Shown here piece after piece: positions 1-63,929 of a stretch of DNA of 63,929 nucleotides (position 1 is the stretch's first letter; the number at the start of each line of letters is the position of its first letter). Below the pieces are notes generated by a model. That model saw only the letters and a program-made list of their open reading frames with translations, had not been told where the DNA came from and did no database searches. The translations under genes and the position numbers were made by a program. Source of the stretch: Candidatus Omnitrophota bacterium (GTDB lineage Bacteria > Omnitrophota > Gorgyraeia > Gygaellales > Profunditerraquicolaceae); the NCBI GenBank assembly GCA_028716705.1, contig JAQUPI010000005.1, positions 1-63,929 of the forward strand, written 5' to 3'.

Positions 1-1
1 G

Positions 2-94
2 GGGTTTTTTCTTAAAACAGTCAATGAGAATAATTTCGCCAACAGGTATGCTCACTCTGTCCGCGCCTTCTGGGCGGCTGAGGCTGGCCTGTGA
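2..94 (+). pseudogene. Window-truncated upstream reading frame with a PilX-like N-terminal motif, closed by an in-frame TGA (92-94); same frame as CDS 101-850
   Basis: Frame-2 translation is GFFLKTVNENNFANRYAHSVRAFWAAEAGL*. AFxAAEAGL is the helix motif I associate with PilX_N-type pilus assembly proteins. ATG 101 follows 6 nt later in the same frame. Confidence 0.4.
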
Positions 95-100
95 ACGGCG

Positions 101-850
101 ATGAAAAATTTACCGAAGCATTCCACGACCGGCAGTGTAGGCGGATGCGGGTACAGCGCGACTACAACCTTCAGGGCAAAAATAAACCACGTTAAATATT
201 ACGATATAGTTTCCACGGGCACAGTTAATTTGCCGAGAGGCGGAAGTATCAGCCGCACGGTGACCGCCGTGGTTAAAACCGGCTCTTCGGACCCCGCTAA
301 ATTCCAATATTCGATCCAGGCGGCTAATGAGCTTTGTTTCGGGGGGAATTGTTCGAAGGACCCCTATTTATACATAGAGCCCAGCGCCTCTCCTTACTGT
401 AACGACCATGATTGCTTCAAGGATATGGATGGCACCTTAAATTTCTCGGATATGCTGGGTTATCAGCTTGAATCCGTAAGCGGTATAGCTACTCACTACA
501 CAAGAGCCGATTTTCCGATGGCGGTCAGCGGTGTAAACTGGGTGGATGTGCAGCCGGGTGAAACCCTGATGGTGGACAGTTCCGCGACCGGAAGCGGCGT
601 ACTGGTCATCGACGGCAACGTGGAATTTGCCGGGGGTTATCATTTTTACGGGGTGATCTGGGTTTTAGGCACGCTTAGGGCGCGCGGCACGTTTGACGCT
701 TACGGAAGCGTGATAATCGCGAGTACCGCGGGGATCGACTCCATCAACGGGGACCCTATGTTCCATTGGAGCCCGACGGATGTCGAGCAGGCCTTGGAGA
801 TCCTGGGTGATAATTTCGCGGACACTGTATCCTGGTATGAGTCTTCATGA
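101..850 (+). CDS. PilX-like type IV pilus assembly / minor-pilin-associated protein, C-terminal portion (hypothetical)
   Basis: 249-aa ORF directly upstream of pilMNOQ. The segment GSGVLVIDGNVEFAGGYHFYGVIWVLGTL..GSVII resembles the C-terminal region of PilX-like proteins (from memory). A Cys-rich central region is present. Confidence 0.5.
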   Translation: MKNLPKHSTTGSVGGCGYSATTTFRAKINHVKYYDIVSTGTVNLPRGGSISRTVTAVVKTGSSDPAKFQYSIQAANELCFGGNCSKDPYLYIEPSASPYCNDHDCFKDMDGTLNFSDMLGYQLESVSGIATHYTRADFPMAVSGVNWVDVQPGETLMVDSSATGSGVLVIDGNVEFAGGYHFYGVIWVLGTLRARGTFDAYGSVIIASTAGIDSINGDPMFHWSPTDVEQALEILGDNFADTVSWYESS

Positions 851-869
851 AAGAGGTTTGACGCATTAA

Positions 870-1886
870 ATGTTAAGATTTAAAAATTTATTTTCGCACG
901 AAAAGTTCTCCTGCGGCCTGGATATCGGCACTCAGGCGATAAAAATGGTTACTTTAAAAGCGGCTAAAGACGAAGTTGAGCTTAATTCTTTCGGCTTGGA
1001 GCCTATCGGGCAGGACCTGGGAGCCGCCCTTAAAAGGATCATGGATTCAACAGGGATAAAGACGGCGGGAATTTCGGTTTCCGGGTCTTCCACCGTGGTA
1101 AGGTACGCTGATTTTCCCAAGATGAGCGAAGAGGAGTTAAGGCAGTCAGTCAGGTTTGAGGCTCAAAAATACATTCCTTTCCCGATAAGCGATGTGAGCC
1201 TGGACAGCTCTGTTTTGAAGGACGATCTTCCCGGGGGAAGGATGCTGGTCTTATTGGCGGCGGTGAAGAAGGATTTCATCAGCCAGCGCATAAAAGCTAT
1301 CCAGGAAGCGGGCATCAGGGTGGAGAATGTGGATTTTGATTCGTTAGCGCTGGTCAGGACTTTTAATTTCAATTATCCGAAGGAAGAATTCGCGGATGAG
1401 AAAAATAAAACCGTTGCCCTGTTGAACATAGGGGCGTCCATAAGCGCGCTCAATATTTTGGAAGAGGGTATCCCGGTTTTCAGCAGGGATATCCATATAG
1501 CCGGTAATAACTTCACAAATAAGATCCGGGAAACCCTGGGGTTAGACCCAAAAGCCGCGGAAGAAATGAAGGTAAACCCCGGCAAGGAAACGGGTAAGGC
1601 CGCCGCTTCCGCGGAAGCGGCGATCTCCGAGCTCGCTGAGCAGCTGAGGGTGTCATTTGACTATTATGAGAGCCAGAGCTCTTCTTCGGCGGGAAAGATC
1701 TTTTTGAGCGGGGGCTCAAGCAGGCTTTCCGGGCTCAAAGAAAGGCTTTCCGCGATCCTTGGATCTTCAGTCCAGGATTGGGACCCCTTAAAGAAGATAA
1801 AAATATCGCAGGAATTGGATCCCGCCAAGGCAAAAGAGTTATCGGGCCAATTTGCGGTAGCGGTGGGACTGGCACTTTCGAGGTAA
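870..1886 (+). CDS. pilM: Type IV pilus assembly protein PilM (actin-like ATPase fold)
   Basis: 338 aa. Contains GLDIGTQAIKMV, LLNIGASISALNIL and HIAGNNFT motifs. Followed by pilN/O/Q. Confidence 0.9.
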   Translation: MLRFKNLFSHEKFSCGLDIGTQAIKMVTLKAAKDEVELNSFGLEPIGQDLGAALKRIMDSTGIKTAGISVSGSSTVVRYADFPKMSEEELRQSVRFEAQKYIPFPISDVSLDSSVLKDDLPGGRMLVLLAAVKKDFISQRIKAIQEAGIRVENVDFDSLALVRTFNFNYPKEEFADEKNKTVALLNIGASISALNILEEGIPVFSRDIHIAGNNFTNKIRETLGLDPKAAEEMKVNPGKETGKAAASAEAAISELAEQLRVSFDYYESQSSSSAGKIFLSGGSSRLSGLKERLSAILGSSVQDWDPLKKIKISQELDPAKAKELSGQFAVAVGLALSR

Positions 1887-1890
1887 GAAT

Positions 1891-2457
1891 ATGGCGATCA
1901 ACCTTTTGCCGGATGAATTAAAGGGAAAAGCGGCGAAGAGCGGCAAGGCAGGCGTAGAAAAATACCTGCCTTACCTCATAGCGGCGATCTTCGCGGTATT
2001 GGTTTTGGCGCATATCTTTCTGGGGGCCGCGGGCTTATTCAAATCGCTTCAATTTAAAAAGCTTAACCGGCAATGGGATAAACTTAAACCGCAAAGGGAA
2101 ACCCTGGATAGGCTAAAGCTGGAGTATGACGCTTCGACTTATGACAGCAGGGTCATTGAATCGCTGGAAAGCCGGCAAATAAGGTGGGACGAGAAACTGA
2201 ACAGGTTAAGCCTGAACCTTCCCCCCGGTATATGGTTCAATGAAATTACGGCATCACGCAAGGAATTGATCCTCAAGGCGTCGGCAATATCCCTGGAAAA
2301 GGAAGAGATGAGCCTTATCAAGAGGTTCCTGGACAATCTAAGGAACGACGCTCTCTTTTTGCGGGGTTTGACCGGGATAGAGCTCGGCCAGGTGCAAAAA
2401 AGGACGATCAGCACCTATGACACGGTGGATTTTGTCCTTACCGCGAAATTAAGATGA
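1891..2457 (+). CDS. pilN: Type IV pilus assembly protein PilN
   Basis: 188 aa. INLLPDE N-terminus, single TM segment (YLIAAIFAVLVLAHIFLGAAGL), periplasmic domain. Lies between pilM and pilO. Confidence 0.8.
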   Translation: MAINLLPDELKGKAAKSGKAGVEKYLPYLIAAIFAVLVLAHIFLGAAGLFKSLQFKKLNRQWDKLKPQRETLDRLKLEYDASTYDSRVIESLESRQIRWDEKLNRLSLNLPPGIWFNEITASRKELILKASAISLEKEEMSLIKRFLDNLRNDALFLRGLTGIELGQVQKRTISTYDTVDFVLTAKLR

Positions 2458-3041
2458 TAAAACTCCCATTTGATAAACTTGGCGGGCTTCAGCTGGATAA
2501 TAAAAAGATCCTTCTCATCGCGGTTATTTCCTTCATGATAGCTTACCTGGACTTCGCGTATATCCTTAAGGCGCAGCTTAACGGAATAAAGACCGTGGGG
2601 CCGAAAATCGTGAAATTGAGAAAGGATATGGATAATTTAAATAAAGAATTGCCCCGGCTTCAGGACCTGGAAAGGAATAAGGGCAAGCTTAAGCAGCAGG
2701 CAGGCCAGCTTCGCCATAAAGAGATCATAAAGGAAGACAGGATACTGCTTTTATTGCAGGAGATAACCGACCTGGCCAATAAGAACAATGTCAAGATAAC
2801 CCAGATTAACACAACCCGGGACACAAAAGCAAAAGAAGAGACCATAGCCGGGGAGAGGCTTCTGCCCGCGATCATAAACTTGAATTTATCATGCGGCTAC
2901 CATTCTTTAGGGCGTTTTATGAATTCTTTCGCTTCGGCAAAGTATTTTATAGATGTGCAGGATATGAAGATCGCGCGCGATACGCGGAACTACATGCTTC
3001 AGAATGTGAATATGGTACTCAAGACCTATGTCAGGAAATAA
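2454..3041 (+). CDS. pilO: Type IV pilus assembly protein PilO
   Basis: 195 aa. One TM segment, a coiled-coil stretch and a C-terminal globular part (LSCGYHSLGRFMNSF). ATGA overlap with pilN. Confidence 0.7.
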   Translation: MIKLPFDKLGGLQLDNKKILLIAVISFMIAYLDFAYILKAQLNGIKTVGPKIVKLRKDMDNLNKELPRLQDLERNKGKLKQQAGQLRHKEIIKEDRILLLLQEITDLANKNNVKITQINTTRDTKAKEETIAGERLLPAIINLNLSCGYHSLGRFMNSFASAKYFIDVQDMKIARDTRNYMLQNVNMVLKTYVRK

Positions 3042-3420
3042 AAGCCGCAAGGTTAATAGAAGCCTATTATTGCCGGCCTGTGCCTGGTATCTTATGTTCG
3101 CCGTCTTGGCGTCTCCGGTTGTTCTGCGCGCGCAGGAGCGGCCCGTTTACGACTCCAAAGGCAAGCGCGATCCTTTTATTCCGCTTGTCACGCCTGACGG
3201 GAGGCTCCTGAGGCTGCCGGATGAAGGGCAATCGGGCCTTGCGCTGGAAGGCATTATTTACGACGGGCAGGGGACCTCTTACGCGATAGTGAACGGAGAA
3301 GTAGTCAAAGTGAACGACATGATCTCCGGATATCAGGTCCTGGGGATCCGGCAAAATAAGGTTACCTTCATGAAAGAGGGCCAGAAGACGGAAATAGAAT
3401 TAAAGGAGGATGAAAAGTGA
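3028..3420 (+). CDS. PilP / GspC-HR / GspB-like small secretin-docking protein
   Basis: 130 aa. Signal/anchor sequence LLLPACAWYLMFAVLASPVVL. C-terminal LALEGIIYDGQGTSYAIVNGEVVKVNDMISGYQVLGIRQNKVTFMKEG pattern. Lies immediately upstream of the secretin. Confidence 0.55.
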   Translation: MSGNKSRKVNRSLLLPACAWYLMFAVLASPVVLRAQERPVYDSKGKRDPFIPLVTPDGRLLRLPDEGQSGLALEGIIYDGQGTSYAIVNGEVVKVNDMISGYQVLGIRQNKVTFMKEGQKTEIELKEDEK

Positions 3421-5039
3421 GCTCAAAAAATTCGAAATTAAATTTTCTTATTTTTTCGCTTGTTTTGAGTTTCGGGCTTGCTTGTATACCGGGCAAGCAC
3501 GGTATTTGGAATTTATACGCCCAGGAGGAGAAAGCCGCGCAGGATGAAGGAGCCGGCACCTTGGATGCCGCCAAGGAAGGCCAGGCCGAAGCCGCCGCGG
3601 TAGTCTCGGAGAATGTCACTCTTGATTTCAAAGACGCGGATATCCGCAATGTGCTCAAAATAATTTCGTATAAGTCGGGCGCGAATATCGTTACCACGCC
3701 GGAAGTCATGGGAAACGTTACCATAAGGCTGGTAGACGTGCCCTGGGAGAAGGCATTGGATGTCATATTGAAGACCTACGGCTTCGGTTATGAGAAGCAG
3801 GGTTCGATAATCACGGTCGCGCCCATGGAGAAGCTAACAGCCCTTAAGAAACAGGAAGTCGAGCTTGCCCAGGTCCAACCCACTCTCACGGAAGTTTACA
3901 ATCTGAAATATATCGACGCGCAGGACGCGAAAAAAGCGCTGGAGCCGCAGTTGTCCGGCCGCGGGCGGATCACCGTCCTGGAGATGACCGGCCAGGCGGG
4001 GTGGGAATTCGGCGTGGAAGATATGTCTAAAAGGCAAAGGGTGGAAGAAGAAAAAAAGTCACGGTCAAAGGTCCTTATCATCAGCGATATACCACCTGTT
4101 CTTGATAAGATAAGGGAAGTGGTAGCGCAATTGGACGCCATGCCCCAGCAGGTCATTGTCGAGACAAGGATAGTCGAAGTCAACCGGGATAGATTAAAGG
4201 ATATCGGTTTTGACTGGGGCACCGGGACTACGGGCGCCGAGTCAACCGCGATCACCGCTACTCCCGCCAGCAAGGTAGGGGGAGAGGCTGCCAGCGAGAT
4301 AGGCGGCCATCTGCTGGGCGACCAGATAATCCCATCTGTCTTCGGCCCCCGCGAAAGCACCACGCTTACTACCGCTAACACCGGGTTAAAGGTATTATTC
4401 AGGAAACTGACCGGCACGCAGTTCGAAGTTCTTTTGCATGCCCTGGAAGAAGACGTAAATACCAACACCTTGTCCGCGCCCAGGATAATGGCGTTGAATA
4501 ACCAGGAGGCATCCATATTGATCGGGACAAAGTTCCCCATCCTTAAGACCGATACGACCGGAGCGGGCAGCACTGCCATAACCAATGTTACCCTCGACTA
4601 TTACCAGGATATAGGCATCCAGCTGAATGTCGTCCCGCAGATAGGCAGCAATGACTATATAAATATGGTCATACATCCCGCGGTGAGCACCTTTGTCAGT
4701 TCCGCGACTTCCATTACCTCGGCTACATACCCGATAATAGATATCCGGGAAGCCGAAACGCGCGTTTTGATGAAGGACAACGAAACCGTGGTCATCGGCG
4801 GGCTTTTGAAGGACGCCAAGGCCAAGGAAATTGTCGGGATCCCGTTCTTGAGCAGGATACCGTTTCTAGGAGTCCTGTTCCGCAGGGAAACCATTGACAC
4901 GCAGAAAGTCGACCTGCTTATTTTTATCACTGCCCATATTGTGCGGGAGAATGAATTTACCCCGGAGGAGATAGCGAGGCTGGAAGAAAGGCTGGAGAGG
5001 GCGCCTTCCAAAAAAGAAAAGAAAGTTTCCGCTGACTAA
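3417..5039 (+). CDS. pilQ: Type IV pilus secretin PilQ
   Basis: 540 aa, GTG start overlapping the upstream stop, RBS aaggagga. N0-like NVTLDFKDADIRNVLKII. Secretin core LSAPRIMALNNQEASI and VVIGGLLKD..IPFLSRIPFLGVLFR. Confidence 0.9.
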   Translation: MSSKNSKLNFLIFSLVLSFGLACIPGKHGIWNLYAQEEKAAQDEGAGTLDAAKEGQAEAAAVVSENVTLDFKDADIRNVLKIISYKSGANIVTTPEVMGNVTIRLVDVPWEKALDVILKTYGFGYEKQGSIITVAPMEKLTALKKQEVELAQVQPTLTEVYNLKYIDAQDAKKALEPQLSGRGRITVLEMTGQAGWEFGVEDMSKRQRVEEEKKSRSKVLIISDIPPVLDKIREVVAQLDAMPQQVIVETRIVEVNRDRLKDIGFDWGTGTTGAESTAITATPASKVGGEAASEIGGHLLGDQIIPSVFGPRESTTLTTANTGLKVLFRKLTGTQFEVLLHALEEDVNTNTLSAPRIMALNNQEASILIGTKFPILKTDTTGAGSTAITNVTLDYYQDIGIQLNVVPQIGSNDYINMVIHPAVSTFVSSATSITSATYPIIDIREAETRVLMKDNETVVIGGLLKDAKAKEIVGIPFLSRIPFLGVLFRRETIDTQKVDLLIFITAHIVRENEFTPEEIARLEERLERAPSKKEKKVSAD

Positions 5040-5052
5040 TCCTGCCGTTTTC

Positions 5053-5352
5053 ATGCGTAAGATCTATTTTACCTTCGCCAAGCGGGGCGAAATGGTGTAT
5101 ATCTCTCACCTGGACCTTATGCGTTTATTCATGCGCGCCCTGCGCAGGGCCGAGCTGCCGGTCAAGATGACCGAAGGTTTCAGCCCGCACCCAAAGATCA
5201 GCATTAAACGGGCCTTAAAACTGGGAATAGAAAGCGAAAAGGAAGAAGCGGTCTTCGTATTAAAAGAGCCGGTGGACGCCAAGGAATTTAAAGACAGATT
5301 GCAAGAACAATTACCCCAAGGAATAACAATAAAGGACGTTACGGCGTTATAA
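5053..5352 (+). CDS. DUF2344 (radical-SAM-associated, TIGR03936-like) protein, short form
   Basis: 99 aa. YISHLDLMRLFMRALRRAELPV..TEGFSPHPKIS matches the N-terminal half of DUF2344 as I recall it. Lies next to an Rne/Rng gene, as is typical. Confidence 0.6.
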   Translation: MRKIYFTFAKRGEMVYISHLDLMRLFMRALRRAELPVKMTEGFSPHPKISIKRALKLGIESEKEEAVFVLKEPVDAKEFKDRLQEQLPQGITIKDVTAL

Positions 5353-5381
5353 TCAATAACGCAAGATTAACGAAAACGAAA

Positions 5382-6827
5382 ATGCCAAAAGAGATATTGA
5401 TAAACATCCAGCCTCAAGAAAAACGGGTCGCCATAGTCAATAACGGGCGCCTTGAAGAATTTTACATCGAACGGCCGCAGGACAAGACCATAGTCGGGAA
5501 CATCTATAAGGGCAGGATCGAAGCCGTCCTGCCGTCGCTGGCGGCGGCATTTGTGGATATCGGGCTAGTCAAAAAAGGGTTTCTCTATCTATCAGAGATA
5601 GAGAATTATTTCGAGTCGCTTGAGACCCAGCAGGGCGCTAAATGCCTGACACAGCCCAAAAAAGGCCAGGAAGTCCTGGTGCAGGCGGTAAAGGAATCAT
5701 TCGGCACCAAGGGGCCGCGCCTATCCTGTTCTATAGGCCTTGCCGGAAGATACCTCGTATTGATGCCCCAGGAAGGGCAAGTAGGCGTCTCCCGCAGGAT
5801 AGAGGATGACGAAGAGAGAAGGCGTTTAAGATCGGTCTTATCGGAGGTAAAACTGCCCAAAGACATTGGTTTCATCGTGCGCACGGCGGCTTCGGGGAGG
5901 CCGAAACAGGAATTGATCCGGGACGCGCATTTTCTGCTTAAGCTATGGAAGCGGCTCGAAAAGATCATCGCGTCAAAGAAAGCCCCCTGCGTGGTTTATG
6001 AGGAGTACGATCTGACCCTGCGCGTGATCAGGGATTCTTTTACAGAGGATGTGACCAAACTGATCGTGGATTCAAAGGAGGAATTTTACAGGATACAGCA
6101 TTTTATGAGGACATTCCTCGGTTATTTGAGAAACAAGGTGGAATTGTACAGGGGCGACGACCTGTTCGAAGCCAAGGATATCGAACGGCAGGTAAACAGG
6201 ATCTTTGAAAGCAAAGTCTACTTAAAATCAAAGGGGTATATTGTCATCGAGCCCACGGAAGGGCTGGTGGTCATAGATGTCAATAGCGGTGGCTTTACCA
6301 AGAAACTGGACCAGGAGGAGACCGCTTTTAAGGTGAATTGCGAGGCGGCCGTTGAGGCGGCCAGGCAACTCATTCTGCGCGACTTGGGCGGGATCATCGT
6401 CATAGATTTCATAGATATGGGCCGGGAATCCCACCGCAGGGAGGTCCTTAATATATTGAAAAAGGCCCTGAGCGATGACCGGGCGAAATACGATATCCTG
6501 GGTATTTCAAAGTTCGGAGTAGTAGAGATGACCCGGGAGCGCATACACCGGACCGTGCAGACCCTCTCTTATCAGCCCTGCCCCTATTGCCAGGGAAGGG
6601 CTAAGGTCAAGTCGCCGGTCACGATGGCTATTTTCGCGCTTAGGGAACTAAAACGGTTCCTGAAAGGCAAATCCTTGAAGCAAGTCAACGTTACCCTGAA
6701 CCCCAGCGTGATCGAAGAGCTTTTAAAGAGTAAGCGCGACCTCAATATGATCGAGCGCAAATTCAGGACAAAGGTAAATTTTATCTCCGAATCTTTCATG
6801 CACATCGAGGATATCCGGATCGCCTGA
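5382..6827 (+). CDS. rng: Rne/Rng family ribonuclease (RNase G-like)
   Basis: 481 aa. S1 domain GNIYKGRIEAVLPSLAAAFVDIG; catalytic region VVIDVNSGGF and GGIIVIDFIDM; Zn-link-like CPYCQG. Confidence 0.85.
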   Translation: MPKEILINIQPQEKRVAIVNNGRLEEFYIERPQDKTIVGNIYKGRIEAVLPSLAAAFVDIGLVKKGFLYLSEIENYFESLETQQGAKCLTQPKKGQEVLVQAVKESFGTKGPRLSCSIGLAGRYLVLMPQEGQVGVSRRIEDDEERRRLRSVLSEVKLPKDIGFIVRTAASGRPKQELIRDAHFLLKLWKRLEKIIASKKAPCVVYEEYDLTLRVIRDSFTEDVTKLIVDSKEEFYRIQHFMRTFLGYLRNKVELYRGDDLFEAKDIERQVNRIFESKVYLKSKGYIVIEPTEGLVVIDVNSGGFTKKLDQEETAFKVNCEAAVEAARQLILRDLGGIIVIDFIDMGRESHRREVLNILKKALSDDRAKYDILGISKFGVVEMTRERIHRTVQTLSYQPCPYCQGRAKVKSPVTMAIFALRELKRFLKGKSLKQVNVTLNPSVIEELLKSKRDLNMIERKFRTKVNFISESFMHIEDIRIA

Positions 6828-6851
6828 TAGGCCCAAAATCCTAATTTGACC

Positions 6852-6880
6852 TTGACGCTGATGTTAGTGTATGTTAATAT
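6852..6880 (+). promoter_or_regulatory. Putative sigma70 promoter of the rplU-obg-pro operon (TTGACG-17-TAATAT with TGn extended -10)
   Basis: TTGACG at 6852-6857, 17-nt spacer, TGtTAATAT at 6872-6880. Lies 34 nt upstream of the rplU ATG, with RBS aaaggagag. Confidence 0.45.
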
Positions 6881-6913
6881 TATTATTTACCCTTAATCAA
6901 AGGAGAGCGAAAA

Positions 6914-7228
6914 ATGTATGCGATAGTTGAGGTTGGAGCAAAACAGTATAACGTAAAGAAAGGCGATACCATTGAAGTGGAGAAATTGGAAGGCAAGGAA
7001 GGGAAAGAAATCTCCCTAAGCAAGGTCCTCCTGCTATCCAAGGACAAAAAAGTGGAAATAGGCTCCCCTTACATAAAGGAAGCCAAGATCGAAGCGCAGA
7101 TCCTGGGACAGATCAAAGGCGAGAAAGTTGTTTCTTATAAGTACAGGCGCCGCAAGTCCTCCCATTGGAAGAAGGGCCATCGCCAGCAGCTTACCCGCCT
7201 GAAGATAAAAGATATTATTTTAAGCTAG
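6914..7228 (+). CDS. rplU: 50S ribosomal protein L21
   Basis: 104 aa. MYAIVEVGAKQYNVKKGDTIEVEKL and C-terminal HRQQLTRLKI. Confidence 0.95.
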   Translation: MYAIVEVGAKQYNVKKGDTIEVEKLEGKEGKEISLSKVLLLSKDKKVEIGSPYIKEAKIEAQILGQIKGEKVVSYKYRRRKSSHWKKGHRQQLTRLKIKDIILS

Positions 7229-7236
7229 TCCTTTTA

Positions 7237-8190
7237 ATGTTCATTGACAAGGCGAAGATCTTTATTAAATCCGGCCCCGGGGGGAAAGGCTGCGAAAGCT
7301 TTTACCGCGACAAATACACCAGAAATGGCATCCCTGACGGGGGGAAGGGCGGGAATGGGTCCGATATTATCATCAGATCGGACAGGAACCTGAGTACGCT
7401 TCTTGATTTTCAGTATAACCGTCATTTCTTTGGGAAAAAAGGCGAAAACGGCTCAAGTAAAAATAAAAAGGGTAAAGACGCCCCACCCATAATTATTCGG
7501 GTACCCTGCGGAACTCAGGTAAAAGACGCCAAGGCAAATTGCCTTTTACGGGATTTGAATCACGACCAGGACCAGCTCATTGCCGCTTACGGCGGGCGCG
7601 GAGGTTCCGGTAATAACCACGGACAAATCCCTTCCAACGGCGATCCGGGAGAAGAAAAAGAAATAATCCTGGACCTGAAGGTCATCGCGGACGCGGGAGT
7701 CGTGGGTTTTCCTAACGCCGGCAAGTCCACGCTTATAGCTGATATATCCAACGCTCACCCTAAGATCGCCGCGTATCCCTTTACGACGAAATTCCCTATC
7801 TTGGGCGTAGTGAGCGCCGGCAAAAAGAACTTTGTGATCGCGGACATACCAGGCCTTATCGAAGGGGCATCGCGCGGAAAAGGCCTGGGAGATAAATTTT
7901 TAAGGCATGTCGAGCGCACAAAGATACTCGTACACCTGATAGATATGTCCGGCAGCGAAGGCAGAGACCCCTTAGAAGATTATAAGACCATAAATAAGGA
8001 ACTAAAAGATTACGGCAGCGCGGTTTATAAGAAGACCCAGGTGATCGCCGCGAATAAGATGGACCTGGACGGCGCTCAGGCTAACCTGGAAAGATTTAAA
8101 AGGGCTGTAAAAAAGACCGTTTATCCCATATCGGCTTTAAAGAAGGAAGGGCTGGAGGAGTTAATTGAAGCAATCGGCAAAAAATTATAA
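7237..8190 (+). CDS. obg: GTPase Obg/CgtA
   Basis: The start is taken at MFIDKAKIFIKSGPGGKGCESF (the ORF-track start 7165 overlaps rplU and is implausible). Gly-rich Obg fold; G1 motif GFPNAGKST; DIPGLIEGA. Confidence 0.95.
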   Translation: MFIDKAKIFIKSGPGGKGCESFYRDKYTRNGIPDGGKGGNGSDIIIRSDRNLSTLLDFQYNRHFFGKKGENGSSKNKKGKDAPPIIIRVPCGTQVKDAKANCLLRDLNHDQDQLIAAYGGRGGSGNNHGQIPSNGDPGEEKEIILDLKVIADAGVVGFPNAGKSTLIADISNAHPKIAAYPFTTKFPILGVVSAGKKNFVIADIPGLIEGASRGKGLGDKFLRHVERTKILVHLIDMSGSEGRDPLEDYKTINKELKDYGSAVYKKTQVIAANKMDLDGAQANLERFKRAVKKTVYPISALKKEGLEELIEAIGKKL

Positions 8191-9226
8191 GAGGATAGTG
8201 GTAAAGATCGGAAGCAGCATATTCTGCTCCGAAGGCGGATTCGAGGGCGCGCTGTTCGACCATATCGCCGGACAGGTCGCTTCATTAACGCGCATGAAGT
8301 ATGAGTTGATCGTTGTTTCTTCAGGCGCCATCGCCCTAGGGATGCGCGTTTTGGGATTAAGGTCCAGGCCGGGAGACCTATCCTTTCTTCAGGCCGCGGC
8401 CAGCATAGGGCAAAACGCGCTTATGGATAATTACAGCCGCGCTTTTCGGGGTGATAAGGTAAACTGCGGGCAGATACTCCTTACCCGGGAAGACTTCAAT
8501 GACCGTAAACGTTATTTAAACGCGAAAAATACCCTGACTACGCTGCTTAAGCTGGGCAGCATACCGGTGATCAACGAGAATGACACGATTTCGACGGATG
8601 AGATCAGGTTCGGGGATAACGACCGTTTGTCGGCGCTTGTCGCGGTCCTCTGCGGAGCGGACCTTCTGGTCATGCTCTCCGACGTCGATGGGTTGCTCGA
8701 TAAAGACAAAAAGGTTATTCGCGTGATCGATGAGATCACGCCGCAGATAAAGGCGTTGGCCTGCCCCACGGATAAGAAAACCTGTGTGGGGGGGATGATC
8801 ACAAAGATAGAAGCCGCTAAGATCGCCCTGGATTCCGGCATACCCTGCGTGATCGCCAACGGAAGAAAACAAGGAATGATCCTTTCCGTGTTAAACGAGC
8901 CCGGGAAACACGGGACTCTTTTTTCTCCAAAGAAATCCCTGGCCGCGAGGGAACGATGGATCGCTTTCGGCACAAAGCCAAAAGGAAAGATAAGGGCCGA
9001 TCACGGCGCCTGCAAAGCGCTTTTAGAGAAGAAAAGCCTGCTTTCGGTAGGCGTAAGCGGAGTGGAAGGGGATTTCGAGGCCGGAGATATCGTAAGCGTC
9101 GTGGACAGCCAGGGTAACGAAATAGCCAGGGGCAAGTCCGGGATACCCGGCAGGCAGCTCCAAAAGGTCATGGGAAGCCGTTTTGACAAAGAAGTGATCC
9201 ATAGAAATAATATCGTGATCTTATGA
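8165..9226 (+). CDS. proB: Glutamate 5-kinase with C-terminal PUA domain
   Basis: RIVVKIGSS, VVSSGAIALG and INENDT motifs, with a PUA-like C-terminus (GDIVSVVDSQGNEIARG). The TTG start at 8165 overlaps obg, so the exact start is uncertain. Confidence 0.9.
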   Translation: MKQSAKNYKRIVVKIGSSIFCSEGGFEGALFDHIAGQVASLTRMKYELIVVSSGAIALGMRVLGLRSRPGDLSFLQAAASIGQNALMDNYSRAFRGDKVNCGQILLTREDFNDRKRYLNAKNTLTTLLKLGSIPVINENDTISTDEIRFGDNDRLSALVAVLCGADLLVMLSDVDGLLDKDKKVIRVIDEITPQIKALACPTDKKTCVGGMITKIEAAKIALDSGIPCVIANGRKQGMILSVLNEPGKHGTLFSPKKSLAARERWIAFGTKPKGKIRADHGACKALLEKKSLLSVGVSGVEGDFEAGDIVSVVDSQGNEIARGKSGIPGRQLQKVMGSRFDKEVIHRNNIVIL

Positions 9227-10479
9227 ACCTAAAAACAGAATTAACAGTCATAGCCCAGAAGGCGCAGGAGGCGTCACGATCCCTGCTCTCCGTGTCATCG
9301 GCGCAGAAGAACAGGATCATTAAAAGCATGGCGTCGGCCTTAATGGAGGGGAGAGACGCTATCCTTAAGGCGAATAAAAAAGATATCGCCAAGGCGCGCG
9401 CCGCAAAGATTTCAAACGCGTTCATTGACAGGCTTTGTTTAAATCCGAAAAGGATATGCCAGATGGCGGATTCGCTGGATGAGATCGCCAAATTGAATGA
9501 CCCTGTCGGAGAAGTGATCAAAGCCTGGCGCAGGCCGAACGGCCTTTGGATACATAAGGTGCGTTGCCCCATCGGTGTTATCGCCATAATTTATGAATCA
9601 AGGCCTAACGTCACTTCCGATTGCATTGGGCTCTGTTTTAAATCAGGGAACAGCGTGATATTAAGAGGAGGAAGCGAAGCCCTGAATTCCAATATCGCGA
9701 TATTCCGGATACTGCAGGAGGCGATAAAAAAACGCGGGGTGCCTGAAAATATAGTCAACATCGTTTCGACTTCCGACAGGCGCGCGGTCGATACGCTTTT
9801 AAAATTAAATAATTATATCGACGTAGTGATCCCGCGCGGCGGCGAAGGCCTGATCAACCGGGTGGTCAAAACTTCCTGTATCCCGGTGATAAAACATTAC
9901 AAGGGTATATGCCATACTTACGTGGATGAATGGGCGGATTTGAATATGGCGCAAAATATCTGTTATAACGCCAAGGTCCAGCGGCCCGGAGTATGCAATG
10001 CCATGGAAAGCATGCTTGTGCACCGCGAGGTGGCCGCAAGGTTCCTCCCCGGGATGGCTAAGAAATTCAAGGAAGCGGGGGTAGAGATACGCGGCTGCGC
10101 CATGACACGGAAGATACTAAAAAGCGCGAGGAGGGCCACAGAAAAGGATTACCGCACGGAATACCTGGGCCTGGTCCTTTCGGTAAAAGTTGTAGGCGAT
10201 ATGGATGAGGCGGTCGAACACATCAATAATTACGGCTCTCACCATTCGGATACGATTGTTACGGAAAATTACGATAACGCCCTTGAATTTTTAAGGAAGG
10301 TGGATTCAGCCTGTGTCTATGTGAACGCCTCAACCCGCTTTACCGACGGCTACCAGTTCGGGATGGGCGCTGAGATCGGCATCTCCACGGATAAGCTTCA
10401 TGCCCGGGGGCCGATGGCGCTGGAAGAATTGACGACATATAAATATATGGTATTCGGGAACGGGCAGGTGAGAGGGTAG
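9223..10479 (+). CDS. proA: Gamma-glutamyl phosphate reductase
   Basis: 418 aa. PGVCNAMESMLVH catalytic Cys motif. ATGA overlap with proB. Confidence 0.95.
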   Translation: MNLKTELTVIAQKAQEASRSLLSVSSAQKNRIIKSMASALMEGRDAILKANKKDIAKARAAKISNAFIDRLCLNPKRICQMADSLDEIAKLNDPVGEVIKAWRRPNGLWIHKVRCPIGVIAIIYESRPNVTSDCIGLCFKSGNSVILRGGSEALNSNIAIFRILQEAIKKRGVPENIVNIVSTSDRRAVDTLLKLNNYIDVVIPRGGEGLINRVVKTSCIPVIKHYKGICHTYVDEWADLNMAQNICYNAKVQRPGVCNAMESMLVHREVAARFLPGMAKKFKEAGVEIRGCAMTRKILKSARRATEKDYRTEYLGLVLSVKVVGDMDEAVEHINNYGSHHSDTIVTENYDNALEFLRKVDSACVYVNASTRFTDGYQFGMGAEIGISTDKLHARGPMALEELTTYKYMVFGNGQVRG

Positions 10480-10499
10480 GTAGATGAGCTTAGCCAGCA

Positions 10500-10526
10500 G
10501 GGACTGTCCCCAAAGGGGACTGTCCC
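10500..10526. repeat. Inverted/direct GGGACTGTCCC pair forming a 12-bp hairpin (one central mismatch, AAA loop) after proA
   Basis: gggactgtcccc (10500-10511), aaa, ggggactgtccc (10515-10526). Member of the TGTCCC/GGGACA intergenic motif family. No U-tract follows. Confidence 0.6.
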
Positions 10527-10560
10527 ACGACAAGATAAGTGTTGGCCGGGAGAAAAGCCG

Positions 10561-11127
10561 ATGAAAATTGGCTTACTAGGCGGCACATTCAATCCCATCC
10601 ACACCGGACATCTCATCCTGGCTGAAGAGGTAAGGGAAAAGCTTTTACTGGACAGGATAATCTTTGTGCCGGCTTACCTGCCGCCGCATAAGGATAACTC
10701 CGAGATCATTCCCGCCAGGCTCAGGCTGGATATGGTCAGGGCCGCCATAAAGGGCAACCGCCATTTTAGCGTTTCAGAGATCGAGATCAAGAGGGACGGC
10801 CGGTCTTTCACAATAGACACGATCAGGGAATTCAAAAAGGATTACCCGGGAGACAAATTATACTTTATTATCGGCTCTGATCTGCTAAAATACCTAGATG
10901 ACTGGAAGGACCTGGACGAAATAATAAAAATGGTGGATTTTATCGCCGCGACGCGGCCGGGTTACCCGCTGGAAAGGATCCCTTCCCGTATTTCAACCGT
11001 GCCCATCAGGGCGGTGGATATTTCGGGCTTCGAGATCAGGAAAGCGATAAAGGAAAATAAATCGTTCCGGTACCTGGTGCCGGAGTCCGTGTTTAACTAT
11101 ATACGCAAAAAAAGGTTATACCGTTGA
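10561..11127 (+). CDS. nadD: Nicotinate-nucleotide adenylyltransferase
   Basis: 188 aa. GGTFNPIHTGH (HxGH) and ISGFEIR (ISSTxxR-like) motifs. Confidence 0.9.
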   Translation: MKIGLLGGTFNPIHTGHLILAEEVREKLLLDRIIFVPAYLPPHKDNSEIIPARLRLDMVRAAIKGNRHFSVSEIEIKRDGRSFTIDTIREFKKDYPGDKLYFIIGSDLLKYLDDWKDLDEIIKMVDFIAATRPGYPLERIPSRISTVPIRAVDISGFEIRKAIKENKSFRYLVPESVFNYIRKKRLYR

Positions 11128-11768
11128 GAGTAAGGATCGCCCCTTCCATATTATCCGCGGATTTCAGCTGCCTGGATAGAGAGATAAAAAGGGTCGAGGA
11201 GGCCGGAGCCGACCTGCTGCATATCGACATAATGGATGGGCACTTTGTCCCGAATATCACCATCGGCCCGGTAGTGGTCAAATATATCCGGCGGGTAACA
11301 AGGCTTCCCTTGGATGTGCACTTAATGATCGAAAACCCCGGGGATTTTGTGGACAGTTTCGTCGAAGCGGGAAGCGATATGATCACGATGCATATAGAAA
11401 CGATATCGCCCTCAAAGTTCAAAGCCCAGAGTTCAAAGCTGAAGAAAAAGGGGGTAAAGCCGGGGATCTCATTGAATCCCGCGACTGCCCTGGAGAAAAT
11501 CAAACCGGTGCTCAATTGGGTAGATCTTGTCCTGGTAATGTCCGTTAACCCCGGTTTTAGCGGCCAGGCGTTCATACCCGGTTCGCTGACAAAGATCAAG
11601 AAATTGCGTTCTATGTTCAAGGGCGATATATCAGTCGACGGAGGGGTAAACGATAAATTTTGCGCGGATATCATCAACGCGGGAGCGAATATCCTGGCCG
11701 CCGGCTCGTTCATATTCGGCGCCAAAGACGCCAGGCAGGCGATAGAGAGGATAAGAAATGCAGCCTGA
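11124..11768 (+). CDS. rpe: Ribulose-phosphate 3-epimerase
   Basis: 214 aa, TTG start. APSILSADF, HIDIMDGHFVPN and VMSVNPGFSGQ motifs. Confidence 0.9.
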   Translation: MRVRIAPSILSADFSCLDREIKRVEEAGADLLHIDIMDGHFVPNITIGPVVVKYIRRVTRLPLDVHLMIENPGDFVDSFVEAGSDMITMHIETISPSKFKAQSSKLKKKGVKPGISLNPATALEKIKPVLNWVDLVLVMSVNPGFSGQAFIPGSLTKIKKLRSMFKGDISVDGGVNDKFCADIINAGANILAAGSFIFGAKDARQAIERIRNAA

Positions 11769-13137
11769 AACCAAAATAAAGTTCGGGACAGACGGCTGGC
11801 GCGCGGTCATAGGCGAAGATTACACTTTCGCTAACGTAAAAATCGTATCCCAGGCCACCAGCGACCTTCTGGGTCCGGGTAAGAAGATAGCGGTGGGTTA
11901 TGACACCCGTTTTATGTCGGATATCTTCGCGGAGGTCGCCTCGCGTGTTTTTAAAAACAACGGTATCGATGTCATCCTTTCAGATAAGCCCGTCCCGACC
12001 CCGGTCGTCAGCTTTACGGTAAAGAGTAGGAGGCTTGATGCCGGGATCATGATCACCGCTTCGCACAACCCGCCGCAATATAACGGTTTTAAGATAAAGA
12101 CCTCTTCAGGCGGCGCAGCCGGCCCTGAAATTACGGGGAAGGTCGAAGAACTCCTGGGCAAGACGCCGGTAAAAGAAAACTATGAAGGCCGCGCGCAAAT
12201 CACCGAGGAAGACCTGATCGGGGATTACGCGAAATTCATCCGCGGGTATATAGACTTTCCACGGATAAGAAAAAAAGTTTTCAGGGTATTGGTTGACGCG
12301 ATGCACGGTTCGGGCGACAGTTATATCGCCACTATACTCAAGGGGTCTAAGATAAAGCTGGAATTCATACGCAATACCATCAATCCTTACTTCGAAGGAA
12401 AAGGCCCGGAACCGGTAGAACAAAACCTCGCGCAATTAAAACAGCGGCTCAAGAAAGAAAGATTTGACCTGGGGATAGCGCTTGACGGCGATGCCGACAG
12501 GATCGCGGCTGTCGCGCCCGGAGGCGTATTCATTCATCCGCAGAAAATACTCGGGCTGTTGGCGCTGCATCTTAGCCAGGACAAAAAGTATAAAGGCGGC
12601 GTGGTCAAGACCGTGGTAGGTTCAACAATGATAGACCATATCGCCAAATTCCTTAATGTCGAGCTTTATGAAACTCCGGTCGGATTCAAATATATTTCCG
12701 GCCTGATGGAGACAAAGGACATTATAGCCGGAGGGGAAGAAGCCGGCGGCATGGGGGTAAAGGGTTATATTCCGGAAAGAGATGGCATAATGGCCGGCTT
12801 GCTGCTGCTGGAGATGATGGTTTATCGCAATAAAAATATCCTGAAGATATTGAATGAGGCCGAAAAACAATTCGGCAGGTATTATTACCTGCGCGAAGAC
12901 CTGCATTTGAATAAACAGGTCGACCTTGCTTCTAAGGATCTGCCGGAAGAGCTTTTGGGCAAAAAGATAACGCAGGTTAAGCGCGAAGACGGGATCAAGG
13001 TTATCTGCGAAGATGAAAGCTGGCTCGTGCTGCGCGCTTCCGGCACCGAGCCGATCATACGCATATATTCGGAATCCAAAAGCTTGATAAGATCCAGGAA
13101 ATTGATCGAATACGGGAAAAACTTCGTTAATGGATAG
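11758..13137 (+). CDS. Phosphoglucomutase/phosphomannomutase family protein
   Basis: 459 aa. Phosphoserine loop ITASHNPPQYNGFK, Mg loop ALDGDADRIA, sugar loop GGEEAGG. Confidence 0.85.
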   Translation: MQPETKIKFGTDGWRAVIGEDYTFANVKIVSQATSDLLGPGKKIAVGYDTRFMSDIFAEVASRVFKNNGIDVILSDKPVPTPVVSFTVKSRRLDAGIMITASHNPPQYNGFKIKTSSGGAAGPEITGKVEELLGKTPVKENYEGRAQITEEDLIGDYAKFIRGYIDFPRIRKKVFRVLVDAMHGSGDSYIATILKGSKIKLEFIRNTINPYFEGKGPEPVEQNLAQLKQRLKKERFDLGIALDGDADRIAAVAPGGVFIHPQKILGLLALHLSQDKKYKGGVVKTVVGSTMIDHIAKFLNVELYETPVGFKYISGLMETKDIIAGGEEAGGMGVKGYIPERDGIMAGLLLLEMMVYRNKNILKILNEAEKQFGRYYYLREDLHLNKQVDLASKDLPEELLGKKITQVKREDGIKVICEDESWLVLRASGTEPIIRIYSESKSLIRSRKLIEYGKNFVNG

Positions 13138-13194
13138 CATAGCCAGTCCTGCATATTTCTCAAGGAAAGGAGGGCGTTTTGTCAAAGTCCCTTC

Positions 13195-14052
13195 ATGACC
13201 CGCGTTAAATCCGCAAAAAGTATCGGTTTCTGTTCCGGCGTCAGGCGCGCTGTAAACATCGTCGAAAAGACGCTCTCCGAAAGCAAAGGGAAGGTCTATT
13301 CCCTTGGCCCGGTCATACACAATCCGGAGGTGATCAGGCGCCTTAAGCGGCAAAACCTTTGCATCGTAAATTCAATAGACGGCCTTGAACATTCCTCCAC
13401 GCTGATATTGCCTTCCCACGGCACCCCCAGCGACATATTAGATAAGGCGGTAAAAAAGCGCCTCAAACTTGTTGACGTTACCTGCCCTAATGTATCCGTC
13501 CTCCAGAAGACCTGCGGTTTGCTGCATAAACAAGGCATGGAAGTCATTATCGTGGGCGACAGAAGCCATCCGGAAATTAGGGCGCTTTTATCTTTCGCCG
13601 GGAAGGCGTTTGTCATCGATAAGGCCGGAGGCATAAAGAAAAATGTTTTTTCAGGCAAGAAAATCGGGATAATTTCGCAAACTACGCAGAACAGGGACTC
13701 TTTCTTCGAAATCGCGGCGAAATTGCTGCAAAAAAATCCTTTAGTAAAGGAGGTGCACGTCTATAACACGATCTGCCTGGATACACTGCGCCGGCAGAAC
13801 GAGGCCAAGGAACTTGCCGGATCCGTGGATACTTTATTGATAATCGGTTCCAGGTTGAGCGCCAATACAAAAAGGCTGCTGGGCATCGGCCGCAAGATCA
13901 ACCGGCGTACCTATCTTGTTGAAGACAGCGATGCCGATTTCGGCAGATTGTTAAGAGGGGCAAAGGTAGTGGGGCTCATAAGCGGGGCCTCAACCCCGGA
14001 TTGGTTGGTCAAAGAAGTGATAAAAAAAATAAAAAACAGAAAAGGGAGGTAG
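13195..14052 (+). CDS. ispH: 4-hydroxy-3-methylbut-2-enyl diphosphate reductase
   Basis: 285 aa. GFCSGVRRAV, VIHNPEV, VTCPNV and SANTKRL motifs. Adjacent to rpsA, as in many bacteria. Confidence 0.9.
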   Translation: MTRVKSAKSIGFCSGVRRAVNIVEKTLSESKGKVYSLGPVIHNPEVIRRLKRQNLCIVNSIDGLEHSSTLILPSHGTPSDILDKAVKKRLKLVDVTCPNVSVLQKTCGLLHKQGMEVIIVGDRSHPEIRALLSFAGKAFVIDKAGGIKKNVFSGKKIGIISQTTQNRDSFFEIAAKLLQKNPLVKEVHVYNTICLDTLRRQNEAKELAGSVDTLLIIGSRLSANTKRLLGIGRKINRRTYLVEDSDADFGRLLRGAKVVGLISGASTPDWLVKEVIKKIKNRKGR

Positions 14053-14058
14053 TAAAAA

Positions 14059-15600
14059 ATGGCTGCAGAAAAGTCACAAATGGAAGAGCTTTACAATCAA
14101 AGCATCAAAATACTCAGGGAAGGACAGATAATCAAGGGAAAGATAGTTTCTGTCAAATCGAAAGAGGTGCTTGTGGACGTGGGATTCAAATCCGAAGGGA
14201 TCGTCCCGATAACGCAGTTCAACAAGGACGATCTTGAGCCGGGCAAGGAGATCGATTTTTACATCGATTGCATCGAAGACGACTCCGGCATGATCGGGCT
14301 TTCCCGGGACAAGGCGATACGCATCCAAGGATGGGACAAGATCGTGAAGAACGCCAATGAAGGCGCGCTAGTGGAAGGCAAGCCCATAAAGAAAGTAAAG
14401 GGAGGTTTTTTAGTCGATGTAATGGGAATAGAGGGGTTCCTCCCGACGTCCCTTTCATCTTTTCGCGGGCTCACAGACAGGAACATCCTGTACAACAACT
14501 TTAAGTTCAAGATCATCAAGGTTAATAACCTGAGGCACAGCATAATCCTGTCTCACCGTGAGGCGATGCAGAAGGCGAAGGAGGAGGCCAAGGAAAAGCT
14601 CTGGCAGGAATTAAAAACCGGCAATATCCATCCCGGCACCGTAAAGGCGATCACGGATTTCGGGGCCTTTGTGGATCTGGGCGGCGTTGACGGGCTCCTG
14701 TATATAACCGATATGTCCTGGTCGAAGATCAGCCATCCATCCGAGATAGTGGCCCTTGGGGATAAGATCGATGTGGTCATTTTGAACATGGACAAGGAGT
14801 CGGGAAAGGTCTCTCTCGGCCTTAAGCAGAGGTTCCCCGACCCCTGGCAGGACATAGAGACAAAGTACACGGTCGGTTCCAAGGTTAAGGGTAAAGTAGT
14901 GAACATACTTCCTTACGGGGTATTCGTGGAGTTGGAAAAAGGGATCGAAGGGCTGATCCACGTCTCCGAGATCTCCTGGACGAAAAGGGTGAATAACCCG
15001 CAGGAGATGTTCGCGATAGGGGATATGGTGGAAGTCCAGGTATTGAACATAGATAAGGAATCACGGAAGATCTCGCTCAGCCTCAAACAGCTGGAACAGA
15101 ATCCCTGGCTGGAGGTAGAATCAAAATATCCTGTGGGCACCAAGATCCAGGGAAAGGTAAGGGGATTTACCGCTTACGGGGTCTTCGTAGAGCTGGATAA
15201 CAGCCTTGAGGGGATGATCCATGTTTCGGATATCTCATGGACAAAAAGAGTAACCCATCCGCAGGACATTTTTAAGAAGGGCCAGAAAGTCGATGTGGTC
15301 ATTCTTTCCGTGGATGCCCAAAACCGGCGCATTGCCTTAGGGTTAAAGCAGCTCCTGCCTAACCCGTGGCCTGAGATCGCGGTTAAATATCCCGTTGATA
15401 CCGAGCTGGATACGGAGGTCGTGAATATAAACGATTTCGGCGTATTCGTAAAGATCGAAGAGGAGCTGGAAGGCCTTGTCTACAGCAGCGAGATAGACAA
15501 GGAAATTCTTGCCCAGTTAAAGCCCGGTGATAAATTAAAGGCCAAAGTGATAAAGGTAGACGCCGAGCAGGCAAAGATCGGCCTATCCGCAAAGTTATAA
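14059..15600 (+). CDS. rpsA: 30S ribosomal protein S1
   Basis: 513 aa with six S1 repeats (e.g. GTVKAITDFGAFVDLGGVDGLLYITDMSW and GKVVNILPYGVFVELEKGIEGLIHVSEISW). Confidence 0.95.
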   Translation: MAAEKSQMEELYNQSIKILREGQIIKGKIVSVKSKEVLVDVGFKSEGIVPITQFNKDDLEPGKEIDFYIDCIEDDSGMIGLSRDKAIRIQGWDKIVKNANEGALVEGKPIKKVKGGFLVDVMGIEGFLPTSLSSFRGLTDRNILYNNFKFKIIKVNNLRHSIILSHREAMQKAKEEAKEKLWQELKTGNIHPGTVKAITDFGAFVDLGGVDGLLYITDMSWSKISHPSEIVALGDKIDVVILNMDKESGKVSLGLKQRFPDPWQDIETKYTVGSKVKGKVVNILPYGVFVELEKGIEGLIHVSEISWTKRVNNPQEMFAIGDMVEVQVLNIDKESRKISLSLKQLEQNPWLEVESKYPVGTKIQGKVRGFTAYGVFVELDNSLEGMIHVSDISWTKRVTHPQDIFKKGQKVDVVILSVDAQNRRIALGLKQLLPNPWPEIAVKYPVDTELDTEVVNINDFGVFVKIEEELEGLVYSSEIDKEILAQLKPGDKLKAKVIKVDAEQAKIGLSAKL

Positions 15601-15606
15601 ACAGAA

Positions 15607-15723
15607 GGGACACCCTTTTTGCCAAAGCTAAGGATGTCCCCAAAGAAACTAAAAATAATAATTTAGGGGACACCCTCCCGATTGCCAAAAAGGGTGTCCC
15701 CCGATTGCCAAAAAGGGTGTCCC
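15607..15723. repeat. rpsA-tyrS spacer repeat block: two GGGACACCC arms, two GGGTGTCCC arms, and a 23-nt tandem duplication
   Basis: gggacaccctttttg at 15607-15621 is the exact reverse complement of caaaaagggtgtccc at 15686-15700 and 15709-15723. gggacaccc also occurs at 15667-15675. The unit ccgattgccaaaaagggtgtccc occurs twice in tandem (15678-15700, 15701-15723). Confidence 0.8.
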
Positions 15724-15736
15724 TGGAGGTGATAAG

Positions 15737-16927
15737 ATGACAATGCCAGATATCGACAGGCAGTTGGAGGTAATCAAAAGAGGCGCGGTTGAGATAATTT
15801 CAGAGGAGCTGTTAAGGAAGAAATTAGAGGAGAGCATAAAAGCCGGCCGGCCCCTGGCCGTTAAGGCCGGATTTGACCCTACCGCTCCCGATATACACTT
15901 AGGGCACACGGTTTTGCTGCGCAAATTGCGCCAATTCCAGGACCTCGGGCACAAGGTAATTTTTCTGATCGGGGACGCCACCGCTTTAGTGGGGGACCCT
16001 TCCGGGCAATCGCAAACCAGAAAGGCGCTGACCCTTGAGGAAGTCGAGCAGAACGCGAAGACTTATATAAAGCAGGTCGGTAAGATACTGAACACCGCGG
16101 ACCGGCGCCTTTTTGAGCGCCGCCATAACAGCGAATGGTTTTCGCGCGGCTTCGATTTTGAGCAATTTGTGGAACTTGCCCAGAGATACACCGTCGCCCG
16201 CCTTTTGGAAAGGGATGATTTTCAAAAGCGGATGAAGGAAAATAAACCGATCACCTTCCTTGAGCTTTTTTATCCGTTGATGCAGGGCTTTGATTCTTAC
16301 AAATTAAAATCGGACGTGGAAATCGGAGGTACCGACCAGAAATTCAATTTGCTGGTCGGCAGGGACATTCAGGAGGCCTATGGAGAACCGGCCCAGGTGG
16401 TTATTACCATGCCGCTTCTGGAAGGGACCGACGGCGCGCTAAAGATGAGCAAATCTTACGGAAATTACATAGCCATAAACGACCGGCCCCCGGATATGTT
16501 CGGGAAGATCATGTCAGTTTCTGACGAAATGATGCTGAAATACTACACGCTGTTCACTGACACGGACCTGGAAAATATCAGGCAATTACACCCGATGGAG
16601 GCGAAATTAGACCTCGCTGAGAACATCACATCTTTTTACCACGGCGCCGCCGAGGGGAAAAAGGCAAAGGAGAATTTTAAGCAGGTCTTCAGCGATAAAG
16701 ATGCCCCCGAGGAGATGCCTGTATACAAGTTAAGGGGGGAAGGAGAAGGGATAATTGACATTCTCATCAACAGCGGCCTTACCGGATCAAAGAATGACGC
16801 CCGCAGGCTGGTAAACCAGGGCGGAGTATCTTTAGGCGGGGAGAAGATCGGAAATGAAGGCGTTGTAGTGAAAGCGGGGGGCATCCTCAAAGCCGGTAAA
16901 AGACGGTTCCTGAAGCTGATAAAATAA
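15737..16927 (+). CDS. tyrS: Tyrosine--tRNA ligase
   Basis: 396 aa. HLGH and KMSKS motifs; C-terminal S4-like domain (RRLVNQGGVSLGGEKI). Confidence 0.95.
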   Translation: MTMPDIDRQLEVIKRGAVEIISEELLRKKLEESIKAGRPLAVKAGFDPTAPDIHLGHTVLLRKLRQFQDLGHKVIFLIGDATALVGDPSGQSQTRKALTLEEVEQNAKTYIKQVGKILNTADRRLFERRHNSEWFSRGFDFEQFVELAQRYTVARLLERDDFQKRMKENKPITFLELFYPLMQGFDSYKLKSDVEIGGTDQKFNLLVGRDIQEAYGEPAQVVITMPLLEGTDGALKMSKSYGNYIAINDRPPDMFGKIMSVSDEMMLKYYTLFTDTDLENIRQLHPMEAKLDLAENITSFYHGAAEGKKAKENFKQVFSDKDAPEEMPVYKLRGEGEGIIDILINSGLTGSKNDARRLVNQGGVSLGGEKIGNEGVVVKAGGILKAGKRRFLKLIK

Positions 16928-18168
16928 TGCTGAATAGATTCAAGAAGATCGATCCTTTCGGGAAGAATATCATATTGGTTTTTGCCGGCACGACCTTAGG
17001 CAATGTATTCAATCTGCTTTATCAGCTTCTCATCGCGCACCGCATGAGCCCGCAGGATTTCGCGGGATTTAATTCGCTGCTTTCTTTGTTCATGCTGATC
17101 ACCGCTCCGCTGTCAACATTGCACACAGGCGTCTGTAAATACCTGGCGGATTTTAACGCCCGGGGCGAGCTCGTTAAAGTGCGCGCTTTATTATCCGCGC
17201 TCTTAAGAAAAATATTGCCGCTCGCCGCGGTCACCTGCGTTATTTTCTATCTTTCTTCTTTTTATATCATTGCCAAGCTGAAGATCGTTTCCGGGTGGGC
17301 GGGAAGCATCCTGGCGGCATCCCTGGCAGCGGCCTGGATCAGCCCGGTTTTATGGGGGGCGCTGCAGGGTCTGGAGTTGTTCCGGTGGTTCGTCCTGATG
17401 TCCATCATATGCGGGATCACGAAATTGATCTTCGCTTTTTCTTTTTTGAACCTGGGCTATAATATTTCCGGCGCGTTGTCCTCTTTTCTGCTGTCGCTCT
17501 TGGCGGGGATCGCCATTTCTTTTTTCCCCTTAAAGCGGCTGATCTCCTTTAAAAAGGCGGAAGGCGAAATAAATCTAATGGATTTCTTTTTATACCTCGC
17601 TCCGGTAGCCGTAAGCTTTTTTTGTTTTATGGCTTTGGTGAATCTGGATATGGTCCTGGTTAAATATTTTTTCAGCAGGGAAGACGCCGGATTTTATTCT
17701 TTGGCGCAGATGGAAGGGAAAATATTCCTTTTCTTGCCCTTAGCCATAAGCATCGTAATGTTCCCGAAAACGGCCGGGCTGAACGCCGTAAAAATGAAAA
17801 CCGGTTCGATACTCATGAAATCGCTTTTTTACGCTTTTGGCCTATGCGCCGCGGCGAATATTTTCTTTAACATTTTCCCGTCTTTTATCCTGAAGGCGCT
17901 CACCGGCAAGGCCCCGCTTGAATCCATTGTTTTGGGGAGGTTCTTCGGGGTGTCCATGAGCTTTTTCGCCCTTTTATTGATCCTGATGAATTATTTCCTT
18001 TCCATAAAAGATTTGCGTTTTATGAAATACCTTATTGTATCGGCGGCGCTGCAGCCTTTGGCAATCGTATTTTTCCATAAGAACCTGATCCAGGTGCAAT
18101 CCATAATTTGCCTGAATTCCATACTGTTATTTTTATCTTTATTCAGTTTATTCCGTAAAAGACAATGA
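16927..18168 (+). CDS. MOP/Wzx-type oligosaccharide flippase (polysaccharide biosynthesis protein)
   Basis: 413 aa, polytopic (about 12 hydrophobic segments). First gene of the glycan cluster. The call rests on topology and context. Confidence 0.65.
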   Translation: MLNRFKKIDPFGKNIILVFAGTTLGNVFNLLYQLLIAHRMSPQDFAGFNSLLSLFMLITAPLSTLHTGVCKYLADFNARGELVKVRALLSALLRKILPLAAVTCVIFYLSSFYIIAKLKIVSGWAGSILAASLAAAWISPVLWGALQGLELFRWFVLMSIICGITKLIFAFSFLNLGYNISGALSSFLLSLLAGIAISFFPLKRLISFKKAEGEINLMDFFLYLAPVAVSFFCFMALVNLDMVLVKYFFSREDAGFYSLAQMEGKIFLFLPLAISIVMFPKTAGLNAVKMKTGSILMKSLFYAFGLCAAANIFFNIFPSFILKALTGKAPLESIVLGRFFGVSMSFFALLLILMNYFLSIKDLRFMKYLIVSAALQPLAIVFFHKNLIQVQSIICLNSILLFLSLFSLFRKRQ

Positions 18169-18947
18169 AGGAAAAGATCTCCGTAGTCATGCCGGCTTAT
18201 AACGAGTCGGCGCATATTAATTCCAGCATAGAAGAGACGGTAAAGGCATTCGAGAGCTTCGGTTATTCGTGGGAGCTTATCGTGCTCGATGACGGCTCAA
18301 CCGATGACACTTTCGAGAGAGCGCTCCGCTTCGCGGAAAAATACCCGCAATTGACCGTAAAAAAGAACCCTTATAACCTTGGAAAGGGCAGGGCGATAAA
18401 GAAGGCGATGCACTATGTAAGCGGGGATTATGTGCTTTTTCTGGACGCGGACCTGGATCTGCATCCCAACCAATTCCCGGCTCTTTTTGATATTATGCGC
18501 TTGAATAACGCCGATATCGTGATCGGTTCAAAATTGCACCCAAATTCGGTGGTGGATTACCCGCTTCAGCGCAAATTGATCAGCTGGATCTATTATTTGA
18601 CGGTAAGGGCATTGTTTAACCTGCCCTGCCACGACACGCAGACAGGATTAAAGCTATTCAGGGCCCAGGTGCTTAGGGATGTAATGCCGCGCATCCTGGT
18701 AAAGGCGTTCGCCTTTGACCTGGAGATCCTGGTAAACGCCCATCACCTGGGATACAAGATCACGGAAGCGCCGATAGTCATCACCAAGCGCAGGAATTAC
18801 GGCCGCATCGGCCCCCAGGCCATCTTAAGGGCGGGCCTGGATACCCTGGCAATATTTTACAGGATGTATATATTAAGATACTATGACCGTATCGATTATT
18901 ATCGCCGTAAAAACCTGGCAAAAGAATTTAGAAGAATGCGCCGCTGA
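18165..18947 (+). CDS. GT2 glycosyltransferase, polyprenyl-phosphate sugar synthase-like (DPM1/GtrB-like)
   Basis: 260 aa. VVMPAYNE, LDDGSTDDT, NLGKGRA, LDADLD and DTQTGLKLF motifs. Confidence 0.75.
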   Translation: MKEKISVVMPAYNESAHINSSIEETVKAFESFGYSWELIVLDDGSTDDTFERALRFAEKYPQLTVKKNPYNLGKGRAIKKAMHYVSGDYVLFLDADLDLHPNQFPALFDIMRLNNADIVIGSKLHPNSVVDYPLQRKLISWIYYLTVRALFNLPCHDTQTGLKLFRAQVLRDVMPRILVKAFAFDLEILVNAHHLGYKITEAPIVITKRRNYGRIGPQAILRAGLDTLAIFYRMYILRYYDRIDYYRRKNLAKEFRRMRR

Positions 18948-19845
18948 GTGCCTTAAGCTCGACTATCCGGATTTCGAAATAATTATTTTACCGGACGCAG
19001 ACATAGGGACTGTCCCCGCTGTCCCTGTACGGATCATCCCTACAGGCCCGGTAAGCCCGGCCAAGAAAAGAGATATGGCCTTAAATTACGCCAAAGGCGA
19101 TATACTCGCCTTTATCGACGACGACGCTTATCCCGTAAAAGATTGGCTTACAAACGCTGTAAAGAATTTCGAAGATCCTGAGGTAGCTGCCGTGGGAGGT
19201 CCGGCTGTAACTCCCGCGAGCGACAATATAAGACAGAAAGCAAGCGGCCGGGTTTATGCCTCAATTTTGGTCAGCGGAAGCTTTTCTTACAGGTACCTTC
19301 CAAAAAGAAGAATGGAGATAGATGACTATCCCAGCTGTAATTTCTTCGTCCGTAAGTCCGTAATGCTGCAACTCGGCGGTTTCAACACAAATTTCTGGCC
19401 GGGGGAGGACACGAAACTTTGTTTGGATATAACGAAAAAACTGGGTAAAAAGATAGTTTATGACCCCGAGGTAATGGTCTACCATCACCGCAGGCCTTTA
19501 TTTATCCATCATCTGGGACAGATCGCCAGTTACGCCCTTCACCGGGGTTATTTTGTCAAACGCTATCCGGAGACCTCTTTAAAGCCGGCTTATTTTGTCC
19601 CTACTTTATTCTTATTCGGCATTATAATCGGGGCCGCCTTCTCTTTGCTCTCAACGCCTGCCAGAATAGTATACAGCTTAGGCTTAACGGTTTACCTGTC
19701 TTTAGTCCTTATATCCAGTTTCTCAAAGCAGATACTTTCCGTTCCCTATGTTTTTTGCGGAACGATATTAACGCATTTTACTTACGGGTTTTATTTTTTA
19801 AAGGGATTAATTTCCAGCAGGCTCAGAGAAGAGGATCTTCGGTGA
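18883..19845 (+). CDS. GT2 glycosyltransferase with C-terminal TM segments
   Basis: 320 aa. VSIIIAVKT, DFEIIILPD and FIDDDAYP (DxD) motifs. Hydrophobic C-terminus. 65-nt overlap with the preceding GT2. Confidence 0.75.
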   Translation: MTVSIIIAVKTWQKNLEECAAECLKLDYPDFEIIILPDADIGTVPAVPVRIIPTGPVSPAKKRDMALNYAKGDILAFIDDDAYPVKDWLTNAVKNFEDPEVAAVGGPAVTPASDNIRQKASGRVYASILVSGSFSYRYLPKRRMEIDDYPSCNFFVRKSVMLQLGGFNTNFWPGEDTKLCLDITKKLGKKIVYDPEVMVYHHRRPLFIHHLGQIASYALHRGYFVKRYPETSLKPAYFVPTLFLFGIIIGAAFSLLSTPARIVYSLGLTVYLSLVLISSFSKQILSVPYVFCGTILTHFTYGFYFLKGLISSRLREEDLR

Positions 19846-21353
19846 AAGTAATTATTTCTTATCCGCCTATTGATACGGAAAAAGGTTATCCTACCCTTGG
19901 TCAAAACCGGCAATTCCAGTTTTTCAGGGAACCGACGTACATATATCCGGTCGTCCCCGCTTCCGCGGCTACATTGTTGAAAAAAGCGGGCCATCAGGTT
20001 ATCTGGAATGACTGCATCGCGCTGGGTTGGGATTACCCAAGGTTCCTCGAATTTGTAAAAGCGGAAGAGCCCGGCCTGATCGCTATCGAGACCAAGACCC
20101 CGGCGGTCAAACAACACTGGAAAATAATTAATGATATTAAGGAGCTGTTCACGCGGATGGCTGATCCGAAAGAAACCGGGGGGACTGCCCCTCAAGTTGT
20201 CCTATACGGGGACCATGTTACTGCCCTGCCCGAAGAATCATTCCTGAACTCTAAAGTGGATTTTGTGCTGACAGGAGGGGATTACGACTTCCTTCTGCTA
20301 AATCTATGTAATTTCCTTTCTAGAAAGGAAACCAGGGGGATTGTCCCTGAAGATACCGAATTAGAACCGGGTATCTATTACCGTGACAACGGCCGGATCA
20401 GGAGTTCCGGCCAGTTCCAGCTCAACCATGACCTGGATTCGCTGCCGTTTATCGACAGGGAGCTTACTGATTGGCGGTTATACGCTTTCCAAAACGGTAA
20501 TTATAAACGCACACCCGGGACTTACATTATGAGCGCGAGGGACTGCTGGTGGGGTAAATGCACTTTCTGCAGCTGGCCTCAGATCTATCCTCGGTTTCGC
20601 AGCCGAAAGGCAGTGAATGTCCTCGATGAGATCGGCTCGCTGATTGAAAATCAAGGGGTCAGGGAGATAATGGACGACTCAGGCTCTTTCCCTGTCGGCC
20701 AATGGATTAATGATTTTTGCGAGGGGATGATCGCCCGCGGGTATAATAAACGGATATTCCTGGATTGCAATATGCGTTTTGGCGCTTTGTCCTTCGGAGA
20801 GCTAAATTTAATGAAGAGGGCGGGTTTTCGCCTGCTTCTTTTCGGGCTTGAGTCAGCTAACCAGGCAACTCTCGACAGGCTAAAAAAGAACATAAAAGTC
20901 GAAGATATCGTGGAGGGATGCCGGCAGGCCTCCAAAGCGGGATTATATCCGCATATCACGATCATGTTCGGTTATCCCTGGGAAACTTATGAAGATGCCT
21001 TAAAGACCCTGCGGTTAGGCGGATGGCTTTTAAGGAAAGGCTACGCTTACACTATGCAGGCTACAATGGTGATCCCTTATCCCGGCACCCCGCTTTTTGA
21101 AGAATGTAAACGTGAAAACCTGCTGAATACGCTTAATTGGGAAGATTATGATATGAAGAGTCCGGTAATGAAGACTAACGTTGAGGCCAGCAAGATAACG
21201 GGGCTGGTCCAGGGAATGTACAGGGTTTCTTTCCAGCCGGAGTTCATATTAAGAAAGCTCCTTTCATTAAGGGATATGGACGACATAAAATATTATTTTC
21301 GGGCGCTAAAGAAGGTAGGCGGACACATTTTTGATTTCAGGGGCCTGAAATAG
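19842..21353 (+). CDS. B12-binding-domain radical SAM protein (non-canonical Cx4Cx2C motif)
   Basis: The GTG start at 19842 overlaps the upstream stop; the track start 19755 is an unlikely extension. N-terminal Rossmann-like region (LIAIETKTP). Cluster motif DCWWGKCTFCSW. LLLFGLESANQ. Confidence 0.75.
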   Translation: MKVIISYPPIDTEKGYPTLGQNRQFQFFREPTYIYPVVPASAATLLKKAGHQVIWNDCIALGWDYPRFLEFVKAEEPGLIAIETKTPAVKQHWKIINDIKELFTRMADPKETGGTAPQVVLYGDHVTALPEESFLNSKVDFVLTGGDYDFLLLNLCNFLSRKETRGIVPEDTELEPGIYYRDNGRIRSSGQFQLNHDLDSLPFIDRELTDWRLYAFQNGNYKRTPGTYIMSARDCWWGKCTFCSWPQIYPRFRSRKAVNVLDEIGSLIENQGVREIMDDSGSFPVGQWINDFCEGMIARGYNKRIFLDCNMRFGALSFGELNLMKRAGFRLLLFGLESANQATLDRLKKNIKVEDIVEGCRQASKAGLYPHITIMFGYPWETYEDALKTLRLGGWLLRKGYAYTMQATMVIPYPGTPLFEECKRENLLNTLNWEDYDMKSPVMKTNVEASKITGLVQGMYRVSFQPEFILRKLLSLRDMDDIKYYFRALKKVGGHIFDFRGLK

Positions 21354-21371
21354 GGCGCTGTCCCCAATTAA

Positions 21372-22373
21372 ATGAAATATTCTATTGATAAGGACAATCG
21401 GCTTTTAATAAGGCAAAAGGGCAAAAAGGTTTCCCCGAAAGGCGCATTCAAGATAGAGAAGAATAACCGTCTTATCTATATTTTGAACGAACCAGCGCAT
21501 TGGCGCAGGGTACACAAGCTGCCTTCCAGGATAGTATTTCTCGGTAAATGGAAACTGGATGAAAATCATGACCTGGTCCTTGAGCGCAATGAGCCCAGGG
21601 AGAAAAAAGAGGGCCGGTTCGTATTCAAAGGAGAGATCATCTCAAGCCGTAAGGACGCCTTAGCTTTTGAGATCATCAGCCGTGACCGCAGAGGCCATAC
21701 GCAGGCGCAGGTATTAGAGCTGTCCGGTGCCTGGCAAGCCGATAAATCGAACCGTATAATATTTAAGGCGGATAAGAAAGGGATGCCCGATACCCTGACG
21801 CTGGAAGGTTCCTGGCAGCTTGATAACAACCAGCAGGTCACCTATAACTATGAAAAAACAAACTTATTAAAAAGGGCCAAGATATCCCGTTCTTTGACTT
21901 TCGAAGGCTTTTGGCAGATCAATGAAAAAAACCGTTTAACCTATATTTTATCCCGCGCCAGCCGTTCCCGTTTCGATTTTCGCGCGCAAATAGAGAGCCC
22001 GAGCCTGCGTCCTAAGGAAGGACAGATGAAATACCGCCTAGGCATAGGCCTCGCCAAGCCCAAGTCGCAAAAAAAGCGTATCGTTACGCTTTACGGGGCA
22101 TGGAAATTCAGCCGAAAGGGCGGGTTGGATTTCTCCATGGATTACGGAAAGGGCGCGTCCAGGACGGTTGAATTCGGCGTCAATGCCCATCTGAATAATA
22201 AGGACGAGATTATCTTTTCTTTGCGCAGCAAGAAAGGCGAGCCCTTGGGGTTGAATATCACTTTTAACCGCGAACTTTTTAAGGGGAATGGCGCGCTGGC
22301 CTATTTACGGCTGAAAAATCTCCTTGAAAGAAATAAACCCGCTGTGGAAGCGGGCGTGCGCATACCTTTTTAG
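21372..22373 (+). CDS. Hypothetical repeat protein (about 10 degenerate beta-hairpin-like G-x-W-x-hydrophobic-D-x-x-N-x-L repeats)
   Basis: 333 aa with no signal peptide. Repeats include GKWKLDENHDLVL, GAWQADKSNRIIF, GSWQLDNNQQVTY, GFWQINEKNRLTY and GAWKFSRKGGLDF. Confidence 0.6.
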   Translation: MKYSIDKDNRLLIRQKGKKVSPKGAFKIEKNNRLIYILNEPAHWRRVHKLPSRIVFLGKWKLDENHDLVLERNEPREKKEGRFVFKGEIISSRKDALAFEIISRDRRGHTQAQVLELSGAWQADKSNRIIFKADKKGMPDTLTLEGSWQLDNNQQVTYNYEKTNLLKRAKISRSLTFEGFWQINEKNRLTYILSRASRSRFDFRAQIESPSLRPKEGQMKYRLGIGLAKPKSQKKRIVTLYGAWKFSRKGGLDFSMDYGKGASRTVEFGVNAHLNNKDEIIFSLRSKKGEPLGLNITFNRELFKGNGALAYLRLKNLLERNKPAVEAGVRIPF

Positions 22374-22390
22374 AAAAAGGGGTTCATGAG

Positions 22391-22648
22391 ATGGTTTGGA
22401 AGATTATCGGGATGAGCGCGGCTGTATTGACCATGTTTTCTTTTGTACCGCAGATCATCACGATCCTAAAGCATAAGTCGGCCAAGGATGTAAGCATAGT
22501 TACGCTGCTGCAGCTTTCGCTGGGCGTTTCGTTGTGGATAGTTTACGGCCTTTTTTTAAATGACAAGATCATAATTACAGCCAATGCCGTTACTTTGACC
22601 ACCCTGGCAATATCGTTATATCTTTATTTCAAGTACAAAAACGGCTAA
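22391..22648 (+). CDS. SemiSWEET / PQ-loop family small membrane transporter
   Basis: 85 aa, three TM segments, with the PQ motif in MFSFVPQIITILKHKSAKDVS. Confidence 0.8.
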   Translation: MVWKIIGMSAAVLTMFSFVPQIITILKHKSAKDVSIVTLLQLSLGVSLWIVYGLFLNDKIIITANAVTLTTLAISLYLYFKYKNG

Positions 22649-22680
22649 AGCTTAAACTTATGGCGCGCAGGCCCTTATTA

Positions 22681-22689
22681 TGGTAAAAT
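22681..22689 (+). promoter_or_regulatory. Possible extended -10 element (TGgTAAAAT) 12 nt upstream of ATG 22701
   Basis: tggtaaaat at 22681-22689. No SD lies between it and the ATG, so the transcript would be near-leaderless. No good -35 element. Confidence 0.3.
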
Positions 22690-22700
22690 ATTAAACTTAA

Positions 22701-23732
22701 ATGGGAAATCCCGTCAAGAAAAAGCTAAAAATCGGAATAATCGGCTGCGGCCATTGGGGCCCCAATCACGTCAGGAATTTCTCTTCTTTTCCCGATTCCG
22801 AAGTCGCCTGGGTATCCGACCTGAATGAAGAGAGGTTGAAATTCATCCGGGATTCTTATCCCGGCATCCGTGTTTCTAAAGACTACAGGGATATCATCGC
22901 GGACCCGCTGGTTGACGCCGTGGTCATTTCTACGCCGACCTCTACGCATTACCAGATAGTCAAGGATTCTTTGGCCGCCGGCAAGAACGTGCTTTGTGAA
23001 AAGCCATTGACCTTGCGTTCCTGGGAGAGCGAAGAGCTGGTGCGGCTTGCCGAAGAGAAAAGAAAGACCCTGATGGTCGGCCATGTCTTCCTCTACAATA
23101 TCGGAGTGCAAAAACTTAAAGAATATATCAACTCCGGATCGATCGGGAAGATATATTACCTGCATTCGACAAGGGTGAACCTGGGCCCCATAAGGAACGA
23201 TGTAAACGCCGTCTGGGACCTGGCATCGCACGATATCTCCATATTTTGCTATCTTTTCGATAAATTCCCTGAAAAAGTAAGCGCCAACGGCAATTGTTTT
23301 CTGAGGGATAATATCGAAGATGTCGCTTTTGTCTCGTTAATGTTTTCGGGCGGCGTCCTTGCAAACGCCCATGTAAGCTGGCTTGACCCGCGCAAAGTAA
23401 GAGAGATAGTGGTTGTCGGGGATCAGAAGATGATCGTCTGGAATGATATGGCCCTGGAAGATACGTTAAGGATATATGAAAAGAGCGTGGAAGGCGAACC
23501 CTATTACTCAGATTTCGGCGATTTTCAGCTTCTGCCTAAAGAAGGCAATGTCATAGTGCCCAAATTGAAATTAATGGAGCCGCTTAAAAACCAATCCAGG
23601 CATTTCATCGATTGCCTTAAAGAGGGCAAGAGGCCGATCAGTGACGGCGAATTCGGATGGAAGGTAGTACGGGTGCTTGAAGCCGCCCAGAAGTCTCTTT
23701 CTGACGGAGGAAAGGTAGTTGATCTGAGATGA
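22701..23732 (+). CDS. Gfo/Idh/MocA family sugar-nucleotide oxidoreductase (WbpB-like)
   Basis: 343 aa. IGIIGCGHWG Rossmann start and EKPL motif (LCEKPLT). Confidence 0.8.
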   Translation: MGNPVKKKLKIGIIGCGHWGPNHVRNFSSFPDSEVAWVSDLNEERLKFIRDSYPGIRVSKDYRDIIADPLVDAVVISTPTSTHYQIVKDSLAAGKNVLCEKPLTLRSWESEELVRLAEEKRKTLMVGHVFLYNIGVQKLKEYINSGSIGKIYYLHSTRVNLGPIRNDVNAVWDLASHDISIFCYLFDKFPEKVSANGNCFLRDNIEDVAFVSLMFSGGVLANAHVSWLDPRKVREIVVVGDQKMIVWNDMALEDTLRIYEKSVEGEPYYSDFGDFQLLPKEGNVIVPKLKLMEPLKNQSRHFIDCLKEGKRPISDGEFGWKVVRVLEAAQKSLSDGGKVVDLR

Positions 23733-24370
23733 AGTTACCTGAGCATGTCAAAATAGGACAGGACCACAGGATCGAGACCGGTGTGGAGCTCGGATATTTA
23801 CCGGGCAGGAAGATAGCTGATCTTTCCCTGACGATAGGAAAGAACGCGGTGCTCAGGACGGGAAGCGTTATTTACGCCGGCACGAAGATCGGAGATCATT
23901 TCGAAAGCGGCCATAATGTAGTGATCAGAGAAGATGTTTCTATCGGTGATGGCTCCGCCGTATGGAGCAATTCGGTGGTTGATTACTCCTGCCGCATAGG
24001 CAGCAAGGTTAAGATACATAATAACTGCTATATAGCCCAATTCACCAATATAGAGGACGATGTCTTTATCGGCCCGGGGGTCATAACCGCCAATGACCCG
24101 CATCCGGTTTGCACAAAATGCATGAAAGGGCCCACCATAAAACGCGGCGCTAAAATAGGCGCTAATGTGACCATACTGCCCAGAGTGACTATCGGAGAGT
24201 ACGCTTTAGTCGGCGCCGGAAGCGTGGTAACCAAAGATGTGCCGCCGAGATCAGTAGTATACGGTAATCCCGCCCGGGTCATTAAGTCCGTTGAAGACCT
24301 GGAATGCGGCCTCAATATCGTTGACAAGCCCTATATAAATGGAGATGACGTCCGCTCGCGAGAGCATTAA
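23729..24370 (+). CDS. Left-handed beta-helix (hexapeptide) acyl/acetyltransferase (WbpD-like)
   Basis: 213 aa. Hexapeptide repeats (IGDGSAVWSNSVV, IGANVTILPRVTIGEYALVGAGSVV). Confidence 0.8.
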   Translation: MKLPEHVKIGQDHRIETGVELGYLPGRKIADLSLTIGKNAVLRTGSVIYAGTKIGDHFESGHNVVIREDVSIGDGSAVWSNSVVDYSCRIGSKVKIHNNCYIAQFTNIEDDVFIGPGVITANDPHPVCTKCMKGPTIKRGAKIGANVTILPRVTIGEYALVGAGSVVTKDVPPRSVVYGNPARVIKSVEDLECGLNIVDKPYINGDDVRSREH

Positions 24371-25349
24371 CACTGGGATACTTCCCGCCGTTTCGTTTGT
24401 GTTGCCCACCTTAAACGCGCAAGGATACCTGGGGAGATGCCTGAAAAGCATAAGAAGCCAGGATTATCCTTCCGAGAAACTGGAGATCATTGTCGCGGAC
24501 GGAGGCTCAAAGGATGATACCCTGGCGATCGCGGCGAAATACGCCTGCCGCGTGATACCCAACCCGAAAGTCCTGCATGATTCAGGTGTAAGCCTGGCCC
24601 TGGGAGAGAGCGGGGCTGATATCAGGTTTATCTTTGCCGCGGATAATGAATTGCCGGGGAGGGACTGGGTAAGGTTAATGATCAAGCCGTTCCAGAGAGA
24701 CAGCGGAGTATATGGGGCTTTTCCAAGCGTCGTCAGCCCTCGGCAGGACGATTCCGTAAACAGGTATTTTAACCTTACGCATTGCGATCCTTTCAGCTGG
24801 TTCGTTTTCCATAACGAGGCTGACCCGCGCTTGTTTAGCAAGGCCTATAAAATAAGGGATAACAGCGGCGATTATGTAATTTATGACTTTCCCATTAAGC
24901 GCTACCCGATGATAGGGTTTTCCCAGGGGTTTGCCGTGCGCAAAGATTTTTTTCGCAAGCCTGAAAACGCCTCGGATGACATATTGCCGGTCATCCAGAT
25001 GATAGAGGAAGGAAAGAAGATCGCCTATGTGCCGGGCGCGCTCATATATCACTGGCATTTAAAAGGTTTCAAAAGCTTTCTTAAAAAATACGGGCAAAGA
25101 ATAGAAGATAATATTAACAGCAGGAATTACGGATATATCGGAAGGGGAAAATACCTCTCATTAAGGCGTAAAATAAGGCAGTACCTTTGGGTAATATACA
25201 GCTTGACGCTTGTCTTTCCTGTTATTGACGCGCTTAGAGGCGTCTTTAAAGACAGGGACGCTGCCTGGTTATGGCATCCGGCAGCAAATCTTTGTCTGGC
25301 CTGGATGGTTATTATCAAGCTTATGAGAAAGGAGTTTGTTGCCAGATGA
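24339..25349 (+). CDS. GT2 glycosyltransferase
   Basis: 336 aa. VSFVLPTLN and EIIVADGGSKDDT motifs. C-terminal hydrophobic segments. 32-nt overlap with the upstream gene, so the start is uncertain. Confidence 0.7.
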   Translation: MEMTSARESINTGILPAVSFVLPTLNAQGYLGRCLKSIRSQDYPSEKLEIIVADGGSKDDTLAIAAKYACRVIPNPKVLHDSGVSLALGESGADIRFIFAADNELPGRDWVRLMIKPFQRDSGVYGAFPSVVSPRQDDSVNRYFNLTHCDPFSWFVFHNEADPRLFSKAYKIRDNSGDYVIYDFPIKRYPMIGFSQGFAVRKDFFRKPENASDDILPVIQMIEEGKKIAYVPGALIYHWHLKGFKSFLKKYGQRIEDNINSRNYGYIGRGKYLSLRRKIRQYLWVIYSLTLVFPVIDALRGVFKDRDAAWLWHPAANLCLAWMVIIKLMRKEFVAR

Positions 25350-26461
25350 AGATATTGGTAACCGGCGGCGCCGGATTAATCGGGTCTCATATAGCGGATC
25401 TACTCCTGAAAGAGGGGTTCGATGTTAAGATATTAGATAAACTGGAATTACCTACGCACAGGAACGGAAAACCCGGTTATATCTCCAAAGATATCGAGTT
25501 TATAGAGGGAGACGTCACAAAGAAGGCCGATTTATTCAAAGCCCTGGAAGGCGTAAAGGTGATCTTTCATGAAGCCGCGACAGGCGGCTTTACCCCTGAA
25601 GCAAGCAAGTACGTGATCAATAATTCCCTGGGGACAGCGGCATTATTCGAGGCGATCCGCGAAAAGAACCTTCCTATCGATAAAATAATAGTGGCGTCTT
25701 CCGTGGCTGTTTACGGAGAGGGGGCTTATTCGTGCCCCGAACACGGCGTATTTTATCCCGCCATGAGGGCCATCTCCCAGTTAGAAAATAGAAAATGGGA
25801 AGTAGCGTGCCCTGTTTGCGGCGCGGATACTTTTTCCCATCCTACGGGAGAAGATAAGCCCGTGAGCCCCGAATCTGTCTATTCGGTCTCTAAATATGAC
25901 CAGGAAAGATCGGCCCTGATCCTGGGGAAGCTCTTTCGCATCCCAACGGTTGCCTTGCGCTATTTTGTGACTTTTGGCCCAAGGCAGTCCATATACAATC
26001 CCTATACGGGAGTATGCTCCATATTCGCCACTCAGATCTTGAATGATAAACCTCCACTGTTGTTCGAAGACGGTTTACAAACCAGGGATTTTGTGTTTGT
26101 GGAAGATATAGCCAGGGCGAATTTGCTCGTAATGAAACAGGAAAAAGCCGATTTCGGCGTATTCAATGTGGGAAGCGGAAGAGCGATATCTATCCGGGAT
26201 GTCGCCCAAACGCTGATCAAGAAGCTGGGCAAGAAAGTTTCGCCGTTATTAGCCGATGAATTTCGGCCTTTAGACGTCAGGCATATACAGGCCGATATAA
26301 GCAAAATAAGCAAGATCGGTTATAAGCCTTTTGTAACCTTTGAAAAAGGCATAGATAAATATTTAGAGTGGATAGAAAAGCAAGGCACTATAGAAGATTA
26401 TTTTAGCGCCGCCAGGGAAGAGCTCAAGAAAGCGGGGATCATCAGAAGCGGAAATGCGTAA
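25346..26461 (+). CDS. NAD-dependent epimerase/dehydratase (extended SDR) with a Cys/His insertion
   Basis: Start at MKILVTGGAGLIGSH (the track start 25271 is rejected). YSVSK (YxxxK) motif. Insertion: SCPEHG...(24 aa)...ACPVCG. Confidence 0.8.
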   Translation: MKILVTGGAGLIGSHIADLLLKEGFDVKILDKLELPTHRNGKPGYISKDIEFIEGDVTKKADLFKALEGVKVIFHEAATGGFTPEASKYVINNSLGTAALFEAIREKNLPIDKIIVASSVAVYGEGAYSCPEHGVFYPAMRAISQLENRKWEVACPVCGADTFSHPTGEDKPVSPESVYSVSKYDQERSALILGKLFRIPTVALRYFVTFGPRQSIYNPYTGVCSIFATQILNDKPPLLFEDGLQTRDFVFVEDIARANLLVMKQEKADFGVFNVGSGRAISIRDVAQTLIKKLGKKVSPLLADEFRPLDVRHIQADISKISKIGYKPFVTFEKGIDKYLEWIEKQGTIEDYFSAAREELKKAGIIRSGNA

Positions 26462-27179
26462 AGAAAATGGTCCGGAAAAGAATACCGGGCATAAATTACT
26501 ATTTTCTGAGCTGGACCGTTCCATTGAGCCGGCGGCGGAACATAAGTTCTGTTATGAATTTTCCGCGCCTCATCTTAAGGATAAGTCAATCCTGGACGCG
26601 GGGTGCTGGAACGGAAAGTATTTAAACTTAATTAGAGGGTCAGTCTCCGGGATGTCTGTAGGGGTAGACATAGAAGAAAAAGCCCTGGGCGTGGCCCTGC
26701 GGAACGTACCCGGCCCAAAATTCCTCGCTGCTTCAGTCTTTGGATTGCCATTTAAAGATAAAACCTTCGACGCGGTCACTTTATGGGCGGTCATAGAGCA
26801 TATTACGGCTAAGGGCGAATCCAGGGCGCTAGGCGAGATCCACAGGGTATTGAAAGAGGATGGGAGCCTTTTTATTTCCACCCCATCCGGCCACTGGCTG
26901 GCCAGGGTACTTGATCCCGCGTATTTTCTTACCGGCCACCGGCATTATGGCCGCGCAGGCCTGGAAAAGATCCTGGGCTCAGCGGGTTTTAAGATCGAAG
27001 AATTCCGCGTTAAGGGCGGCATATGCGATTGTTTATCCACAATTATGTTTTACATATCAAAACATATACTCCGCAGGGCATGCGGATTAAAGACATTAAA
27101 GAAATTGGCTGAGAGGGAGTACGCTCCGGATTTTAACGGATTTAATGTGGTCTTTTTATCCGCTAAGAAAAAAAATTAG
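26454..27179 (+). CDS. Class I SAM-dependent methyltransferase
   Basis: 241 aa. Motif I ILDAGCWNG; FDAVTLWAVIEH; LKEDGSLFIS. Confidence 0.8.
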   Translation: MRKENGPEKNTGHKLLFSELDRSIEPAAEHKFCYEFSAPHLKDKSILDAGCWNGKYLNLIRGSVSGMSVGVDIEEKALGVALRNVPGPKFLAASVFGLPFKDKTFDAVTLWAVIEHITAKGESRALGEIHRVLKEDGSLFISTPSGHWLARVLDPAYFLTGHRHYGRAGLEKILGSAGFKIEEFRVKGGICDCLSTIMFYISKHILRRACGLKTLKKLAEREYAPDFNGFNVVFLSAKKKN

Positions 27180-27183
27180 TTCC

Positions 27184-28116
27184 ATGAATAAATTAGTCTC
27201 CGTAGTAATACCAACGAGAAACAGAAAGAAAGACACGATCGATTGCCTTGAATCATTATTCCAATCGGATTATTCTCCTTTTGAGGCCATAGTGGTGGAT
27301 AATGCCTCTTCGGACGGTACCGCCGCCGGAGTGAGAGAAAGATTCCCGCAGGTAAAAGTTTTGGAGAACAGCGAAGATCTCTGGGCTTCGGGCGGAAGGA
27401 ACAGGGGGTTGAAGGAGGCAAAAGGCGATTATGTTTTTTTTCTGGATTCGGATAATATCCTGCATAAAAGCTGCCTGAAGGAGCTGGTCAGTTTTATGGA
27501 AACGGACGAAAGGATCGGCATCGCGGGCCCCAAGATGTATTATTACGGGGAGCCTTCGCGTATCTCTTATGCCGGGGCGGATATAAGCCTTTTTACCGGA
27601 AAGACCACTTATTGCGGATTGAACTGTTATGATAACGGAAGATTCAACGCGACCAAGGAAACCGGCCATGTCCCGAACGCCTTTCTGGTGAGCAGGAAAG
27701 CCATAGAAAACGTAAAAGAATTCGATGAGTCGTACGTGATGTTCTTTGAGGAATCTGATTTCGCCATGCGCGCGAAAAAATCCGGTTTTAAGATCTTCTT
27801 TCGCCCTAACGCCATATTATGGCACAAGGTTACCCCTGTGGCATTGGGAATGTTTTCCGGGTTAGGCTTGAGATCCGCTCCCCGGGCGTATTTTACGGCG
27901 CGCAACCGCCTCGTATATATGAAAAGGCACGCCCATTCGATAGCATTCTTATTTTTCCTGGTCATTTTTTCCCCACTTTCCATTCTTGTTTATTCCATAG
28001 ACCTTATCGGCGCACGCAGGATGGATCTGGAAAGCGCGTATTTAAAGGGGAGCGTAGACGGTTTAATTTACGCTTTTACCGGTAAATTACGCAACCGGAG
28101 CGAGTCAACAAGATGA
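27184..28116 (+). CDS. GT2 glycosyltransferase (rhamnosyltransferase-like)
   Basis: Start at MNKLVSVVIPTRN. VVDNASSDGT and FFLDSDN motifs. C-terminal TM segment. Confidence 0.8.
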   Translation: MNKLVSVVIPTRNRKKDTIDCLESLFQSDYSPFEAIVVDNASSDGTAAGVRERFPQVKVLENSEDLWASGGRNRGLKEAKGDYVFFLDSDNILHKSCLKELVSFMETDERIGIAGPKMYYYGEPSRISYAGADISLFTGKTTYCGLNCYDNGRFNATKETGHVPNAFLVSRKAIENVKEFDESYVMFFEESDFAMRAKKSGFKIFFRPNAILWHKVTPVALGMFSGLGLRSAPRAYFTARNRLVYMKRHAHSIAFLFFLVIFSPLSILVYSIDLIGARRMDLESAYLKGSVDGLIYAFTGKLRNRSESTR

Positions 28117-30347
28117 AAAAGGAAAAGATATTATTTATTCTTCCGGCGGTCAAGTCACTTTTCGGGGATAGTTACGCTGCCCCCGGGCATCCGCATGTAG
28201 GAATAGCGTATTTGAGCGCCTTTTTGAAAAGCAGGGGCGTTGAAGTAAGCATATTTGACGCGGGGATAGAAAAAGACATCCGCGCGCTTAGCCCTTTTAT
28301 AAAAGATTTTGAACCTTCGCTTATCGGAGTAACTGTATTCAGCTATTGCCATCATCTGGCAAGAGAGATCATAAAAGAGGTCAGAAAGACTTCGGCTCTG
28401 CCCATAGTTGCCGGCGGCCCGCACATATCCGCGACTAAAACGCAAATGTTGCTGGAAGACGCGGATGTGGATTTTGCCATAAAGGGCGAAGGCGAAGAGA
28501 CGCTCCTGGAGTTGTTTCAAGCGTTAAATAACGGGAAAGATTATTCAAAGATAGATGGATTGATATGGCGGTCAAATGGGCAGGTGGTCGAAAATCATGA
28601 CCGGGATTTTATAGAAGACCTCGATTCTCTACCCTTGCCGGATTACGAGTCTTTCGGATTGGAGAAATATCTGAACACGCGGGAAGAGAAGAAACTCCCT
28701 ATCATTACTTCACGCGGCTGTCCTTACGGATGCAATTTTTGTTCGGTGCATTTATCCATGGGCAGGGGGTTCCGGCCGCGCAGCCCGGAGAATATTTTGA
28801 AAGAATTGGAATATTGGTATGGAAAAGGATTCCGCACTTTTGATTTCAACGACGATTGTTTCAGCCTGGACCTTGAGCGCGCAATGAAAGTCTGCGACCT
28901 GATCATTGGCAGCGGAATGAAGATAACCTACCAGCTGTATAACGGAATACGCGCCGACCGGCTTACTAAGGAGTTTTTGAAAAAAATGAAAGATTCGGGT
29001 TGTAATTTTGTATCCTACGGCTGCGAATCCGGGAACGAGGAGATATTGAAGGCCATAGAAAAAGGCCTGAAGCTGGAACAAGTCCGCAACGCGGTCGAAT
29101 GGAGCAATGAGGCAGGGATCAGGAATTCGGTCAATTTTATCATCGGCCATCCGCACGAAACTTACCGCACGGCAATGGAGACACTTGATTTCGCCAAGTC
29201 CCTGCCCTGTGATTTTGTAAATATTTATAACCTTGTCCCTTATCCGGGGACGGAACTTTACAAGTGGATAAAAGAGAACGGAAGGTTTTTGGTCGATGAG
29301 AAGGTTTATCTGCGCGGGATAGCGTCTTATGACAATGAGCCTATATTCGAAACCAAAGAATTCAGTAAAAAAGAGCGCGTTAAGGTGAATAAAAAGGGCA
29401 GGGCTTTATACGAGCGCCGCATCCTGGAATTCAGGTTAGGAAAACGGCTCGGTTATATTGCCTATCTGCTTATGCGCTTACGGCCTCTGGCAAAATTAGG
29501 CCGGACAATAGCTTTGAGCAATAAGCTGGGGAATAGAATATACGTATTTTTATCCAGAAGCTCAAGAAAGGAAACATCCGGTGATGAGGGAAATAAGTCT
29601 GTCAGGCTTAAGAACGATTGGGAGCACCGTTGGAGCGTCGGTACATTTGAAGCGATATCATCCGAGGTAAAAGCAAATCCTGATACCGCTCAGGGAAGAG
29701 TAAGCATTGAACTTCTTAAGAAATATGGAAAGGGGGCCAGGATCCTGGAAGCCGGATGCGGCTTAGGGGTATGGGTCTTTCTATTCGAAGGGATGGGTTT
29801 TAAGACCTTCGGGGTTGATTTTTCAGAAACAGGCTTGCGGGCGGCTTCGGCTTACGGTAAACAATACGGGATATCTGCGAAGTTAACACGGGCGGATATC
29901 CGGCGCATGCCTTTTCCTGACAACACATTCGACGTGATCGTCAGCTACGGAGTTGTAGAGCATTTCGACGATTCCATAAACGCGGTAAAAGAGATGCTCC
30001 GTGTATTGAAACCGGGCGGGACATGCCTGGTCACTACCCCAAATCCTTTTAATTTCCATCGTCTGATCGGCCGATTTGTCTTAAATGCCACTAAGAGCGC
30101 AAGGCTTGGATATGTAGGTAAAGAAGACGACTATACGCCTAAGGGATTGGCGGCAATGTTTAAGGAAGCGGGATTTAGATCGATAAATTGCGGCATCCTT
30201 GACGAGGGGCTTCTTTTTGGCATGTTCTGGCAGTTCATACCTTTTATCGGCGGGCCTATTTATAACATTTTAAAGAAATTCAGCCTGGTCATAGAACGCA
30301 GCCAAAGACTCGTGGGCACCGGATCATACGCTACGGGAAGTAAATAA
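28113..30347 (+). CDS. Fusion protein: B12-binding radical SAM enzyme (N-terminal ~480 aa) plus class I SAM methyltransferase (C-terminal ~220 aa)
   Basis: 744 aa. B12-like region LIGVTVFS..IVAGGPH. CPYGCNFC (CxxxCxxC). C-terminal motif I ILEAGCGLGVW, FDVIVSYGVVEH, LKPGGTCLVT. Confidence 0.8.
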   Translation: MKKEKILFILPAVKSLFGDSYAAPGHPHVGIAYLSAFLKSRGVEVSIFDAGIEKDIRALSPFIKDFEPSLIGVTVFSYCHHLAREIIKEVRKTSALPIVAGGPHISATKTQMLLEDADVDFAIKGEGEETLLELFQALNNGKDYSKIDGLIWRSNGQVVENHDRDFIEDLDSLPLPDYESFGLEKYLNTREEKKLPIITSRGCPYGCNFCSVHLSMGRGFRPRSPENILKELEYWYGKGFRTFDFNDDCFSLDLERAMKVCDLIIGSGMKITYQLYNGIRADRLTKEFLKKMKDSGCNFVSYGCESGNEEILKAIEKGLKLEQVRNAVEWSNEAGIRNSVNFIIGHPHETYRTAMETLDFAKSLPCDFVNIYNLVPYPGTELYKWIKENGRFLVDEKVYLRGIASYDNEPIFETKEFSKKERVKVNKKGRALYERRILEFRLGKRLGYIAYLLMRLRPLAKLGRTIALSNKLGNRIYVFLSRSSRKETSGDEGNKSVRLKNDWEHRWSVGTFEAISSEVKANPDTAQGRVSIELLKKYGKGARILEAGCGLGVWVFLFEGMGFKTFGVDFSETGLRAASAYGKQYGISAKLTRADIRRMPFPDNTFDVIVSYGVVEHFDDSINAVKEMLRVLKPGGTCLVTTPNPFNFHRLIGRFVLNATKSARLGYVGKEDDYTPKGLAAMFKEAGFRSINCGILDEGLLFGMFWQFIPFIGGPIYNILKKFSLVIERSQRLVGTGSYATGSK

Positions 30348-31507
30348 TGATGAAGACCGTTTTAATGGTTTCGCCTACATATTTGCCGGTGATGGGAGGG
30401 TCAGAGATTTATTCCGCCGACTTATGCAAATATCTATCAGGAAAAGGCCATAGAGTGTATCTTATCGGCTGCACCTTTCCGTTAAAGGGAAAATACAAAA
30501 TGATAGAGAACGGGAAGAACTATCGCATATTCAGGATCCCGTGCCTGAACCGCCGTTTATTAGAAAAGACGGCGAAACATCCTTTGATCTACCCTTTAAT
30601 GGTGATCCCGCCTCTTTTTTTCTTCTCCTTTTTATTTTTACTGATACAGGGAAGAGAAGTGGATGTAATTCACGCGCAGTCAGTAAGCGCCGGCCTGATA
30701 GTCCTTATTTTGTCGGCGATATTCGGAAAGAGGCGCGTGGTGACCACGCACGGAAAATATTTCAGCGAAAACCCTTATCATCTGCAATACAATAAATACG
30801 CCAGGTTTATAGGCAGGGTCTTCGGTAAATTTGACCGGGTTTTAGCCATAAATGAGCAGTCCAGGGAGGAACTGGCGCGTATAGGGGTAAAGGCGGAGAA
30901 TATAAAGGTCGCTCCGCATTGGGTTGACCAGGAAATATTCAAGCCCGAAGATAAAAAAACCAGCAAGGCGGCTTTGGGCTGGGAAGGGAAATTTATCGTG
31001 TTTTACGCGGGGAGGTTTGTGGAAGATAAGGGGATCGAGAACCTGATCTCGGCGGCAAAATCCGCTAAAAATAAAGCCGTCTTCGCTTTTGCCGGGACCG
31101 GCCCCCTGCAAAGAGCTGTCATTGACGCCTCCATAAGCCACGAAAACATCCTGTATTTAGGCGAGATCGATACGCAAAAAATGCCCCTTTATTATAACGC
31201 GGCTGACCTGGTCATTATCGCCTCCCGTCATGCCGGGGATGGGATACCGCGCGTGATCATGGAGACTTTATCCTGCGGGACGCCGGTTATCGGCGCAAAC
31301 CGCGGCGGCATACCGGATGTTCTTACGCCGCAGGTAGGTATGCTTATCGAACCTACGGTAAAAGAAATAAATTCCGCTATCGAGAGGTTATTTGAGGATA
31401 GGGTATTACTTGATAAATTGACCGGTAATTGCAGGAAATACGCCCAGGAAAAATTTTCCATGAAAAATGCGGAGATAGCGGAGGGCAGTTATTATGAAGA
31501 CCATTAA
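30347..31507 (+). CDS. GT4 (GT-B fold) glycosyltransferase
   Basis: 386 aa. C-terminal EX7E-like region GIPRVIMETLSCGTPVIGANRGGIPDV. Confidence 0.8.
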   Translation: MMKTVLMVSPTYLPVMGGSEIYSADLCKYLSGKGHRVYLIGCTFPLKGKYKMIENGKNYRIFRIPCLNRRLLEKTAKHPLIYPLMVIPPLFFFSFLFLLIQGREVDVIHAQSVSAGLIVLILSAIFGKRRVVTTHGKYFSENPYHLQYNKYARFIGRVFGKFDRVLAINEQSREELARIGVKAENIKVAPHWVDQEIFKPEDKKTSKAALGWEGKFIVFYAGRFVEDKGIENLISAAKSAKNKAVFAFAGTGPLQRAVIDASISHENILYLGEIDTQKMPLYYNAADLVIIASRHAGDGIPRVIMETLSCGTPVIGANRGGIPDVLTPQVGMLIEPTVKEINSAIERLFEDRVLLDKLTGNCRKYAQEKFSMKNAEIAEGSYYEDH

Positions 31508-32057
31508 ACTCAATCTTGGCTGCGGACAAAGGCGCATACCCGGTTTTACCGGGGTCGATAATAATCCCAATGCTACAGCGGCGCAGGTTACTCACAATTT
31601 AGAATCTTTTCCTTATCCTTTCGAAGATAATTCCGTGGATGAGATATTGATGGATCACATCCTGGAACATCTAGAGAGCCCAATAAACATCCTTATCGAG
31701 CTTTATCGTATCTGCAAGGATGAAGCTCAGATCACCCTGAAAAGCCCGCATTTCTCCTGCAACTGGCTGCACCCGGGGCATAAGAGCGGCATAAGCACAA
31801 TGTTATTCGGTTACTTTGACCGGTCAACTTCGGATTTCTACGGGGATTGCCGTTTTAAGGTCAACTCCATAAAACTGCGGTGGCTCAGGCCGGGAGGACC
31901 TCATGGAAAGGTTGTCCGCGCCCTGGGAGCGGTTGTCGATCTTTTCGCTAATTTACATCCCGGTTTCTGCCAAAGGGTATGGTGTTACTGGGTAGGCGGT
32001 TTTGAGGAGATAGAATTTGTGGTCACCGTACAAAAGGCTAAAACAAACCAGAAATAA
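31494..32057 (+). CDS. Small class I SAM-dependent methyltransferase (Methyltransf_11-like)
   Basis: 187 aa. LNLGCGQRRIPGFTGVD and VDEILMDHILEHL motifs. Confidence 0.75.
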   Translation: MKTIKLNLGCGQRRIPGFTGVDNNPNATAAQVTHNLESFPYPFEDNSVDEILMDHILEHLESPINILIELYRICKDEAQITLKSPHFSCNWLHPGHKSGISTMLFGYFDRSTSDFYGDCRFKVNSIKLRWLRPGGPHGKVVRALGAVVDLFANLHPGFCQRVWCYWVGGFEEIEFVVTVQKAKTNQK

Positions 32058-32058
32058 A

Positions 32059-33462
32059 ATGTTAAAAGTCCTTATTATAGAAGCGATCTCGAAAGACCCC
32101 TATCACACTGTGTTTTCTCCTTTGGGCCCCGCGTACTTAGCGTCTTACTTGTGTAAATATTCCAAAATAAAAGAGATCGATGTAAAAATGATCTTTTCTG
32201 ACGGTGAATTTGACTTCCGGAGATATAACCCCGACATTGTAGGCATTTCTTCCGTGACCGAAACATTCAATATCGCGAAAAGGATAGCGGCATTCGTTAA
32301 GGGAAATAAGGATATTCCTGTTGTGATCGGGGGAGTGCATATTTCCGCCCTGCCCTCAAACATGAGCTCCGATATGGACGCGGCGGTGATTGGCGAAGGA
32401 GAGCAGACTTTCCTTGAACTGCTTGAAACACATGCCGGAAAAGGCCTGACTAAGGCAAACTTATCGGGTATACAGGGGATAGCTTACAGGGACGATGGAA
32501 GGTTGATCCAGACAAAAGAAAGAGAGCTGATCGCCCCTTTAGATCTAATACCTCCGCCCGCCAGGCAGCTGCAAAAGAAAAATAAAAGGGATATATGGAT
32601 GATCACTTCAAGAGGGTGCCCATACAAATGCATTTTTTGTTCAGCCGCCCAGTTTTGGAAGACCGTCCGTTTCTTTTCCCCGCGGTACGTTGTGAACGAG
32701 ATCAAAAGCCTTATCGAAATGTACCATCCGGAAACCATTAATATCGTGGATGACCTTTTTATCCTTCAGAAGCAGAGGTTCAATGAAATTGTCGATCTGA
32801 TCGTCAAAGAGAAGATAAATGAACGGGTGCGGTTTACCGTGCTTGTCCGGCCAAACCTTATTGATGAGGATATCTGCCTTGGGCTTAAAAGGATGAATGT
32901 CACCCTTGTCGGGTGCGGCTTTGAGAGCGGGTCCGCGAAAGCTTTAAGCGTTATCAAACAGAACCAGACTTTGGAAGATAATGTCAACGCCACCCGTCTT
33001 TTACGAAAGCATGGAATACTCGTGGGGGCTTTTTTTATGATGGGGATACCAGGAGAGACGATCAAGGATATGGAAGAGACGTATCATTTTATCCAGGAAC
33101 AGGAATACAGCCGCGGCGAAAGCTACGTTTTGACCCCTTTCCCCGGGACGCAGGTTTGGGATAGCGCCAAATCCAGAGGCCTGGTGAATGATAATATGAA
33201 CTGGGACCACTTTACTATGGATTTCTACAAGCATCCGAAAGATTCAATTATAGTATCAGAGGTACCCCGGGAAGAACTATTCAAGGAGTATATGAGGATG
33301 CGTAAGATGTGGGAGAGGAAAAAGGCGATGGTTACCTCGCCCGTTGAAGCGCTCAGGACAGCCGGCATTTTATATCTTGTTAAACTTATCAGGCATAATC
33401 CCTATCGGGTCTGGTCTTTTTTTATCGCTTTCTTGCGTGCAAGCTTCACAAGGAGAAAGTAG
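32059..33462 (+). CDS. B12-binding-domain radical SAM protein
   Basis: Start at MLKVLIIEA (the track start 32017 is rejected). DIVGISSVT..VVIGGVH; CPYKCIFC; GCGFESGS. Confidence 0.8.
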   Translation: MLKVLIIEAISKDPYHTVFSPLGPAYLASYLCKYSKIKEIDVKMIFSDGEFDFRRYNPDIVGISSVTETFNIAKRIAAFVKGNKDIPVVIGGVHISALPSNMSSDMDAAVIGEGEQTFLELLETHAGKGLTKANLSGIQGIAYRDDGRLIQTKERELIAPLDLIPPPARQLQKKNKRDIWMITSRGCPYKCIFCSAAQFWKTVRFFSPRYVVNEIKSLIEMYHPETINIVDDLFILQKQRFNEIVDLIVKEKINERVRFTVLVRPNLIDEDICLGLKRMNVTLVGCGFESGSAKALSVIKQNQTLEDNVNATRLLRKHGILVGAFFMMGIPGETIKDMEETYHFIQEQEYSRGESYVLTPFPGTQVWDSAKSRGLVNDNMNWDHFTMDFYKHPKDSIIVSEVPREELFKEYMRMRKMWERKKAMVTSPVEALRTAGILYLVKLIRHNPYRVWSFFIAFLRASFTRRK

Positions 33463-33469
33463 TTAAAAC

Positions 33470-34276
33470 ATGGGCACCGGATGTACGAATGACCTGTTTG
33501 ACGTCAACCTCGCGCATTACGAAAAATTATATTGCGACCCTTTTGAGAGGCGCTCTTTTGAGGTGCGCAGCAAAACCCAGATATTCGATTCCTTGCGGTC
33601 AAAATACTTAAATTCGCCCGCAGGCAAAAAGGCGCTGGATGCGGGTTTTGGCTCCGGAGACATCCTATGTTCGCTATCCAGAAAAGGGGCTGATTGCTGG
33701 GGGACGGAGATCGCGCGTAACGCTATATCTGCGTTGAGCTCGCGTTGTCCAACTTTTAATATCTTAGAATCAAGAATAAGCTCGCTGCCTTTTGAGGATA
33801 ATTTTTTCGATCTTCTCGTTTGCTCCCACGTCCTGGAACACGAAAGCGATGAAAAGGCGGCTATGAAAGAAATGATAAGGGTATTGAAACCGGGCGGGTT
33901 GCTTTTTTTAGGAGTTCCGGGGGCGGCGGTAGGGGAAACAGAGCTGCACGCCCGTCTTTATAAAAAATGCGAACTTTACGGATTTTCCTCCAGTTTTGGA
34001 GTGGATCTGCTCGATTGCCGTGAATACGGTTCCCGTCTTTTTCAGTCAGTATATTATTTCATCAGCGGTATCGCCGCTTCCAATTCCCGGGTAAACTCCG
34101 GCAGTTCCGGAACTGATAAAATCGTAAAATACTCTTTTGTCAGGCGGCTTTACCATTATCTCGTGGTGCCTGCGCTGCTGTTTTTGTACCGGTTGGATTC
34201 AATGGCTGCGGGCAAAGCGCGCCCCATAGAAATATGGGCGGTTTTAAAAAAGAAATATAAGGAAGCTAAAGAATGA
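33470..34276 (+). CDS. Class I SAM-dependent methyltransferase
   Basis: 268 aa. ALDAGFGSGD, FDLLVCSHVLEH and LKPGGLLFLGVP motifs. Confidence 0.8.
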   Translation: MGTGCTNDLFDVNLAHYEKLYCDPFERRSFEVRSKTQIFDSLRSKYLNSPAGKKALDAGFGSGDILCSLSRKGADCWGTEIARNAISALSSRCPTFNILESRISSLPFEDNFFDLLVCSHVLEHESDEKAAMKEMIRVLKPGGLLFLGVPGAAVGETELHARLYKKCELYGFSSSFGVDLLDCREYGSRLFQSVYYFISGIAASNSRVNSGSSGTDKIVKYSFVRRLYHYLVVPALLFLYRLDSMAAGKARPIEIWAVLKKKYKEAKE

Positions 34277-36075
34277 AGAAGGAAATCGCTATTTTTTTAT
34301 CCTTTATTTTACTGATCGCCGCGTTTACCTACCCTTTGGCAACGAATATTAATTCTTATGTCCCCGGGTTTTCTTCCACCGATGAAGTATATGCGCTGAT
34401 AAATTACAGCTGGCTGAATAAATACAGCTGGCAGCACCAATTGCCCCTGAACCGCAGTTTTATGCTCGCTTATCCCTCCGGAATAAATTTATACACTCCC
34501 GGGTTCGTTCCGTTCTTTTGGATCGGCATAATTTATCTTTTGAGCATAGCCACCAGCCCGGCAATAACTTATAATATACAGGTACTTACTAATTTATTCT
34601 TAAGCGCGGCCTTCACTTATTTATTGATCCTGTTCCTTTCCAAAAAAAGATTCAGCGCTTTTTTGGGCTCTTTGATATTTGCTTTTTGCCCGTATCAGTT
34701 TTCCCGGATATGGCAGCATTTAGGGCTGACTTTCAATCAGTGGATACCGTTGTGCCTGCTGGCGGCTTTATTATTAAAATACAGGAAGAGCAAGAAATAC
34801 GCTTTTTTATTCCTCGCAAGCCTGCTGCTGCTTTTTTCTTTTGATTATTCGATCATCTATTTTTCCCTCGTTGGCCTGGCAACCCTTCTTTTTTACTCTA
34901 TTCTTTTCAACTGGAAGAAAAAATTTTCGGAGGGCCGGGGCATGTTCAGGGAAGACCTGCGGTATTTAAAGAAGATCGTTCTTTTGGGTGCCGTTTCTTT
35001 CCTTATCCTTTTGCCGCAAATCATGCCCATAATAAAAAACAGGCTCGGTTTTTCCGTTAAGACGGACCCTTCTCCGTTCAACCTCTTCCACCGCCAGTTT
35101 AACGACCTCTTTTCTCAGGCTGCCAGGCCTTTAAGTTATTTTCTTCCGTCGATATCGCATCCCGTTTTCGGTTCTTTTACGGAGAATTTCATCGGGTCTT
35201 CATTGTACGGAAAAAGCCTCACGGAACACGCCCTTTATTTAGGTTGGACACCGCTTTTTCTGGCCTTTTTTGCTTTGAGATCATGGAGGAAAAGAAGGAA
35301 ATCATGGGGGCCGGAATATCAAGGAACGGAGGAGAATTTTTATATCGGTTTTTCGCTTCTTTTGCTGATTACAGCCTGGTTGTTTTCCCAGCCTCCATGG
35401 TGGAAAATAGGCCCTGTCAAAATATTCATGCCCTCATTTTTCATGTATAAGCTTCTGCCGATGTACCGCGCCTATTGCCGTTTCGGAATTTTAGTTATGC
35501 TGGCGGTAGCGATGCTGGCCGGTTTCGGAAGTAAATTCATCCTAGAAAAGTTAAAAAGGAAGAGGGACCGGATATTGGCGGCGTCTTTATTTACATTCGC
35601 CGTCTTATTCGAATTCTGGAATTGGCCCCCTTACAAGGTCATTGATATATCGGCTGCGCCGTCGGCATATGATTGGCTTAAGGCCCAGCCGGAGGAACTT
35701 GTGGTAGCCGAATATCCGCTTGACGATGATTCTCCGAATGAGATGTATAAATATTATCAGACCAAGCATGAAAAAAAGCTGATCAACGGCAGCACCCCGG
35801 GGACTTACGCTAACCAGGTCGCCAAGACGCTCAAGAAACTGTCCCTCCCCGAGACAGCCGAGAAACTCAAAACTATGGGTGTAAAATACGCCATAGTGCA
35901 CAGGGACGATTACGGCATAACAGGCCTGATCGAGCAGTTGGAAGAGTTGAATAAGATCCCTCTAAACCCCAGGCTAAAATTAGTCACGAGCTTCCCGGAA
36001 GAGGCTTGCCCGAGAAGCGATATCATGTGCGTGCGTAAAAGCGGCCCCATTGATGTTTATGAAATAATCCCTTAA
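34273..36075 (+). CDS. Polytopic membrane protein, GT-C-fold-like glycosyl/oligosaccharyl transferase candidate
   Basis: 600 aa. At least 10 TM segments followed by a ~150-aa soluble C-terminal domain. Acidic motif (STDE) in the first extracytoplasmic loop. The call rests on topology and context only. Confidence 0.45.
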   Translation: MKKEIAIFLSFILLIAAFTYPLATNINSYVPGFSSTDEVYALINYSWLNKYSWQHQLPLNRSFMLAYPSGINLYTPGFVPFFWIGIIYLLSIATSPAITYNIQVLTNLFLSAAFTYLLILFLSKKRFSAFLGSLIFAFCPYQFSRIWQHLGLTFNQWIPLCLLAALLLKYRKSKKYAFLFLASLLLLFSFDYSIIYFSLVGLATLLFYSILFNWKKKFSEGRGMFREDLRYLKKIVLLGAVSFLILLPQIMPIIKNRLGFSVKTDPSPFNLFHRQFNDLFSQAARPLSYFLPSISHPVFGSFTENFIGSSLYGKSLTEHALYLGWTPLFLAFFALRSWRKRRKSWGPEYQGTEENFYIGFSLLLLITAWLFSQPPWWKIGPVKIFMPSFFMYKLLPMYRAYCRFGILVMLAVAMLAGFGSKFILEKLKRKRDRILAASLFTFAVLFEFWNWPPYKVIDISAAPSAYDWLKAQPEELVVAEYPLDDDSPNEMYKYYQTKHEKKLINGSTPGTYANQVAKTLKKLSLPETAEKLKTMGVKYAIVHRDDYGITGLIEQLEELNKIPLNPRLKLVTSFPEEACPRSDIMCVRKSGPIDVYEIIP

Positions 36076-36090
36076 TAAGAAGGAGATAAG

Positions 36091-36804
36091 ATGCAGACAG
36101 TAATTCTATGCGGAGGCAAAGGCACGCGTATGGGCTGCGAAGACCTGCCGAAGCCCCTATTTCCGATAGGCGACAAGCCGATACTCTGGCACATTATGAG
36201 AATATACGCGTTTTATGGATCCAGGGATTTTATACTTTGCCTGGGGTATAAAGGCGGCCAGATCAGGGATTATTTTAAAAAAGTAAGAACCTGGAAAATA
36301 ACTTTCGCCGATACCGGTACAGACACTCACACCGGAGGAAGGATCGCCAGGATCAGGCGGCACATCAAGGATGATAATTTTTTTGCCACATACGGGGACG
36401 GTTTGGCGGATATCAGATTGGATAAATTGCTCGATTTTCACAAAAGCCATAAGAAAATAGCCACAATTTCCGTCGTCAGGCCTAATTCGCCTTTCGGTAT
36501 AGTGGGGGTGCATCCAAAGACCCAGGCAGTGACCCATTTTGAAGAGAAGCCTTTGCTGGACCACTGGATAAACAGCGGATTTTTTGTTTTTAACAAAAAG
36601 ATATTTAATTACATACGCGACACGGATATACTGGAAAAGCAGAGTTTCGGACGCTTGACAGCCGAAAAGAACCTTTGCGCGTACAAACATAAAGGTTTCT
36701 GGGAATGCATGGATACTTATAAGGATAACCTTAGATTAAAGGAGCTTTGGAATTCCGGGGACCCTCCCTGGGCAGTATGGCGAAAAAGGAGAAAAGCCAA
36801 ATGA
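36091..36804 (+). CDS. rfbF: Glucose-1-phosphate cytidylyltransferase
   Basis: 237 aa. VILCGGKGTRM, PKPLFPIGDKPILWHIM and YGDGLAD motifs. Confidence 0.85.
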   Translation: MQTVILCGGKGTRMGCEDLPKPLFPIGDKPILWHIMRIYAFYGSRDFILCLGYKGGQIRDYFKKVRTWKITFADTGTDTHTGGRIARIRRHIKDDNFFATYGDGLADIRLDKLLDFHKSHKKIATISVVRPNSPFGIVGVHPKTQAVTHFEEKPLLDHWINSGFFVFNKKIFNYIRDTDILEKQSFGRLTAEKNLCAYKHKGFWECMDTYKDNLRLKELWNSGDPPWAVWRKRRKAK

Positions 36805-37802
36805 AAGATAATAAATTCTGGGATAATAAAGCGGTCCTGATAACCGGGGCCAACGGTTTTCTGGCCTCGCATTTAACCGCCGCTTTATTACGGAAAAAAG
36901 CCAAAGTCATAGGGGTAATTAAATACAACGTGCCTTCTTTGCTGGATAGCGACGCGATCAAAAGAAGCGCTAAGCTGAAGATCATAAAAGGCGATATCGT
37001 GGATTACCCCTTTGTAAAAAAATGTATGAAGGCCTATAAGCCGCAGTTTTGTTTTCATCTGGCAGCCCAGGCGATCGTTGGAAAAGCAAATAAACGGCCC
37101 ATACCTACCTTTAAAACTAATATACAGGGGACATGGAATTTACTGGAGGCGATCAGGGAAGCCAGCCCTGCTACAAAGATCATAGTCGCCTCAAGCGACA
37201 AGGCATACGGAGAGCATAAAAAACTGCCTTATATGGAGAACGCCGCCCTTCAGGCGCTGCATCCTTACGACGCTTCCAAGGCTTGCGCCGATATCCTTGC
37301 CCGGACATACGCGCACACTTATAATTTATCCGTGGCTGTCAGCCGCTGCGCGAACATATACGGTCCGGGCGACACGAACTTTTCCAGGATCATTCCGGAC
37401 ACAATGCGCTCGGTGCTTCTGGGTAAAGACCCGGTTATACGCAGTGACGGCACGCCGATAAGGGATTATATTTATATAGAAGATGTAGTCGAGGCTTATC
37501 TGGCCCTGGCAAAAGCGCTTTATTTAAGCCGGCCGGGAGTCAACGGAGAGCCGTTCAACTTCGGCACGGGAAGGCCGATCAGCGTGCTAAGGCTGGTAAA
37601 GATGATGATAAAGATCTCCGGAAACAGGAAATTAAAGCCGAGAATCCTCAGTAAAACCAAGATAAAGGGTGAAATAGACAGGCAGTACCTTTCCAGCGGT
37701 AAGGCGGTCAGCCTCCTGAAGTGGAGGGCAAGGCATGGCATTGCTGAAGGCTTGAAAAAAACGTTTGTTTGGCATAAGGAGCGTTGCCGTAAATGGGCGT
37801 AA
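36801..37802 (+). CDS. rfbG: CDP-glucose 4,6-dehydratase
   Basis: Start at MKDNKFWDNKAVLITGANGFLASHL (ATGA overlap with rfbF). SSDKAYG and YDASK motifs. Confidence 0.8.
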   Translation: MKDNKFWDNKAVLITGANGFLASHLTAALLRKKAKVIGVIKYNVPSLLDSDAIKRSAKLKIIKGDIVDYPFVKKCMKAYKPQFCFHLAAQAIVGKANKRPIPTFKTNIQGTWNLLEAIREASPATKIIVASSDKAYGEHKKLPYMENAALQALHPYDASKACADILARTYAHTYNLSVAVSRCANIYGPGDTNFSRIIPDTMRSVLLGKDPVIRSDGTPIRDYIYIEDVVEAYLALAKALYLSRPGVNGEPFNFGTGRPISVLRLVKMMIKISGNRKLKPRILSKTKIKGEIDRQYLSSGKAVSLLKWRARHGIAEGLKKTFVWHKERCRKWA

Positions 37803-39613
37803 ATATCCTGGGTTTATCCTGTTTTTACCATGACAGCGCGGCGTGCGTCTTGCGCGACGGGGAAATAATCGGCGCCGCGCAGGAAGAGCGTTTTACGCGC
37901 AAGAAACACGACTCCGGCTTTCCTGGGAATTCCATAAACTGGTGCCTTAGAGAAGGCGGAATTACCGCTAAAGAGCTGGATTTTATCGTTTTTTACGAGA
38001 AACCGCTCATTAAATTCGAGCGTATCCTGGAGACTTATCTCTCCAGCGCTCCTTCGGGAATACGGCAATTCATCCAGGCGATGCCATTGTGGGTTAAACA
38101 GAAGCTCTGGATCCCCGAGATAATCAGGAAGGAATTGGGCTTTGAAGGAAAGATATTATTTTGCGGCCACCATGAATCCCACGCGGCCAGCGCTTTTTAT
38201 CCCTCACCCTTTAAAGAAGCGGCTTTTTTGACCATGGACGGCGTCGGCGAATGGGATACCGCCAGTTTCGGCACAGGAAGGGATAATGAGATCGAAATTT
38301 TACAGACCTTGAGGTTCCCGCATTCTTTGGGGTTATTATATTCAGCCTTTACGTATTACGCCGGTTTTAAAGTCAATTCAGGGGAATACAAATTAATGGG
38401 CCTGGCGCCTTACGGGGAGCCGAAATACGCGGATTTGATCCTTGATGAATTGATCGACCTGAAAGAAGACGGCTCATTTAAGCTGAATATGAAATACTTC
38501 GGTTATTGCAGCGGCCTGAGGATGACCAACGGGAAATTCGACAAACTCTTTGGGGGCCCTGCCCGCAAGGCGGAAACGAAGATAACACAGAAGGATATGG
38601 ATATCGCGGCTTCCATCCAAAAAGTAACGGAAGAGATAATGTTAAGAATGATCCGGTACGCGCATAAGGTAACCGGGAAAGATAAGTTATGCCTGGCGGG
38701 AGGAGTGGCTTTAAACTGCGTGGGTAACGGCAGGATCTTGCGCGAAGGGCCTTTCCGGGAGATATGGGTACAGCCGGCGAGCGGGGATGCCGGAGCAGCG
38801 TTAGGCGCCGCTCTTTTAGCCTGGCATAAATATTCGGGCAATCCCAGGGCGAGCGACGATAAAAATGACAAACAGAAGGCTTCGCTCCTTGGGCCGGCAT
38901 ACAGCGAAGAGTATATTGAAGATTTTCTTAAGAAAGAAGGGATAATATACGAAAAGTTAGCTCATGCTGACATACCATTCATGATCGCGGACCTGATCGA
39001 CAGCCAAAATGTGATCGGCTGGTTCCAGGGCAGGCTGGAATTCGGGCCAAGGGCTTTGGGCGCGCGCAGTATAATCGGCGACCCGAGAAACCCTGAAATG
39101 CAGTCAAAGATGAATTTAAAGATCAAATACCGGGAATCATTCCGTCCTTTCGCCCCCTCGGTTTTGCTTGAGAAGGCCGGCGATTGGTTTGACCTGGATA
39201 AAGAGAGCCCTTATATGCTCCTGGTCGCTCCCGTTAAGAAAGAGAAAAGGCTGGCAGGCGGCAAGGAAGAGAATTTATCCGGTTTCGATAAATTGAAGAT
39301 AGAACGCTCGAAGATCCCCGCGGTTACGCACGTGGATTATTCCGCCAGGATCCAGACCGTAAAGAGCGAAGACAACCCCTTATTTTATGGCGTTATAAAA
39401 GCGTTCTATGAAAAAACAGGATGTCCTGTTATAATAAATACTTCTTTCAACGTCAGGGGAGAGCCTCTTGTCCTTACCCCCCAGGACGCTTATAGATGTT
39501 TTATGAGAACGGAGATGGATTGCCTCATTATGGGTCCATTCCTCCTGGATAAGAAAAAACAGGATCCAGTGAAAAAGGACGTAAAATGGCAGCAGGAGTT
39601 CGAATTGGATTAA
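37793..39613 (+). CDS. Carbamoyltransferase (NodU/CmcH/SxtI family)
   Basis: 606 aa. ILGLSCFYHDSAACVL, HHESHAASAF and LNTSFNVRGEP-like (INTSFNVRGEPLV) motifs. Confidence 0.9.
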   Translation: MGVNILGLSCFYHDSAACVLRDGEIIGAAQEERFTRKKHDSGFPGNSINWCLREGGITAKELDFIVFYEKPLIKFERILETYLSSAPSGIRQFIQAMPLWVKQKLWIPEIIRKELGFEGKILFCGHHESHAASAFYPSPFKEAAFLTMDGVGEWDTASFGTGRDNEIEILQTLRFPHSLGLLYSAFTYYAGFKVNSGEYKLMGLAPYGEPKYADLILDELIDLKEDGSFKLNMKYFGYCSGLRMTNGKFDKLFGGPARKAETKITQKDMDIAASIQKVTEEIMLRMIRYAHKVTGKDKLCLAGGVALNCVGNGRILREGPFREIWVQPASGDAGAALGAALLAWHKYSGNPRASDDKNDKQKASLLGPAYSEEYIEDFLKKEGIIYEKLAHADIPFMIADLIDSQNVIGWFQGRLEFGPRALGARSIIGDPRNPEMQSKMNLKIKYRESFRPFAPSVLLEKAGDWFDLDKESPYMLLVAPVKKEKRLAGGKEENLSGFDKLKIERSKIPAVTHVDYSARIQTVKSEDNPLFYGVIKAFYEKTGCPVIINTSFNVRGEPLVLTPQDAYRCFMRTEMDCLIMGPFLLDKKKQDPVKKDVKWQQEFELD

Positions 39614-40012
39614 ATGGAAAAACTCAATTTTAATAAAATAGACCTGAAGAAATTCGGGATAACCATGGCGGCAGCCTTTATTGCGATAGCTTCCATACTG
39701 GCGTTGAGGCATAAACACAGCTTTTTGCCTTTATCGATATCCGCGGGTTTCTTTCTTGCCGCTATTATCGCGCCGCTTTTCTTAAAGCCGTTTTATATTT
39801 TCTGGATGAGGCTTGCCTTTGTATTGAGCTGGGTAAATACCAGGCTTATTTTATTTATCTTATTTTTCCTTGTGTTTGCCCCTATGGGGATCATGATGCG
39901 GATCTTTGGCAAAGACTTCCTCGAGAGAAAAATAGATAAAAAGGCCGGATCTTATTGGAAGAAAGCCGAAAAGAAGGTTTTTAGCAGGTCAGATCATGAA
40001 AGGCAATTTTAG
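39614..40012 (+). CDS. SxtJ-like small membrane protein
   Basis: 132 aa. LKKFGITMAAAF; three hydrophobic segments; GKDFLERKIDKKAGSYWKK tail. Lies directly after the carbamoyltransferase. Confidence 0.65.
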   Translation: MEKLNFNKIDLKKFGITMAAAFIAIASILALRHKHSFLPLSISAGFFLAAIIAPLFLKPFYIFWMRLAFVLSWVNTRLILFILFFLVFAPMGIMMRIFGKDFLERKIDKKAGSYWKKAEKKVFSRSDHERQF

Positions 40013-40049
40013 AGTCCCAAACAGTTCTAACTATTAGGAGGAGTGTGTT

Positions 40050-40208
40050 ATGGGGAAGCTTTCAATATTGCGTGAATTTTGGGATTTCTTGCGTATAAGG
40101 AAAAAATGGTGGCTTACTCCTATAGTGGCCATGCTTTTATTGCTGGGCATGCTGATCTTCTTTACCCAGTCTTCCGCAGTCGCGCCTTTTATATACACAC
40201 TTTTTTAA
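40050..40208 (+). CDS. Unannotated 52-codon ORF: SxtK/DUF5989-like small membrane protein
   Basis: Not in the ORF track (<60 aa). RBS aggagg lies 8 nt upstream. Translation: MGKLSILREFWDFLRIRKKWWLTPIVAMLLLLGMLIFFTQSSAVAPFIYTLF. The sequence and its position next to the carbamoyltransferase and SxtJ fit this family as I recall it. Confidence 0.7.
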   Translation: MGKLSILREFWDFLRIRKKWWLTPIVAMLLLLGMLIFFTQSSAVAPFIYTLF

Positions 40209-40223
40209 ATCGAAAGGGATCTA

Positions 40224-41003
40224 ATGATAAAAAAAATCGCCTTATACTTCACGATCTTGCTTTCAGCCGCTATAATTTTGTGCGCCTTTAACGAAGCGTC
40301 AAAAAATAACCCCGCCTCAATAATTAAAGATAATAACTTACATGACAAGCTCAGCCAGGACCCCCGCAAGATAGTCCTTCTGGTGAATTTATTTGGCCTG
40401 ATCCCGGCCGCCGAAGCCACTTTTGAGGACAGGGGAATAGAGCTTTATGAGGGCAGGGAAGTGATCCATCTTAGCGGATACGCGAGGCCGTTAAATTTTA
40501 TCCGTAAATTCTTCAACGCCCGGGCGGAAGCGGATTCATATATGGATAAGGATAAATTACATGCCTTAAGGTTCAGACAGAAGATAATCCGTCCGAATAA
40601 GGCAGACGAGAGGGAGATCTTTTATAACCAAAAAGATAATTTCATGGAAGCCGAAGGGGTAAAAAGGCAGATACTGCCGGATACCCACGACCCTTTCTCG
40701 GCAATATTTTACCTGCGTAAACAGCCCTTGCGGGTAGGCAGCGCCTTAGACCTGAATATAAACACGAACCAGAAGAATTATCAGTTTTTAGTGAAAGTGA
40801 CGAAGAGGGAAGAGTACTCGATAGGGTCAAAAAAAATAGGGGTCTGGGTGCTGGAAGCGGTCGTCAGAAGGCGCGATAACAACCCCTACCACAAGACAAC
40901 GATCAAATTCTGGCTTCTGGATAACCCTTCAAAAACGCCCATATTGTTCAAGGCGATGACTAACGTCGGACAAGTAACCGCCAGGCTAACAGCGATAGAA
41001 TGA
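40224..41003 (+). CDS. DUF3108-like exported protein
   Basis: 259 aa. Signal peptide; HDPFSAIFYLRKQPLRVG and IKFWLLDNPSKTPILF resemble DUF3108 signatures (from memory). Confidence 0.5.
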   Translation: MIKKIALYFTILLSAAIILCAFNEASKNNPASIIKDNNLHDKLSQDPRKIVLLVNLFGLIPAAEATFEDRGIELYEGREVIHLSGYARPLNFIRKFFNARAEADSYMDKDKLHALRFRQKIIRPNKADEREIFYNQKDNFMEAEGVKRQILPDTHDPFSAIFYLRKQPLRVGSALDLNINTNQKNYQFLVKVTKREEYSIGSKKIGVWVLEAVVRRRDNNPYHKTTIKFWLLDNPSKTPILFKAMTNVGQVTARLTAIE

Positions 41004-41728
41004 CCGAAAATAAAATTAAAACCAAGGATATAATAAAAGATTACGACAGGATCTATTCGACTACAGGCCTGAGGACTAATAGCGCGTATTATAGATGGAT
41101 CATTAAAATGCTGCGTCCGATGCCTAACGCCAGGATCCTTGATGTATCCTGCGGCGAAGGATCATTATTAAGAGAAATAGCGAAATTAAATAAGAACATT
41201 GACGCTTATGGACTGGATATATCGGACGTAGCGGCCGCTATAGCGCGGAAGAACGCGCCCAAAGCGAAAATAATGTCAGCGGACGGGCAAAGGCTTCCCT
41301 TTGCCGATGAGTCGTTCGATTATGTAACCTGTTTAGGCAGCCTGGAACACTACCTGGATATCAGCCTCGGCCTAAGAGAGTTATTCAGAGTGGCCAAAAG
41401 AGAGGCGAGGTTTTGCATAGTGCTTCCCAACTCTTTCAGTATCCATGTTTTCTTGGAAATACTAAGGTCCGGAAACAGATTTCCGGATAATTTCCAGATC
41501 ATAGAAAGGACCGCGACAAAACAGGAGTGGATCGATTTATTGGACAAGAATGGTTTCTCCGTAAGAAAGATCTACGGGTTTAACCTATGGCCGGAATTAT
41601 TTAAAGAGGGAACGTTAAAAATTAAATCGATACCAAAATATTTAAAGCGCGTGCTTATTAAATATCTTTGCCCTTTAAATTTAGCGAAAGAATTCGTGTT
41701 TATCTGCGAAAAAAAGGGTAAGCTGTAA
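41000..41728 (+). CDS. Class I SAM-dependent methyltransferase
   Basis: 242 aa. ILDVSCGEGS, FDYVTCLGSLEH and RFCIVLPN motifs. Confidence 0.8.
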   Translation: MTENKIKTKDIIKDYDRIYSTTGLRTNSAYYRWIIKMLRPMPNARILDVSCGEGSLLREIAKLNKNIDAYGLDISDVAAAIARKNAPKAKIMSADGQRLPFADESFDYVTCLGSLEHYLDISLGLRELFRVAKREARFCIVLPNSFSIHVFLEILRSGNRFPDNFQIIERTATKQEWIDLLDKNGFSVRKIYGFNLWPELFKEGTLKIKSIPKYLKRVLIKYLCPLNLAKEFVFICEKKGKL

Positions 41729-41809
41729 TCCTTCCTTACTTTTATTTTTCAAGCCTCCCCAGGGCCTCCGGTTAGTGGAAAAAAGTCAATATAAAGTGGA
41801 ATCCTATTC

Positions 41810-41838
41810 TTGCCAGTAAGCCCTGCCTCTTCTACAAT
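41810..41838 (+). promoter_or_regulatory. Putative sigma70 promoter TTGCCA-17-TACAAT for the ferritin-like gene
   Basis: ttgcca at 41810-41815, 17-nt spacer, tacaat at 41833-41838. About 60-nt leader, with RBS aaaggag before ATG 41901. Confidence 0.5.
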
Positions 41839-41900
41839 ATAGTATCCGTTAAGCCAAACCATAAAAATCACTGAAAATCCTGTTTTGAAAGGAGTAGATC

Positions 41901-43097
41901 ATGTTTAATCCCATGCACAAAAAAGGACTACCCATCCAGAAGCAATTCAAAAACTGGAAAACGCTTAATACCAGGCCCTATGATAAGGAGTCGATTCATC
42001 CTTATTCCAGGACAGCCGGTATCTTGATGAACGGGATCGAGTGCGAGGCTGCTTTCTTCATGCACAACTTTGCCCGGCATACCAAGGATATGGAATTACG
42101 GGGAGCGCTGGCCATGGTCAGGCGCGCCGAACAGGAGCAGCAGAAGATGATCAACTGGATGATCCCGGGAAACGAATCGAGCCTTGAGGTCACTATCGGT
42201 TACGAGCAGGTAGCCGTAGACCTTACCGCGTTTCTGGCCCAAAAGGAGAAAGACCCCTATGTGAAGGAAGCGTTGGATTTCGCCTTGCTGGAGGATTTTG
42301 ACCACCTCTACCGTTACGCCAATCTTATGCGCCTGACCATGGGTAAGGAAGCCTCGGACGTAACCAAAGAATACACCGAGATCACTGTCGGGAGGCCTAC
42401 TTCCAAGGAGCACCGTTTTCCTGAAGATGACGTCAGGAATTTCACCGATAAGAGATCCGCCGACCCGATGAGCAATTTGCACATAATGACCATCGTTGCC
42501 GCCGAACAGCAGACGATGAATTATTACATGAACATCGGAAACAGGTTTGAGGATATGCTTGCCAGGGGATTGTATCTTGAGATCGCTCAAATCGAAGAGC
42601 AGCACGTGACCCATTACGAGTCGCTGATAGATCCCAGGATGAGCTGGTTTGAACAATGGGTCTGCCATGAACTTACCGAGTGCTGGCTATACCATTCCTT
42701 AATGAAGAATGATCATGAGCAGCGTTCACAGAAAGTATGGGAGCAAGCCCTGGATATGGAGCTAGAGCATTTAAAGATCGCTTCGGAGAACATGAAAAAA
42801 CACGATAAGAAAGATCCTGAGGAGCTTTCAGGGGGAGGGTTCACGCATATGTTTGAATTTAAATCGAATATCGATTATGTGCGTAATATCCTGGAAACGC
42901 AGGCGGATTTTGGGGCCATGGGCCCTGATTTTGTCCCGGGAAGCAAGATACCGGAAAATTACCGGTATTTCCAGCACCAGAAGATAGTCAATGAAGGCGG
43001 CGCGCCAAGCGACGAGGTAATCGACCGGGTAATTAAAAAGGACGGGCATGATTTCAGGCAGGAATTAAAGCCCGCGATGGCAGGAAGCGTCAGATAG
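41901..43097 (+). CDS. Ferritin-like (di-metal carboxylate four-helix-bundle) superfamily protein, function unknown
   Basis: 398 aa, predicted helical. Paired acidic/His motifs (GIECEAA, LLEDFDH, VAAEQQ, IEEQHVTHYE). Family not identified. Confidence 0.4.
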   Translation: MFNPMHKKGLPIQKQFKNWKTLNTRPYDKESIHPYSRTAGILMNGIECEAAFFMHNFARHTKDMELRGALAMVRRAEQEQQKMINWMIPGNESSLEVTIGYEQVAVDLTAFLAQKEKDPYVKEALDFALLEDFDHLYRYANLMRLTMGKEASDVTKEYTEITVGRPTSKEHRFPEDDVRNFTDKRSADPMSNLHIMTIVAAEQQTMNYYMNIGNRFEDMLARGLYLEIAQIEEQHVTHYESLIDPRMSWFEQWVCHELTECWLYHSLMKNDHEQRSQKVWEQALDMELEHLKIASENMKKHDKKDPEELSGGGFTHMFEFKSNIDYVRNILETQADFGAMGPDFVPGSKIPENYRYFQHQKIVNEGGAPSDEVIDRVIKKDGHDFRQELKPAMAGSVR

Positions 43098-43137
43098 CAT
43101 GGAGCTTAAAGAGCGGTTTGGATTAACAATAGAAAGA

Positions 43138-43171
43138 GGGATCCCGATAATTCAATGGGATTCCTTTTTTT
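43138..43171 (+). terminator. Rho-independent terminator after the ferritin-like gene
   Basis: Stem gggatccc (43138-43145) pairs with gggattcc (43157-43164): 8 bp including one G-U. 11-nt loop, followed by T7 (43165-43171). Confidence 0.65.
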
Positions 43172-43183
43172 ATGTGATATAAT
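43169..43183 (+). promoter_or_regulatory. Extended -10 promoter element (TGaTATAAT) of the gsp-like operon; the 15-mer is shared with 54107-54121
   Basis: tttatgtgatataat at 43169-43183. TGaTATAAT lies at 43175-43183, 27 nt before the gspE ATG. RBS ggaaagga. Confidence 0.5.
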
Positions 43184-43209
43184 GAATATGCCGGAAAGGA
43201 TAATATCTT

Positions 43210-44745
43210 ATGAGTATCCCCCATATAAAACTCAAGGATAGGCAGATCCAGCCTTCGGTTATCCAAAAGGTCCCCGCCAAATTCTCCAGCCACTATAAAA
43301 TCGTCCCTGTTGAGCTTAACGACAGCACGTTGACCATCGCCATGGCAGATCCTCTTGACGTACGCGCGCTTGATGACATAAAACTCCTGCTCGGGGTCAA
43401 TGTCGAAGCGGTCCTGGCCAGCGAACTGGAAATAGAAGAAGCCATACGCAAATATTACGGTGTAGGCGCGGAAACCCTGGAGAGCATGGTCTCCAAAGAA
43501 ACAGTTTCCAGGGAGATCATCCGGGAAAGAGAGAAAATTGAGGATGTGGAAAACCTCGCCGAAGACGCCTCGATCATAAAATTTGTCAACCAGATCTTGT
43601 CGGAAGCGGTAAAAGACAGAGCGACCGATATCCACCTTGAGCCGTTTGAAGATGAATTGCGCACGAGGTTCCGGATCGACGGTATGTTATACAGCATAAA
43701 TATCCCCGCGACCATCCGGTATTTCCACCCGGCGATCGTATCCCGCGTAAAGATCATGGCTAATTTGAATATCGCCGAACGCAGGCTGCCCCAGGACGGC
43801 AGGATAAAGATAAAAGTCGATGAGAATGAACTGGACCTTCGCGTCTCCATAATGCCCACAGCGTTCGGGGAAGCGGTGCACATAAGGATATTAAGCCCAA
43901 GTTTCTTCCTGGAATTGAAGAAATTAGGGTTATTGCCGGAGGATCTGGCGATCATCGAGCAGGTCATCCATAAGCCTCACGGTATCATCTTTGTTACCGG
44001 GCCCACAGGATCCGGGAAATCCACTACGCTATACGCCTGCCTGGCGCACATTAACGCCAATGCTGTCAAGATAATCACCATAGAGGATCCGATCGAATAC
44101 CAGTTAAGGGGAGCCAACCAGATACAGGTAAACCCTAAGATAGGGTTGGATTTCGCCGCGGGCCTGCGCCATATTTTAAGGCACGATCCGGATATCATGA
44201 TGGTCGGAGAGGTCCGGGATTATGAAACTGCCGAGACCGCCATACGCTCGGCGCTTACCGGCCACCTTGTGTTCTCCACCCTGCACACAAACGACGCTGC
44301 CGGAGCGATCACCCGGCTCCTGGATATGAAAATAGAGCCGTTTTTAGTATCTTCTTCCCTGGAGTGCCTCATCGCTCAAAGGCTGGTCAGGTTGATCTGC
44401 CCGAAATGCAAAGAGCCCGTTAAGTCAAAAGAAGACATCCTCAGGCAGCTTAAAGACGAGAAAATAGATCTGGATAAGGCAGCTTTCTATGAAGGCAAAG
44501 GCTGCGAAGAGTGCAGGTTTACCGGTTACCGGGGAAGGACCGCCATATACGAGATACTGAATATCAATGAGCCGATCAGAAGGATGGTCCTCGAGCAAGC
44601 TTCCAGCCAGCAGATAAAACAAAAAGCTGTTTCTCTGGGAATGAGGACATTACGCCAGGACGGATTGCAAAAAGTTTTTTCCGGCCTGACCACTTACAGC
44701 GAGGTTTTAAGGGTCACGCAGCAGGAAGAGCTTCCTGAAGGATAA
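43210..44745 (+). CDS. gspE: GspE/PilB-family type IV filament assembly ATPase
   Basis: 511 aa. T2SSE_N-like N-terminus (LTIAMADPLDVRALDDIKLLLG). Walker A GPTGSGKST. Asp box, Walker B and His box. Tetracysteine CPKC..CEEC. Confidence 0.9.
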   Translation: MSIPHIKLKDRQIQPSVIQKVPAKFSSHYKIVPVELNDSTLTIAMADPLDVRALDDIKLLLGVNVEAVLASELEIEEAIRKYYGVGAETLESMVSKETVSREIIREREKIEDVENLAEDASIIKFVNQILSEAVKDRATDIHLEPFEDELRTRFRIDGMLYSINIPATIRYFHPAIVSRVKIMANLNIAERRLPQDGRIKIKVDENELDLRVSIMPTAFGEAVHIRILSPSFFLELKKLGLLPEDLAIIEQVIHKPHGIIFVTGPTGSGKSTTLYACLAHINANAVKIITIEDPIEYQLRGANQIQVNPKIGLDFAAGLRHILRHDPDIMMVGEVRDYETAETAIRSALTGHLVFSTLHTNDAAGAITRLLDMKIEPFLVSSSLECLIAQRLVRLICPKCKEPVKSKEDILRQLKDEKIDLDKAAFYEGKGCEECRFTGYRGRTAIYEILNINEPIRRMVLEQASSQQIKQKAVSLGMRTLRQDGLQKVFSGLTTYSEVLRVTQQEELPEG

Positions 44746-45957
44746 ATGCCGCGTTATTTGTACACCGCCAAGTCCCAGCCGCAAAAGATAGAGCAGGGAG
44801 AGATAGAAGCGGATTCCCAGCTCGACGCCGTGAACAGGCTGGCGAAAACCGGCCATTTCCCCGTCACCATAGAATTAGAGGAAACATTCGCTTTAAATAA
44901 GAACGGTATCTTAAAACTGCGCAGGTTCTCTAAAAGCGATACCGCCGTTTTCACCCGCCAATTATCCACGTTAATAGAGTCAGGCGTAAATCTGCTTAAA
45001 GGCCTCACTATAATTTACAGCCAGTCGCGCGATAAATATTTAAAGGCGGTATTGAGCGATGTCATCGGGCAGGTAAAAGACGGAAAACCCCTTTCCGAGA
45101 GCCTTGCCCGGCACCCCGGTCTTTTTTCTGATCTATATACCTCGATGGCGCGTTCAGGTGAGGTAGGCGGGAACATTGAAGAGGCGCTCAAGCGCCTGGC
45201 CGATCACCTGGATAAAGAAGAAGAATTCAAGAATTCTATCCGCGCCGCCCTGACCTATCCTTTATTTGTATTGGGCGTGGGGGCTTTGACCATAATCGTG
45301 CTTTTAGGCTTTGTCATCCCGAAATTGGTAGAGATGTTCGAGGATATGGGGGAGGCACTGCCTTTACCCACGAAGATCCTGATCGGAATTTCCAACGGGC
45401 TGCGCTCTTATTGGTGGGTCATAATAGCCGTAATCGTTATTCTGGCTTTCTTATTTCAAAGGTTATTACGCGCGGAGAAAGGAATGATTTTCTGGAGCGG
45501 GTTCAAACTTAAGTTAAAGGTCTGGGGCCCGATCACCTTAAAGAGCGAGATCAGCCGTTTAATGCGCACACTTTCGCTTTTACTCTCCAGCGGTATTGCT
45601 ATAGTTTATTCTTTGGATATATCCTCGAAAGTGATCAGTAATCATCTCATTAAGCTTGAAGTGCAAAAATTCAAAGAGCAGATAAGCAGGGGTTTGAGCC
45701 TTTCGCGCTGTTTGAATAATTCCAGGATCTTCCCGGAGCTTGCGGCCAGTATAGTCGCTATCGGGGAAGAGAGCGGTACGCTGGAGGTATCGCTGGCGCG
45801 CATAGCGGATGATTACGAAAGGGATGTCGACCGCTCGCTCAAGGCATTAAGCAGGTTATTGGAGCCGGTAATGATCCTGGTGATGGGCTTGATCGTCGGT
45901 TTTATCGTCCTTTCGATGCTCTTGCCGATATTCCAGATCAACCTTCTGGTGCGTTAA
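44746..45957 (+). CDS. gspF: GspF/PilC-family inner-membrane platform protein
   Basis: 403 aa. Two T2SSF repeats (FTRQLSTLIESGVNLLKGL and LMRTLSLLLSSGIAIVYSL) and three TM segments. Confidence 0.9.
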   Translation: MPRYLYTAKSQPQKIEQGEIEADSQLDAVNRLAKTGHFPVTIELEETFALNKNGILKLRRFSKSDTAVFTRQLSTLIESGVNLLKGLTIIYSQSRDKYLKAVLSDVIGQVKDGKPLSESLARHPGLFSDLYTSMARSGEVGGNIEEALKRLADHLDKEEEFKNSIRAALTYPLFVLGVGALTIIVLLGFVIPKLVEMFEDMGEALPLPTKILIGISNGLRSYWWVIIAVIVILAFLFQRLLRAEKGMIFWSGFKLKLKVWGPITLKSEISRLMRTLSLLLSSGIAIVYSLDISSKVISNHLIKLEVQKFKEQISRGLSLSRCLNNSRIFPELAASIVAIGEESGTLEVSLARIADDYERDVDRSLKALSRLLEPVMILVMGLIVGFIVLSMLLPIFQINLLVR

Positions 45958-45959
45958 AT

Positions 45960-46346
45960 ATGAGAAAGAACGCATTTACGCTGATCGAATTAATGCTCGT
46001 TGTGATCATTATCGGCGTTCTTTCGGCTATGGTCATGCCGAGGTTAGTAGGACGCTCGGAACAGGCGCGCATGGCGGCCGCCGGAGCCGATATCAACGGA
46101 AACATCGCCATAGCTTTGGATATGTTTCAGCTCGATACGGGGGAATATCCCGAAAAGTTGGAAGACTTAAGGCAAAATCCCGGAAGGGATGCTTGGAAGG
46201 GGCCTTATCTGAAAAAAGACCCAAAGGACCCCTGGGGCAGGCAGTATAAATACGAGCTTGTAAGCTCGGGTGCGGAAGGAGAATATAAACTCTGTTCTGA
46301 TGGCGCGGATGAGGCGGATTCAGGCGATGATCTTTGTAACGAATGA
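45960..46346 (+). CDS. gspG: GspG-type major pseudopilin
   Basis: 128 aa. Prepilin signal MRKNA/FTLIELMLVVIIIGVL. T2SSG-type C-terminus (GPYLKKDPKDPWGRQYKY). Confidence 0.85.
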   Translation: MRKNAFTLIELMLVVIIIGVLSAMVMPRLVGRSEQARMAAAGADINGNIAIALDMFQLDTGEYPEKLEDLRQNPGRDAWKGPYLKKDPKDPWGRQYKYELVSSGAEGEYKLCSDGADEADSGDDLCNE

Positions 46347-46797
46347 CAAAAAAGGGTTTACCTTTATAGAACTCTTGATAGTCGTCATCATAGTGGCTAT
46401 TTTAACCGGCGTATCTGCGCCTAAATTAAAAAGGGCCTTTGATAACCTGAGCCTTCAAAATTTTGTAAAGGATATCTATTATTTAAGCTGTTACCTGCAG
46501 GCGCGCGCCATCAGCGAAGGAAGGACCTATTGTTTGAATATCGATAAGGATAGCGGGTTTTTGCGTCCGGCTTACCAGGAGGCCGACACAACTTTAAAGG
46601 AGATAACCGGCAGGTTCGGTAAAGGTCTCAATGTTCCGGAAGGCGTAATCATAACCGAGAGCCCTAAAGGCAAGGAGAGCATATTTTTTTATCCCGACTC
46701 GAGTGTGGATAAAGTAACTTTGGCCTTCGAGAATAAGAGTAAAGATACAGCGACGCTTCTCCTGAAAGGGATTTCCGGTGAAATCAAGATGCAATAA
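46327..46797 (+). CDS. Minor pseudopilin, GspH-like
   Basis: Start chosen at MIFVTNDKKG/FTFIELLIVVIIVAIL (the track start 46270 lies inside gspG). About 156 aa. Confidence 0.65.
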   Translation: MIFVTNDKKGFTFIELLIVVIIVAILTGVSAPKLKRAFDNLSLQNFVKDIYYLSCYLQARAISEGRTYCLNIDKDSGFLRPAYQEADTTLKEITGRFGKGLNVPEGVIITESPKGKESIFFYPDSSVDKVTLAFENKSKDTATLLLKGISGEIKMQ

Positions 46798-47167
46798 AGC
46801 TTTTAGTTTACTGGAGGCGTTGATCGCCACGGCGGTCGTTTCGGCCACAGTTATACTTATCTTCCGTTCTTTCGCCGCCGCTTTATCTTCCGCCCGTCTT
46901 AGCCTGAACATGAGTATGGCGAATTATCTGGCTGCCGATAAGTTATGGGAGATAGAAGAGGCCTGCGCGGTTAAAGGCGGTATCCTGCCCGGACCAACTT
47001 CCGCGAAAATAGCCGGGACTGATTTTGATTGCGGTTATGAGATAGCGGATATTGACGGCTCTTTCGCGGATTTAAAGCGGTTAAAGCTGGTTATCTCCTG
47101 GAGGGAGAGTATGCGTCTTGGAGATTATTCCGTGGATTTCCTGACTTACCTGAGGCCCAGGCAATGA
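46778..47167 (+). CDS. Minor pseudopilin, GspI-like
   Basis: 129 aa, GTG start. MKSRCNKA/FSLLEALIATAVV. Confidence 0.6.
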   Translation: MKSRCNKAFSLLEALIATAVVSATVILIFRSFAAALSSARLSLNMSMANYLAADKLWEIEEACAVKGGILPGPTSAKIAGTDFDCGYEIADIDGSFADLKRLKLVISWRESMRLGDYSVDFLTYLRPRQ

Positions 47168-47748
47168 AAAAAGGAATAACCCTGCTTGAGCTTTTGATAA
47201 CATCTTCGATCTTTTCCGTGATCATATTGAGCTTATACTCGGCCATGCATACCGGCATCATGAGTTATAACAGGTTGGATTCAGCTTCCCGGGCGTATCA
47301 TTCCGCCAGGCTTATCCTCGACAGGCTTGAGCGAGATCTGAGCGGCGCGTTTATTTATTCGGTGGATGGGGCTTTTTTCAAGGGGTCAGTTTCCGAAGTC
47401 GAGTTCTTTAAAAGCGGCCCCGATGAGGATCTTTGCCGCGTTAGATACACTTTTAACGGTGAAGTTTTGGAACGCGCCTGTTATCACGGAATGGAAGCGT
47501 TAAGGCGCGAGCCTGAGGTTCCGGCGGAGGAATTATCCGGCAATGTCAAGGAGATCGCTTTTGAATACGCTTCTTTAGCCCTGAACCCGCAGGGCCGCGG
47601 ATGGCAGAAGTCCTGGCCGCAGGAGAATAACGCTTCAGAAGCGTTCTCTCTTCCGCCAGCCGTCAAGGTAAGACTTTTACTGATCGATCCGGGAAAGCGC
47701 AAAAACCCCGCTTTATTGGAAGTAAGCCGGGTTATACCTTTGCATTAG
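47164..47748 (+). CDS. Minor pseudopilin, GspJ-like
   Basis: 194 aa. MKKG/ITLLELLITSSIFSVI. ATGA overlap with the upstream gene. Confidence 0.6.
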   Translation: MKKGITLLELLITSSIFSVIILSLYSAMHTGIMSYNRLDSASRAYHSARLILDRLERDLSGAFIYSVDGAFFKGSVSEVEFFKSGPDEDLCRVRYTFNGEVLERACYHGMEALRREPEVPAEELSGNVKEIAFEYASLALNPQGRGWQKSWPQENNASEAFSLPPAVKVRLLLIDPGKRKNPALLEVSRVIPLH

Positions 47749-47757
47749 AGGATCGGA

Positions 47758-48759
47758 GTGAAAGATAAAGGTTCTGTGTTGATGATAAGTATGTGGATCG
47801 TGGTAATTTTGGCGATGATGGCCGTAGGCTTGGGTTGGCGGGCCTCGATCAATTTAAAGATGAGCGGTATGCAAAGAGACAGGATGAAGGCGTATTTCCT
47901 GGCGAAGGCGGGATTGCAAAGAGCGATCCTGGAATTAGAGAGCGATAAAAATGATTTTGACAGCCTTAATGAAACCTGGAGCAGCGGTAAGGATCACATG
48001 GGAAAGAGCGTCTTTGAGAATATCGGGATTGGGGAAGGCCCCGGCGGGTCTTTCAGCGTCGGAATAATCGATGAAGACAGCCGGATAAATGTGAATACGG
48101 CTCCGGCATTGCTGATAACCGCGCTGTTGAAAGAATGCGGGATCTCTTCCGAAGAAGCGAACGGGCTAAGTGAGTATATTTGTCTTTGGCGGGGAGACGA
48201 TAACCCTGGTTATAAAAAAGAAGCACAACCGGTATTATTTAAGAGATCTCCCCTGATGAATAAAGCGGAGTTATCGGCGGCCTTCGAATGCTTTTATGAA
48301 AGATCCGGCAGGGATGATTACCTTTTACAAGCCAAGGCCTTATACGCAAAGTTGAAAGATTTGATCACGGTTTACCCGGCGAAGGGAGAAGCTAAAGTGA
48401 ATATAAATACGGTAAGCGCGGCCGCGCTTAAGCCGTTGATAGATAGAGCCCTTGCCAGCCTGCGCGCCGAAGGACAGGATATCAGCTTCGATCCGTCAAC
48501 CTTAAGGGAGAAGATCCTGGAGCACCGCGAGGATAATAATTTCAGCGATACAAAACTGAGAGAAGCTATAGATATAAGCGGACCGGATGAAACAGCCTGC
48601 GAAATGATCTTAAGCAAATTAGAAGAGTCGATCAAGACAAGATCGCGGGAATTCTTGATTACGGTCAGGGCAGAGGCCGCCAAGGCCGGAGCCACGCGCT
48701 TAATTAAGTGCGTCTATGACCGGGAGGATGACAAGGTAGTTTATTGGTCTCAAAATTAA
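47758..48759 (+). CDS. gspK: GspK-like minor pseudopilin
   Basis: 333 aa, GTG start. GSVLMISMWIVVILAMMAVGL; IIDEDSRINVNTA (the typical GspK D-E-x-x-K/R-hydrophobic-N-hydrophobic-N motif); helix-hairpin-helix-like region. Confidence 0.75.
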   Translation: MKDKGSVLMISMWIVVILAMMAVGLGWRASINLKMSGMQRDRMKAYFLAKAGLQRAILELESDKNDFDSLNETWSSGKDHMGKSVFENIGIGEGPGGSFSVGIIDEDSRINVNTAPALLITALLKECGISSEEANGLSEYICLWRGDDNPGYKKEAQPVLFKRSPLMNKAELSAAFECFYERSGRDDYLLQAKALYAKLKDLITVYPAKGEAKVNINTVSAAALKPLIDRALASLRAEGQDISFDPSTLREKILEHREDNNFSDTKLREAIDISGPDETACEMILSKLEESIKTRSREFLITVRAEAAKAGATRLIKCVYDREDDKVVYWSQN

Positions 48760-48761
48760 AG

Positions 48762-50099
48762 ATGAGTAAATTATTCGTTTGCCAGGTTGAAGGGGATTCC
48801 GTAAAGCTGATCATTATGCGGGGCCGAAAAGGAGAGGCCGCGCGCTACCGGCAGTTGCCGTTAAAAGATCTTGTTCCGGAATTAAAGAGGCTCGGTTTTA
48901 ACAACGATAATATGATCTTTTCTTTGCCGCGAAGCCTTGCCGCCTCACGCTACATAAAAATACCTTCGCATTCCCCTCCGGAAATCGAAAGGATGGTAAA
49001 TCTTCAGGCCCCGAGATTCCTTCCTTACCCCGCGGAGGAGCTGATCACCGGGTTTGAAATAGTATCTTTGGAAAAGGACGGCTCTTCCCGGATAAATCTT
49101 GCCATCGCGCAAAAAGACACGATCAACCGTTTGTTGGGATCATTAAGCGGGTTAAAAAGGGCCAAAATAGATGTTTTCATCAGTTCGTACGGGCTTTGCG
49201 GCCTTTATAATCATTTTATCCCGAAGGGTAAGGGCGCTACGGCGCTTATTGACGCGGACGCGGGGGGAATGGAATTAGCCGTTGTTTTAAACGGAAAACT
49301 CGCTTTCAGCCGCCATTCGAAATTTGACGCTTCTCCGGGCTGGAAGAGTTTTTTTATCGAAGAGCTGAAGAAAACCAGGGATTCTTACGCTAAGGAAATT
49401 TCGCCCGAGCCCTGGCAGAGAATATATGTATTCGGGAAAACCGCGTTTTCGGAACAGGTCAAAGGGGTCCTGAATGAGCAGGCCCAATACCCCGTCGAAG
49501 CCGTAACGTATGGAAATTCAGCGGATTCCGAGGCTTCCTTTGCCGCGTTGACCGGGTTAGGGTTGAAGAAAACGAAGGATGATTATTTCAGCCTGCTGCC
49601 CGCGGATCTAAAAGCGGGATACAGGAGGATAGCGCGAAGAAAAAAGGCCGCCAGGATAATTATCTGCGCCTGCGCCGTGGTACTTATAGTTATTTCCGCC
49701 TTCTCGAGGAATTTAAGGGCTAAGGCTGAATATGCCAAAGAGCTCAAAGAGCAGGCCGCCAGAATGGCAATAGAGGCTAAGCCTCTTGAGCGGATAGAGA
49801 AGGCCTTAAGGGTGATGGAGAGCCGCAGGAAGCCGGATATGATCGCGCTTAACGCGCTGTTCGAGCTGCATCAAGTCACGCCTGAAGGGATCTATCTGTA
49901 TAGTTTTAATTTTGAAGAGGGTAACGGCATCAGTGTCCGCGGACAAGCGCAGGAGCTTAATTCGGTATTTGAATTTCTTTCCTCCATGGAAAGATCGCCG
50001 GCCTTCAAGCGCTTCGGCCTGAAGGTAAAATACGCCGCGCATAAAAAGACACAATCGGGAGAAACCGTGGATTTCGAGATCTTTGGTTTAAAGAGATGA
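48762..50099 (+). CDS. PilM-like cytoplasmic domain fused through one TM segment to a PilN-like periplasmic domain (GspL/MshI-like)
   Basis: About 445 aa. N-terminal actin-like part (FSLPRSLAASRYIKIP, LIDADAGGMELAVV). TM segment AARIIICACAVVLIVISAF. C-terminal PilN-like fold. An alternative TTG start at 48744 is possible. Confidence 0.7.
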   Translation: MSKLFVCQVEGDSVKLIIMRGRKGEAARYRQLPLKDLVPELKRLGFNNDNMIFSLPRSLAASRYIKIPSHSPPEIERMVNLQAPRFLPYPAEELITGFEIVSLEKDGSSRINLAIAQKDTINRLLGSLSGLKRAKIDVFISSYGLCGLYNHFIPKGKGATALIDADAGGMELAVVLNGKLAFSRHSKFDASPGWKSFFIEELKKTRDSYAKEISPEPWQRIYVFGKTAFSEQVKGVLNEQAQYPVEAVTYGNSADSEASFAALTGLGLKKTKDDYFSLLPADLKAGYRRIARRKKAARIIICACAVVLIVISAFSRNLRAKAEYAKELKEQAARMAIEAKPLERIEKALRVMESRRKPDMIALNALFELHQVTPEGIYLYSFNFEEGNGISVRGQAQELNSVFEFLSSMERSPAFKRFGLKVKYAAHKKTQSGETVDFEIFGLKR

Positions 50100-50638
50100 C
50101 CCAGAGGATAAGAAAGATCATGAGCAGGCGCGAAAAAATGCTTTTATACGGAGCGGTATGCGTACTTTTTTCATACTTTTTCCTGCGTGTGATCATCTTT
50201 CCGATGATAAAAAGATACAGCGAATTGAACAGCGAAATACGCGTCAACAGGTTGAAATTACAAAAATACGCCCGGCTCTTATCGCAGAAGGATTCCATCC
50301 TCGCCAAGAATGACAGCCTTTCCAAGATCATGATCCTTTCTAAGGAAGAGGGGAGTTCCTCGGTCAGCGCCCTTTCCGAACTGGAAAACCTGGCGAAAAA
50401 CGCGAATATCCTGATCCTCGAGATCCGTCCTCAGTCCGTGAAAAGCACCTCATTACATAAAGAGATGGATATCGAATTAAAGACAGAGGGGGGTTTGCGG
50501 GATTATTTGAAATTTATGTATGATATTGAGCACTCCTTATCGTTATTAACTGTAAAAAAACTAAAGCTTAGCAGCCAGCCTAATACCCAAACGATTGAAG
50601 GCCTCTTCAGCATTTCCCAGCTTTCTATAACAGAGTAA
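50096..50638 (+). CDS. PilO/GspM/MshJ-like inner-membrane assembly protein
   Basis: 180 aa. One TM segment (LLYGAVCVLFSYFFLRVIIF), a coiled coil and a C-terminal alpha/beta part (LRDYLKFMYDIEHS). Confidence 0.6.
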   Translation: MTQRIRKIMSRREKMLLYGAVCVLFSYFFLRVIIFPMIKRYSELNSEIRVNRLKLQKYARLLSQKDSILAKNDSLSKIMILSKEEGSSSVSALSELENLAKNANILILEIRPQSVKSTSLHKEMDIELKTEGGLRDYLKFMYDIEHSLSLLTVKKLKLSSQPNTQTIEGLFSISQLSITE

Positions 50639-50663
50639 ATGAAGAAATTGTTTAAAAAAATGA

Positions 50664-50706
50664 TTGACAAAGTTTCGAGAGATGATATGCTCTCTACCTA
50701 GAGAGC
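50664..50706 (+). promoter_or_regulatory. Internal promoter TTGACA-16-TATGCT with an overlapping perfect palindrome GCTCTCTA-CC-TAGAGAGC (operator candidate)
   Basis: ttgaca at 50664-50669; tatgct at 50686-50691; inverted repeat at 50689-50706. The MerR-like gene ATG is at 50720. Confidence 0.55.
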
Positions 50707-50719
50707 ATAAGGTAATAAT

Positions 50720-50941
50720 ATGCGTAATGTATACTTGATCAAGGACTTAGCCCGCATTACCGGCTATTCTATCCACACACTTAAATTCTATCTGAAAACG
50801 GGTTTAATCAAGGAAGCCAGCCGCAGTCCCGAGACCAGGTACCGTTATTTCGACGACGCCAATGTCGAACAGTTAAAAAAGATCCGCACCCTGAGAAAGT
50901 CGGGAAAATCCCTGCGCCAGATCAAAGATGAGCTACTATAA
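50720..50941 (+). CDS. Mini MerR-family HTH protein (DNA-binding domain only)
   Basis: 73 aa. YLIKDLARITGYSIHTLKFYLKTGLI..RYRYFDDANVEQLKKIRTLRKSGKSLRQIK. No effector or long coiled-coil region. Confidence 0.75.
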   Translation: MRNVYLIKDLARITGYSIHTLKFYLKTGLIKEASRSPETRYRYFDDANVEQLKKIRTLRKSGKSLRQIKDELL

Positions 50942-51752
50942 GCTATTTGACCTTCAGAGGGAGCCTTTTTCGACAAGCCCTGACCCGGAATTTTTCTTTC
51001 ATTCCCACAGCCACGGAACAGCGCTTAAGCGTTTAGAGATATCCGTGCGCCTTCGCCGCGGCTTAAATCTTATTTTAGGCGATGTGGGTACCGGAAAGAC
51101 AACGCTGGCTCGCGCGTTCCTGAATTCGTTTTCCGGTGAAGATAACTATATATTCCACATGATCCTTGATCCGGGTTATAAGTCCGAATTCCAATTTCTT
51201 TTTGCCCTGGTGAAGATGTTCGGTATTTCCGTCCCCTTCAAGTCCACGCTGGATTTCAAGGAAGAGCTGGAGAAGTACCTCTTTCAGAAAGGCGTGGATG
51301 AGAATAAAACCATTGTGCTGGTCATTGACGAGGCGCAGAAGATAAACAGCGAGAATCTGGAGGTATTAAGGACGCTTCTGAATTTCGAGACTAATGAATT
51401 TAAGCTTCTCCAGCTGGTTCTCATCGCGCAGACGGAAGTCCTGCCCAGAATAACGCGGATACGTAATTTTATGGACAGGATAGCGTTGAAGTACACCATT
51501 AACCCGCTGGATGAGAAGGAAACCAGGGAGATGGTCCAATTCCGGTTAAGGCAGGCGGGGTATAATAATAAGAAAGAGCTTTTCTCGGAGGAGGCATCAA
51601 AACTTATATACCAGGCCACGCAGGGCTACCCCCGCAAGATATCCATGCTCTGCCATGACGCCCTGGAGGCGGCCGTAATGCGGGAACGCGATTCCGTGGA
51701 CGCGGATATGATCAGATATATAATCGAACGCGAAAGAAGAAATGAAGGATAA
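50928..51752 (+). CDS. ExeA/GspA/MshM-like AAA+ ATPase (ATPase module only)
   Basis: 274 aa. Walker A GDVGTGKTTL; Walker B VLVIDEAQ; LVLIAQ. 14-nt overlap with the MerR-like gene. No TM segment or peptidoglycan-binding domain. Confidence 0.8.
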   Translation: MSYYKLFDLQREPFSTSPDPEFFFHSHSHGTALKRLEISVRLRRGLNLILGDVGTGKTTLARAFLNSFSGEDNYIFHMILDPGYKSEFQFLFALVKMFGISVPFKSTLDFKEELEKYLFQKGVDENKTIVLVIDEAQKINSENLEVLRTLLNFETNEFKLLQLVLIAQTEVLPRITRIRNFMDRIALKYTINPLDEKETREMVQFRLRQAGYNNKKELFSEEASKLIYQATQGYPRKISMLCHDALEAAVMRERDSVDADMIRYIIERERRNEG

Positions 51753-52272
51753 CGCTTCACCCGAAGAAAGATTATTAAAGCTGATCCGGGGAGAAAAGAA
51801 ACAGGGCCCGGCGCTTGACCGCCCCAAGGCGAACAAATTTATACCGTTTATCCTGCCGGCTGTATCAGCGATCCTGATCTTCGCGCTAGTCCTTCCCCGC
51901 TTTTTTCCTAAAAAAACCGATTTGGCCGTAGAGGAGAGAAAAGAGGACGCGGAAGCCTTGCCTCCGGCAGGCGAAGAGGCCAGGCCTTATGAGTATTACG
52001 CTCAGGGGCCGGCCCGTGATATTTTTGGGGCGCCGGCTTCTGATCCTTCCGCGGCTTCGGCGGTTAAGGGGGAGGCGCAGTCGTTTAATGATATTACCTT
52101 GATAGGTATCATCGGCGGCGAAAGCCCTCAGGCTGTCATAGAGGATAAAAAATCGCAGAAAACTTATACCCTTTCCGAGGGGCAGTTCCTGGGAGATTTC
52201 CAGGTAGAAAAGATACTGGAAGGCAAAGTTATTTTGATCTCCAACGGCCGCAGGTACGAGCTTAATATATAA
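51742..52272 (+). CDS. PilP / GspB / MshK-like single-pass protein
   Basis: 176 aa. TM segment FIPFILPAVSAILIFALVL. C-terminal ITLIGIIGGESPQAVIEDKKSQKTYTLSEGQFLGDFQVEKILEGKVILISNGRRYEL parallels the C-terminus of ORF 3028-3420. Confidence 0.55.
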   Translation: MKDNASPEERLLKLIRGEKKQGPALDRPKANKFIPFILPAVSAILIFALVLPRFFPKKTDLAVEERKEDAEALPPAGEEARPYEYYAQGPARDIFGAPASDPSAASAVKGEAQSFNDITLIGIIGGESPQAVIEDKKSQKTYTLSEGQFLGDFQVEKILEGKVILISNGRRYELNI

Positions 52273-52284
52273 ACCGGAGGAAAT

Positions 52285-54090
52285 ATGAGAAATAAACTTT
52301 TATCCTTTTTAATTATTTTAGCGCTTTCCTGGAGCAGCGCGTTTGCGCAGAATACCATCTCCCTCGACCTGAAAGGCATGGATATAGTGGACGCGTTAAA
52401 AATACTGGCCAGCCGGGCGGGTATGAATATCGTGGTCGGCAAGAATGTCTCCGGCAAGGTCACGCTTTTCCTGAAAGACGTCGACGTGCGGGAAGCGCTT
52501 GAGATAATCCTGCTCTCCAACGACCTGGCATGCGAAGAGAAAACGGGCATTATCAGCGTAATGACGCAGAGAGAATATGAGCTTATTTACGGCCGGCGCT
52601 ACCAGGAGAAGAAGTCGACGAAGGGTATTCAGCTGAAATACGCCAAAGCCGCTGATGTTTCCAAGGCCTTAAGCCAGATCAAGAGTAATGTTGGCAAGAT
52701 CGTGACTGATGAGGCATCCAATACGGTTTTTTTGGTAGATTCTACGGAAAAGATCGCGGAGATGGAGGAGGTAATTAAAAACCTGGATCTGCCCCTTGAG
52801 ACCAGGTTTTTTGCCTTAAACTACGCACAGGCGGATAAGCTCAACGCGAAGATACAGGATGTTTTATCAAAAGGCGCCGGTACAATGAAGATAGATGAGC
52901 GCACCAATAAGATAGCGGTAACCGACTATCCACGCAAACTTGATGAAATAACGGCGATAATCAACGCCTTCGACGAGAAGACCCTGCAGGTATTGATAGA
53001 CGCGCAGGTCATCGAAATAAAGCCTTCCGATAAATTCGAAATGGGTATCGACTGGGACTATTGGATAAAGAATCATTTTCGGGTCAGTTCCGCCTTGCCC
53101 GTGGGAACAACGGGAAGGCTTTTGGTAGGCACGGATAATACAACCCCCGCCAGCCCGGGAGATTATAAGGCGGTAGTCGACCTTCTGCGGACTATCGGAG
53201 ACATAAAAATACTCTCCAGCCCCAGGATCATGGCTTTAAATAACCAGGAGGCAAAGATCCATGTAGGGACAAAAGACGCTTACATCACCTCAACCACCTC
53301 TCAGGGCGGAACAGGCACGGCGATTACTTCGCAAAGCGTGAATTTCGTGGATACGGGGATAAAACTTTTTGTAACGCCTACAGTGAACAGGGACGGGTTC
53401 GTGACCATGAAGATAAGGCCGGAGGTGAGTTCGGCTACCCGGACGAATATCACATCCGAAGGCCAGATCACCCAGATACCCATAGTAAGCACTTCCGAGG
53501 CGGAAACCACCATAATGATCAAAGACGGAGTGACCGTGATCATCGGGGGATTGAAAAAGAATGAGCGCAGCAGGGAAGAGAAAAGGGTCCCTATCCTTGG
53601 AAGCATCCCGGTTTTGGGGTGGCTTTTTGGAAGCACGGTAGATGACGCCCGGAGCACAGACCTGGTTATTCTTTTGACGCCGCATATTGTGAGCGCGGAG
53701 AGGCCCTTTTCCGACTTCCGGGATTTAAAGACCGAAGACAGCATAACCGCCGAAATGGTTAAAGGAGAAATAATCATCGAAGGCCCGGCCGGCAATCCGG
53801 AAGAGGAAGAGCCCGGTTTCAGGAAACTTTCAGACTACCGGGGCCTTATCGCGGAAAGAATAAGCACCCTGGCGGCATTTGAGGATGACCGGGGGCAAAA
53901 AGGTAAAGTAGAGCTGTCCTTCGCGCTGAACGCCGACGGGTCCTTAAGCGGCGAACCTGTGGTGGTCTCTTCCACTAATAAAGCCCTGGACGACATATCC
54001 CTTCGCTCTGTAAAAAAAGCGTCTCCCTTCCCATACCTTCCTGAAGGAAAAGAAAAAGAAAATTTCCGGGTCAGCCTGCTGTACAAATAA
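52285..54090 (+). CDS. Secretin (GspD/PilQ/MshL family) with a C-terminal TonB_C-like domain
   Basis: 601 aa. Signal peptide ..SSAFAQ. N0-like ISLDLKGMDIVDALKIL. Secretin core LSSPRIMALNNQEAKI and VIIGGLKKN..VPILGSIPVLGWLFG. Tail YRGLIAERI..GKVELSFALNADGSLSGEPVVVSSTNKALDDISLRSVKKASPFPYLP. Confidence 0.85.
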   Translation: MRNKLLSFLIILALSWSSAFAQNTISLDLKGMDIVDALKILASRAGMNIVVGKNVSGKVTLFLKDVDVREALEIILLSNDLACEEKTGIISVMTQREYELIYGRRYQEKKSTKGIQLKYAKAADVSKALSQIKSNVGKIVTDEASNTVFLVDSTEKIAEMEEVIKNLDLPLETRFFALNYAQADKLNAKIQDVLSKGAGTMKIDERTNKIAVTDYPRKLDEITAIINAFDEKTLQVLIDAQVIEIKPSDKFEMGIDWDYWIKNHFRVSSALPVGTTGRLLVGTDNTTPASPGDYKAVVDLLRTIGDIKILSSPRIMALNNQEAKIHVGTKDAYITSTTSQGGTGTAITSQSVNFVDTGIKLFVTPTVNRDGFVTMKIRPEVSSATRTNITSEGQITQIPIVSTSEAETTIMIKDGVTVIIGGLKKNERSREEKRVPILGSIPVLGWLFGSTVDDARSTDLVILLTPHIVSAERPFSDFRDLKTEDSITAEMVKGEIIIEGPAGNPEEEEPGFRKLSDYRGLIAERISTLAAFEDDRGQKGKVELSFALNADGSLSGEPVVVSSTNKALDDISLRSVKKASPFPYLPEGKEKENFRVSLLYK

Positions 54091-54103
54091 ACAGGCGGCT
54101 CTT

Positions 54104-54129
54104 GGCTTTATGTGATATAATATAAAGCC
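54104..54129. promoter_or_regulatory. Perfect 8-bp inverted repeat GGCTTTAT-N10-ATAAAGCC enclosing TGaTATAAT; weak terminator and/or promoter/operator
   Basis: ggctttat at 54104-54111 and ataaagcc at 54122-54129. TGaTATAAT at 54113-54121 lies only 10 nt before ATG 54132, with no SD between. Confidence 0.45.
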
Positions 54130-54131
54130 AT

Positions 54132-56195
54132 ATGCCTGTATTTATTTTCCTGTTTATCAATTCCATAGTAGGATTAAGCGCCTATATCGCCGTTTACAAG
54201 CTATTCCAATATAAGGGTTTTGTTGACGCGCTGATCTGCTGGTTCGTCTTTTATTTCAGCCAGATCGCGTTGACCTCGCTTATATTGGGGGTCCTGTCCC
54301 AGCTTAGGCTAAGTAATCTTATTCTCCTGAATTTAATTACGCTGTTTTCCCTCTGGCTGGTTTCCAGAAAACGCGCTTCTTCCTTCGATCCGCGGCCCCT
54401 TAAGAATTCTCTGCCCGCGCTTTTTAGCAATAAAGTTATACTTTTGGCCCTAAGCGTAATTCTTTCCTTCGGCGTGGTCAAGATCTTCATAAATTTGGTT
54501 AATCCTCCTTTTGGATGGGACAGCTTGAATTACCATTTTACTTTTCCCGTCGAGTGGCTCAAAAACGCTAATCTGCATACGCCTATCACCGTTTTCGACG
54601 ACCCTTCCCCGAGTTATTACCCTATAGGGGCAAGCCTTTATTTCTTCTGGTTGATCTTGCCTTTTAAAAGCGTGTTTATGGCGGACTTGGGCCAGGTGCC
54701 CTTTTTTGTCCTCGCGTTTTTCGCGGTATTCTCTATATCAAGAAAACTGAGCTTAAACAGGGAATTTTCTTTCCTTGCCGCTTCGCTCTTCTTTATGATC
54801 CCGAATTTTTTTAAACAATTACAGATCGCCTACGCGGATGTGATGATGGCGGCCCTGTTCCTGGCCTGCCTGAATTCGCTTTTCCTGTTACGCGGGGAAT
54901 TCTCGCGGCGGAATACGCTGAGCTGGAGCCTGAGCCTGGGGTTAATGCTCTCCACAAAAACCGTTGCTTTGCCATACTCCGCCCTTTTAACCATCCCGTT
55001 CATTTATTTGACTGTGAAAAACATTAACCGGGTCTATTTATTTTTCTTCTCGGCTGCCGTCGTTTGCGCGCTAGGCGGATTCTCTTATATCAGGAACTTC
55101 ATAGAAGCTCAAAATCCGTTGTATCCGTTAAACCTGTCTTTTTGGGGCAGGGAGATCCTAAAGGGCCCGATCAGCGCCGCGGATTACAGGTCGCGTTTTA
55201 GCCTTGGAGATTACCGTTTTGTTAAAATGCTTTTTCACGAGGGCCTGGGTTTGCAGACACTCCTCTTTGTTTTGCCTGCTTCTTTTTTGGCTTTGCCAAT
55301 TGCCTTCATAAAAAAAAGGAGAGGGGTGGGTTTTTTCAAAGGTTACCTGTTCTGTCTGCCTGTTCTCCTCTTTTTGGCCTACCGTTTCATAATTCCCTAC
55401 GCGAATCTAAGATACTTATATCCGCTTTTGGGCCTGGGTGTTATCCTGGCTTTTTATACCGCGGATAAATTGAATTTGCCAAGATCATCGATAAATATCC
55501 TGAGCGCGATCTGCGTCATTAGCTCTATGGCGGAGCTGGCCAAGCGCAGGGAGCTGGTTACTTCAGCAATACTGGCGATTTTGATTTTCGCGTTATCCTT
55601 GATCATGATTATCCGGAGGCCGAGGATCCCGGTAAAAAAATCCGTTCTTTACATGGGGATCGTTATTTCGGCGGTCATTTCTTTGTTTGTCCTCCAGGAT
55701 TATTACATAAAAAATGAATACCCAAGATATTTAAAGATGGTAAAATACTCAGGTTTCTGGCCGGATGCCGCCAAGGCGTGGGATTGGCTGAACTCAAATA
55801 CAGAGGGAGATAATGTCGCTTACGCGGGCAGGCCCGTGCCTTTTCCGCTGTACGGGACAAATTTTAAGAACAATGTTTATTATGTTTCCGTAAATAAGAC
55901 AGAACCGGCAAAGCTGCATTATTTTCCCGATAGCGATTACGCGTGGGGGGAAGATTTCATAAGCCTGCATATGAGCTTCGAGGAAGAAGGCAATTACCGG
56001 GGTGGGGCGGATTTTTCCACCTGGATGAATAACCTGGGGAGGCGGGGCACGGATTATTTATTCGTTTATTCGCTGCACCAGACAAAAGAGCTCGCCTTTC
56101 CGGTGGAAGATGATTGGGCAAGGCAAAATAAAGTATTCTTCCGCCCCGTTTTTATCAACGATACCATACACATTTACAAGATCAGTAAAGGATAA
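54132..56195 (+). CDS. Large polytopic GT-C-fold-like glycosyltransferase (ArnT/PMT-like candidate)
   Basis: 687 aa. About 14 TM segments plus a ~170-aa C-terminal soluble domain. Loop motif PPFGWDSLNYH. Followed by a polyprenyl-P GT2. Confidence 0.5.
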   Translation: MPVFIFLFINSIVGLSAYIAVYKLFQYKGFVDALICWFVFYFSQIALTSLILGVLSQLRLSNLILLNLITLFSLWLVSRKRASSFDPRPLKNSLPALFSNKVILLALSVILSFGVVKIFINLVNPPFGWDSLNYHFTFPVEWLKNANLHTPITVFDDPSPSYYPIGASLYFFWLILPFKSVFMADLGQVPFFVLAFFAVFSISRKLSLNREFSFLAASLFFMIPNFFKQLQIAYADVMMAALFLACLNSLFLLRGEFSRRNTLSWSLSLGLMLSTKTVALPYSALLTIPFIYLTVKNINRVYLFFFSAAVVCALGGFSYIRNFIEAQNPLYPLNLSFWGREILKGPISAADYRSRFSLGDYRFVKMLFHEGLGLQTLLFVLPASFLALPIAFIKKRRGVGFFKGYLFCLPVLLFLAYRFIIPYANLRYLYPLLGLGVILAFYTADKLNLPRSSINILSAICVISSMAELAKRRELVTSAILAILIFALSLIMIIRRPRIPVKKSVLYMGIVISAVISLFVLQDYYIKNEYPRYLKMVKYSGFWPDAAKAWDWLNSNTEGDNVAYAGRPVPFPLYGTNFKNNVYYVSVNKTEPAKLHYFPDSDYAWGEDFISLHMSFEEEGNYRGGADFSTWMNNLGRRGTDYLFVYSLHQTKELAFPVEDDWARQNKVFFRPVFINDTIHIYKISKG

Positions 56196-56197
56196 AT

Positions 56198-56875
56198 ATG
56201 CCGCTACTCTCAGTAATAGTCCCGGTCTTTAATGAAGCCAAGACTATCGCAAGCATTTTAGAAAACATCGATTCCGTCCCTGTCGAAAAAGAGATAATCG
56301 TGGTCAACGACGGATCAACCGACGGCACCGATAAGATCCTGAGCGGGATAAAATACAATAACCTCAAGGTCATTCATCACATCAGTAACCGCGGCAAAGG
56401 CGCGGCGTTCCTGACCGGGTTGTCCCAGGCCGGGGGAGAATTTGTGATCATCCAGGACGCGGACCTGGAATACGACCCGAACGACTACTTGAAGCTAATG
56501 CAGGCGATAAAGGAGAATAACGCGGATATCGTCCTTGGCGCCAGGTTCACAAAGGGCTACCGCGGTTTATTCATACACAGCCTTGGGAACAGGATATTGA
56601 CCGTTTTGATGAACCTTTTATTTGATCTGAAGCTCAATGATTGTTTTACCTGTTATAAATTGTTCCGGAGGGAGACTATAAGGAAGCTGGGCCTGAAAGA
56701 GCAGAGTTTTACCATTGAGACCGAGATTGTGGCGAAAGCCGCGAAAGGCGGCCTGAAGATAATCGAAGTTCCGGTATCGTATCATCCCAGGAGTTACGCG
56801 CAGGGAAAGAAGATACGCTGCGGCGACGGGTTCCAGGCGATCAAAACCATATTTAAATACCGTATACATGAATAA
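56198..56875 (+). CDS. GT2 polyprenyl-phosphate glycosyltransferase (ArnC/GtrB/DPM1-like)
   Basis: 225 aa. VIVPVFNE, VVNDGSTDGT, NRGKGAA and IQDADLEYDP motifs. Confidence 0.8.
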   Translation: MPLLSVIVPVFNEAKTIASILENIDSVPVEKEIIVVNDGSTDGTDKILSGIKYNNLKVIHHISNRGKGAAFLTGLSQAGGEFVIIQDADLEYDPNDYLKLMQAIKENNADIVLGARFTKGYRGLFIHSLGNRILTVLMNLLFDLKLNDCFTCYKLFRRETIRKLGLKEQSFTIETEIVAKAAKGGLKIIEVPVSYHPRSYAQGKKIRCGDGFQAIKTIFKYRIHE

Positions 56876-58100
56876 AATAGCGCGAACCGCCAAATTACTG
56901 GATCACATCATTTATTTCTTTATAATACTTATTCCTTTTTTTATGTCCATCGCCCCGGCGCCTGTCAATGTATTCGAAGGGTTTTTACTCGTTGCCTTTT
57001 TGGCCAAGAAGGCCCTTAAGAAAGAGAAACTCTTCGCGAGCTACGACGCGAATATACCCCTTTTGTTTTTATTCCTGATCACCTGCCTTTCAATGATCAA
57101 TTCAGTCAGCTATATGGATACCCTTAAAGGAGGGATATTCAAGCTTTTCAGGTATATCCTGGTATTCCTCATAGTCGCGGAAGAAGTCAAAGGCGTAAAA
57201 CAAATTAAAACGGTCATATTGGCTGCCGGGTTGGGGATCGTCCTCGCTTCTATCGACGGTTTTTGGCAGGTCTTTACAGGTAAGGACTTTATCAGAGGCT
57301 ATATTCCGGTCATCAATATCGGATTGGTCAGGGCTACGGCTTCCTTTAAAGACTCTAACCTGCTGGGAATTTACCTGAGCGCGTTAACGCCCCTGATCTT
57401 CGGCCTGGTATTGTTCTTACGCGGAAAGAAGAAAGCGTTGACAATGGCCGTCAGTTTAGTCGCTTTAACAGGCATATTCCTTACTTACTCCAGGCCGACT
57501 CTGCTGGCGGTATATGCCGCGCTATTTTTTCTAGGGATCGCCCGTAAGAATAAGAAATTAGTTTCGTTTTTAATTATACTCACGCTGCTCGCGCCTTTTA
57601 TCGCTCCAAGATCGGTTAAAAACTGGGCGAAAGAAGTCGATTATAACTTTTTCAGGTTTATGTGCAATGACGACAGGATAGCCGTCTACCGTAATTCCCT
57701 GAATATGATAAAGGACCATCCGGTCATCGGCCTGGGCGCCAATACATATATGAAGAGTTACAAGAAATACCGCGAGCCGGTGGAATACCGCAATGTCATC
57801 ACGAAAGACCATATGTACGCCCACAATAATTTTATCCACATGGCGGCGGAAATAGGGCTTGCGGGACTGGCGGTTTTCATCTGGTTCCTTTACGCTTTAT
57901 TCCGGCAAATCAGGCGCATTTATAAAAAGCTGGACGATCCTTTTATAAAGACCGTTTCCCTGTCATTAACCGCCTGTTTGATCGCTTTCCTGGCCAACGG
58001 CCTTACTGAAAGCAGCCTTTATTATTCCCGGGTGGCGTTGATATTCTGGTACATCTCCGGCCTTTCTCTTTCCCTTAATAAATTCGCTTATGATAAATAA
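56868..58100 (+). CDS. O-antigen ligase / Wzy_C-domain protein (WaaL/PglL/TfpO-like)
   Basis: 410 aa, about 10-12 TM segments. Signature HMYAHNNFIHMAAEIGLAGL. Confidence 0.8.
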   Translation: MNKIARTAKLLDHIIYFFIILIPFFMSIAPAPVNVFEGFLLVAFLAKKALKKEKLFASYDANIPLLFLFLITCLSMINSVSYMDTLKGGIFKLFRYILVFLIVAEEVKGVKQIKTVILAAGLGIVLASIDGFWQVFTGKDFIRGYIPVINIGLVRATASFKDSNLLGIYLSALTPLIFGLVLFLRGKKKALTMAVSLVALTGIFLTYSRPTLLAVYAALFFLGIARKNKKLVSFLIILTLLAPFIAPRSVKNWAKEVDYNFFRFMCNDDRIAVYRNSLNMIKDHPVIGLGANTYMKSYKKYREPVEYRNVITKDHMYAHNNFIHMAAEIGLAGLAVFIWFLYALFRQIRRIYKKLDDPFIKTVSLSLTACLIAFLANGLTESSLYYSRVALIFWYISGLSLSLNKFAYDK

Positions 58101-59049
58101 GGAAGCCGTTAAAGAGGTCCTGGTTTTTAGAAATGACAGGTTCGGAGAATTTCTCCTGAATATCCCGGCTCTGCGGGCGTTAAAAGAAACATTTGCGAAT
58201 GCCAGGTTGACCGCGGTAATAAACCCGCGGTTAGAAGAGCTGGCCGCGGGTATACCTTATATAGACGAGGTGATATTATGGGCGCCGGGTAAGCACAAAC
58301 TGGCAGAAAAGTTCGCCTTAATAAAAGAATTAAGGGAAAAGCGCATAGATATCGCGGTTATCCTCAATCCGTCTAAGGATTTCAATCTTTTATCATTTTT
58401 AGCCGGTATCAAGATAAGGGCGGGCTATGACAGGAAATGGGGTTTCCTGCTTACGCATAGGATGGCGGATAAAAAGCATCTTGGAGAAAAGCATGAAATA
58501 GAATATAATCTGGAATTAGTCTCTTTGCTCGGAGCCCGGACTCAGGACAAGGCGCTTTCATTGGAAGTGAAAGATACGGGCGGGCTTTTGGATGCCGAGC
58601 CCGGAAAAGAACTGATCGCCCTGCACCCGTGGACGAGCGACCCGGTAAAGCAATGGCCCCTTTCGAATTTCAGGAGATTAGCCGAAAGGCTTTGCGCGCA
58701 AGACAAGTGGGAAGTGCTTTTGATCGGCGGCGCAGAAGAAGCCGGGCAGGCAAAAGATTCCTTCTCAGGGGTCGGAGGGTTAATCGATCTAACGGGCCGA
58801 ACTTCCTTGATGCAGCTGGGAGCAGTTTTGAAGCGCTGCGGGATGCTGATCTCGGGCGATAGCGGCCCGGTGCATCTGGCTTGCTGTGTAAACACTAAGG
58901 TGCTTGCCCTTTTCAGGAGCGATCTCCCCGGAAAGAGCGCGCGCAGATGGGGCCCGTGGGGAAAGGGGCATGCGGTCATCGAGAAACCAAAGCTTTCGGA
59001 TATCAGCGTAGACGAAGTTTTCGAGAAAATAAAACAGGCGGCAGCATGA
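58090..59049 (+). CDS. GT9 glycosyltransferase (heptosyltransferase family)
   Basis: 319 aa. FGEFLLNIPALRALKETF and LISGDSGPVHLA motifs. Confidence 0.8.
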   Translation: MINKEAVKEVLVFRNDRFGEFLLNIPALRALKETFANARLTAVINPRLEELAAGIPYIDEVILWAPGKHKLAEKFALIKELREKRIDIAVILNPSKDFNLLSFLAGIKIRAGYDRKWGFLLTHRMADKKHLGEKHEIEYNLELVSLLGARTQDKALSLEVKDTGGLLDAEPGKELIALHPWTSDPVKQWPLSNFRRLAERLCAQDKWEVLLIGGAEEAGQAKDSFSGVGGLIDLTGRTSLMQLGAVLKRCGMLISGDSGPVHLACCVNTKVLALFRSDLPGKSARRWGPWGKGHAVIEKPKLSDISVDEVFEKIKQAAA

Positions 59050-60113
59050 ATTACGCGATCATTTTAGCGGGCGGATCGGGAAAACGCTTTTGGCCTTTGA
59101 GCAGGGAAATAAAACCGAAGCAATTCCTCAGCGTTTGTTCCTCCAGGCCGATGATCGAGGAGGTTATCGGGAAAATAACCCCGTTCATTGAGAGAAAAAA
59201 TATCTTTATAGCTTCCGGAAGGTTTTATGCGGGAAGAGTCAAAGAATGCGCAGGGAAGACGCGTATACCGTCCTCAAACTTATTATTGGAGCCGCGGGCA
59301 AAGAATACATTCGCTCCGGTAGCGGTTTTATGCGCGAAGATCTCTCGTCTTGATCCGGATTCCGCCATATTGGTCCTGCCGAGCGACCATTTTATTAAAT
59401 ATCAAAATAAGTTTCGAGATGTATTAAAGATAGCCTTTTGTGCCGCGCAAAACGGCCGTATCGTTACACTTGGGATCAGGCCAAACGGGCCCGAGACCGG
59501 ATATGGGTATATTAAAATAAAGGGGCCTGCCTGCCCGTCCGGCAGGCCGGCAGGCAGGACAAAAGTATATAATGTTGATAGTTTCATAGAAAAACCGGAT
59601 CTCGCCAGGGCGAAGTCATTCGCAAGGGATAAGAGGTATTATTGGAATAGCGGGATCTTCCTTTTCAAAGCCCGGGTAATGCTGGAAGAGATCAAAAGGT
59701 TAATGCCGCGGGTTTATGGCCTGCTTAATAGGGGCATGAGCAAAAGAAACCTTAACTTGATATGGAAGGGAATCCCTTCCGTATCCATCGATTATGCCGT
59801 GATGGAGAGGACGAAAAGGATGGCGGTTGTTCCCGCGGATTACGGATGGATGGACCTGGGCAGTTGGGAGGCGGCAGCTGAATTGGCAAAGAAAGATAAA
59901 CATGGGAATGTTTTCCCCGGAAAACACATAGATATCGGCAGCCGGAATACGTTTGTACGGCCAGGGAAGAGATTGATAGCCACGATAGGGTTAAAGGATA
60001 TTATCGTGGTAGATGCCGAAGACGCGCTTCTGATCGCCGACAGAAAAGAGTGCCAGCAGGTAAAAAGAATTGTTGAGATCTTAAAAAAGACGAACTTAAA
60101 AAGGCTGATCTAG
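59046..60113 (+). CDS. manC: Mannose-1-phosphate guanylyltransferase
   Basis: Start at MNYAIILAGGSGKRFWPLS (the track start 58947 is rejected). GYGYI, FIEKPD and WNSGIF motifs. Confidence 0.8.
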   Translation: MNYAIILAGGSGKRFWPLSREIKPKQFLSVCSSRPMIEEVIGKITPFIERKNIFIASGRFYAGRVKECAGKTRIPSSNLLLEPRAKNTFAPVAVLCAKISRLDPDSAILVLPSDHFIKYQNKFRDVLKIAFCAAQNGRIVTLGIRPNGPETGYGYIKIKGPACPSGRPAGRTKVYNVDSFIEKPDLARAKSFARDKRYYWNSGIFLFKARVMLEEIKRLMPRVYGLLNRGMSKRNLNLIWKGIPSVSIDYAVMERTKRMAVVPADYGWMDLGSWEAAAELAKKDKHGNVFPGKHIDIGSRNTFVRPGKRLIATIGLKDIIVVDAEDALLIADRKECQQVKRIVEILKKTNLKRLI

Positions 60114-60129
60114 GGCGAGGCTGGAACCA

Positions 60130-61200
60130 TTGAAGAAATTCCTTATTTGCAACCCTTTTGGTATCGGGGATATATTATTCACTACCCCGGTCATCAGGGC
60201 AATAAAAGACCAGGCGCCGGAAAATACGATAGGCTACTGGTGCAATGAGCGGGCGAAGGGCATTATTAAAAATAACCCGGCGATAGACAGGATATTCCCG
60301 TTATCAAGAGGGGATTTAAAGAAGATATCCCGGGAGTCGGTCTTTCGCGGCATGCGTGAATACGCCGGATTGGCTTTCGCCATAAAGAGGGAAAAATATG
60401 GAACTTTCCTTGATTTCTCCATGGACCATCGCTACAGCCTGTTAGCCAAACTCGTCGGAATTAAAAGAAGAATAGGCTTTGATTATAAAAATAGAGGCAG
60501 GTTCCTAACGGACAAGATAACCATAGAGGGTTACCGGGATAAGCACGTAGTCGAGCACTACCTCGAGTTATTAAAACCGTTGGGTATAGAGCCCAAATCC
60601 CTTAACTTGGAGATAAACGTTCCTCCGGATGATAGCGAGAGGGCGGAAGAATTTCTTGCCCGTTCCGGAGTGGGAAAAGGGGACGTGGTCATCGGTATGG
60701 CTCCCGGCGCGGGCGCCAGCTGGGGAAAAGATTCCGGTTTGAAACACTGGCCGGCGGAAAATTACGGAAAATTGGCGGACAGGCTGATCGATAATTTCCA
60801 AGCTAGTGTTGTGCTCTTGGGAGACGAATCGGAGAAATACATCGCGGATATAATTTCAGCTAACATGAAAAACCGGCCGGCGAATTTGACCGTAAGCACG
60901 AGCCTGGAGGAGCTTTGCGCGATAATAAACGAGCTTGACGTCCTTATCACTAACGACGGCGGCCCTCTGCATATAGCTTCCGCTTTAGGCAAGAAGACGC
61001 TCTCTTTCTTCGGGCCGGTCGACCCGCGGATCTACGGCCCGTATCCTTTTGACCCGAAACGCCATATAGTTTTAAGGAAACAGCTTGAGTGCAGCCCCTG
61101 TTACACGGATTTTCGTCTGGAAAAGTGCTTAAGAAATAAAGAATGTTTGGAAACAATTGACGTTGATTCAGCCTTTGAGGCGGTCAAGAAGTTATTGTAA
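60130..61200 (+). CDS. GT9 glycosyltransferase (heptosyltransferase family)
   Basis: 356 aa, TTG start. GIGDILFTTPVIRAIK and LITNDGGPLHIA motifs. Confidence 0.8.
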   Translation: MKKFLICNPFGIGDILFTTPVIRAIKDQAPENTIGYWCNERAKGIIKNNPAIDRIFPLSRGDLKKISRESVFRGMREYAGLAFAIKREKYGTFLDFSMDHRYSLLAKLVGIKRRIGFDYKNRGRFLTDKITIEGYRDKHVVEHYLELLKPLGIEPKSLNLEINVPPDDSERAEEFLARSGVGKGDVVIGMAPGAGASWGKDSGLKHWPAENYGKLADRLIDNFQASVVLLGDESEKYIADIISANMKNRPANLTVSTSLEELCAIINELDVLITNDGGPLHIASALGKKTLSFFGPVDPRIYGPYPFDPKRHIVLRKQLECSPCYTDFRLEKCLRNKECLETIDVDSAFEAVKKLL

Positions 61201-61230
61201 GAGGCAATAAGATAAGGAGGAACGCTTTAC

Positions 61231-62349
61231 ATGAACAAAATACCCGTTTTGGACCTTAAGAAGCAGATCGGCCCGATACGCGGCGAGATCGACGCCGCGA
61301 TCGCGAAAGTGATCGATAATACGAATTTCATCCTTGGGCAGGAGGTGCGGGATTTCGAGAGCGACGTCCAGAAATACTGCGGCGTAAAATACGCCGTCGG
61401 CGTCTCTAACGGGACAGACGCCATTAAGCTGGCGCTGGCCGCCTGCGGTATCAAGCCCGGAGATAAAGTGCTTTGTCCGGCATTTACTTATTACGCTACC
61501 GCCGGGGCGATAGCCGCAACCGGGGCGGACCCCGTTTTTGTGGATATAGATCCCGAAACTTATAATATTTCGGCGGAAGGCATAACAACGGCGCTTAAGA
61601 ACGACGAGGGAAAAAAGATAAAGGCGGTTATACCGGTCCATCTTTACGGGCAATGTTCAGATATGGACGTTATCATGAAAATCGCCGTAAAACATGACCT
61701 TAAGGTCGTAGAGGATACTGCCCAGGCCTTTGGGGCGGAATATAAAGGCAAAAAGGCGGGAACGGCCGGTGATTTCGGCTCAGTAAGTTTCTTCCCCGGT
61801 AAAAACCTGGGAGCTTTTGGCGACGCCGGGATGGTCATGACCAACAGCGAAAGCGCGGCGGATAAGCTCAGGATATTGAGGAACCAGGGGAATAAAGATA
61901 AATATTATCATTTAGTACTCGGTTTCAATAACCGGATGGATACGATACAGGCGGCCGTACTTAGGGTAAAACTGAAATACCTCGATTCGTGGAATAAGAA
62001 AAGGCAGCAGAACGCCGAATATTTTAACCGTCAACTATCCGGATTGGATATCAAGACTCCTTTTGTACCATCTTATACAACGCATATTTACCACCAGTAT
62101 ATCCTCAGGCTGAATTCTTCAAGCAAGGGCTTGATAGGGCACCTTCAGGGTAAAGGCATAGATACCCGGGTCTATTACCCGTTACCCTTACACATGCAGG
62201 ATTGCTTTAAGTATCTCGGATATAAGGAAGGCGATTTTCCCGTATCAGAAAAAGCTTCTACCACCACGTTGGCGATACCTGTCTATCCCGATCTGGCGCA
62301 AGAAGAACTGGATTACATAGTCAATTCCATAAAGGAGTTCCTGCGATGA
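61231..62349 (+). CDS. DegT/DnrJ/EryC1/StrS family PLP-dependent sugar aminotransferase
   Basis: 372 aa, RBS aaggagg. FESDVQKYCGVKYAVGVSNGTDA and SFFPGKNLGAFGDAG (Lys) motifs. Confidence 0.9.
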   Translation: MNKIPVLDLKKQIGPIRGEIDAAIAKVIDNTNFILGQEVRDFESDVQKYCGVKYAVGVSNGTDAIKLALAACGIKPGDKVLCPAFTYYATAGAIAATGADPVFVDIDPETYNISAEGITTALKNDEGKKIKAVIPVHLYGQCSDMDVIMKIAVKHDLKVVEDTAQAFGAEYKGKKAGTAGDFGSVSFFPGKNLGAFGDAGMVMTNSESAADKLRILRNQGNKDKYYHLVLGFNNRMDTIQAAVLRVKLKYLDSWNKKRQQNAEYFNRQLSGLDIKTPFVPSYTTHIYHQYILRLNSSSKGLIGHLQGKGIDTRVYYPLPLHMQDCFKYLGYKEGDFPVSEKASTTTLAIPVYPDLAQEELDYIVNSIKEFLR

Positions 62350-63116
62350 TCAATCTATCGGTTGTCGTGCTTACTAAAAACGAAGAGAAAAATATATCCA
62401 GATGCCTCGATTCCGTAGTTAAGTGGGCGGATGAAATAATCGTGATCGACGATGACAGCACAGACAGGACCCTGGAGATCGCCTCCGGATATAACGCCAG
62501 GATCATCAGGAGGAAAATGGATATAGAAGGCAGGCACCGGAACTTCGCTTATGCTCAGGCAAGGAATTTATGGGTATTAAGCCTGGACGCCGACGAAGTC
62601 GCAACCGAAGAACTAAAAGCGGAGATCAACGCGGCGCTGGCGCAAAACCCTTCATATAACGGCTTTACCATCCCAAGGAGGAATTTTATCGGAGAACACT
62701 GGGTCAGATACGGAGGATGGTATCCCAGCCCCCAGCTTAAGCTTTTCAGGAAGGATAAATTCAAATATGAAGAAGCAGGAGTGCATCCGCGCGCTTTTAT
62801 GGAGGATCCCTGCGGCCATCTTAGATCGGATATAATCCATTATTCTTACAGGAATTTTGAGGATTTTCTATCGAAATTGAATAATCAAACTACCCGGGAG
62901 GCGCAAAAGTGGTTTGAGCAAAACAAGCCCATGCGCCTGGGCAGGTTCCTCTGGCGCACATACGACAGGTTCATGCGCTCCTATTTCGGCAAAAAGGGGT
63001 ATAAAGACGGATTCTTAGGTTTTGTCGTCGCTTATTACGCGGGCCTTTATCAGTTCATCAGTTATTTAAAATACCGTGAGATAATTATGGGGATTTCCAA
63101 GAAGGAGGATCGATGA
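62346..63116 (+). CDS. GT2 glycosyltransferase (LPS-core WaaE/KdtX-like)
   Basis: 256 aa. LSVVVLTKNEEKNI, IIVIDDDSTDRT and SLDADE motifs. Confidence 0.8.
   Translation: MINLSVVVLTKNEEKNISRCLDSVVKWADEIIVIDDDSTDRTLEIASGYNARIIRRKMDIEGRHRNFAYAQARNLWVLSLDADEVATEELKAEINAALAQNPSYNGFTIPRRNFIGEHWVRYGGWYPSPQLKLFRKDKFKYEEAGVHPRAFMEDPCGHLRSDIIHYSYRNFEDFLSKLNNQTTREAQKWFEQNKPMRLGRFLWRTYDRFMRSYFGKKGYKDGFLGFVVAYYAGLYQFISYLKYREIIMGISKKEDR

Positions 63117-63929: not shown

What the first reader, a model, noticed from the sequence alone, without database searches (positions are those of the whole stretch)
16927..41728. 25-kb glycan cluster unusually rich in cobalamin-type radical SAM enzymes, methyltransferases and a carbamoyltransferase
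The sequence shows 25 contiguous genes:
- a Wzx-like flippase;
- four GT2, one GT4 and one GT-C-like membrane protein;
- three B12-binding-domain radical SAM proteins (19842, 28113, 32059);
- five class I methyltransferase domains (26454, the C-terminus of 28113, 31494, 33470, 41000);
- an oxidoreductase plus hexapeptide acetyltransferase pair, and an SDR epimerase;
- rfbF/rfbG (the CDP-6-deoxyhexose entry steps);
- a NodU/CmcH-type carbamoyltransferase with SxtJ/K-like partners;
- a SemiSWEET and an unknown repeat protein.

Cobalamin radical SAM enzymes such as GenK and Fom3 methylate unactivated carbons. They are known from antibiotic pathways, not from ordinary O-antigen or capsule loci.

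My inference is that the product is a heavily C-/O-methylated, carbamoylated deoxy-sugar glycan or glycolipid of a type not yet characterised. Lipid or peptide substrates for the radical SAM enzymes cannot be excluded.
Basis: partly seen in the sequence, partly recalled or inferred. Interest (0 to 1): 0.7.

Follow-up and report, generated by a model that had tools for sequence, protein, structure and literature searches.

The report
Surface-sugar gene cluster with radical enzymes
This is a cell-surface sugar-polymer gene cluster from an uncultured bacterium (probably Omnitrophota) in which three vitamin-B12-type radical enzymes each sit beside a sugar-adding enzyme, and the same enzyme pairs recur in distant bacteria and archaea, which points to a widespread sugar modification that nobody has yet characterised.

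Summary
16927-41728 is an unbroken, same-strand run of 25 genes with the stated domains: three class-B-type radical SAM (rSAM) proteins, five class I methyltransferase domains, a NodU/CmcH-type carbamoyltransferase with SxtJ and DUF5989, a GT-C-fold membrane protein and a SemiSWEET.

- None of the three rSAMs reaches the cut-off of any named family, and I found no paper linking such enzymes to surface-glycan loci.
- The cluster is not a one-off. It is a mosaic of conserved, mobile cassettes: GT2a-GT2b-rSAM1 and GT2c-SDR-MT-GT2d-rSAM2(-MT).
- These cassettes recur at 40-75% identity in Omnitrophota, Patescibacteria, Ca. Hakubella (flanked by transposases), Methanolobus and Aenigmarchaeota.
- Each rSAM family has thousands of homologues. 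Some rSAM2 relatives are fused to a GT4 or a methyltransferase.

The cassettes are inserted in an Omnitrophota backbone (GT-C, carbamoyltransferase trio, DUF3108) that continues after a type II secretion operon at 54132-63116 with O-antigen-ligase-type and heptosyltransferase genes.

Best reading: an LPS-type glycan whose sugars are radically tailored, step by step, next to their transferases. C-methylation is the most likely chemistry but is unproven. AprD4-like deoxygenation and HpnJ-like rearrangement remain live rivals.

The parts
16927..18168 (+). Wzx-like flippase, about 11 TM segments. Its start overlaps the tyrS stop codon.
   Evidence: Pfam Polysacc_synt, 29.4 bits against a 28.2 cut-off. 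TM scan. 36% identity to the homologue in L013 and 31% in L175.
18165..18947 (+). GT2a, a soluble GT2 whose best named matches are polyprenyl-phosphate sugar synthases
   Evidence: Pfam Glycos_transf_2, E 8e-32. Best NCBIfam matches are AglJ, ArnC, PpgS and Dol-P-hexose transferase, all below cut-off. It recurs upstream of GT2b-rSAM1 in L006, L017 and L020.
18883..19845 (+). GT2b, a membrane-anchored GT2 and the conserved partner of rSAM1
   Evidence: Pfam GT2. Best NCBIfam match is MftF, 107 bits against 280. Adjacent to the rSAM1 orthologue in 7 of 7 informative loci.
19842..21353 (+). rSAM1, a class-B-architecture radical SAM protein with a CX4CX2C cluster motif (C235, C240, C243)
21372..22373 (+). 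Unknown 333-aa protein with internal G-x-W-x-[LIA]-[DN] repeats. Accessory: absent from the related loci.
   Evidence: No Pfam or NCBIfam hit, even at E <= 1. Sequence shown. No homologue in the fetched loci.
22391..22648 (+). SemiSWEET (85 aa, 3 TM, PQ-loop). Accessory.
   Evidence: Pfam MtN3_slv and PQ-loop. Found in only one related locus, L022, at 63% identity.
22701..23732 (+). GFO/IDH/MocA sugar dehydrogenase, like UDP-GlcNAc 3-dehydrogenase
   Evidence: Pfam. NCBIfam NF040723, 193 bits against 450. 40% identity to the homologue in L175.
23729..24370 (+). Hexapeptide-repeat sugar N-acetyltransferase, NeuD/PglB/VioB-like
   Evidence: Pfam Hexapep. NCBIfam TIGR03570, 110 bits against 161.
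24339..25349 (+). GT2c, the first gene of cassette B
   Evidence: Pfam GT2. 68% identity to L176, in the same position.
25346..26461 (+). SDR1, an extended SDR epimerase/reductase (371 aa). Part of cassette B.
   Evidence: Pfam Epimerase in two stretches. Best NCBIfam match is heptose 6-epimerase, 135 bits against 275. 75% identity to L176.
26454..27179 (+). MT1, a class I methyltransferase. Part of cassette B.
   Evidence: Pfam. 61% identity to L176, 42% to L003 and 33% to L006, all in the same position.
27184..28116 (+). GT2d, a GT2 with one C-terminal TM segment and the conserved partner of rSAM2
   Evidence: Pfam. TM scan. A GT2 lies directly upstream of the rSAM2 orthologue in 15 of 19 loci. 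66% identity to L176.
28113..30347 (+). rSAM2-MT2 fusion: B12-binding domain (residues 26-134), radical SAM core (CX3CX2C at 203-210) and class I methyltransferase (534-689)
30347..31507 (+). GT4 glycosyltransferase
   Evidence: Pfam Glycos_transf_1 and Glyco_transf_4. NCBIfam best matches TuaC, WcaI and others, all below cut-off.
31494..32057 (+). MT3, a short (187 aa) class I methyltransferase-like protein
   Evidence: Pfam Methyltransf_11, E 4e-6. 29% identical homologue next to rSAM2 in L004.
32059..33462 (+). rSAM3: B12-binding domain plus radical SAM core (CX3CX2C at 187-194)
   Evidence: Orthologues of 37-39% identity occupy the same relative position in L017 and L019.
33470..34276 (+). 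MT4, a class I methyltransferase
   Evidence: Pfam.
34273..36075 (+). GT-C-fold membrane glycosyltransferase (YfhO/DUF6311-like), from an Omnitrophota-specific family
   Evidence: At least 8 TM segments. Homologues. AlphaFold model pTM 0.81. Foldseek matches STT3, DPY19, AftD, PglB and ArnT.
36091..36804 (+). Sugar-1-phosphate nucleotidyltransferase, RfbF-like but below the equivalog cut-off
   Evidence: Pfam. TIGR02623, 249 bits against 300. 62% identity to L004 and 47% to L175.
36801..37802 (+). NDP-hexose 4,6-dehydratase, RfbG/RmlB-like but below cut-offs
   Evidence: TIGR02622, 193 bits against 278; TIGR01181, 176 bits against 365. 48% identity to L004 and 50% to L175.
37793..39613 (+). 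NodU/CmcH-family O-carbamoyltransferase
   Evidence: Pfam. PDB matches 7xb6, NovN, GdmN and TobZ, E 1e-95 to 1e-70. 77% identity to L004.
39614..40012 (+). SxtJ-family membrane protein (3 TM)
   Evidence: Pfam PF19588. TM scan. 47% identity to L004.
40050..40208 (+). DUF5989 small membrane protein (52 aa), sitting where sxtK sits after sxtJ
   Evidence: Pfam PF19451, E 5e-25. 79% identity to L004.
40224..41003 (+). DUF3108 protein with an N-terminal signal or anchor segment. Part of the conserved Omnitrophota backbone.
   Evidence: Pfam. Follows the GT-C gene directly in L012 and L013, and after the carbamoyltransferase genes in L004.
41000..41728 (+). MT5, a class I methyltransferase
   Evidence: Pfam.
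54132..56195 (+). Second large membrane protein (687 aa, at least 11 TM segments plus a C-terminal soluble domain). This is where the glycan locus resumes after the T2SS operon.
   Evidence: No Pfam hit. TM scan, and 53% identity to the gene directly after DUF3108 in L004.
56198..58100 (+). GT2 (56198-56875) and a Wzy_C-domain protein of O-antigen ligase/polymerase type (56868-58100)
   Evidence: Pfam. The same pair occurs in L012.
58947..63116 (+). ManC-like nucleotidyltransferase, GT9 heptosyltransferase, DegT aminotransferase and GT2
   Evidence: Pfam. The same four genes occur in the same order in L013.

Best explanation
The region is the variable part of a cell-envelope (LPS-type) glycan locus of an Omnitrophota-like bacterium. 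It is built from mobile 'glycosyltransferase plus tailoring enzyme' cassettes.

Shown:
- Gene content and order.
- Three mutually distant (26-28% identity) class-B-architecture radical SAM proteins.
- Each of rSAM1 and rSAM2 is locked to its own GT2 partner across bacteria and archaea.
- Relatives of rSAM2 occur fused to a GT4 or a methyltransferase.
- A GT-C-fold transferase and an O-carbamoyltransferase with two small membrane partners form a conserved Omnitrophota backbone.
- That backbone continues into genes of O-antigen-ligase and heptosyltransferase type.

Inferred mechanism:
1. Nucleotide sugars are made by the nucleotidyltransferase/4,6-dehydratase pair, SDR1, and the 3-dehydrogenase plus N-acetyltransferase (with the DegT at 61231).
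2. The GT2 and GT4 enzymes build an oligosaccharide on a polyprenyl-phosphate carrier at the inner face of the membrane.
3. After each addition, the neighbouring radical SAM enzyme abstracts a hydrogen from an unactivated sugar carbon. Most probably it then transfers a methyl group from methylcobalamin (GenK/GenD1/MoeK5-type C-methylation).
4. Class I methyltransferases add O- or N-methyl groups, and the carbamoyltransferase adds a carbamate.
5. Wzx flips the product, and the GT-C enzyme and/or the Wzy_C protein attach it to its final acceptor.

My probabilities: glycan locus about 0.9; the rSAMs act on sugar residues about 0.65; at least one of them is a C-methylase about 0.45.
For: Domains.

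Operon structure.

Family size and conservation:
- rSAM2: more than 4,000 hits, 53-71% identical, across Patescibacteria, Omnitrophota, Aenigmarchaeota, Methanolobus, Halobacteriota and Hakubella. Fusions to GT4 (P0020, P0063) and to a methyltransferase (P0028, P0038, P0062, P0071, P0101).
- rSAM1: more than 6,000 hits.
- rSAM3: 4,590 cluster representatives at E <= 1e-30.

Pairing:
- A GT2 lies directly upstream of the rSAM2 orthologue in 15 of 19 loci.
- GT2b lies adjacent to the rSAM1 orthologue in 7 of 7 loci.

Cassette conservation:
- The five-gene block GT2c-SDR1-MT1-GT2d-rSAM2 is 61-75% identical in Ca. Hakubella and flanked by transposases.
- An Aenigmarchaeota locus carries GFO, GT2b, rSAM1, Wzx, NTP, 4,6-DH, GT2d, rSAM2 and MT2 homologues, followed by PMT-type GT-C genes.

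Structural relatives:
- The closest solved relative of all three rSAMs is MgmA (9CCB), a cobalamin-dependent C-methylase.
- The N-terminal domain of rSAM2 aligns with the cobalamin domains of TsrM, CysS, OxsB and TokK, whereas the AprD4 alignment covers only the core.
- The GT-C fold is supported.

Link to LPS: Wzy_C and GT9 occur in the window and in L012 and L013.

Precedent: sugar-acting class B methylases exist (GenK, GenD1, Fms7, MoeK5; PMC9204698).
Against: - No rSAM reaches any curated family cut-off, so no reaction is assigned by homology.
- Class B includes non-methylases.
- AprD4, a sugar diol dehydratase, is the second-best match by sequence for rSAM2 and rSAM3, and it is among the top structural matches of the rSAM1 model.
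- rSAM1 has a non-canonical CX4CX2C motif and no Pfam B12 hit of its own.
- The rSAM2 family has three extra invariant cysteines (C249, C261, C297) that MgmA lacks and whose role is unknown.
- No initiating phosphoglycosyltransferase and no cobalamin genes or riboswitch are found in the 64-kb window.
- The substrate stage (nucleotide sugar, lipid-linked sugar or finished polymer) is not determined.
- The organism is uncultured and no glycan chemistry is known for it.
Confidence: 0.5

Rival explanations
1. The radical SAM enzymes do tailor sugars of this glycan, but not by methylation. One option is an AprD4-like 1,2-diol dehydratase working with an SDR reductase (SDR1, as AprD4 works with AprD3) to make deoxy sugars. 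The other is an HpnJ/OxsB-like enzyme that contracts or rearranges a sugar ring.
For: - AprD4 (6FD2) is the second-best PDB match for rSAM2 and rSAM3, with nearly the same score as MgmA in the profile search (97.2 against 98.8 bits). It is also among the top structural matches of the rSAM1 model (TM 0.65-0.72).
- An SDR is a fixed member of cassette B (75% identical in Hakubella), mirroring the AprD4/AprD3 dehydratase-reductase pair (PMC5461906).
- The best NCBIfam match of rSAM1 and rSAM2 is HpnJ. HpnJ is proposed to contract the sugar ring of a GT2-made (HpnI) glucosaminyl-hopanoid (the role of HpnI is from my own knowledge).
- rSAM1 has an atypical cluster motif and no Pfam B12 hit.
Against: - Scores to AprD4 and HpnJ are far below the family cut-offs (95 against 500 bits; 119-167 against 578 bits).
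- rSAM2 and rSAM3 have clear Pfam B12-binding domains. The N-terminal domain of rSAM2 aligns with true cobalamin-binding domains, while the AprD4 alignment covers only the core.
- Most characterised class B enzymes are methylases.
Confidence: 0.3
2. The radical SAM enzymes act on something other than the glycan, and merely sit inside a glycan cluster. Candidates are a membrane lipid (hopanoid-like, ether or ladderane-type, or the polyprenyl carrier itself) or a peptide.
For: - Generic similarity to the lipid enzymes HpnJ, HpnR and rSAM_ladder_B12, and to the RiPP methylases ApyD and rSAM_ocin_1.
- The C-terminal ends of the three rSAMs look basic and hydrophobic (my reading of the sequences printed, not computed), which could mean membrane association.
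- More distant paralogues (about 30% identity) sit in non-glycan contexts.
Against: - There are no lipid-synthesis, precursor-peptide, protease or exporter genes in the cluster.
- Orthologues are locked to GT2 partners in 15 of 19 and 7 of 7 loci, and are sometimes fused to a GT4.
- Every orthologous locus is dominated by glycosyltransferases, nucleotide-sugar enzymes and GT-C proteins.
Confidence: 0.1
3. It is an ordinary O-antigen-type locus, and the rSAM genes are inactive or incidental passengers.
For: Surface-glycan loci are hypervariable, mobile cargo in Omnitrophota (preprint 10.64898/2026.06.07.730766). GC content is slightly lower than in the flanks.
Against: - All cluster cysteines and dozens of other residues are invariant across families spanning two domains of life.
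- The reading frames are intact and translationally coupled to their partners.
- Identity reaches 50-75% across phyla.
Confidence: 0.03

Closest known systems
GenK, GenD1, Fms7 and MoeK5: cobalamin-dependent radical SAM C-methyltransferases of aminoglycoside and moenomycin sugars
   Same: They have class B architecture and act on sugar carbons. They sit in clusters with glycosyltransferases and class I methyltransferases. Moenomycin also combines a C-methyl sugar with an O-carbamoyl group (PMC9204698; the moenomycin carbamate is from my own knowledge).
   Different: Those are secondary-metabolite pathways in actinomycetes. Here the setting is a Wzx/GT-C/ligase-type envelope glycan locus in uncultured anaerobes and archaea. 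Each rSAM has a dedicated GT2 partner. No sequence-level family membership was found.
MgmA/QCMT (PDB 9CCB), the methyl-coenzyme M reductase glutamine C-methyltransferase
   Same: It is the best solved-structure match of all three rSAMs by sequence (E 2e-25, 3e-9 and 5e-16). For rSAM1 it is also the best match by fold (E 7e-19, TM 0.62/0.73).
   Different: Its substrate is a protein. Identity is below 20%. It lacks the extra invariant cysteines of the rSAM2 family. TIGR04014 scores are 47-129 bits against a cut-off of 360.
AprD4/AprD3, a radical SAM 1,2-diol dehydratase and its reductase (apramycin C3' deoxygenation)
   Same: It is a sugar-acting rSAM with an N-terminal Rossmann domain and works with a reductase partner. 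Cassette B likewise contains an SDR.
   Different: It makes an aminoglycoside antibiotic. The NF033070 score is 49-95 bits against a cut-off of 500. The AprD4 alignment to rSAM2 covers only the rSAM core.
HpnI/HpnJ (hopanoid glycosylation by a GT2, followed by radical ring contraction)
   Same: A GT2 acts first, then a class-B-type rSAM acts on the lipid-bound sugar just added. HpnJ is the top NCBIfam match of rSAM1 and rSAM2.
   Different: Scores are 119-167 bits against a cut-off of 578. There are no hopanoid genes here. The context is multi-GT glycan assembly.
Three-component periplasmic glycosylation (GtrA/GtrB/GtrV, CsbB/YfhO, ArnC/ArnT)
   Same: The cluster has a GT2 whose best matches are polyprenyl-phosphate sugar synthases (GT2a), a small membrane protein (SemiSWEET) and a YfhO-like GT-C protein.
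   Different: There is no GtrA-family flippase. GT2a is below all family cut-offs. The cluster also holds a Wzx and five further glycosyltransferases.
SxtI-SxtJ-SxtK (saxitoxin O-carbamoyltransferase and two small ORFs)
   Same: The same three-gene arrangement, with Pfam SxtJ and DUF5989 hits. The functions of sxtJ and sxtK are unknown (PMC2885083).
   Different: The context is a glycan locus, not an alkaloid pathway. The trio is conserved in Omnitrophota next to the GT-C gene.

Membership tests
Class B (cobalamin-binding-domain) radical SAM enzymes | Radical SAM core with a CX3CX2C [4Fe-4S] motif | tested here: met
   Met for rSAM2 (C203, C207, C210) and rSAM3 (C187, C191, C194). rSAM1 has a family-invariant CX4CX2C variant instead (C235, C240, C243).
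Class B (cobalamin-binding-domain) radical SAM enzymes | N-terminal Rossmann-type cobalamin-binding domain | tested here: met
   Pfam B12-binding, E 8e-18 for rSAM2 and 1e-13 for rSAM3. rSAM1 has no Pfam hit itself, but it is homologous over this domain by hhalign (99.95%), its model matches MgmA, TsrM, OxsB and CysS over the full length, and many close homologues carry PF02310.
Class B (cobalamin-binding-domain) radical SAM enzymes | Actual cobalamin binding and cobalamin-dependent catalysis | not testable with these tools
   This needs purified protein. AprD4 was second only to MgmA for rSAM2 and rSAM3 by sequence, and it ranked 4th by Foldseek E-value, with the highest query TM-score, for the rSAM1 model. 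AprD4 is a diol dehydratase, not a methylase. From my own knowledge, not checked here, AprD4 has this domain but works without cobalamin.
Class B radical SAM C-methyltransferases (GenK/Fom3/TokK type) | Methyl transfer from SAM via methylcobalamin to an unactivated carbon | not testable with these tools
   No sequence signature separates methylases from non-methylases (PMC9204698).
Named class B families (HpnJ, BchE, PhpK, ApyD, HpnR, AprD4, KedN5, MgmA, BzaD and others) | Score at or above the NCBIfam curated cut-off | tested here: not met
   The best scores are 119 bits (rSAM1), 167 bits (rSAM2) and 163 bits (rSAM3) against cut-offs of 480-750. The highest score-to-cut-off ratio for any named family is 135 against 251 (rSAM2 and TIGR04013).
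Wzx/Wzy-dependent O-antigen pathway | Wzx flippase | tested here: met
   Pfam Polysacc_synt just above the cut-off (29.4 against 28.2 bits), about 11 TM segments.
Wzx/Wzy-dependent O-antigen pathway | Wzy polymerase and WaaL ligase | tested here: inconclusive
   There is one Wzy_C-domain protein, at 56868-58100. Pfam cannot say whether it is a ligase or a polymerase.
Wzx/Wzy-dependent O-antigen pathway | Initiating polyprenyl-phosphate phosphoglycosyltransferase (WecA/WbaP type) | tested here: not met
   None was found among the 67 ORFs of the window scanned with Pfam. It may lie elsewhere in the genome.
Three-component periplasmic glycosylation (GtrB-like GT2 + flippase + GT-C) | GT-C-fold transferase | tested here: met
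   Model pTM 0.81. Foldseek matches STT3, DPY19, AftD, AglB, PglB and ArnT with E 4e-8 to 1.5e-3 and probability 1.0. Some homologues hit Pfam YfhO or DUF6311.
Three-component periplasmic glycosylation (GtrB-like GT2 + flippase + GT-C) | Polyprenyl-phosphate sugar synthase (GtrB/ArnC/CsbB type) and GtrA-type flippase | tested here: inconclusive
   The best matches of GT2a are AglJ, ArnC, PpgS and Dol-P-hexose transferase at 39-66 bits against cut-offs of 325-529. There is no GtrA family hit; a SemiSWEET is present instead.
NodU/CmcH O-carbamoyltransferases | Carbam_trans_N and Carbam_trans_C domains over the full length | tested here: met
   E 3e-104 and 5e-73. Full-length matches to the solved carbamoyltransferases NovN, GdmN and TobZ. 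The NodU equivalog itself is not met (123 bits against 1000).
RfbF/RfbG (CDP-glucose synthesis and 4,6-dehydration) | Score at or above the NCBIfam equivalog cut-off | tested here: not met
   TIGR02623 scores 249 bits against 300. TIGR02622 scores 193 bits against 278, and dTDP-glucose dehydratase is nearly as good at 176 bits. The nucleotide is therefore uncertain.

The most novel reading that the evidence does not exclude
The GT2-rSAM pairs (GT2b-rSAM1 and GT2d-rSAM2, with their methyltransferase and SDR companions) are an unrecognised, horizontally mobile glycan-tailoring system shared by Omnitrophota, Patescibacteria (CPR), DPANN archaea and methanogens. On this reading they install radical-derived modifications on membrane-bound sugars of cell-envelope glycans, giving a sugar chemistry not yet described for any surface polysaccharide. 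The modifications could be C-methyl or higher alkyl branches, deoxygenation or carbocycle formation.
Probability: 0.4. Interest if true: 0.8.

Novelty: new variant of a known kind. Interest (0 to 1): 0.62.

Why it matters
Class B radical SAM enzymes are among the largest pools of unassigned enzyme chemistry. Their known sugar substrates all come from antibiotic or hopanoid pathways. Here three such families, each with thousands of members and 50-75% identity across phyla and domains, are tied by gene order and by gene fusion to glycosyltransferases of envelope-glycan loci. The organisms involved include episymbiotic, ultra-small lineages (Omnitrophota, Patescibacteria, DPANN), whose surfaces mediate host contact.

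If the enzymes do C-methylate, deoxygenate or rearrange surface sugars:
- there would be a new class of envelope glycan structures;
- there would be new biocatalysts for late-stage modification of sugars;
- there would be a cobalamin demand linked to cell-surface synthesis in organisms with reduced genomes.

The compact five-gene cassette GT2c-SDR-MT-GT2d-rSAM2 gives a defined unit for heterologous reconstitution, so the question can be tested directly.

Tried and rejected
1. Assigning the rSAMs to a named family. All NCBIfam hits are far below cut-off, and PDB matches are below 20% identity.
2. Testing whether GT2b and GT2d are GtrB/DPMS-type polyprenyl-phosphate synthases. GT2d matches only generic GT-A N-terminal regions (chondroitin synthase and other GT2 enzymes, PglI; DPMS at E 1e-4). 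GT2b has no PDB sequence match. NCBIfam places GT2b, GT2c and GT2d nearest MftF, but below cut-off. This stays unresolved.
3. A genome-contig scan with a single protein returned only five distant paralogues (22-36% identity).
4. A viral-contig scan found only paralogues of 34% identity or less, so there is no evidence that phages carry the cassettes.
5. Testing for a Rosetta-stone link between the GT4 domain of the Patescibacteria fusion and the window's GT4. They share only 21% identity, so they belong to the same family but are not orthologues.
6. Promoter and terminator scans gave counts no higher than in shuffled sequence.
7. No tRNA and no Rfam family were found, and in particular no cobalamin riboswitch.
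8. Literature searches for B12-type rSAMs in O-antigen, LPS or polysaccharide loci found nothing relevant.
9. The unknown proteins at 21372 and 41901 have no family hit, even at relaxed thresholds. The protein at 21372 has no homologue in the related loci.

Full report
**1. What is there**

The window comes from contig JAQTUM010000001.1 of the metagenome-assembled genome GCA_028710245.1. Nearly all ORFs lie on the + strand.

Upstream of the finding are housekeeping genes: pilMNOQ-like genes, RNase G, L21, Obg, proB/proA, nadD, rpe, a phosphogluco/phosphomannomutase, ispH, S1 and tyrS.

From 16927, where the start overlaps the tyrS stop codon, to 41728 there are 25 genes. No gap exceeds 52 nt, and many starts overlap the preceding stop by 4 nt.

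GC content is slightly lower than in the flanks (0.45-0.48 against 0.49-0.51). There are no tRNA genes, no Rfam matches, and no excess of promoter-like or terminator-like sites.

The organism is very probably an Omnitrophota bacterium:
- All named homologues of the 600-aa membrane protein are from that phylum.
- Apart from two generically labelled 'bacterium', so are the named close homologues of rSAM1.
- The carbamoyltransferase is 77% identical to one on a 647-kb Omnitrophota contig.

**2. The three radical SAM proteins**

They are only 26-28% identical to one another, so they represent three separate families.

- rSAM2 (28113) has a B12-binding domain, a CX3CX2C core and a fused class I methyltransferase.
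- rSAM3 (32059) has a B12-binding domain and a CX3CX2C core.
- rSAM1 (19842) has no Pfam B12 hit, even at E <= 1, and carries CX4CX2C. That motif is invariant in its family.

Three results still place rSAM1 in the class B architecture:
- More than half of its 65-76%-identical homologues carry the Pfam B12 domain.
- Its family profile aligns with the rSAM2 family over residues 39-446, with probability 99.95%.
- Its model (pLDDT 78, pTM 0.83) matches MgmA, TsrM, AprD4, OxsB and CysS over the full length (E 1e-19 to 1e-14, TM 0.6-0.73).

None of the three reaches the curated cut-off of any NCBIfam family. The best scores are 119-167 bits for HpnJ, BchE, ApyD and PhpK, against cut-offs of 480-750.

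The closest solved structure by sequence is 9CCB. This is MgmA/QCMT, the cobalamin-dependent glutamine C-methylase of methyl-coenzyme M reductase. AprD4, a sugar 1,2-diol dehydratase, comes second for rSAM2 and rSAM3.

That test is not met. Nor is there any positive assignment as methylases.

**3. The cluster is a mosaic of conserved cassettes**

This is the main new result.

Family sizes:
- rSAM2 has more than 4,000 homologues. Those listed are 52-71% identical over the rSAM part (41-46% over the longer alignments of the methyltransferase-fused relatives). They come from Patescibacteria, Omnitrophota, Ca. Hakubella, Aenigmarchaeota, Methanolobus and Halobacteriota. Some are fused to a GT4 domain and others to a class I methyltransferase.
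- rSAM1 has more than 6,000 homologues.
- rSAM3 has 4,590 50%-cluster representatives at E <= 1e-30.

Gene neighbourhoods came from called genes with precomputed Pfam hits and from 80 metagenome loci that I annotated locally with phmmer. They show that:
- a GT2 lies immediately upstream of the rSAM2 orthologue in 15 of 19 informative loci;
- a GT2b homologue lies adjacent to the rSAM1 orthologue in 7 of 7.

Whole blocks are conserved:
- In Ca. Hakubella thermalkaliphila (L176), the five genes GT2c-SDR1-MT1-GT2d-rSAM2 are in the window's order at 68, 75, 61, 66 and 70% identity. They are flanked by transposases.
- A Methanolobus MAG (L006) has GT2a (39%), GT2b (50%), rSAM1 (52%), MT1 (33%), GT2d (44%), rSAM2 (57%), further methyltransferases and then an AftD-type GT-C.
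- An Aenigmarchaeota MAG (L175) has GFO (40%), GT2b (46%), rSAM1 (50-63%, split by an intein beside the cluster motif), Wzx (31%), the nucleotidyltransferase/dehydratase pair (47% and 50%), GT2d (41%), rSAM2 (57%), an MT2 homologue (31%) and PMT-type GT-C genes.
- A Patescibacteria locus (L003) has MT1-GT2d-rSAM2 with rSAM2 fused to a GT4.
- The metagenome loci L017 and L019 repeat the order rSAM1 ... rSAM2 ... rSAM3 ... large membrane protein.

Viral contigs hold only distant paralogues.

**4. The Omnitrophota backbone and the true extent of the locus**

The 600-aa protein at 34273 belongs to a family whose named members are all from Omnitrophota. Its model (pTM 0.81) matches GT-C enzymes: STT3, DPY19, AftD, AglB, AftA, PglB and ArnT.

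In four other Omnitrophota loci its homologue sits at the downstream end of a variable block of glycosyltransferases and nucleotide-sugar enzymes. Each of those blocks contains a B12-type rSAM. DUF3108 follows in three of the four loci, and genes for Wzy_C, ManC, GT9 heptosyltransferase and DegT follow in two.

In the window those genes are present, but they lie beyond a 12-kb type II secretion operon:
- 54132, 53% identical to the gene that follows DUF3108 in L004;
- GT2 at 56198 and Wzy_C at 56868;
- ManC-like at 58947, GT9 at 60130, DegT at 61231 and GT2 at 62346.

So the finding's coordinates cover the variable first block of a larger LPS-type locus.

The carbamoyltransferase is a full-length NodU/CmcH-family enzyme related to TobZ, NovN and GdmN. 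It travels with SxtJ and DUF5989 membrane proteins, as sxtI does with sxtJ and sxtK, whose functions are unknown. The trio is conserved in L004, and the carbamoyltransferase-SxtJ pair also occurs in L056.

**5. How it most likely works**

Shown: the gene content, the pairing of each rSAM with a glycosyltransferase, the fusions, the GT-C fold and the link to LPS genes.

Inferred:
1. Nucleotide-sugar supply has two routes. One gives a 4-keto-6-deoxyhexose; its nucleotide is uncertain, because the pair is below the RfbF/RfbG cut-offs. The other gives a 3-acetamido sugar through the 3-dehydrogenase-like enzyme, DegT and the N-acetyltransferase.
2. Five glycosyltransferases assemble an oligosaccharide on a lipid carrier. 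GT2a looks like a polyprenyl-phosphate sugar synthase. GT2b, GT2c and GT2d are nearest MftF. All of these are below cut-off.
3. Each step is tailored by the enzyme encoded next to its transferase.
4. The carbamoyltransferase adds a carbamate at the membrane.
5. Wzx flips the product, and the GT-C protein and/or the Wzy_C protein transfer it to its acceptor.

For the radical step I favour C-methylation, for three reasons:
- Most characterised class B enzymes are methylases.
- The nearest solved structure is a methylase.
- The N-terminal domain of rSAM2 aligns with genuine cobalamin domains (TsrM, CysS, OxsB, TokK), while its AprD4 alignment covers only the core.

This is an inference with a probability of about 0.45. 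The strongest rival is non-methylating sugar chemistry:
- AprD4-like dehydration. The conserved SDR in cassette B mirrors the AprD4/AprD3 pair.
- HpnJ-like ring contraction of a sugar just added by a GT2.

The rSAM2 family also has three extra invariant cysteines (C249, C261, C297) that MgmA lacks. I cannot explain them.

**6. Comparison with what is known, and novelty**

Sugar-acting class B enzymes are known from gentamicin, fortimicin and moenomycin (methylases) and from hopanoids (HpnJ). I found no paper that connects such enzymes with O-antigen, LPS, capsule or archaeal surface-glycan loci. One NCBIfam model name (TIGR04157, 'glyco_rSAM_CFB', seen) suggests that curators have noticed glycosyltransferase-rSAM associations in other phyla.

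I therefore rate this as a new variant of a known kind. The enzyme class and type of substrate are known. The setting (envelope glycan assembly) is new, as are the fixed GT2 partners, the cross-domain mobile cassettes and the unassigned chemistry.

The cluster itself is not unique. It is one representative of a widespread, uncharacterised system, and that makes the question more general rather than less interesting.

**7. Limits**

- Everything about substrate and reaction is inferred.
- Taxon labels of MAG contigs may include binning errors.
- My neighbour counts rest on simple ORF calling and on phmmer searches with the window's own proteins as probes.
- The initiating transferase and any cobalamin supply genes were not found in the 64-kb window, and I could not search the rest of the genome.

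Noticed in passing
window 43210-54090: A complete type II secretion/pilus-like operon (GspE, F, G, pseudopilins, a PilM-PilN fusion at 48744-50099, MerR, an AAA ATPase, a GspC-like protein and a secretin), together with the ORF at 41901, sits between DUF3108/MT5 and the gene at 54132. In the Omnitrophota locus L004 the homologue of 54132 directly follows DUF3108. The glycan locus is therefore split here.
   Followed up: partly
window 52285-54090: The secretin of that operon carries a C-terminal TonB_C domain (Pfam E 8e-9) after the Secretin domain. I have not seen this fusion described.
   Followed up: no
L175 2037-4910 (Aenigmarchaeota MAG GCA_016783545.1): The rSAM1 orthologue is 957 aa long because an intein (Intein_splicing and LAGLIDADG hits) is inserted beside the CX4CX2C cluster motif. 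The flanking parts are 50% and 63% identical to window rSAM1.
   Followed up: partly
L176 6131-11497 (Ca. Hakubella thermalkaliphila BLSE01000002.1): The five-gene cassette GT2c-SDR1-MT1-GT2d-rSAM2 is 61-75% identical to window 24339-29580. It is bracketed by DDE_Tnp_1 and IS66 transposase genes, which suggests recent transfer between phyla.
   Followed up: yes
window 28113-29582 (rSAM2) and alignment A1: Besides the three cluster cysteines, C249 (in an invariant NDDCF motif), C261 and C297 are invariant in 28 family members from bacteria and archaea. MgmA has no cysteine aligned to C249 or C297. They could bind an auxiliary cluster or have a catalytic role, but this is untested.
   Followed up: partly
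window 41901-43097: A 398-aa ORF with no family hit except a weak match to the ferritin-like region of MbfA (E 7e-5), and with several E-x-x-H motifs. It is separated from the cluster by 172 nt. Its function and its relation to the cluster are unknown.
   Followed up: no
window 5053-5352: A 99-aa ORF matches only the first 96 of the 176 positions of Pfam DUF2344 (E 4e-38). It may be a truncated gene or a split domain upstream of RNase G.
   Followed up: no
window 15665-15702: A 15-bp-stem, GC-rich hairpin lies in the 136-nt gap between rpsA and tyrS. It is the strongest terminator-like hit in the scanned region and was reported on the minus strand.
   Followed up: no
L095-L174 (IMG/VR contigs): 101 viral-collection stretches encode B12-type radical SAM paralogues (34% identity or less to rSAM2), some on contigs longer than 100 kb. 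None is an orthologue of the cassette enzymes.
   Followed up: no
L046, L055, L074, L076, L082, L092: A distinct set of rSAM2 paralogues of about 30-35% identity lies directly downstream of a 1,085-1,223-aa protein that has no match to the window's cluster proteins. This is a different conserved context that I did not examine.
   Followed up: no

Follow-up and report, generated by a model that had tools for sequence, protein, structure and literature searches.

A T2SS-like operon of thirteen genes with a TonB-like secretin tail and a tiny dedicated regulator in Omnitrophota

Results

The window, by which we mean the whole stretch of 63,929 nucleotides that was analysed, carries between positions 43210 and 54090 a cluster of thirteen tightly packed genes, all on the plus strand. 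The original prediction had described a single co-directional block at this location; all thirteen genes were found, and the families to which they had been allotted hold by family-model matches (Pfam, TIGRFAM/NCBIfam). The features are as follows.

43175-43183, +: candidate extended -10 element (TGATATAAT) of the promoter of the E-to-O unit (consensus match)
43210-44745, +: GspE-like assembly ATPase, 511 aa (PF00437, TIGR02533, hhalign, NJ tree)
44746-45957, +: GspF-like inner-membrane platform protein, 403 aa (two PF00482 matches, TIGR02120, hhalign)
45960-46346, +: GspG-type major pseudopilin, 128 aa (TIGR01710, PF08334, hhalign)
46327-46797, +: GspH-like minor pseudopilin (N_methyl motif, TIGR01708, hhalign)
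46778-47167, +: GspI-like minor pseudopilin, 129 aa (weak N_methyl motif, hhalign, position between H and J)
47164-47748, +: GspJ minor pseudopilin, 194 aa (PF11612, TIGR01711, hhalign)
47758-48759, +: GspK-like large minor pseudopilin, 333 aa (NF037980, PF03934, hhalign)
48762-50099, +: PilM-TM-PilN fusion (PilM_2 and PilN domains, TM segment)
50096-50638, +: GspM/PilO-like bitopic protein, 180 aa (NF040576, TM segment, profile)
50664-50709, +: internal promoter and putative operator (promoter scan, inverted-repeat search, alignment of loci)
50720-50941, +: mini-MerR, 73 aa (PF13411, AF2 model, Foldseek)
50928-51752, +: soluble AAA+ ATPase of the GspA/ExeA/MshM family, 274 aa (AAA_22, TIGR03015, profile)
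51742-52272, +: GspC-like protein without PDZ, 176 aa (PF11356, profile, AF2/Foldseek)
52285-54090, +: secretin, 601 aa (PF00263, PF03544, TIGR01352)

As had been claimed, the secretin closes the cluster instead of opening it, and family-model searches found neither a PDZ-bearing GspC nor a prepilin peptidase anywhere in the window. No PilT-like gene was found in the cluster or in the window. At 870-5039 lies, as predicted, a second pilM-N-O-(P)-Q set, which is a real T4aP set and a distinct machine, apart from the thirteen genes.

The original prediction had proposed to check whether the gene order recurs in related genomes, and it does so in at least ten Omnitrophota species genomes; it is the same in loci L001, L002, L009, L066 and L090 and shows small variations in L089, L003, L006, L008, L011 and L012. 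All carriers of the cluster are uncultivated Omnitrophota. Two more distant Omnitrophota loci have a canonical C-D-E-F-G-H-J-K-L-M-type order, reading P-Q-E-F-G-H-J-K-MN-O in L017 and A-P-Q, a gap, then E-F-G-I-J-K-MN-O in L025, so that the order in the window amounts to a circular permutation of the canonical gsp order, split into two transcription units. Of the claim that the order is non-canonical, the terminal secretin stands, but the order itself is a permuted form of the canonical one.

Upstream of the first unit, TGATATAAT is a unique match within the window, and in orthologous loci TTTACA-N17-TATAAT is conserved at this place before E; the predicted extended -10 promoter before gspE is therefore plausible by consensus. 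A terminator-like hairpin lies 3' of O in locus L006.

The GspE-like protein matches PF00437 at 2e-136 and has a T2SSE_N alpha/beta domain, N2/CTE domains and a tetracysteine motif. It scores 611 bits against the GspE model TIGR02533 versus 581 bits against PilB, and hhalign aligns it better to GspE (7.5e-98) than to HofB. Raw phmmer scores, in contrast, place Myxococcus and Geobacter PilB (~500 bits) ahead of Vibrio GspE (423 bits), which counts against a T2SS-type assignment. Its closest cultured homolog (44.8% identity) comes from a PGAP-annotated T2SS comprising GspD, GspG, GspM, GspK and a 'PilN domain' L-equivalent. The window protein lacks an N-terminal helical MshEN module of ~60 aa that its orthologs (570 aa) possess, and the ortholog N-terminus matches the c-di-GMP domains of PilB, PilF and MshE. 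The GspF-like protein scores 391 bits against TIGR02120 (cutoff 424) versus at most 311 bits against PilC models, and aligns better to GspF (hhalign, 2e-61) than to HofC. E, F, K and M of the cluster all score below the NCBIfam equivalog cutoffs.

The filament genes are T2SS-like, as the original prediction held. The GspG-type protein has the leader MRKNA followed by FTLIELM and a DPWG..Y.Y motif at its C-terminus, passes the NCBI equivalog cutoff of TIGR01710 (104.7 bits against 88.85), matches PF08334 and aligns over its full length to E. coli GspG (hhalign, 3e-36). By hhalign, H, I, J and K each give a full-length alignment to the corresponding E. coli Gsp protein (GspH-like 2-144 to GspH 4-157; GspI-like 5-120 to GspI 3-112; GspJ over its full length; GspK-like 3-323 to GspK 5-313, at 96% probability). 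The GspH-like ORF opens at 46270, and the gene probably starts at 46327, which gives the leader MIFVTNDKKG followed by FTFIELL and a 20-nt overlap with G that is also seen in ortholog L090; the protein has an N_methyl motif and matches TIGR01708 GspH and ComGD weakly. GspJ carries an N_methyl motif and matches PF11612 T2SSJ (36.4 bits, above the cutoff of 28) and TIGR01711, and the GspK-like protein, which lacks Glu5, matches PF03934 and NF037980 GspK (4e-20, 72 bits, cutoff 130).

The PilM-TM-PilN fusion has a single TM segment (residues 299-317). Its ORF opens at 48744 (451 aa), and the gene probably starts at 48762, where the NCBI gene call of 445 aa begins. The family profile finds M. xanthus PilM at 1e-30, PilN weakly and GspL not at all; the profile of the fusion gives 87 bits with the T4aP PilM of the window, 20-28 bits with MshI, no match with ExeL/GspL and, about equal to MshI, 29 bits with the L-like protein of the PGAP-annotated Indioceanicola T2SS. 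An MshI-like identity, as first proposed, is not supported by this comparison. The GspM/PilO-like protein (TM segment at 15-33) matches NF040576 GspM_XpsM at 2e-9 (37 bits, cutoff 60), and its profile gives 32 bits with the window PilO and 19 bits with Legionella MshJ.

The GspC-like protein has a conserved motif (PEExLLxLI) in its cytoplasmic N-terminal part, followed by a TM segment (30-54), a linker and an HR/PilP-fold domain (118-176). It scores 26 bits against PF11356 T2SSC (cutoff 27), a family that most of its homologs match; JGI gives these homologs the name PulC. It had been called PilP/GspB-like, and a PilP fold is indeed its second match, but the GspC HR domain is closest: the profile finds 3oss_C at 1.4e-4, and an AF2 model with pLDDT >90 in the C-terminal domain has 3oss_C as its best Foldseek match (TMt 0.82, rmsd 1.3 A), followed by PilP.

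The secretin (PF00263 at 2e-48) is composed of a signal peptide, an N0/STN domain, two Secretin_N domains, the secretin domain, a linker of ~45 aa and a C-terminal TonB_C domain. The latter (residues 516-600, about nt 53830-54084) matches PF03544 at 8e-9 and TIGR01352 tonB_Cterm with 39 bits, above the cutoff of 27.1, and among 98 Omnitrophota-locus secretins examined is present only in the 17 that belong to this ortholog clade. Secretin models give 266 bits for PilQ, 238 for GspD and 188 for MshL, all under their own cutoffs. That PilQ scores best, and that the secretin does not fall into the GspD clade of proteobacteria, speak against a T2SS-type reading of the cluster.

The best scores of the M-N fusion, the PilO-like protein and the secretin are thus with T4aP models. 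Together with the closeness of E to PilB structures on raw score and the PilB/MshE-type MshEN domain of ortholog E proteins, they favour the view that the cluster builds a genuine surface pilus, a T4aP/MSH-like fibre of the GspG-like subunit for adhesion or host attachment, and not a periplasmic pseudopilus. Overexpressed T2SS pseudopilins form surface fibres, which also counts for this view, as does the inference that Omnitrophota are epibionts or predators relying on pili (PMC10066038). If it were true, Omnitrophota would attach to host or prey cells by this fibre. We nevertheless consider it rather unlikely: the 128-aa major subunit is an equivalog of GspG, there is a GspK-like cap with a complete H-I-J-K set, the HR domain is nearer GspC than PilP, E falls with T2SS ATPases in the NJ tree, the cluster has no retraction ATPase, and a separate T4aP pilMNOPQ set is present in the same window.

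The AAA+ ATPase has a Walker A motif (GDVGTGKTT) and a DEAQ box and matches AAA_22 and, over its full length, TIGR03015 (5e-55); no TM or hydrophobic segment and no peptidoglycan-binding domain was found in its 274 aa. Its designation as an ExeA-like, AAA+-only protein is retained; the profile scores Aeromonas ExeA (214 bits) above MshM (183 and 181 bits), which speaks against an MSHA affiliation.

These comparisons bear on the proposal that the cluster is a T2SS/MSHA hybrid, an evolutionary chimera that would combine T2SS filament genes with an MSHA-type subcomplex for assembly and the outer membrane (MshI, J, K, L, M). The inventory resembles that of MSH, with an M-N fusion, a PilO-like protein, an AAA+-only ATPase, a small PilP-fold protein, a secretin and no locus peptidase, and profile matches to MshI, MshJ and MshK exist, weak at 14-28 bits. 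In the MSH model MshM is a mandatory marker, and MSH loci lack the peptidase (PMC6668835). In NJ trees with few references, those for MSH being from Aeromonas and Legionella, neither E nor F, nor the secretin or the AAA+ ATPase, falls with MSH, however. E joins the Indioceanicola T2SS (100% bootstrap) and ExeE/GspE (81%), with Firmicute PilB and MshE outside; F has no resolved placement; the secretin belongs to an Omnitrophota clade distinct from both GspD and MshL, apart from the MshL pair (100% support) and below the TIGR02519 cutoff (188 bits versus 250); and MshM pairs with ExeA, outside the clade of the Omnitrophota ATPases. The fusion is far nearer PilM than MshI, there is no MshN TPR gene, and the gene order is unlike mshIJKLMN. 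Omnitrophota relatives with the same proteins in canonical gsp order argue for vertical divergence and rearrangement, not for the fusion of two systems. We therefore regard a hybrid origin as very unlikely.

The second unit is preceded by a promoter with -35 TTGACA (50664-50669), an N17 spacer and -10 TATGCT (50686-50691), the last overlapping a perfect palindrome, TATGCTCTCTA-CC-TAGAGAGCATA, at 50686-50709. The palindrome core, CTCTCTA-NN-TAGAGAG, stands directly upstream of the mini-MerR gene, occurs once in the window (0.17 expected); each of 13 related loci has a single copy, which lies without exception between O and MerR/A. When 15 loci are aligned, TTGA and CTC.C..TAGAGAG stay the same although the bases around them differ, and this phylogenetic footprint over 50664-50691 makes the predicted internal promoter plausible. 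The mini-MerR itself (PF13411, MerR_1, at 1e-17) is a MerR-type winged-helix DNA-binding domain only, without coiled coil or effector domain, and is the most highly conserved of the cluster proteins, with >120 clusters at 70-81% identity. Its AF2 model (pLDDT 86) has the predicted fold of a MerR DNA-binding domain, and DNA-bound MtaN is the best Foldseek match (TMq 0.89, rmsd 1.1 A).

In each of the nine loci checked (the window, L001, L002, L003, L006, L009, L014, L066 and L089) the mini-MerR gene runs 14 nt into the ATPase gene, which suggests coupled synthesis. This overlap, the lack of a membrane segment in the ATPase and its nearest solved structures, the DNA-associated AAA+ proteins MuB and Cdc6/ORC1, would fit a purely regulatory pair, in which a DNA-bound HTH protein and an initiator-clade AAA+ remodeller control transcription of the secretin unit and the ATPase is no secretin-assembly factor. 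We regard this as very unlikely, as the ATPase is a full-length homolog of the ExeA/MshM ATPase domains and of TIGR03015, the ATPase-GspC-like-secretin triad is kept, with no MerR gene detectable, in most Omnitrophota loci, and L081 and L082 carry the ATPase with no adjacent MerR. Of 101 secretins, 66 have a GspC-like gene directly upstream, preceded in 55 of the 66 by the ATPase gene.

Discussion

We think it reasonably probable, from sequence and predicted structure, that the cluster, conserved in one Omnitrophota clade, encodes a T2SS-type machine of the type IV filament superfamily that is specific to this lineage, and we infer protein secretion as its function.

A mechanism drawn mostly from homology can be proposed for such a T2SS-type machine. 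The first unit, E to O, would supply the motor, pseudopilus and inner-membrane platform: GspE-like hexamers acting on the GspF-like platform would assemble GspG into a short pseudopilus, for which an H-I-J-K tip complex would act as primer. The M-N fusion, in the role of GspL, and the GspM/PilO-like protein as its partner would hold the ATPase at the inner membrane and connect it with the periplasmic GspC-like protein, whose HR domain may dock on N0 of the secretin. The pseudopilus would then push folded periplasmic proteins through the secretin. The TonB_C domain probably serves to anchor or couple the secretin within the periplasm, through peptidoglycan or a partner beta-strand 'box', and may replace the peptidoglycan-binding domain absent from the ATPase. 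The second unit (mini-MerR, AAA+ ATPase, GspC-like protein, secretin) would form the outer-membrane module. The ATPase, genomically locked to the GspC-like protein and secretin in Omnitrophota, probably serves secretin assembly or gating, perhaps via the conserved motif in the cytoplasmic N-terminal part of the GspC-like protein. As a dimer, the mini-MerR most likely binds the palindrome and acts as a repressor of its own unit, whose conserved promoter appears to be of the sigma-70 type, with its start region and -10 covered by the invariant 16-18 bp palindrome.

In the literature searched we found no characterised system of this exact architecture, in agreement with the original prediction, and the cluster is an uncharacterised, T2SS-like operon with unusual add-ons, namely the TonB-like secretin tail and the tiny dedicated regulator. 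Four traits go beyond the original prediction: the TonB_C domain of the secretin, the palindrome that the internal promoter overlaps, the 14-nt overlap of the mini-MerR and ATPase genes, and the absence of the MshEN module from the GspE-like protein of the window. The M-N fusion and O resemble PilM, PilN and PilO of T4aP rather than GspL and GspM, which weighs against the T2SS-type reading. Nevertheless, the topology of the fusion is that of GspL, the AAA+ ATPase is of the same type as GspA, an accessory ATPase of T2SS, and a GspC-HR protein is present, so that the component list needs no MSH ancestry.

Gene content of the cluster and of the surrounding DNA

We have found that the cluster comprises 13 genes at 43210-54090 that run in one direction and abut or overlap one another, and assignment of the window's ORFs with Pfam and NCBIfam confirmed every gene that the original prediction had described.

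Genes of the cluster, with coordinates, strand and assignment
43210-44745, + strand: E, GspE-like; T2SSE 2e-136; GspE model TIGR02533 611 bits (cutoff 630) versus PilB 581 bits
44746-45957, + strand: F, GspF-like; GspF model TIGR02120 391 bits (cutoff 424), its best model
45960-46346, + strand: G, GspG-like; GspG model TIGR01710 104.7 bits (cutoff 88.85)
46327-47748, + strand: H, I and J, three prepilin-type proteins; J above the T2SSJ cutoff (PF11612)
47758-48759, + strand: K, GspK-like, 333 aa, without Glu5; NF037980 GspK 4e-20
48762-50099, + strand: MN, a PilM-TM-PilN protein; PilM_2 and PilN, single TM segment at residues 299-317
50096-50638, + strand: O, GspM/PilO-like, bitopic; GspM_XpsM model 2e-9, under the model cutoff
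50720-50941, + strand: mini-MerR, 73 aa; MerR_1 HTH alone
50928-51752, + strand: A, AAA+ ATPase of the GspA/ExeA/MshM family, 274 aa, without TM segment; AAA_22; TIGR03015 5e-55
51742-52272, + strand: P, GspC-like, 176 aa; T2SSC 26 bits (cutoff 27)
52285-54090, + strand: Q, secretin, 601 aa

The secretin is indeed the last gene, and searches of the whole window found neither a PDZ-bearing GspC nor, by domain search, a prepilin peptidase (A24; GspO/PilD), as had been predicted. Prepilin peptidases are often encoded elsewhere in the genome. PilT is likewise missing from the window, GspO, GspN and GspS from the locus, and Rfam and tRNA scans of the window gave no matches. Also confirmed was a second, separate pilM-N-O-(P)-Q set at 870-5039, which consists of PilM (338 aa), PilN, PilO, a 130-aa protein in the PilP position with weak T2SSB and CdsD_C matches, and a 540-aa secretin lacking a TonB_C tail; an RNase E/G gene follows this T4aP set.

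All genes of the 64-kb window lie on the + strand. Ahead of the cluster, a long polysaccharide-type biosynthesis region (16927-41728) encodes several glycosyltransferases (GT2 and GT4) and several SAM methyltransferases. It also encodes three B12-binding radical SAM proteins, of which one has a methyltransferase fused to it, as well as a DUF3108 protein and a carbamoyltransferase, whose gene is followed by that of an SxtJ-like protein. Between this region and the operon, 41901-43097 encodes a 398-aa protein that belongs to no Pfam family and whose sole match, a weak one (7e-5), is to the erythrin-like part of the iron exporter MbfA. Directly downstream of the secretin (54132-58100) lie the genes for a protein of 687 aa and no fewer than 11 hydrophobic segments, for a small GT2 and for a Wzy_C protein (O-antigen ligase/PglL-type), followed by two GT9 heptosyltransferases (58090-61200). 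The 687-aa protein has no Pfam or NCBIfam match and is not kept beside the cluster in relatives. It is conceivable that the downstream genes are linked to pilin glycosylation.

T2SS-type pseudopilins and assembly ATPase

The filament genes proved T2SS-like, in line with the original prediction. G passes the GspG equivalog cutoff and matches E. coli GspG over its full length (hhalign, 3e-36), and H, I, J and K can each be aligned from end to end with their E. coli Gsp counterparts, so that the cluster has the GspG major pseudopilin and the GspH-I-J-K set, including a large GspK cap, of a T2SS. Phylogenies of E, F and the secretin had been proposed as a check, and we built them as NJ trees with 100 bootstraps, which are rough (NJ, few taxa) but agree with the profile scores. 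E falls with T2SS proteins, the secretin groups with neither GspD nor MshL (see below), and the placement of F is not resolved, TIGR02120 being its best model though below cutoff. Within the small sampling of its tree, E joins the E protein of an Indioceanicola T2SS at 100% and then ExeE/GspE at 81%, placing it in the GspE clade, with Firmicute PilB and a pair of MshE proteins outside and the MshE pair forming a clade of its own (100%). TIGR02533 is also the best model for E, though under cutoff, and E scores 436 bits against the Indioceanicola protein, 405 against ExeE and 345-359 against MshE.

The E protein of the window (511 aa) is shorter than its orthologs (~570 aa) and starts ~60 residues later than all close ones (43098-43209 and 43210-44745 compared with L001:661-2379 and L081:3613-5319, two of the related loci fetched for comparison). 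The N-terminal helical module that only the orthologs carry matches MshEN domains, which bind c-di-GMP, in PilB, PilF and MshE. In the window its position is taken by intergenic DNA with a candidate extended -10 (TGATATAAT, 43175-43183), and the DNA upstream of E holds no remnant of the missing MshEN coding sequence. Upstream of E in the orthologs there is a conserved TTTACA-N17-TATAAT.

Relationship to MSHA and type IVa pili

The original prediction held that the cluster is a T2SS/MSHA hybrid. As MSH references we used two loci obtained by querying PLSDB with an artificial secretin-ATPase fusion, which favours adjacent mshL-mshM: one on an Aeromonas caviae chromosome filed as a plasmid and one on a Legionella adelaidensis plasmid annotated with mshL. 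To these we added Aeromonas exe, E. coli gsp and hof, the Indioceanicola T2SS and a Clostridial PilB/T/C locus as references. We note that several multi-megabase PLSDB records resemble whole chromosomes (NZ_AP026896.1, NZ_CP141089.1, NZ_CP064203.1 and NZ_CP154629.1); such records include Aeromonas caviae (4.9 Mb), E. coli (4.9 Mb), A. baumannii (4.0 Mb) and Acetoanaerobium (2.6 Mb), and the Aeromonas and Acetoanaerobium records supplied the Exe, MSH and Clostridial PilB/T/C references. The PDB offered the MshE N-domain (5htl) as its only MSH reference, and a Photobacterium AAA+ homolog (L087) was dropped as one since it has no filament-system neighbours.

None of the four markers E, F, secretin and A groups with MSH proteins in the NJ trees. 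No TPR gene that could be MshN is present in the cluster, nor are an MshA-type major pilin or MshB/C/D/O/P/Q minor pilins, the major subunit being a GspG equivalog and the minor ones aligning to GspH-K. The gene order, from E and F through MN-O-MerR-A-P-Q, also departs from the mshIJKLMN-EGF order of the Legionella locus. MshM is mandatory in the MacSyFinder MSH model (PMC6668835). The hybrid interpretation is therefore not borne out, there being no marker that groups with MSH, no MshN and no MshA-type pilin. From these comparisons we conclude that the cluster would encode a T2SS-type machine whose platform and secretin keep a T4aP-like sequence character. This character fits the published view (PMC6668835), according to which T4aP gave rise to both T2SS and MSH and each of the two has PilMNOP homologs.

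Judged by sequence alone, some probability, though a lower one, also attaches to the main rival explanation, in which the fibre would be a real surface pilus for host attachment. The T4aP-like sequence of the platform and secretin has to be set beside the pseudopilin set described above, and the cluster contains neither a PilA-type pilin nor PilT and has M and N fused, where a type IVa pilus has a PilA-type pilin, a PilB/PilT pair and separate PilM, PilN, PilO and PilP.

The platform proteins

MN has the topology of GspL, with an actin-like cytoplasmic domain, a TM segment and a PilN-like domain, but its sequence matches are to PilM and PilN rather than to GspL or ExeL. A profile built from 20 family members matches M. 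xanthus PilM (1e-30) and, weakly, PilN, and matches none of the GspL structures. Against the references the same profile scores 87 bits with the PilM and 25 bits with the PilN of the window, 29 bits with the L-equivalent of the PGAP-annotated Indioceanicola T2SS, 28.5 bits with Legionella MshI and 20 bits with Aeromonas MshI, and finds no match in ExeL/GspL. Searches with MN alone found nothing in genome contigs or, by tblastn, in plasmids, and hhalign of family profiles against single E. coli GspL, GspM, GspC, GspB and GspA sequences was uninformative.

Most homologs of P match Pfam T2SSC, and the JGI name is PulC. The P family profile matches the HR domain of ETEC GspC (3oss_C, 1.4e-4); residues 118-176 are modelled by AlphaFold2 with pLDDT above 90, and the best PDB fold match of the model is again 3oss_C (TMt 0.82, rmsd 1.3 A), followed by PilP, LspC and the PulC HR domain. 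These profile and fold matches identify P as a GspC-like HR-domain protein without PDZ; its TM segment and HR domain are present, and a domain search found no PDZ/coiled-coil part. Within the cytoplasmic N-terminus of P, a PEExLLxLI motif is almost invariant.

A secretin with a TonB_C tail and its linked AAA+ ATPase

In the NJ tree the secretin falls into a separate Omnitrophota clade, which lies outside that of GspD (89% and 100%) and does not group with MshL. It scores 238 bits against the GspD model TIGR02517 (cutoff 351) and 188 bits against the MshL model TIGR02519 (cutoff 250), and the PilQ model scores higher than that of GspD. Residues 516-600 form a TonB_C domain (PF03544, 8e-9; TIGR01352, 39 bits against a cutoff of 27.1). 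In a local jackhmmer census of the C-terminal tails of 98 secretins from the fetched loci, 17 had this tail, all of them in the ortholog clade (the orthologs of the cluster's secretin) and nowhere else. Full-text literature searches returned no description of a secretin-TonB_C fusion.

The A family profile matches the ATPase domain of Aeromonas ExeA (214 bits) and two MshM proteins (183 and 181 bits), and the closest solved structures are MuB, Cdc6 and ORC1. In the NJ tree A forms its own clade, and MshM and ExeA group together apart from it. No TM segment or PG_binding domain was found in A, which thus departs from the GspA/ExeA architecture.

Linkage of the ATPase and secretin genes extends beyond the cluster. 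Among 101 secretins of the fetched loci, P lies directly upstream in 66, 55 of which have A upstream as well, and a further 10 have an A paralog downstream instead. It appears that secretin-AAA+ linkage is a phylum-wide rule with at least two arrangements. Ten loci (L023, L043, L048, L049, L050, L060, L063, L067, L071 and L073) contain a secretin without upstream A and P genes; on many Omnitrophota contigs this is a second secretin, with a divergent A paralog (~130 bits) ~1.5 kb downstream.

Recurrence of the cluster in Omnitrophota

Secretin homologs of 56-68% identity are numerous, and the named ones are all labelled Omnitrophota. We fetched 80 loci from GTDB species genomes and annotated them using the window proteins; the recurrence of the gene order in related MAGs, another check that had been proposed, was found. 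The order E-F-G-H-I-J-K-MN-O-MerR-A-P-Q is exact in L001, L002, L009 and L066 and is the same in L090, L089 keeps it minus a called G-type pilin, and small differences occur in L003, L006, L008, L011 and L012. In L081 and L082 the genes run E-F-MN-O-A-P-Q with no pilin genes between. More distant Omnitrophota have P-Q-E-F-G-H-J-K-MN-O (L017) or A-P-Q followed by E-F-G-I-J-K-MN-O (L025), which is the canonical gspC-D-E-...-L-M order, and the secretin-last order is thus a circular permutation. Of the predicted non-canonical order, then, the terminal position of the secretin stands and the idea of a separate plan does not. Members of the TonB_C ortholog clade have the permuted order wherever the upstream genes were captured.

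Since the flanking genes differ in every species compared, we dropped the hypothesis of a conserved flank and regard the cluster as a self-contained module. The relatives' loci share no conserved substrate gene beside it. The system is widespread in public MAGs under generic annotations; it is uncharacterised and is not new as sequence. An identical secretin is present in NCBI assembly GCA_028710245.1 (L088, JAQTUM010000001.1), whose contig ends ~2 kb downstream of the secretin; the window continues for 9.8 kb.

A mini-MerR and its candidate operator

A promoter scan of the 81-nt gap before the MerR gene found a -35 (TTGACA) and a -10 (TATGCT) with a spacing of 16-17 bp. A perfect palindrome, TATGCTCTCTA-CC-TAGAGAGCATA, spans 50686-50709 and has the -10 as its left end. 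Its core, CTCTCYA-NN-TRGAGAG, has a single copy in the window (0.17 expected) and one copy, no more, in each of 13 related loci, where it always lies between O and MerR/A. A 15-locus alignment leaves a clear footprint, with TTGA and CTC.C..TAGAGAG invariant and the neighbouring bases variable, in line with the internal promoter predicted upstream of the mini-MerR. We judge it unlikely that the palindrome acts as an RNA hairpin, since the predicted -10 lies inside the left arm and the transcript would lack that arm.

The mini-MerR is the best-conserved product of the cluster, found in more than 120 clusters at 70-81% identity, as compared with ~60% for the secretin and ~35% for MN. Its model superposes on the DNA-bound winged-helix domain of MtaN (TMq 0.89, rmsd 1.1 A), and the protein matches residues 5-71 of BmrR and MtaN, stopping short of the MerR coiled coil. 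In the window and in eight orthologous loci its gene shares 14 nt with the A gene, the stop codon of the one overlapping the start of the other. MerR-family regulators have an N-terminal winged HTH, a long dimerisation coiled coil and an effector domain, and their operator lies within a -35/-10 spacer of 19-20 bp. Here, by comparison, there is a winged HTH alone, the spacer is 16-17 bp and the palindrome lies over the -10 and downstream of it.

We also note several variants among the relatives. In L008 (7941-8220) and L011 (8040-8320) the MerR frame is intact with no ATG, GTG or TTG at the expected start, making an ATT or ATA start possible, and in L012 (8380-8530) MerR is a truncated remnant behind an intact promoter and palindrome. 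The O-MerR gap of L004 includes an inverted repeat (508-630), long and imperfect, whose 58-nt arms consist of tandem GAACCAAGGACCAA-type units and which precedes the conserved promoter. L006 (8128-8196) has a hairpin after O with 30-nt arms, 93% complementary and flanked by A and T runs, which is consistent with a bidirectional terminator between two transcription units.

A proposed mechanism and its significance

Beyond the gene content, domain folds, synteny, promoter/operator footprint and phylogenetic position of E that we observe, we propose how the machine may work. E and F would drive the polymerisation of a GspG pseudopilus, with H, I, J and K as its primers and with MN and O taking the roles of GspL and GspM. 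The HR domain of P would bind the N0 domain of the secretin, through which folded periplasmic proteins may leave. A dimer of the mini-MerR may bind the palindrome, a candidate operator, and would be expected to repress rather than to activate by the classical DNA-twisting of MerR, because the site covers the -10 and start region and the promoter spacing of 16-17 bp is normal. A may work through the cytoplasmic N-terminus of P to influence how the secretin is assembled or gated. A ring of TonB_C domains might give the secretin a periplasmic anchor or coupling, and could take the place of the peptidoglycan-binding domain missing from the soluble A.

Taken jointly, these elements could describe an early-diverging T2SS subtype that combines a PilM-PilN fusion with an autonomous outer-membrane module (MerR-A-P-Q) and TonB_C coupling, though we consider it rather improbable that all of this holds together. 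The MerR and soluble A pair would then sense or control secretin assembly, with the module separately regulated, and the secretin ring would bear 12-15 TonB_C domains that link the channel either to peptidoglycan or to a partner or substrate with a TonB box. If this were true, the mode of coupling would be undescribed for any secretin and the PilM-PilN fusion would be a snapshot of the origin of GspL.

T2SSs outside the Proteobacteria are largely uncharacterised, and Omnitrophota are uncultivated and probably host-dependent nanobacteria. The cluster provides a compact, well-conserved case in which T2SS-type pseudopilins and ATPase accompany a platform that still resembles T4aP PilM/N/O, and it should be useful for tracing the divergence of T2SS and T4aP and the origin of GspL by fusion. 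What is new relative to the original prediction, namely the TonB_C secretin, the candidate mini-MerR operator and the A-P-secretin triad, is concrete and testable. The testable oddities are the TonB_C-fused secretin, a soluble GspA-type ATPase linked phylum-wide to a GspC-like protein and a secretin, and, at the outer-membrane module, a MerR-type protein of 73 aa whose putative operator is a palindrome with a sharp footprint. Our understanding of secretion is unchanged unless experiments reveal a new mechanism of coupling or gating.

Comparison with known systems

The original prediction named no characterised system with this combination of genes, and we found none in the literature searched. 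A T2SS-like locus beside giant genes has been described in Omnitrophota, with GspD/E/F homologs conserved phylum-wide and a proposed role in predation (West-Roberts et al. 2023, bioRxiv 10.1101/2023.11.21.568195), and a 2026 preprint repeats the finding of such a locus by giant ORFs. That locus differs in having rcpC-type genes and a PPIase upstream of the giant ORFs; we rejected a link to it, as the content of our cluster differs and no ORF in the window exceeds 750 aa. Seymour et al. 2023 applied TXSScan to Omnitrophota and discussed T4aP and Tad systems alone. None of these three studies describes the architecture found here.

The closest cultured homolog of E (44.8% identity) comes from a non-canonical T2SS, annotated by PGAP and uncharacterised, on Indioceanicola profundi plasmid NZ_CP030128.1. 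Its L-equivalent is a 'PilN domain-containing protein' beside GspM that matches the MN profile, and a P homolog is present. It differs from the cluster in its GspD-clade secretin, an A24 peptidase in the locus and another gene arrangement, and it lacks the AAA+ ATPase, MerR and TonB_C tail.

The MSHA pilus of the V. cholerae type shares a PilM/PilN-type protein (fused or split), a PilO-like protein, a small PilP-fold protein, a secretin, the AAA+-only MshM, the lack of a peptidase in the locus and, with the ortholog E proteins, an MshEN domain; MN, O and P nevertheless resemble MshI, J and K less than they do PilM, PilO and GspC. With the T4aP PilMNOPQ proteins of Myxococcus, Pseudomonas and Thermus the cluster shares the likeness of MN and O to PilM/N/O and a secretin whose best profile is PilQ, but M and N are fused, PilT/PilU and a PilA-type pilin are missing, and the secretin has no AMIN domains.

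Canonical T2SSs (Klebsiella Pul, Vibrio Eps, E. coli Gsp and Aeromonas Exe) share the GspE-type ATPase, GspF-like platform, GspG, H-I-J-K, GspC HR domain, bitopic GspM-like protein, secretin and an accessory ATPase of the GspA/ExeA family, and their order C-D-E-F-G-H-(I)-J-K-L-M is kept in relatives of the window cluster. The window cluster differs in its permuted order with the secretin last, its division into two units with an embedded mini-MerR and candidate operator, a recognisable PilM and PilN fusion in the place of GspL, a P protein without the PDZ/coiled-coil part, and a secretin outside the GspD clade that carries TonB_C. ExeAB/GspAB of Aeromonas and Vibrio, finally, share a homologous AAA+ domain and genetic linkage to the secretin. 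ExeA is a bitopic protein of 547-571 aa with a periplasmic peptidoglycan-binding domain, whereas A is soluble, and the sole candidate for a periplasmic anchor in the window is the TonB_C tail of the secretin.
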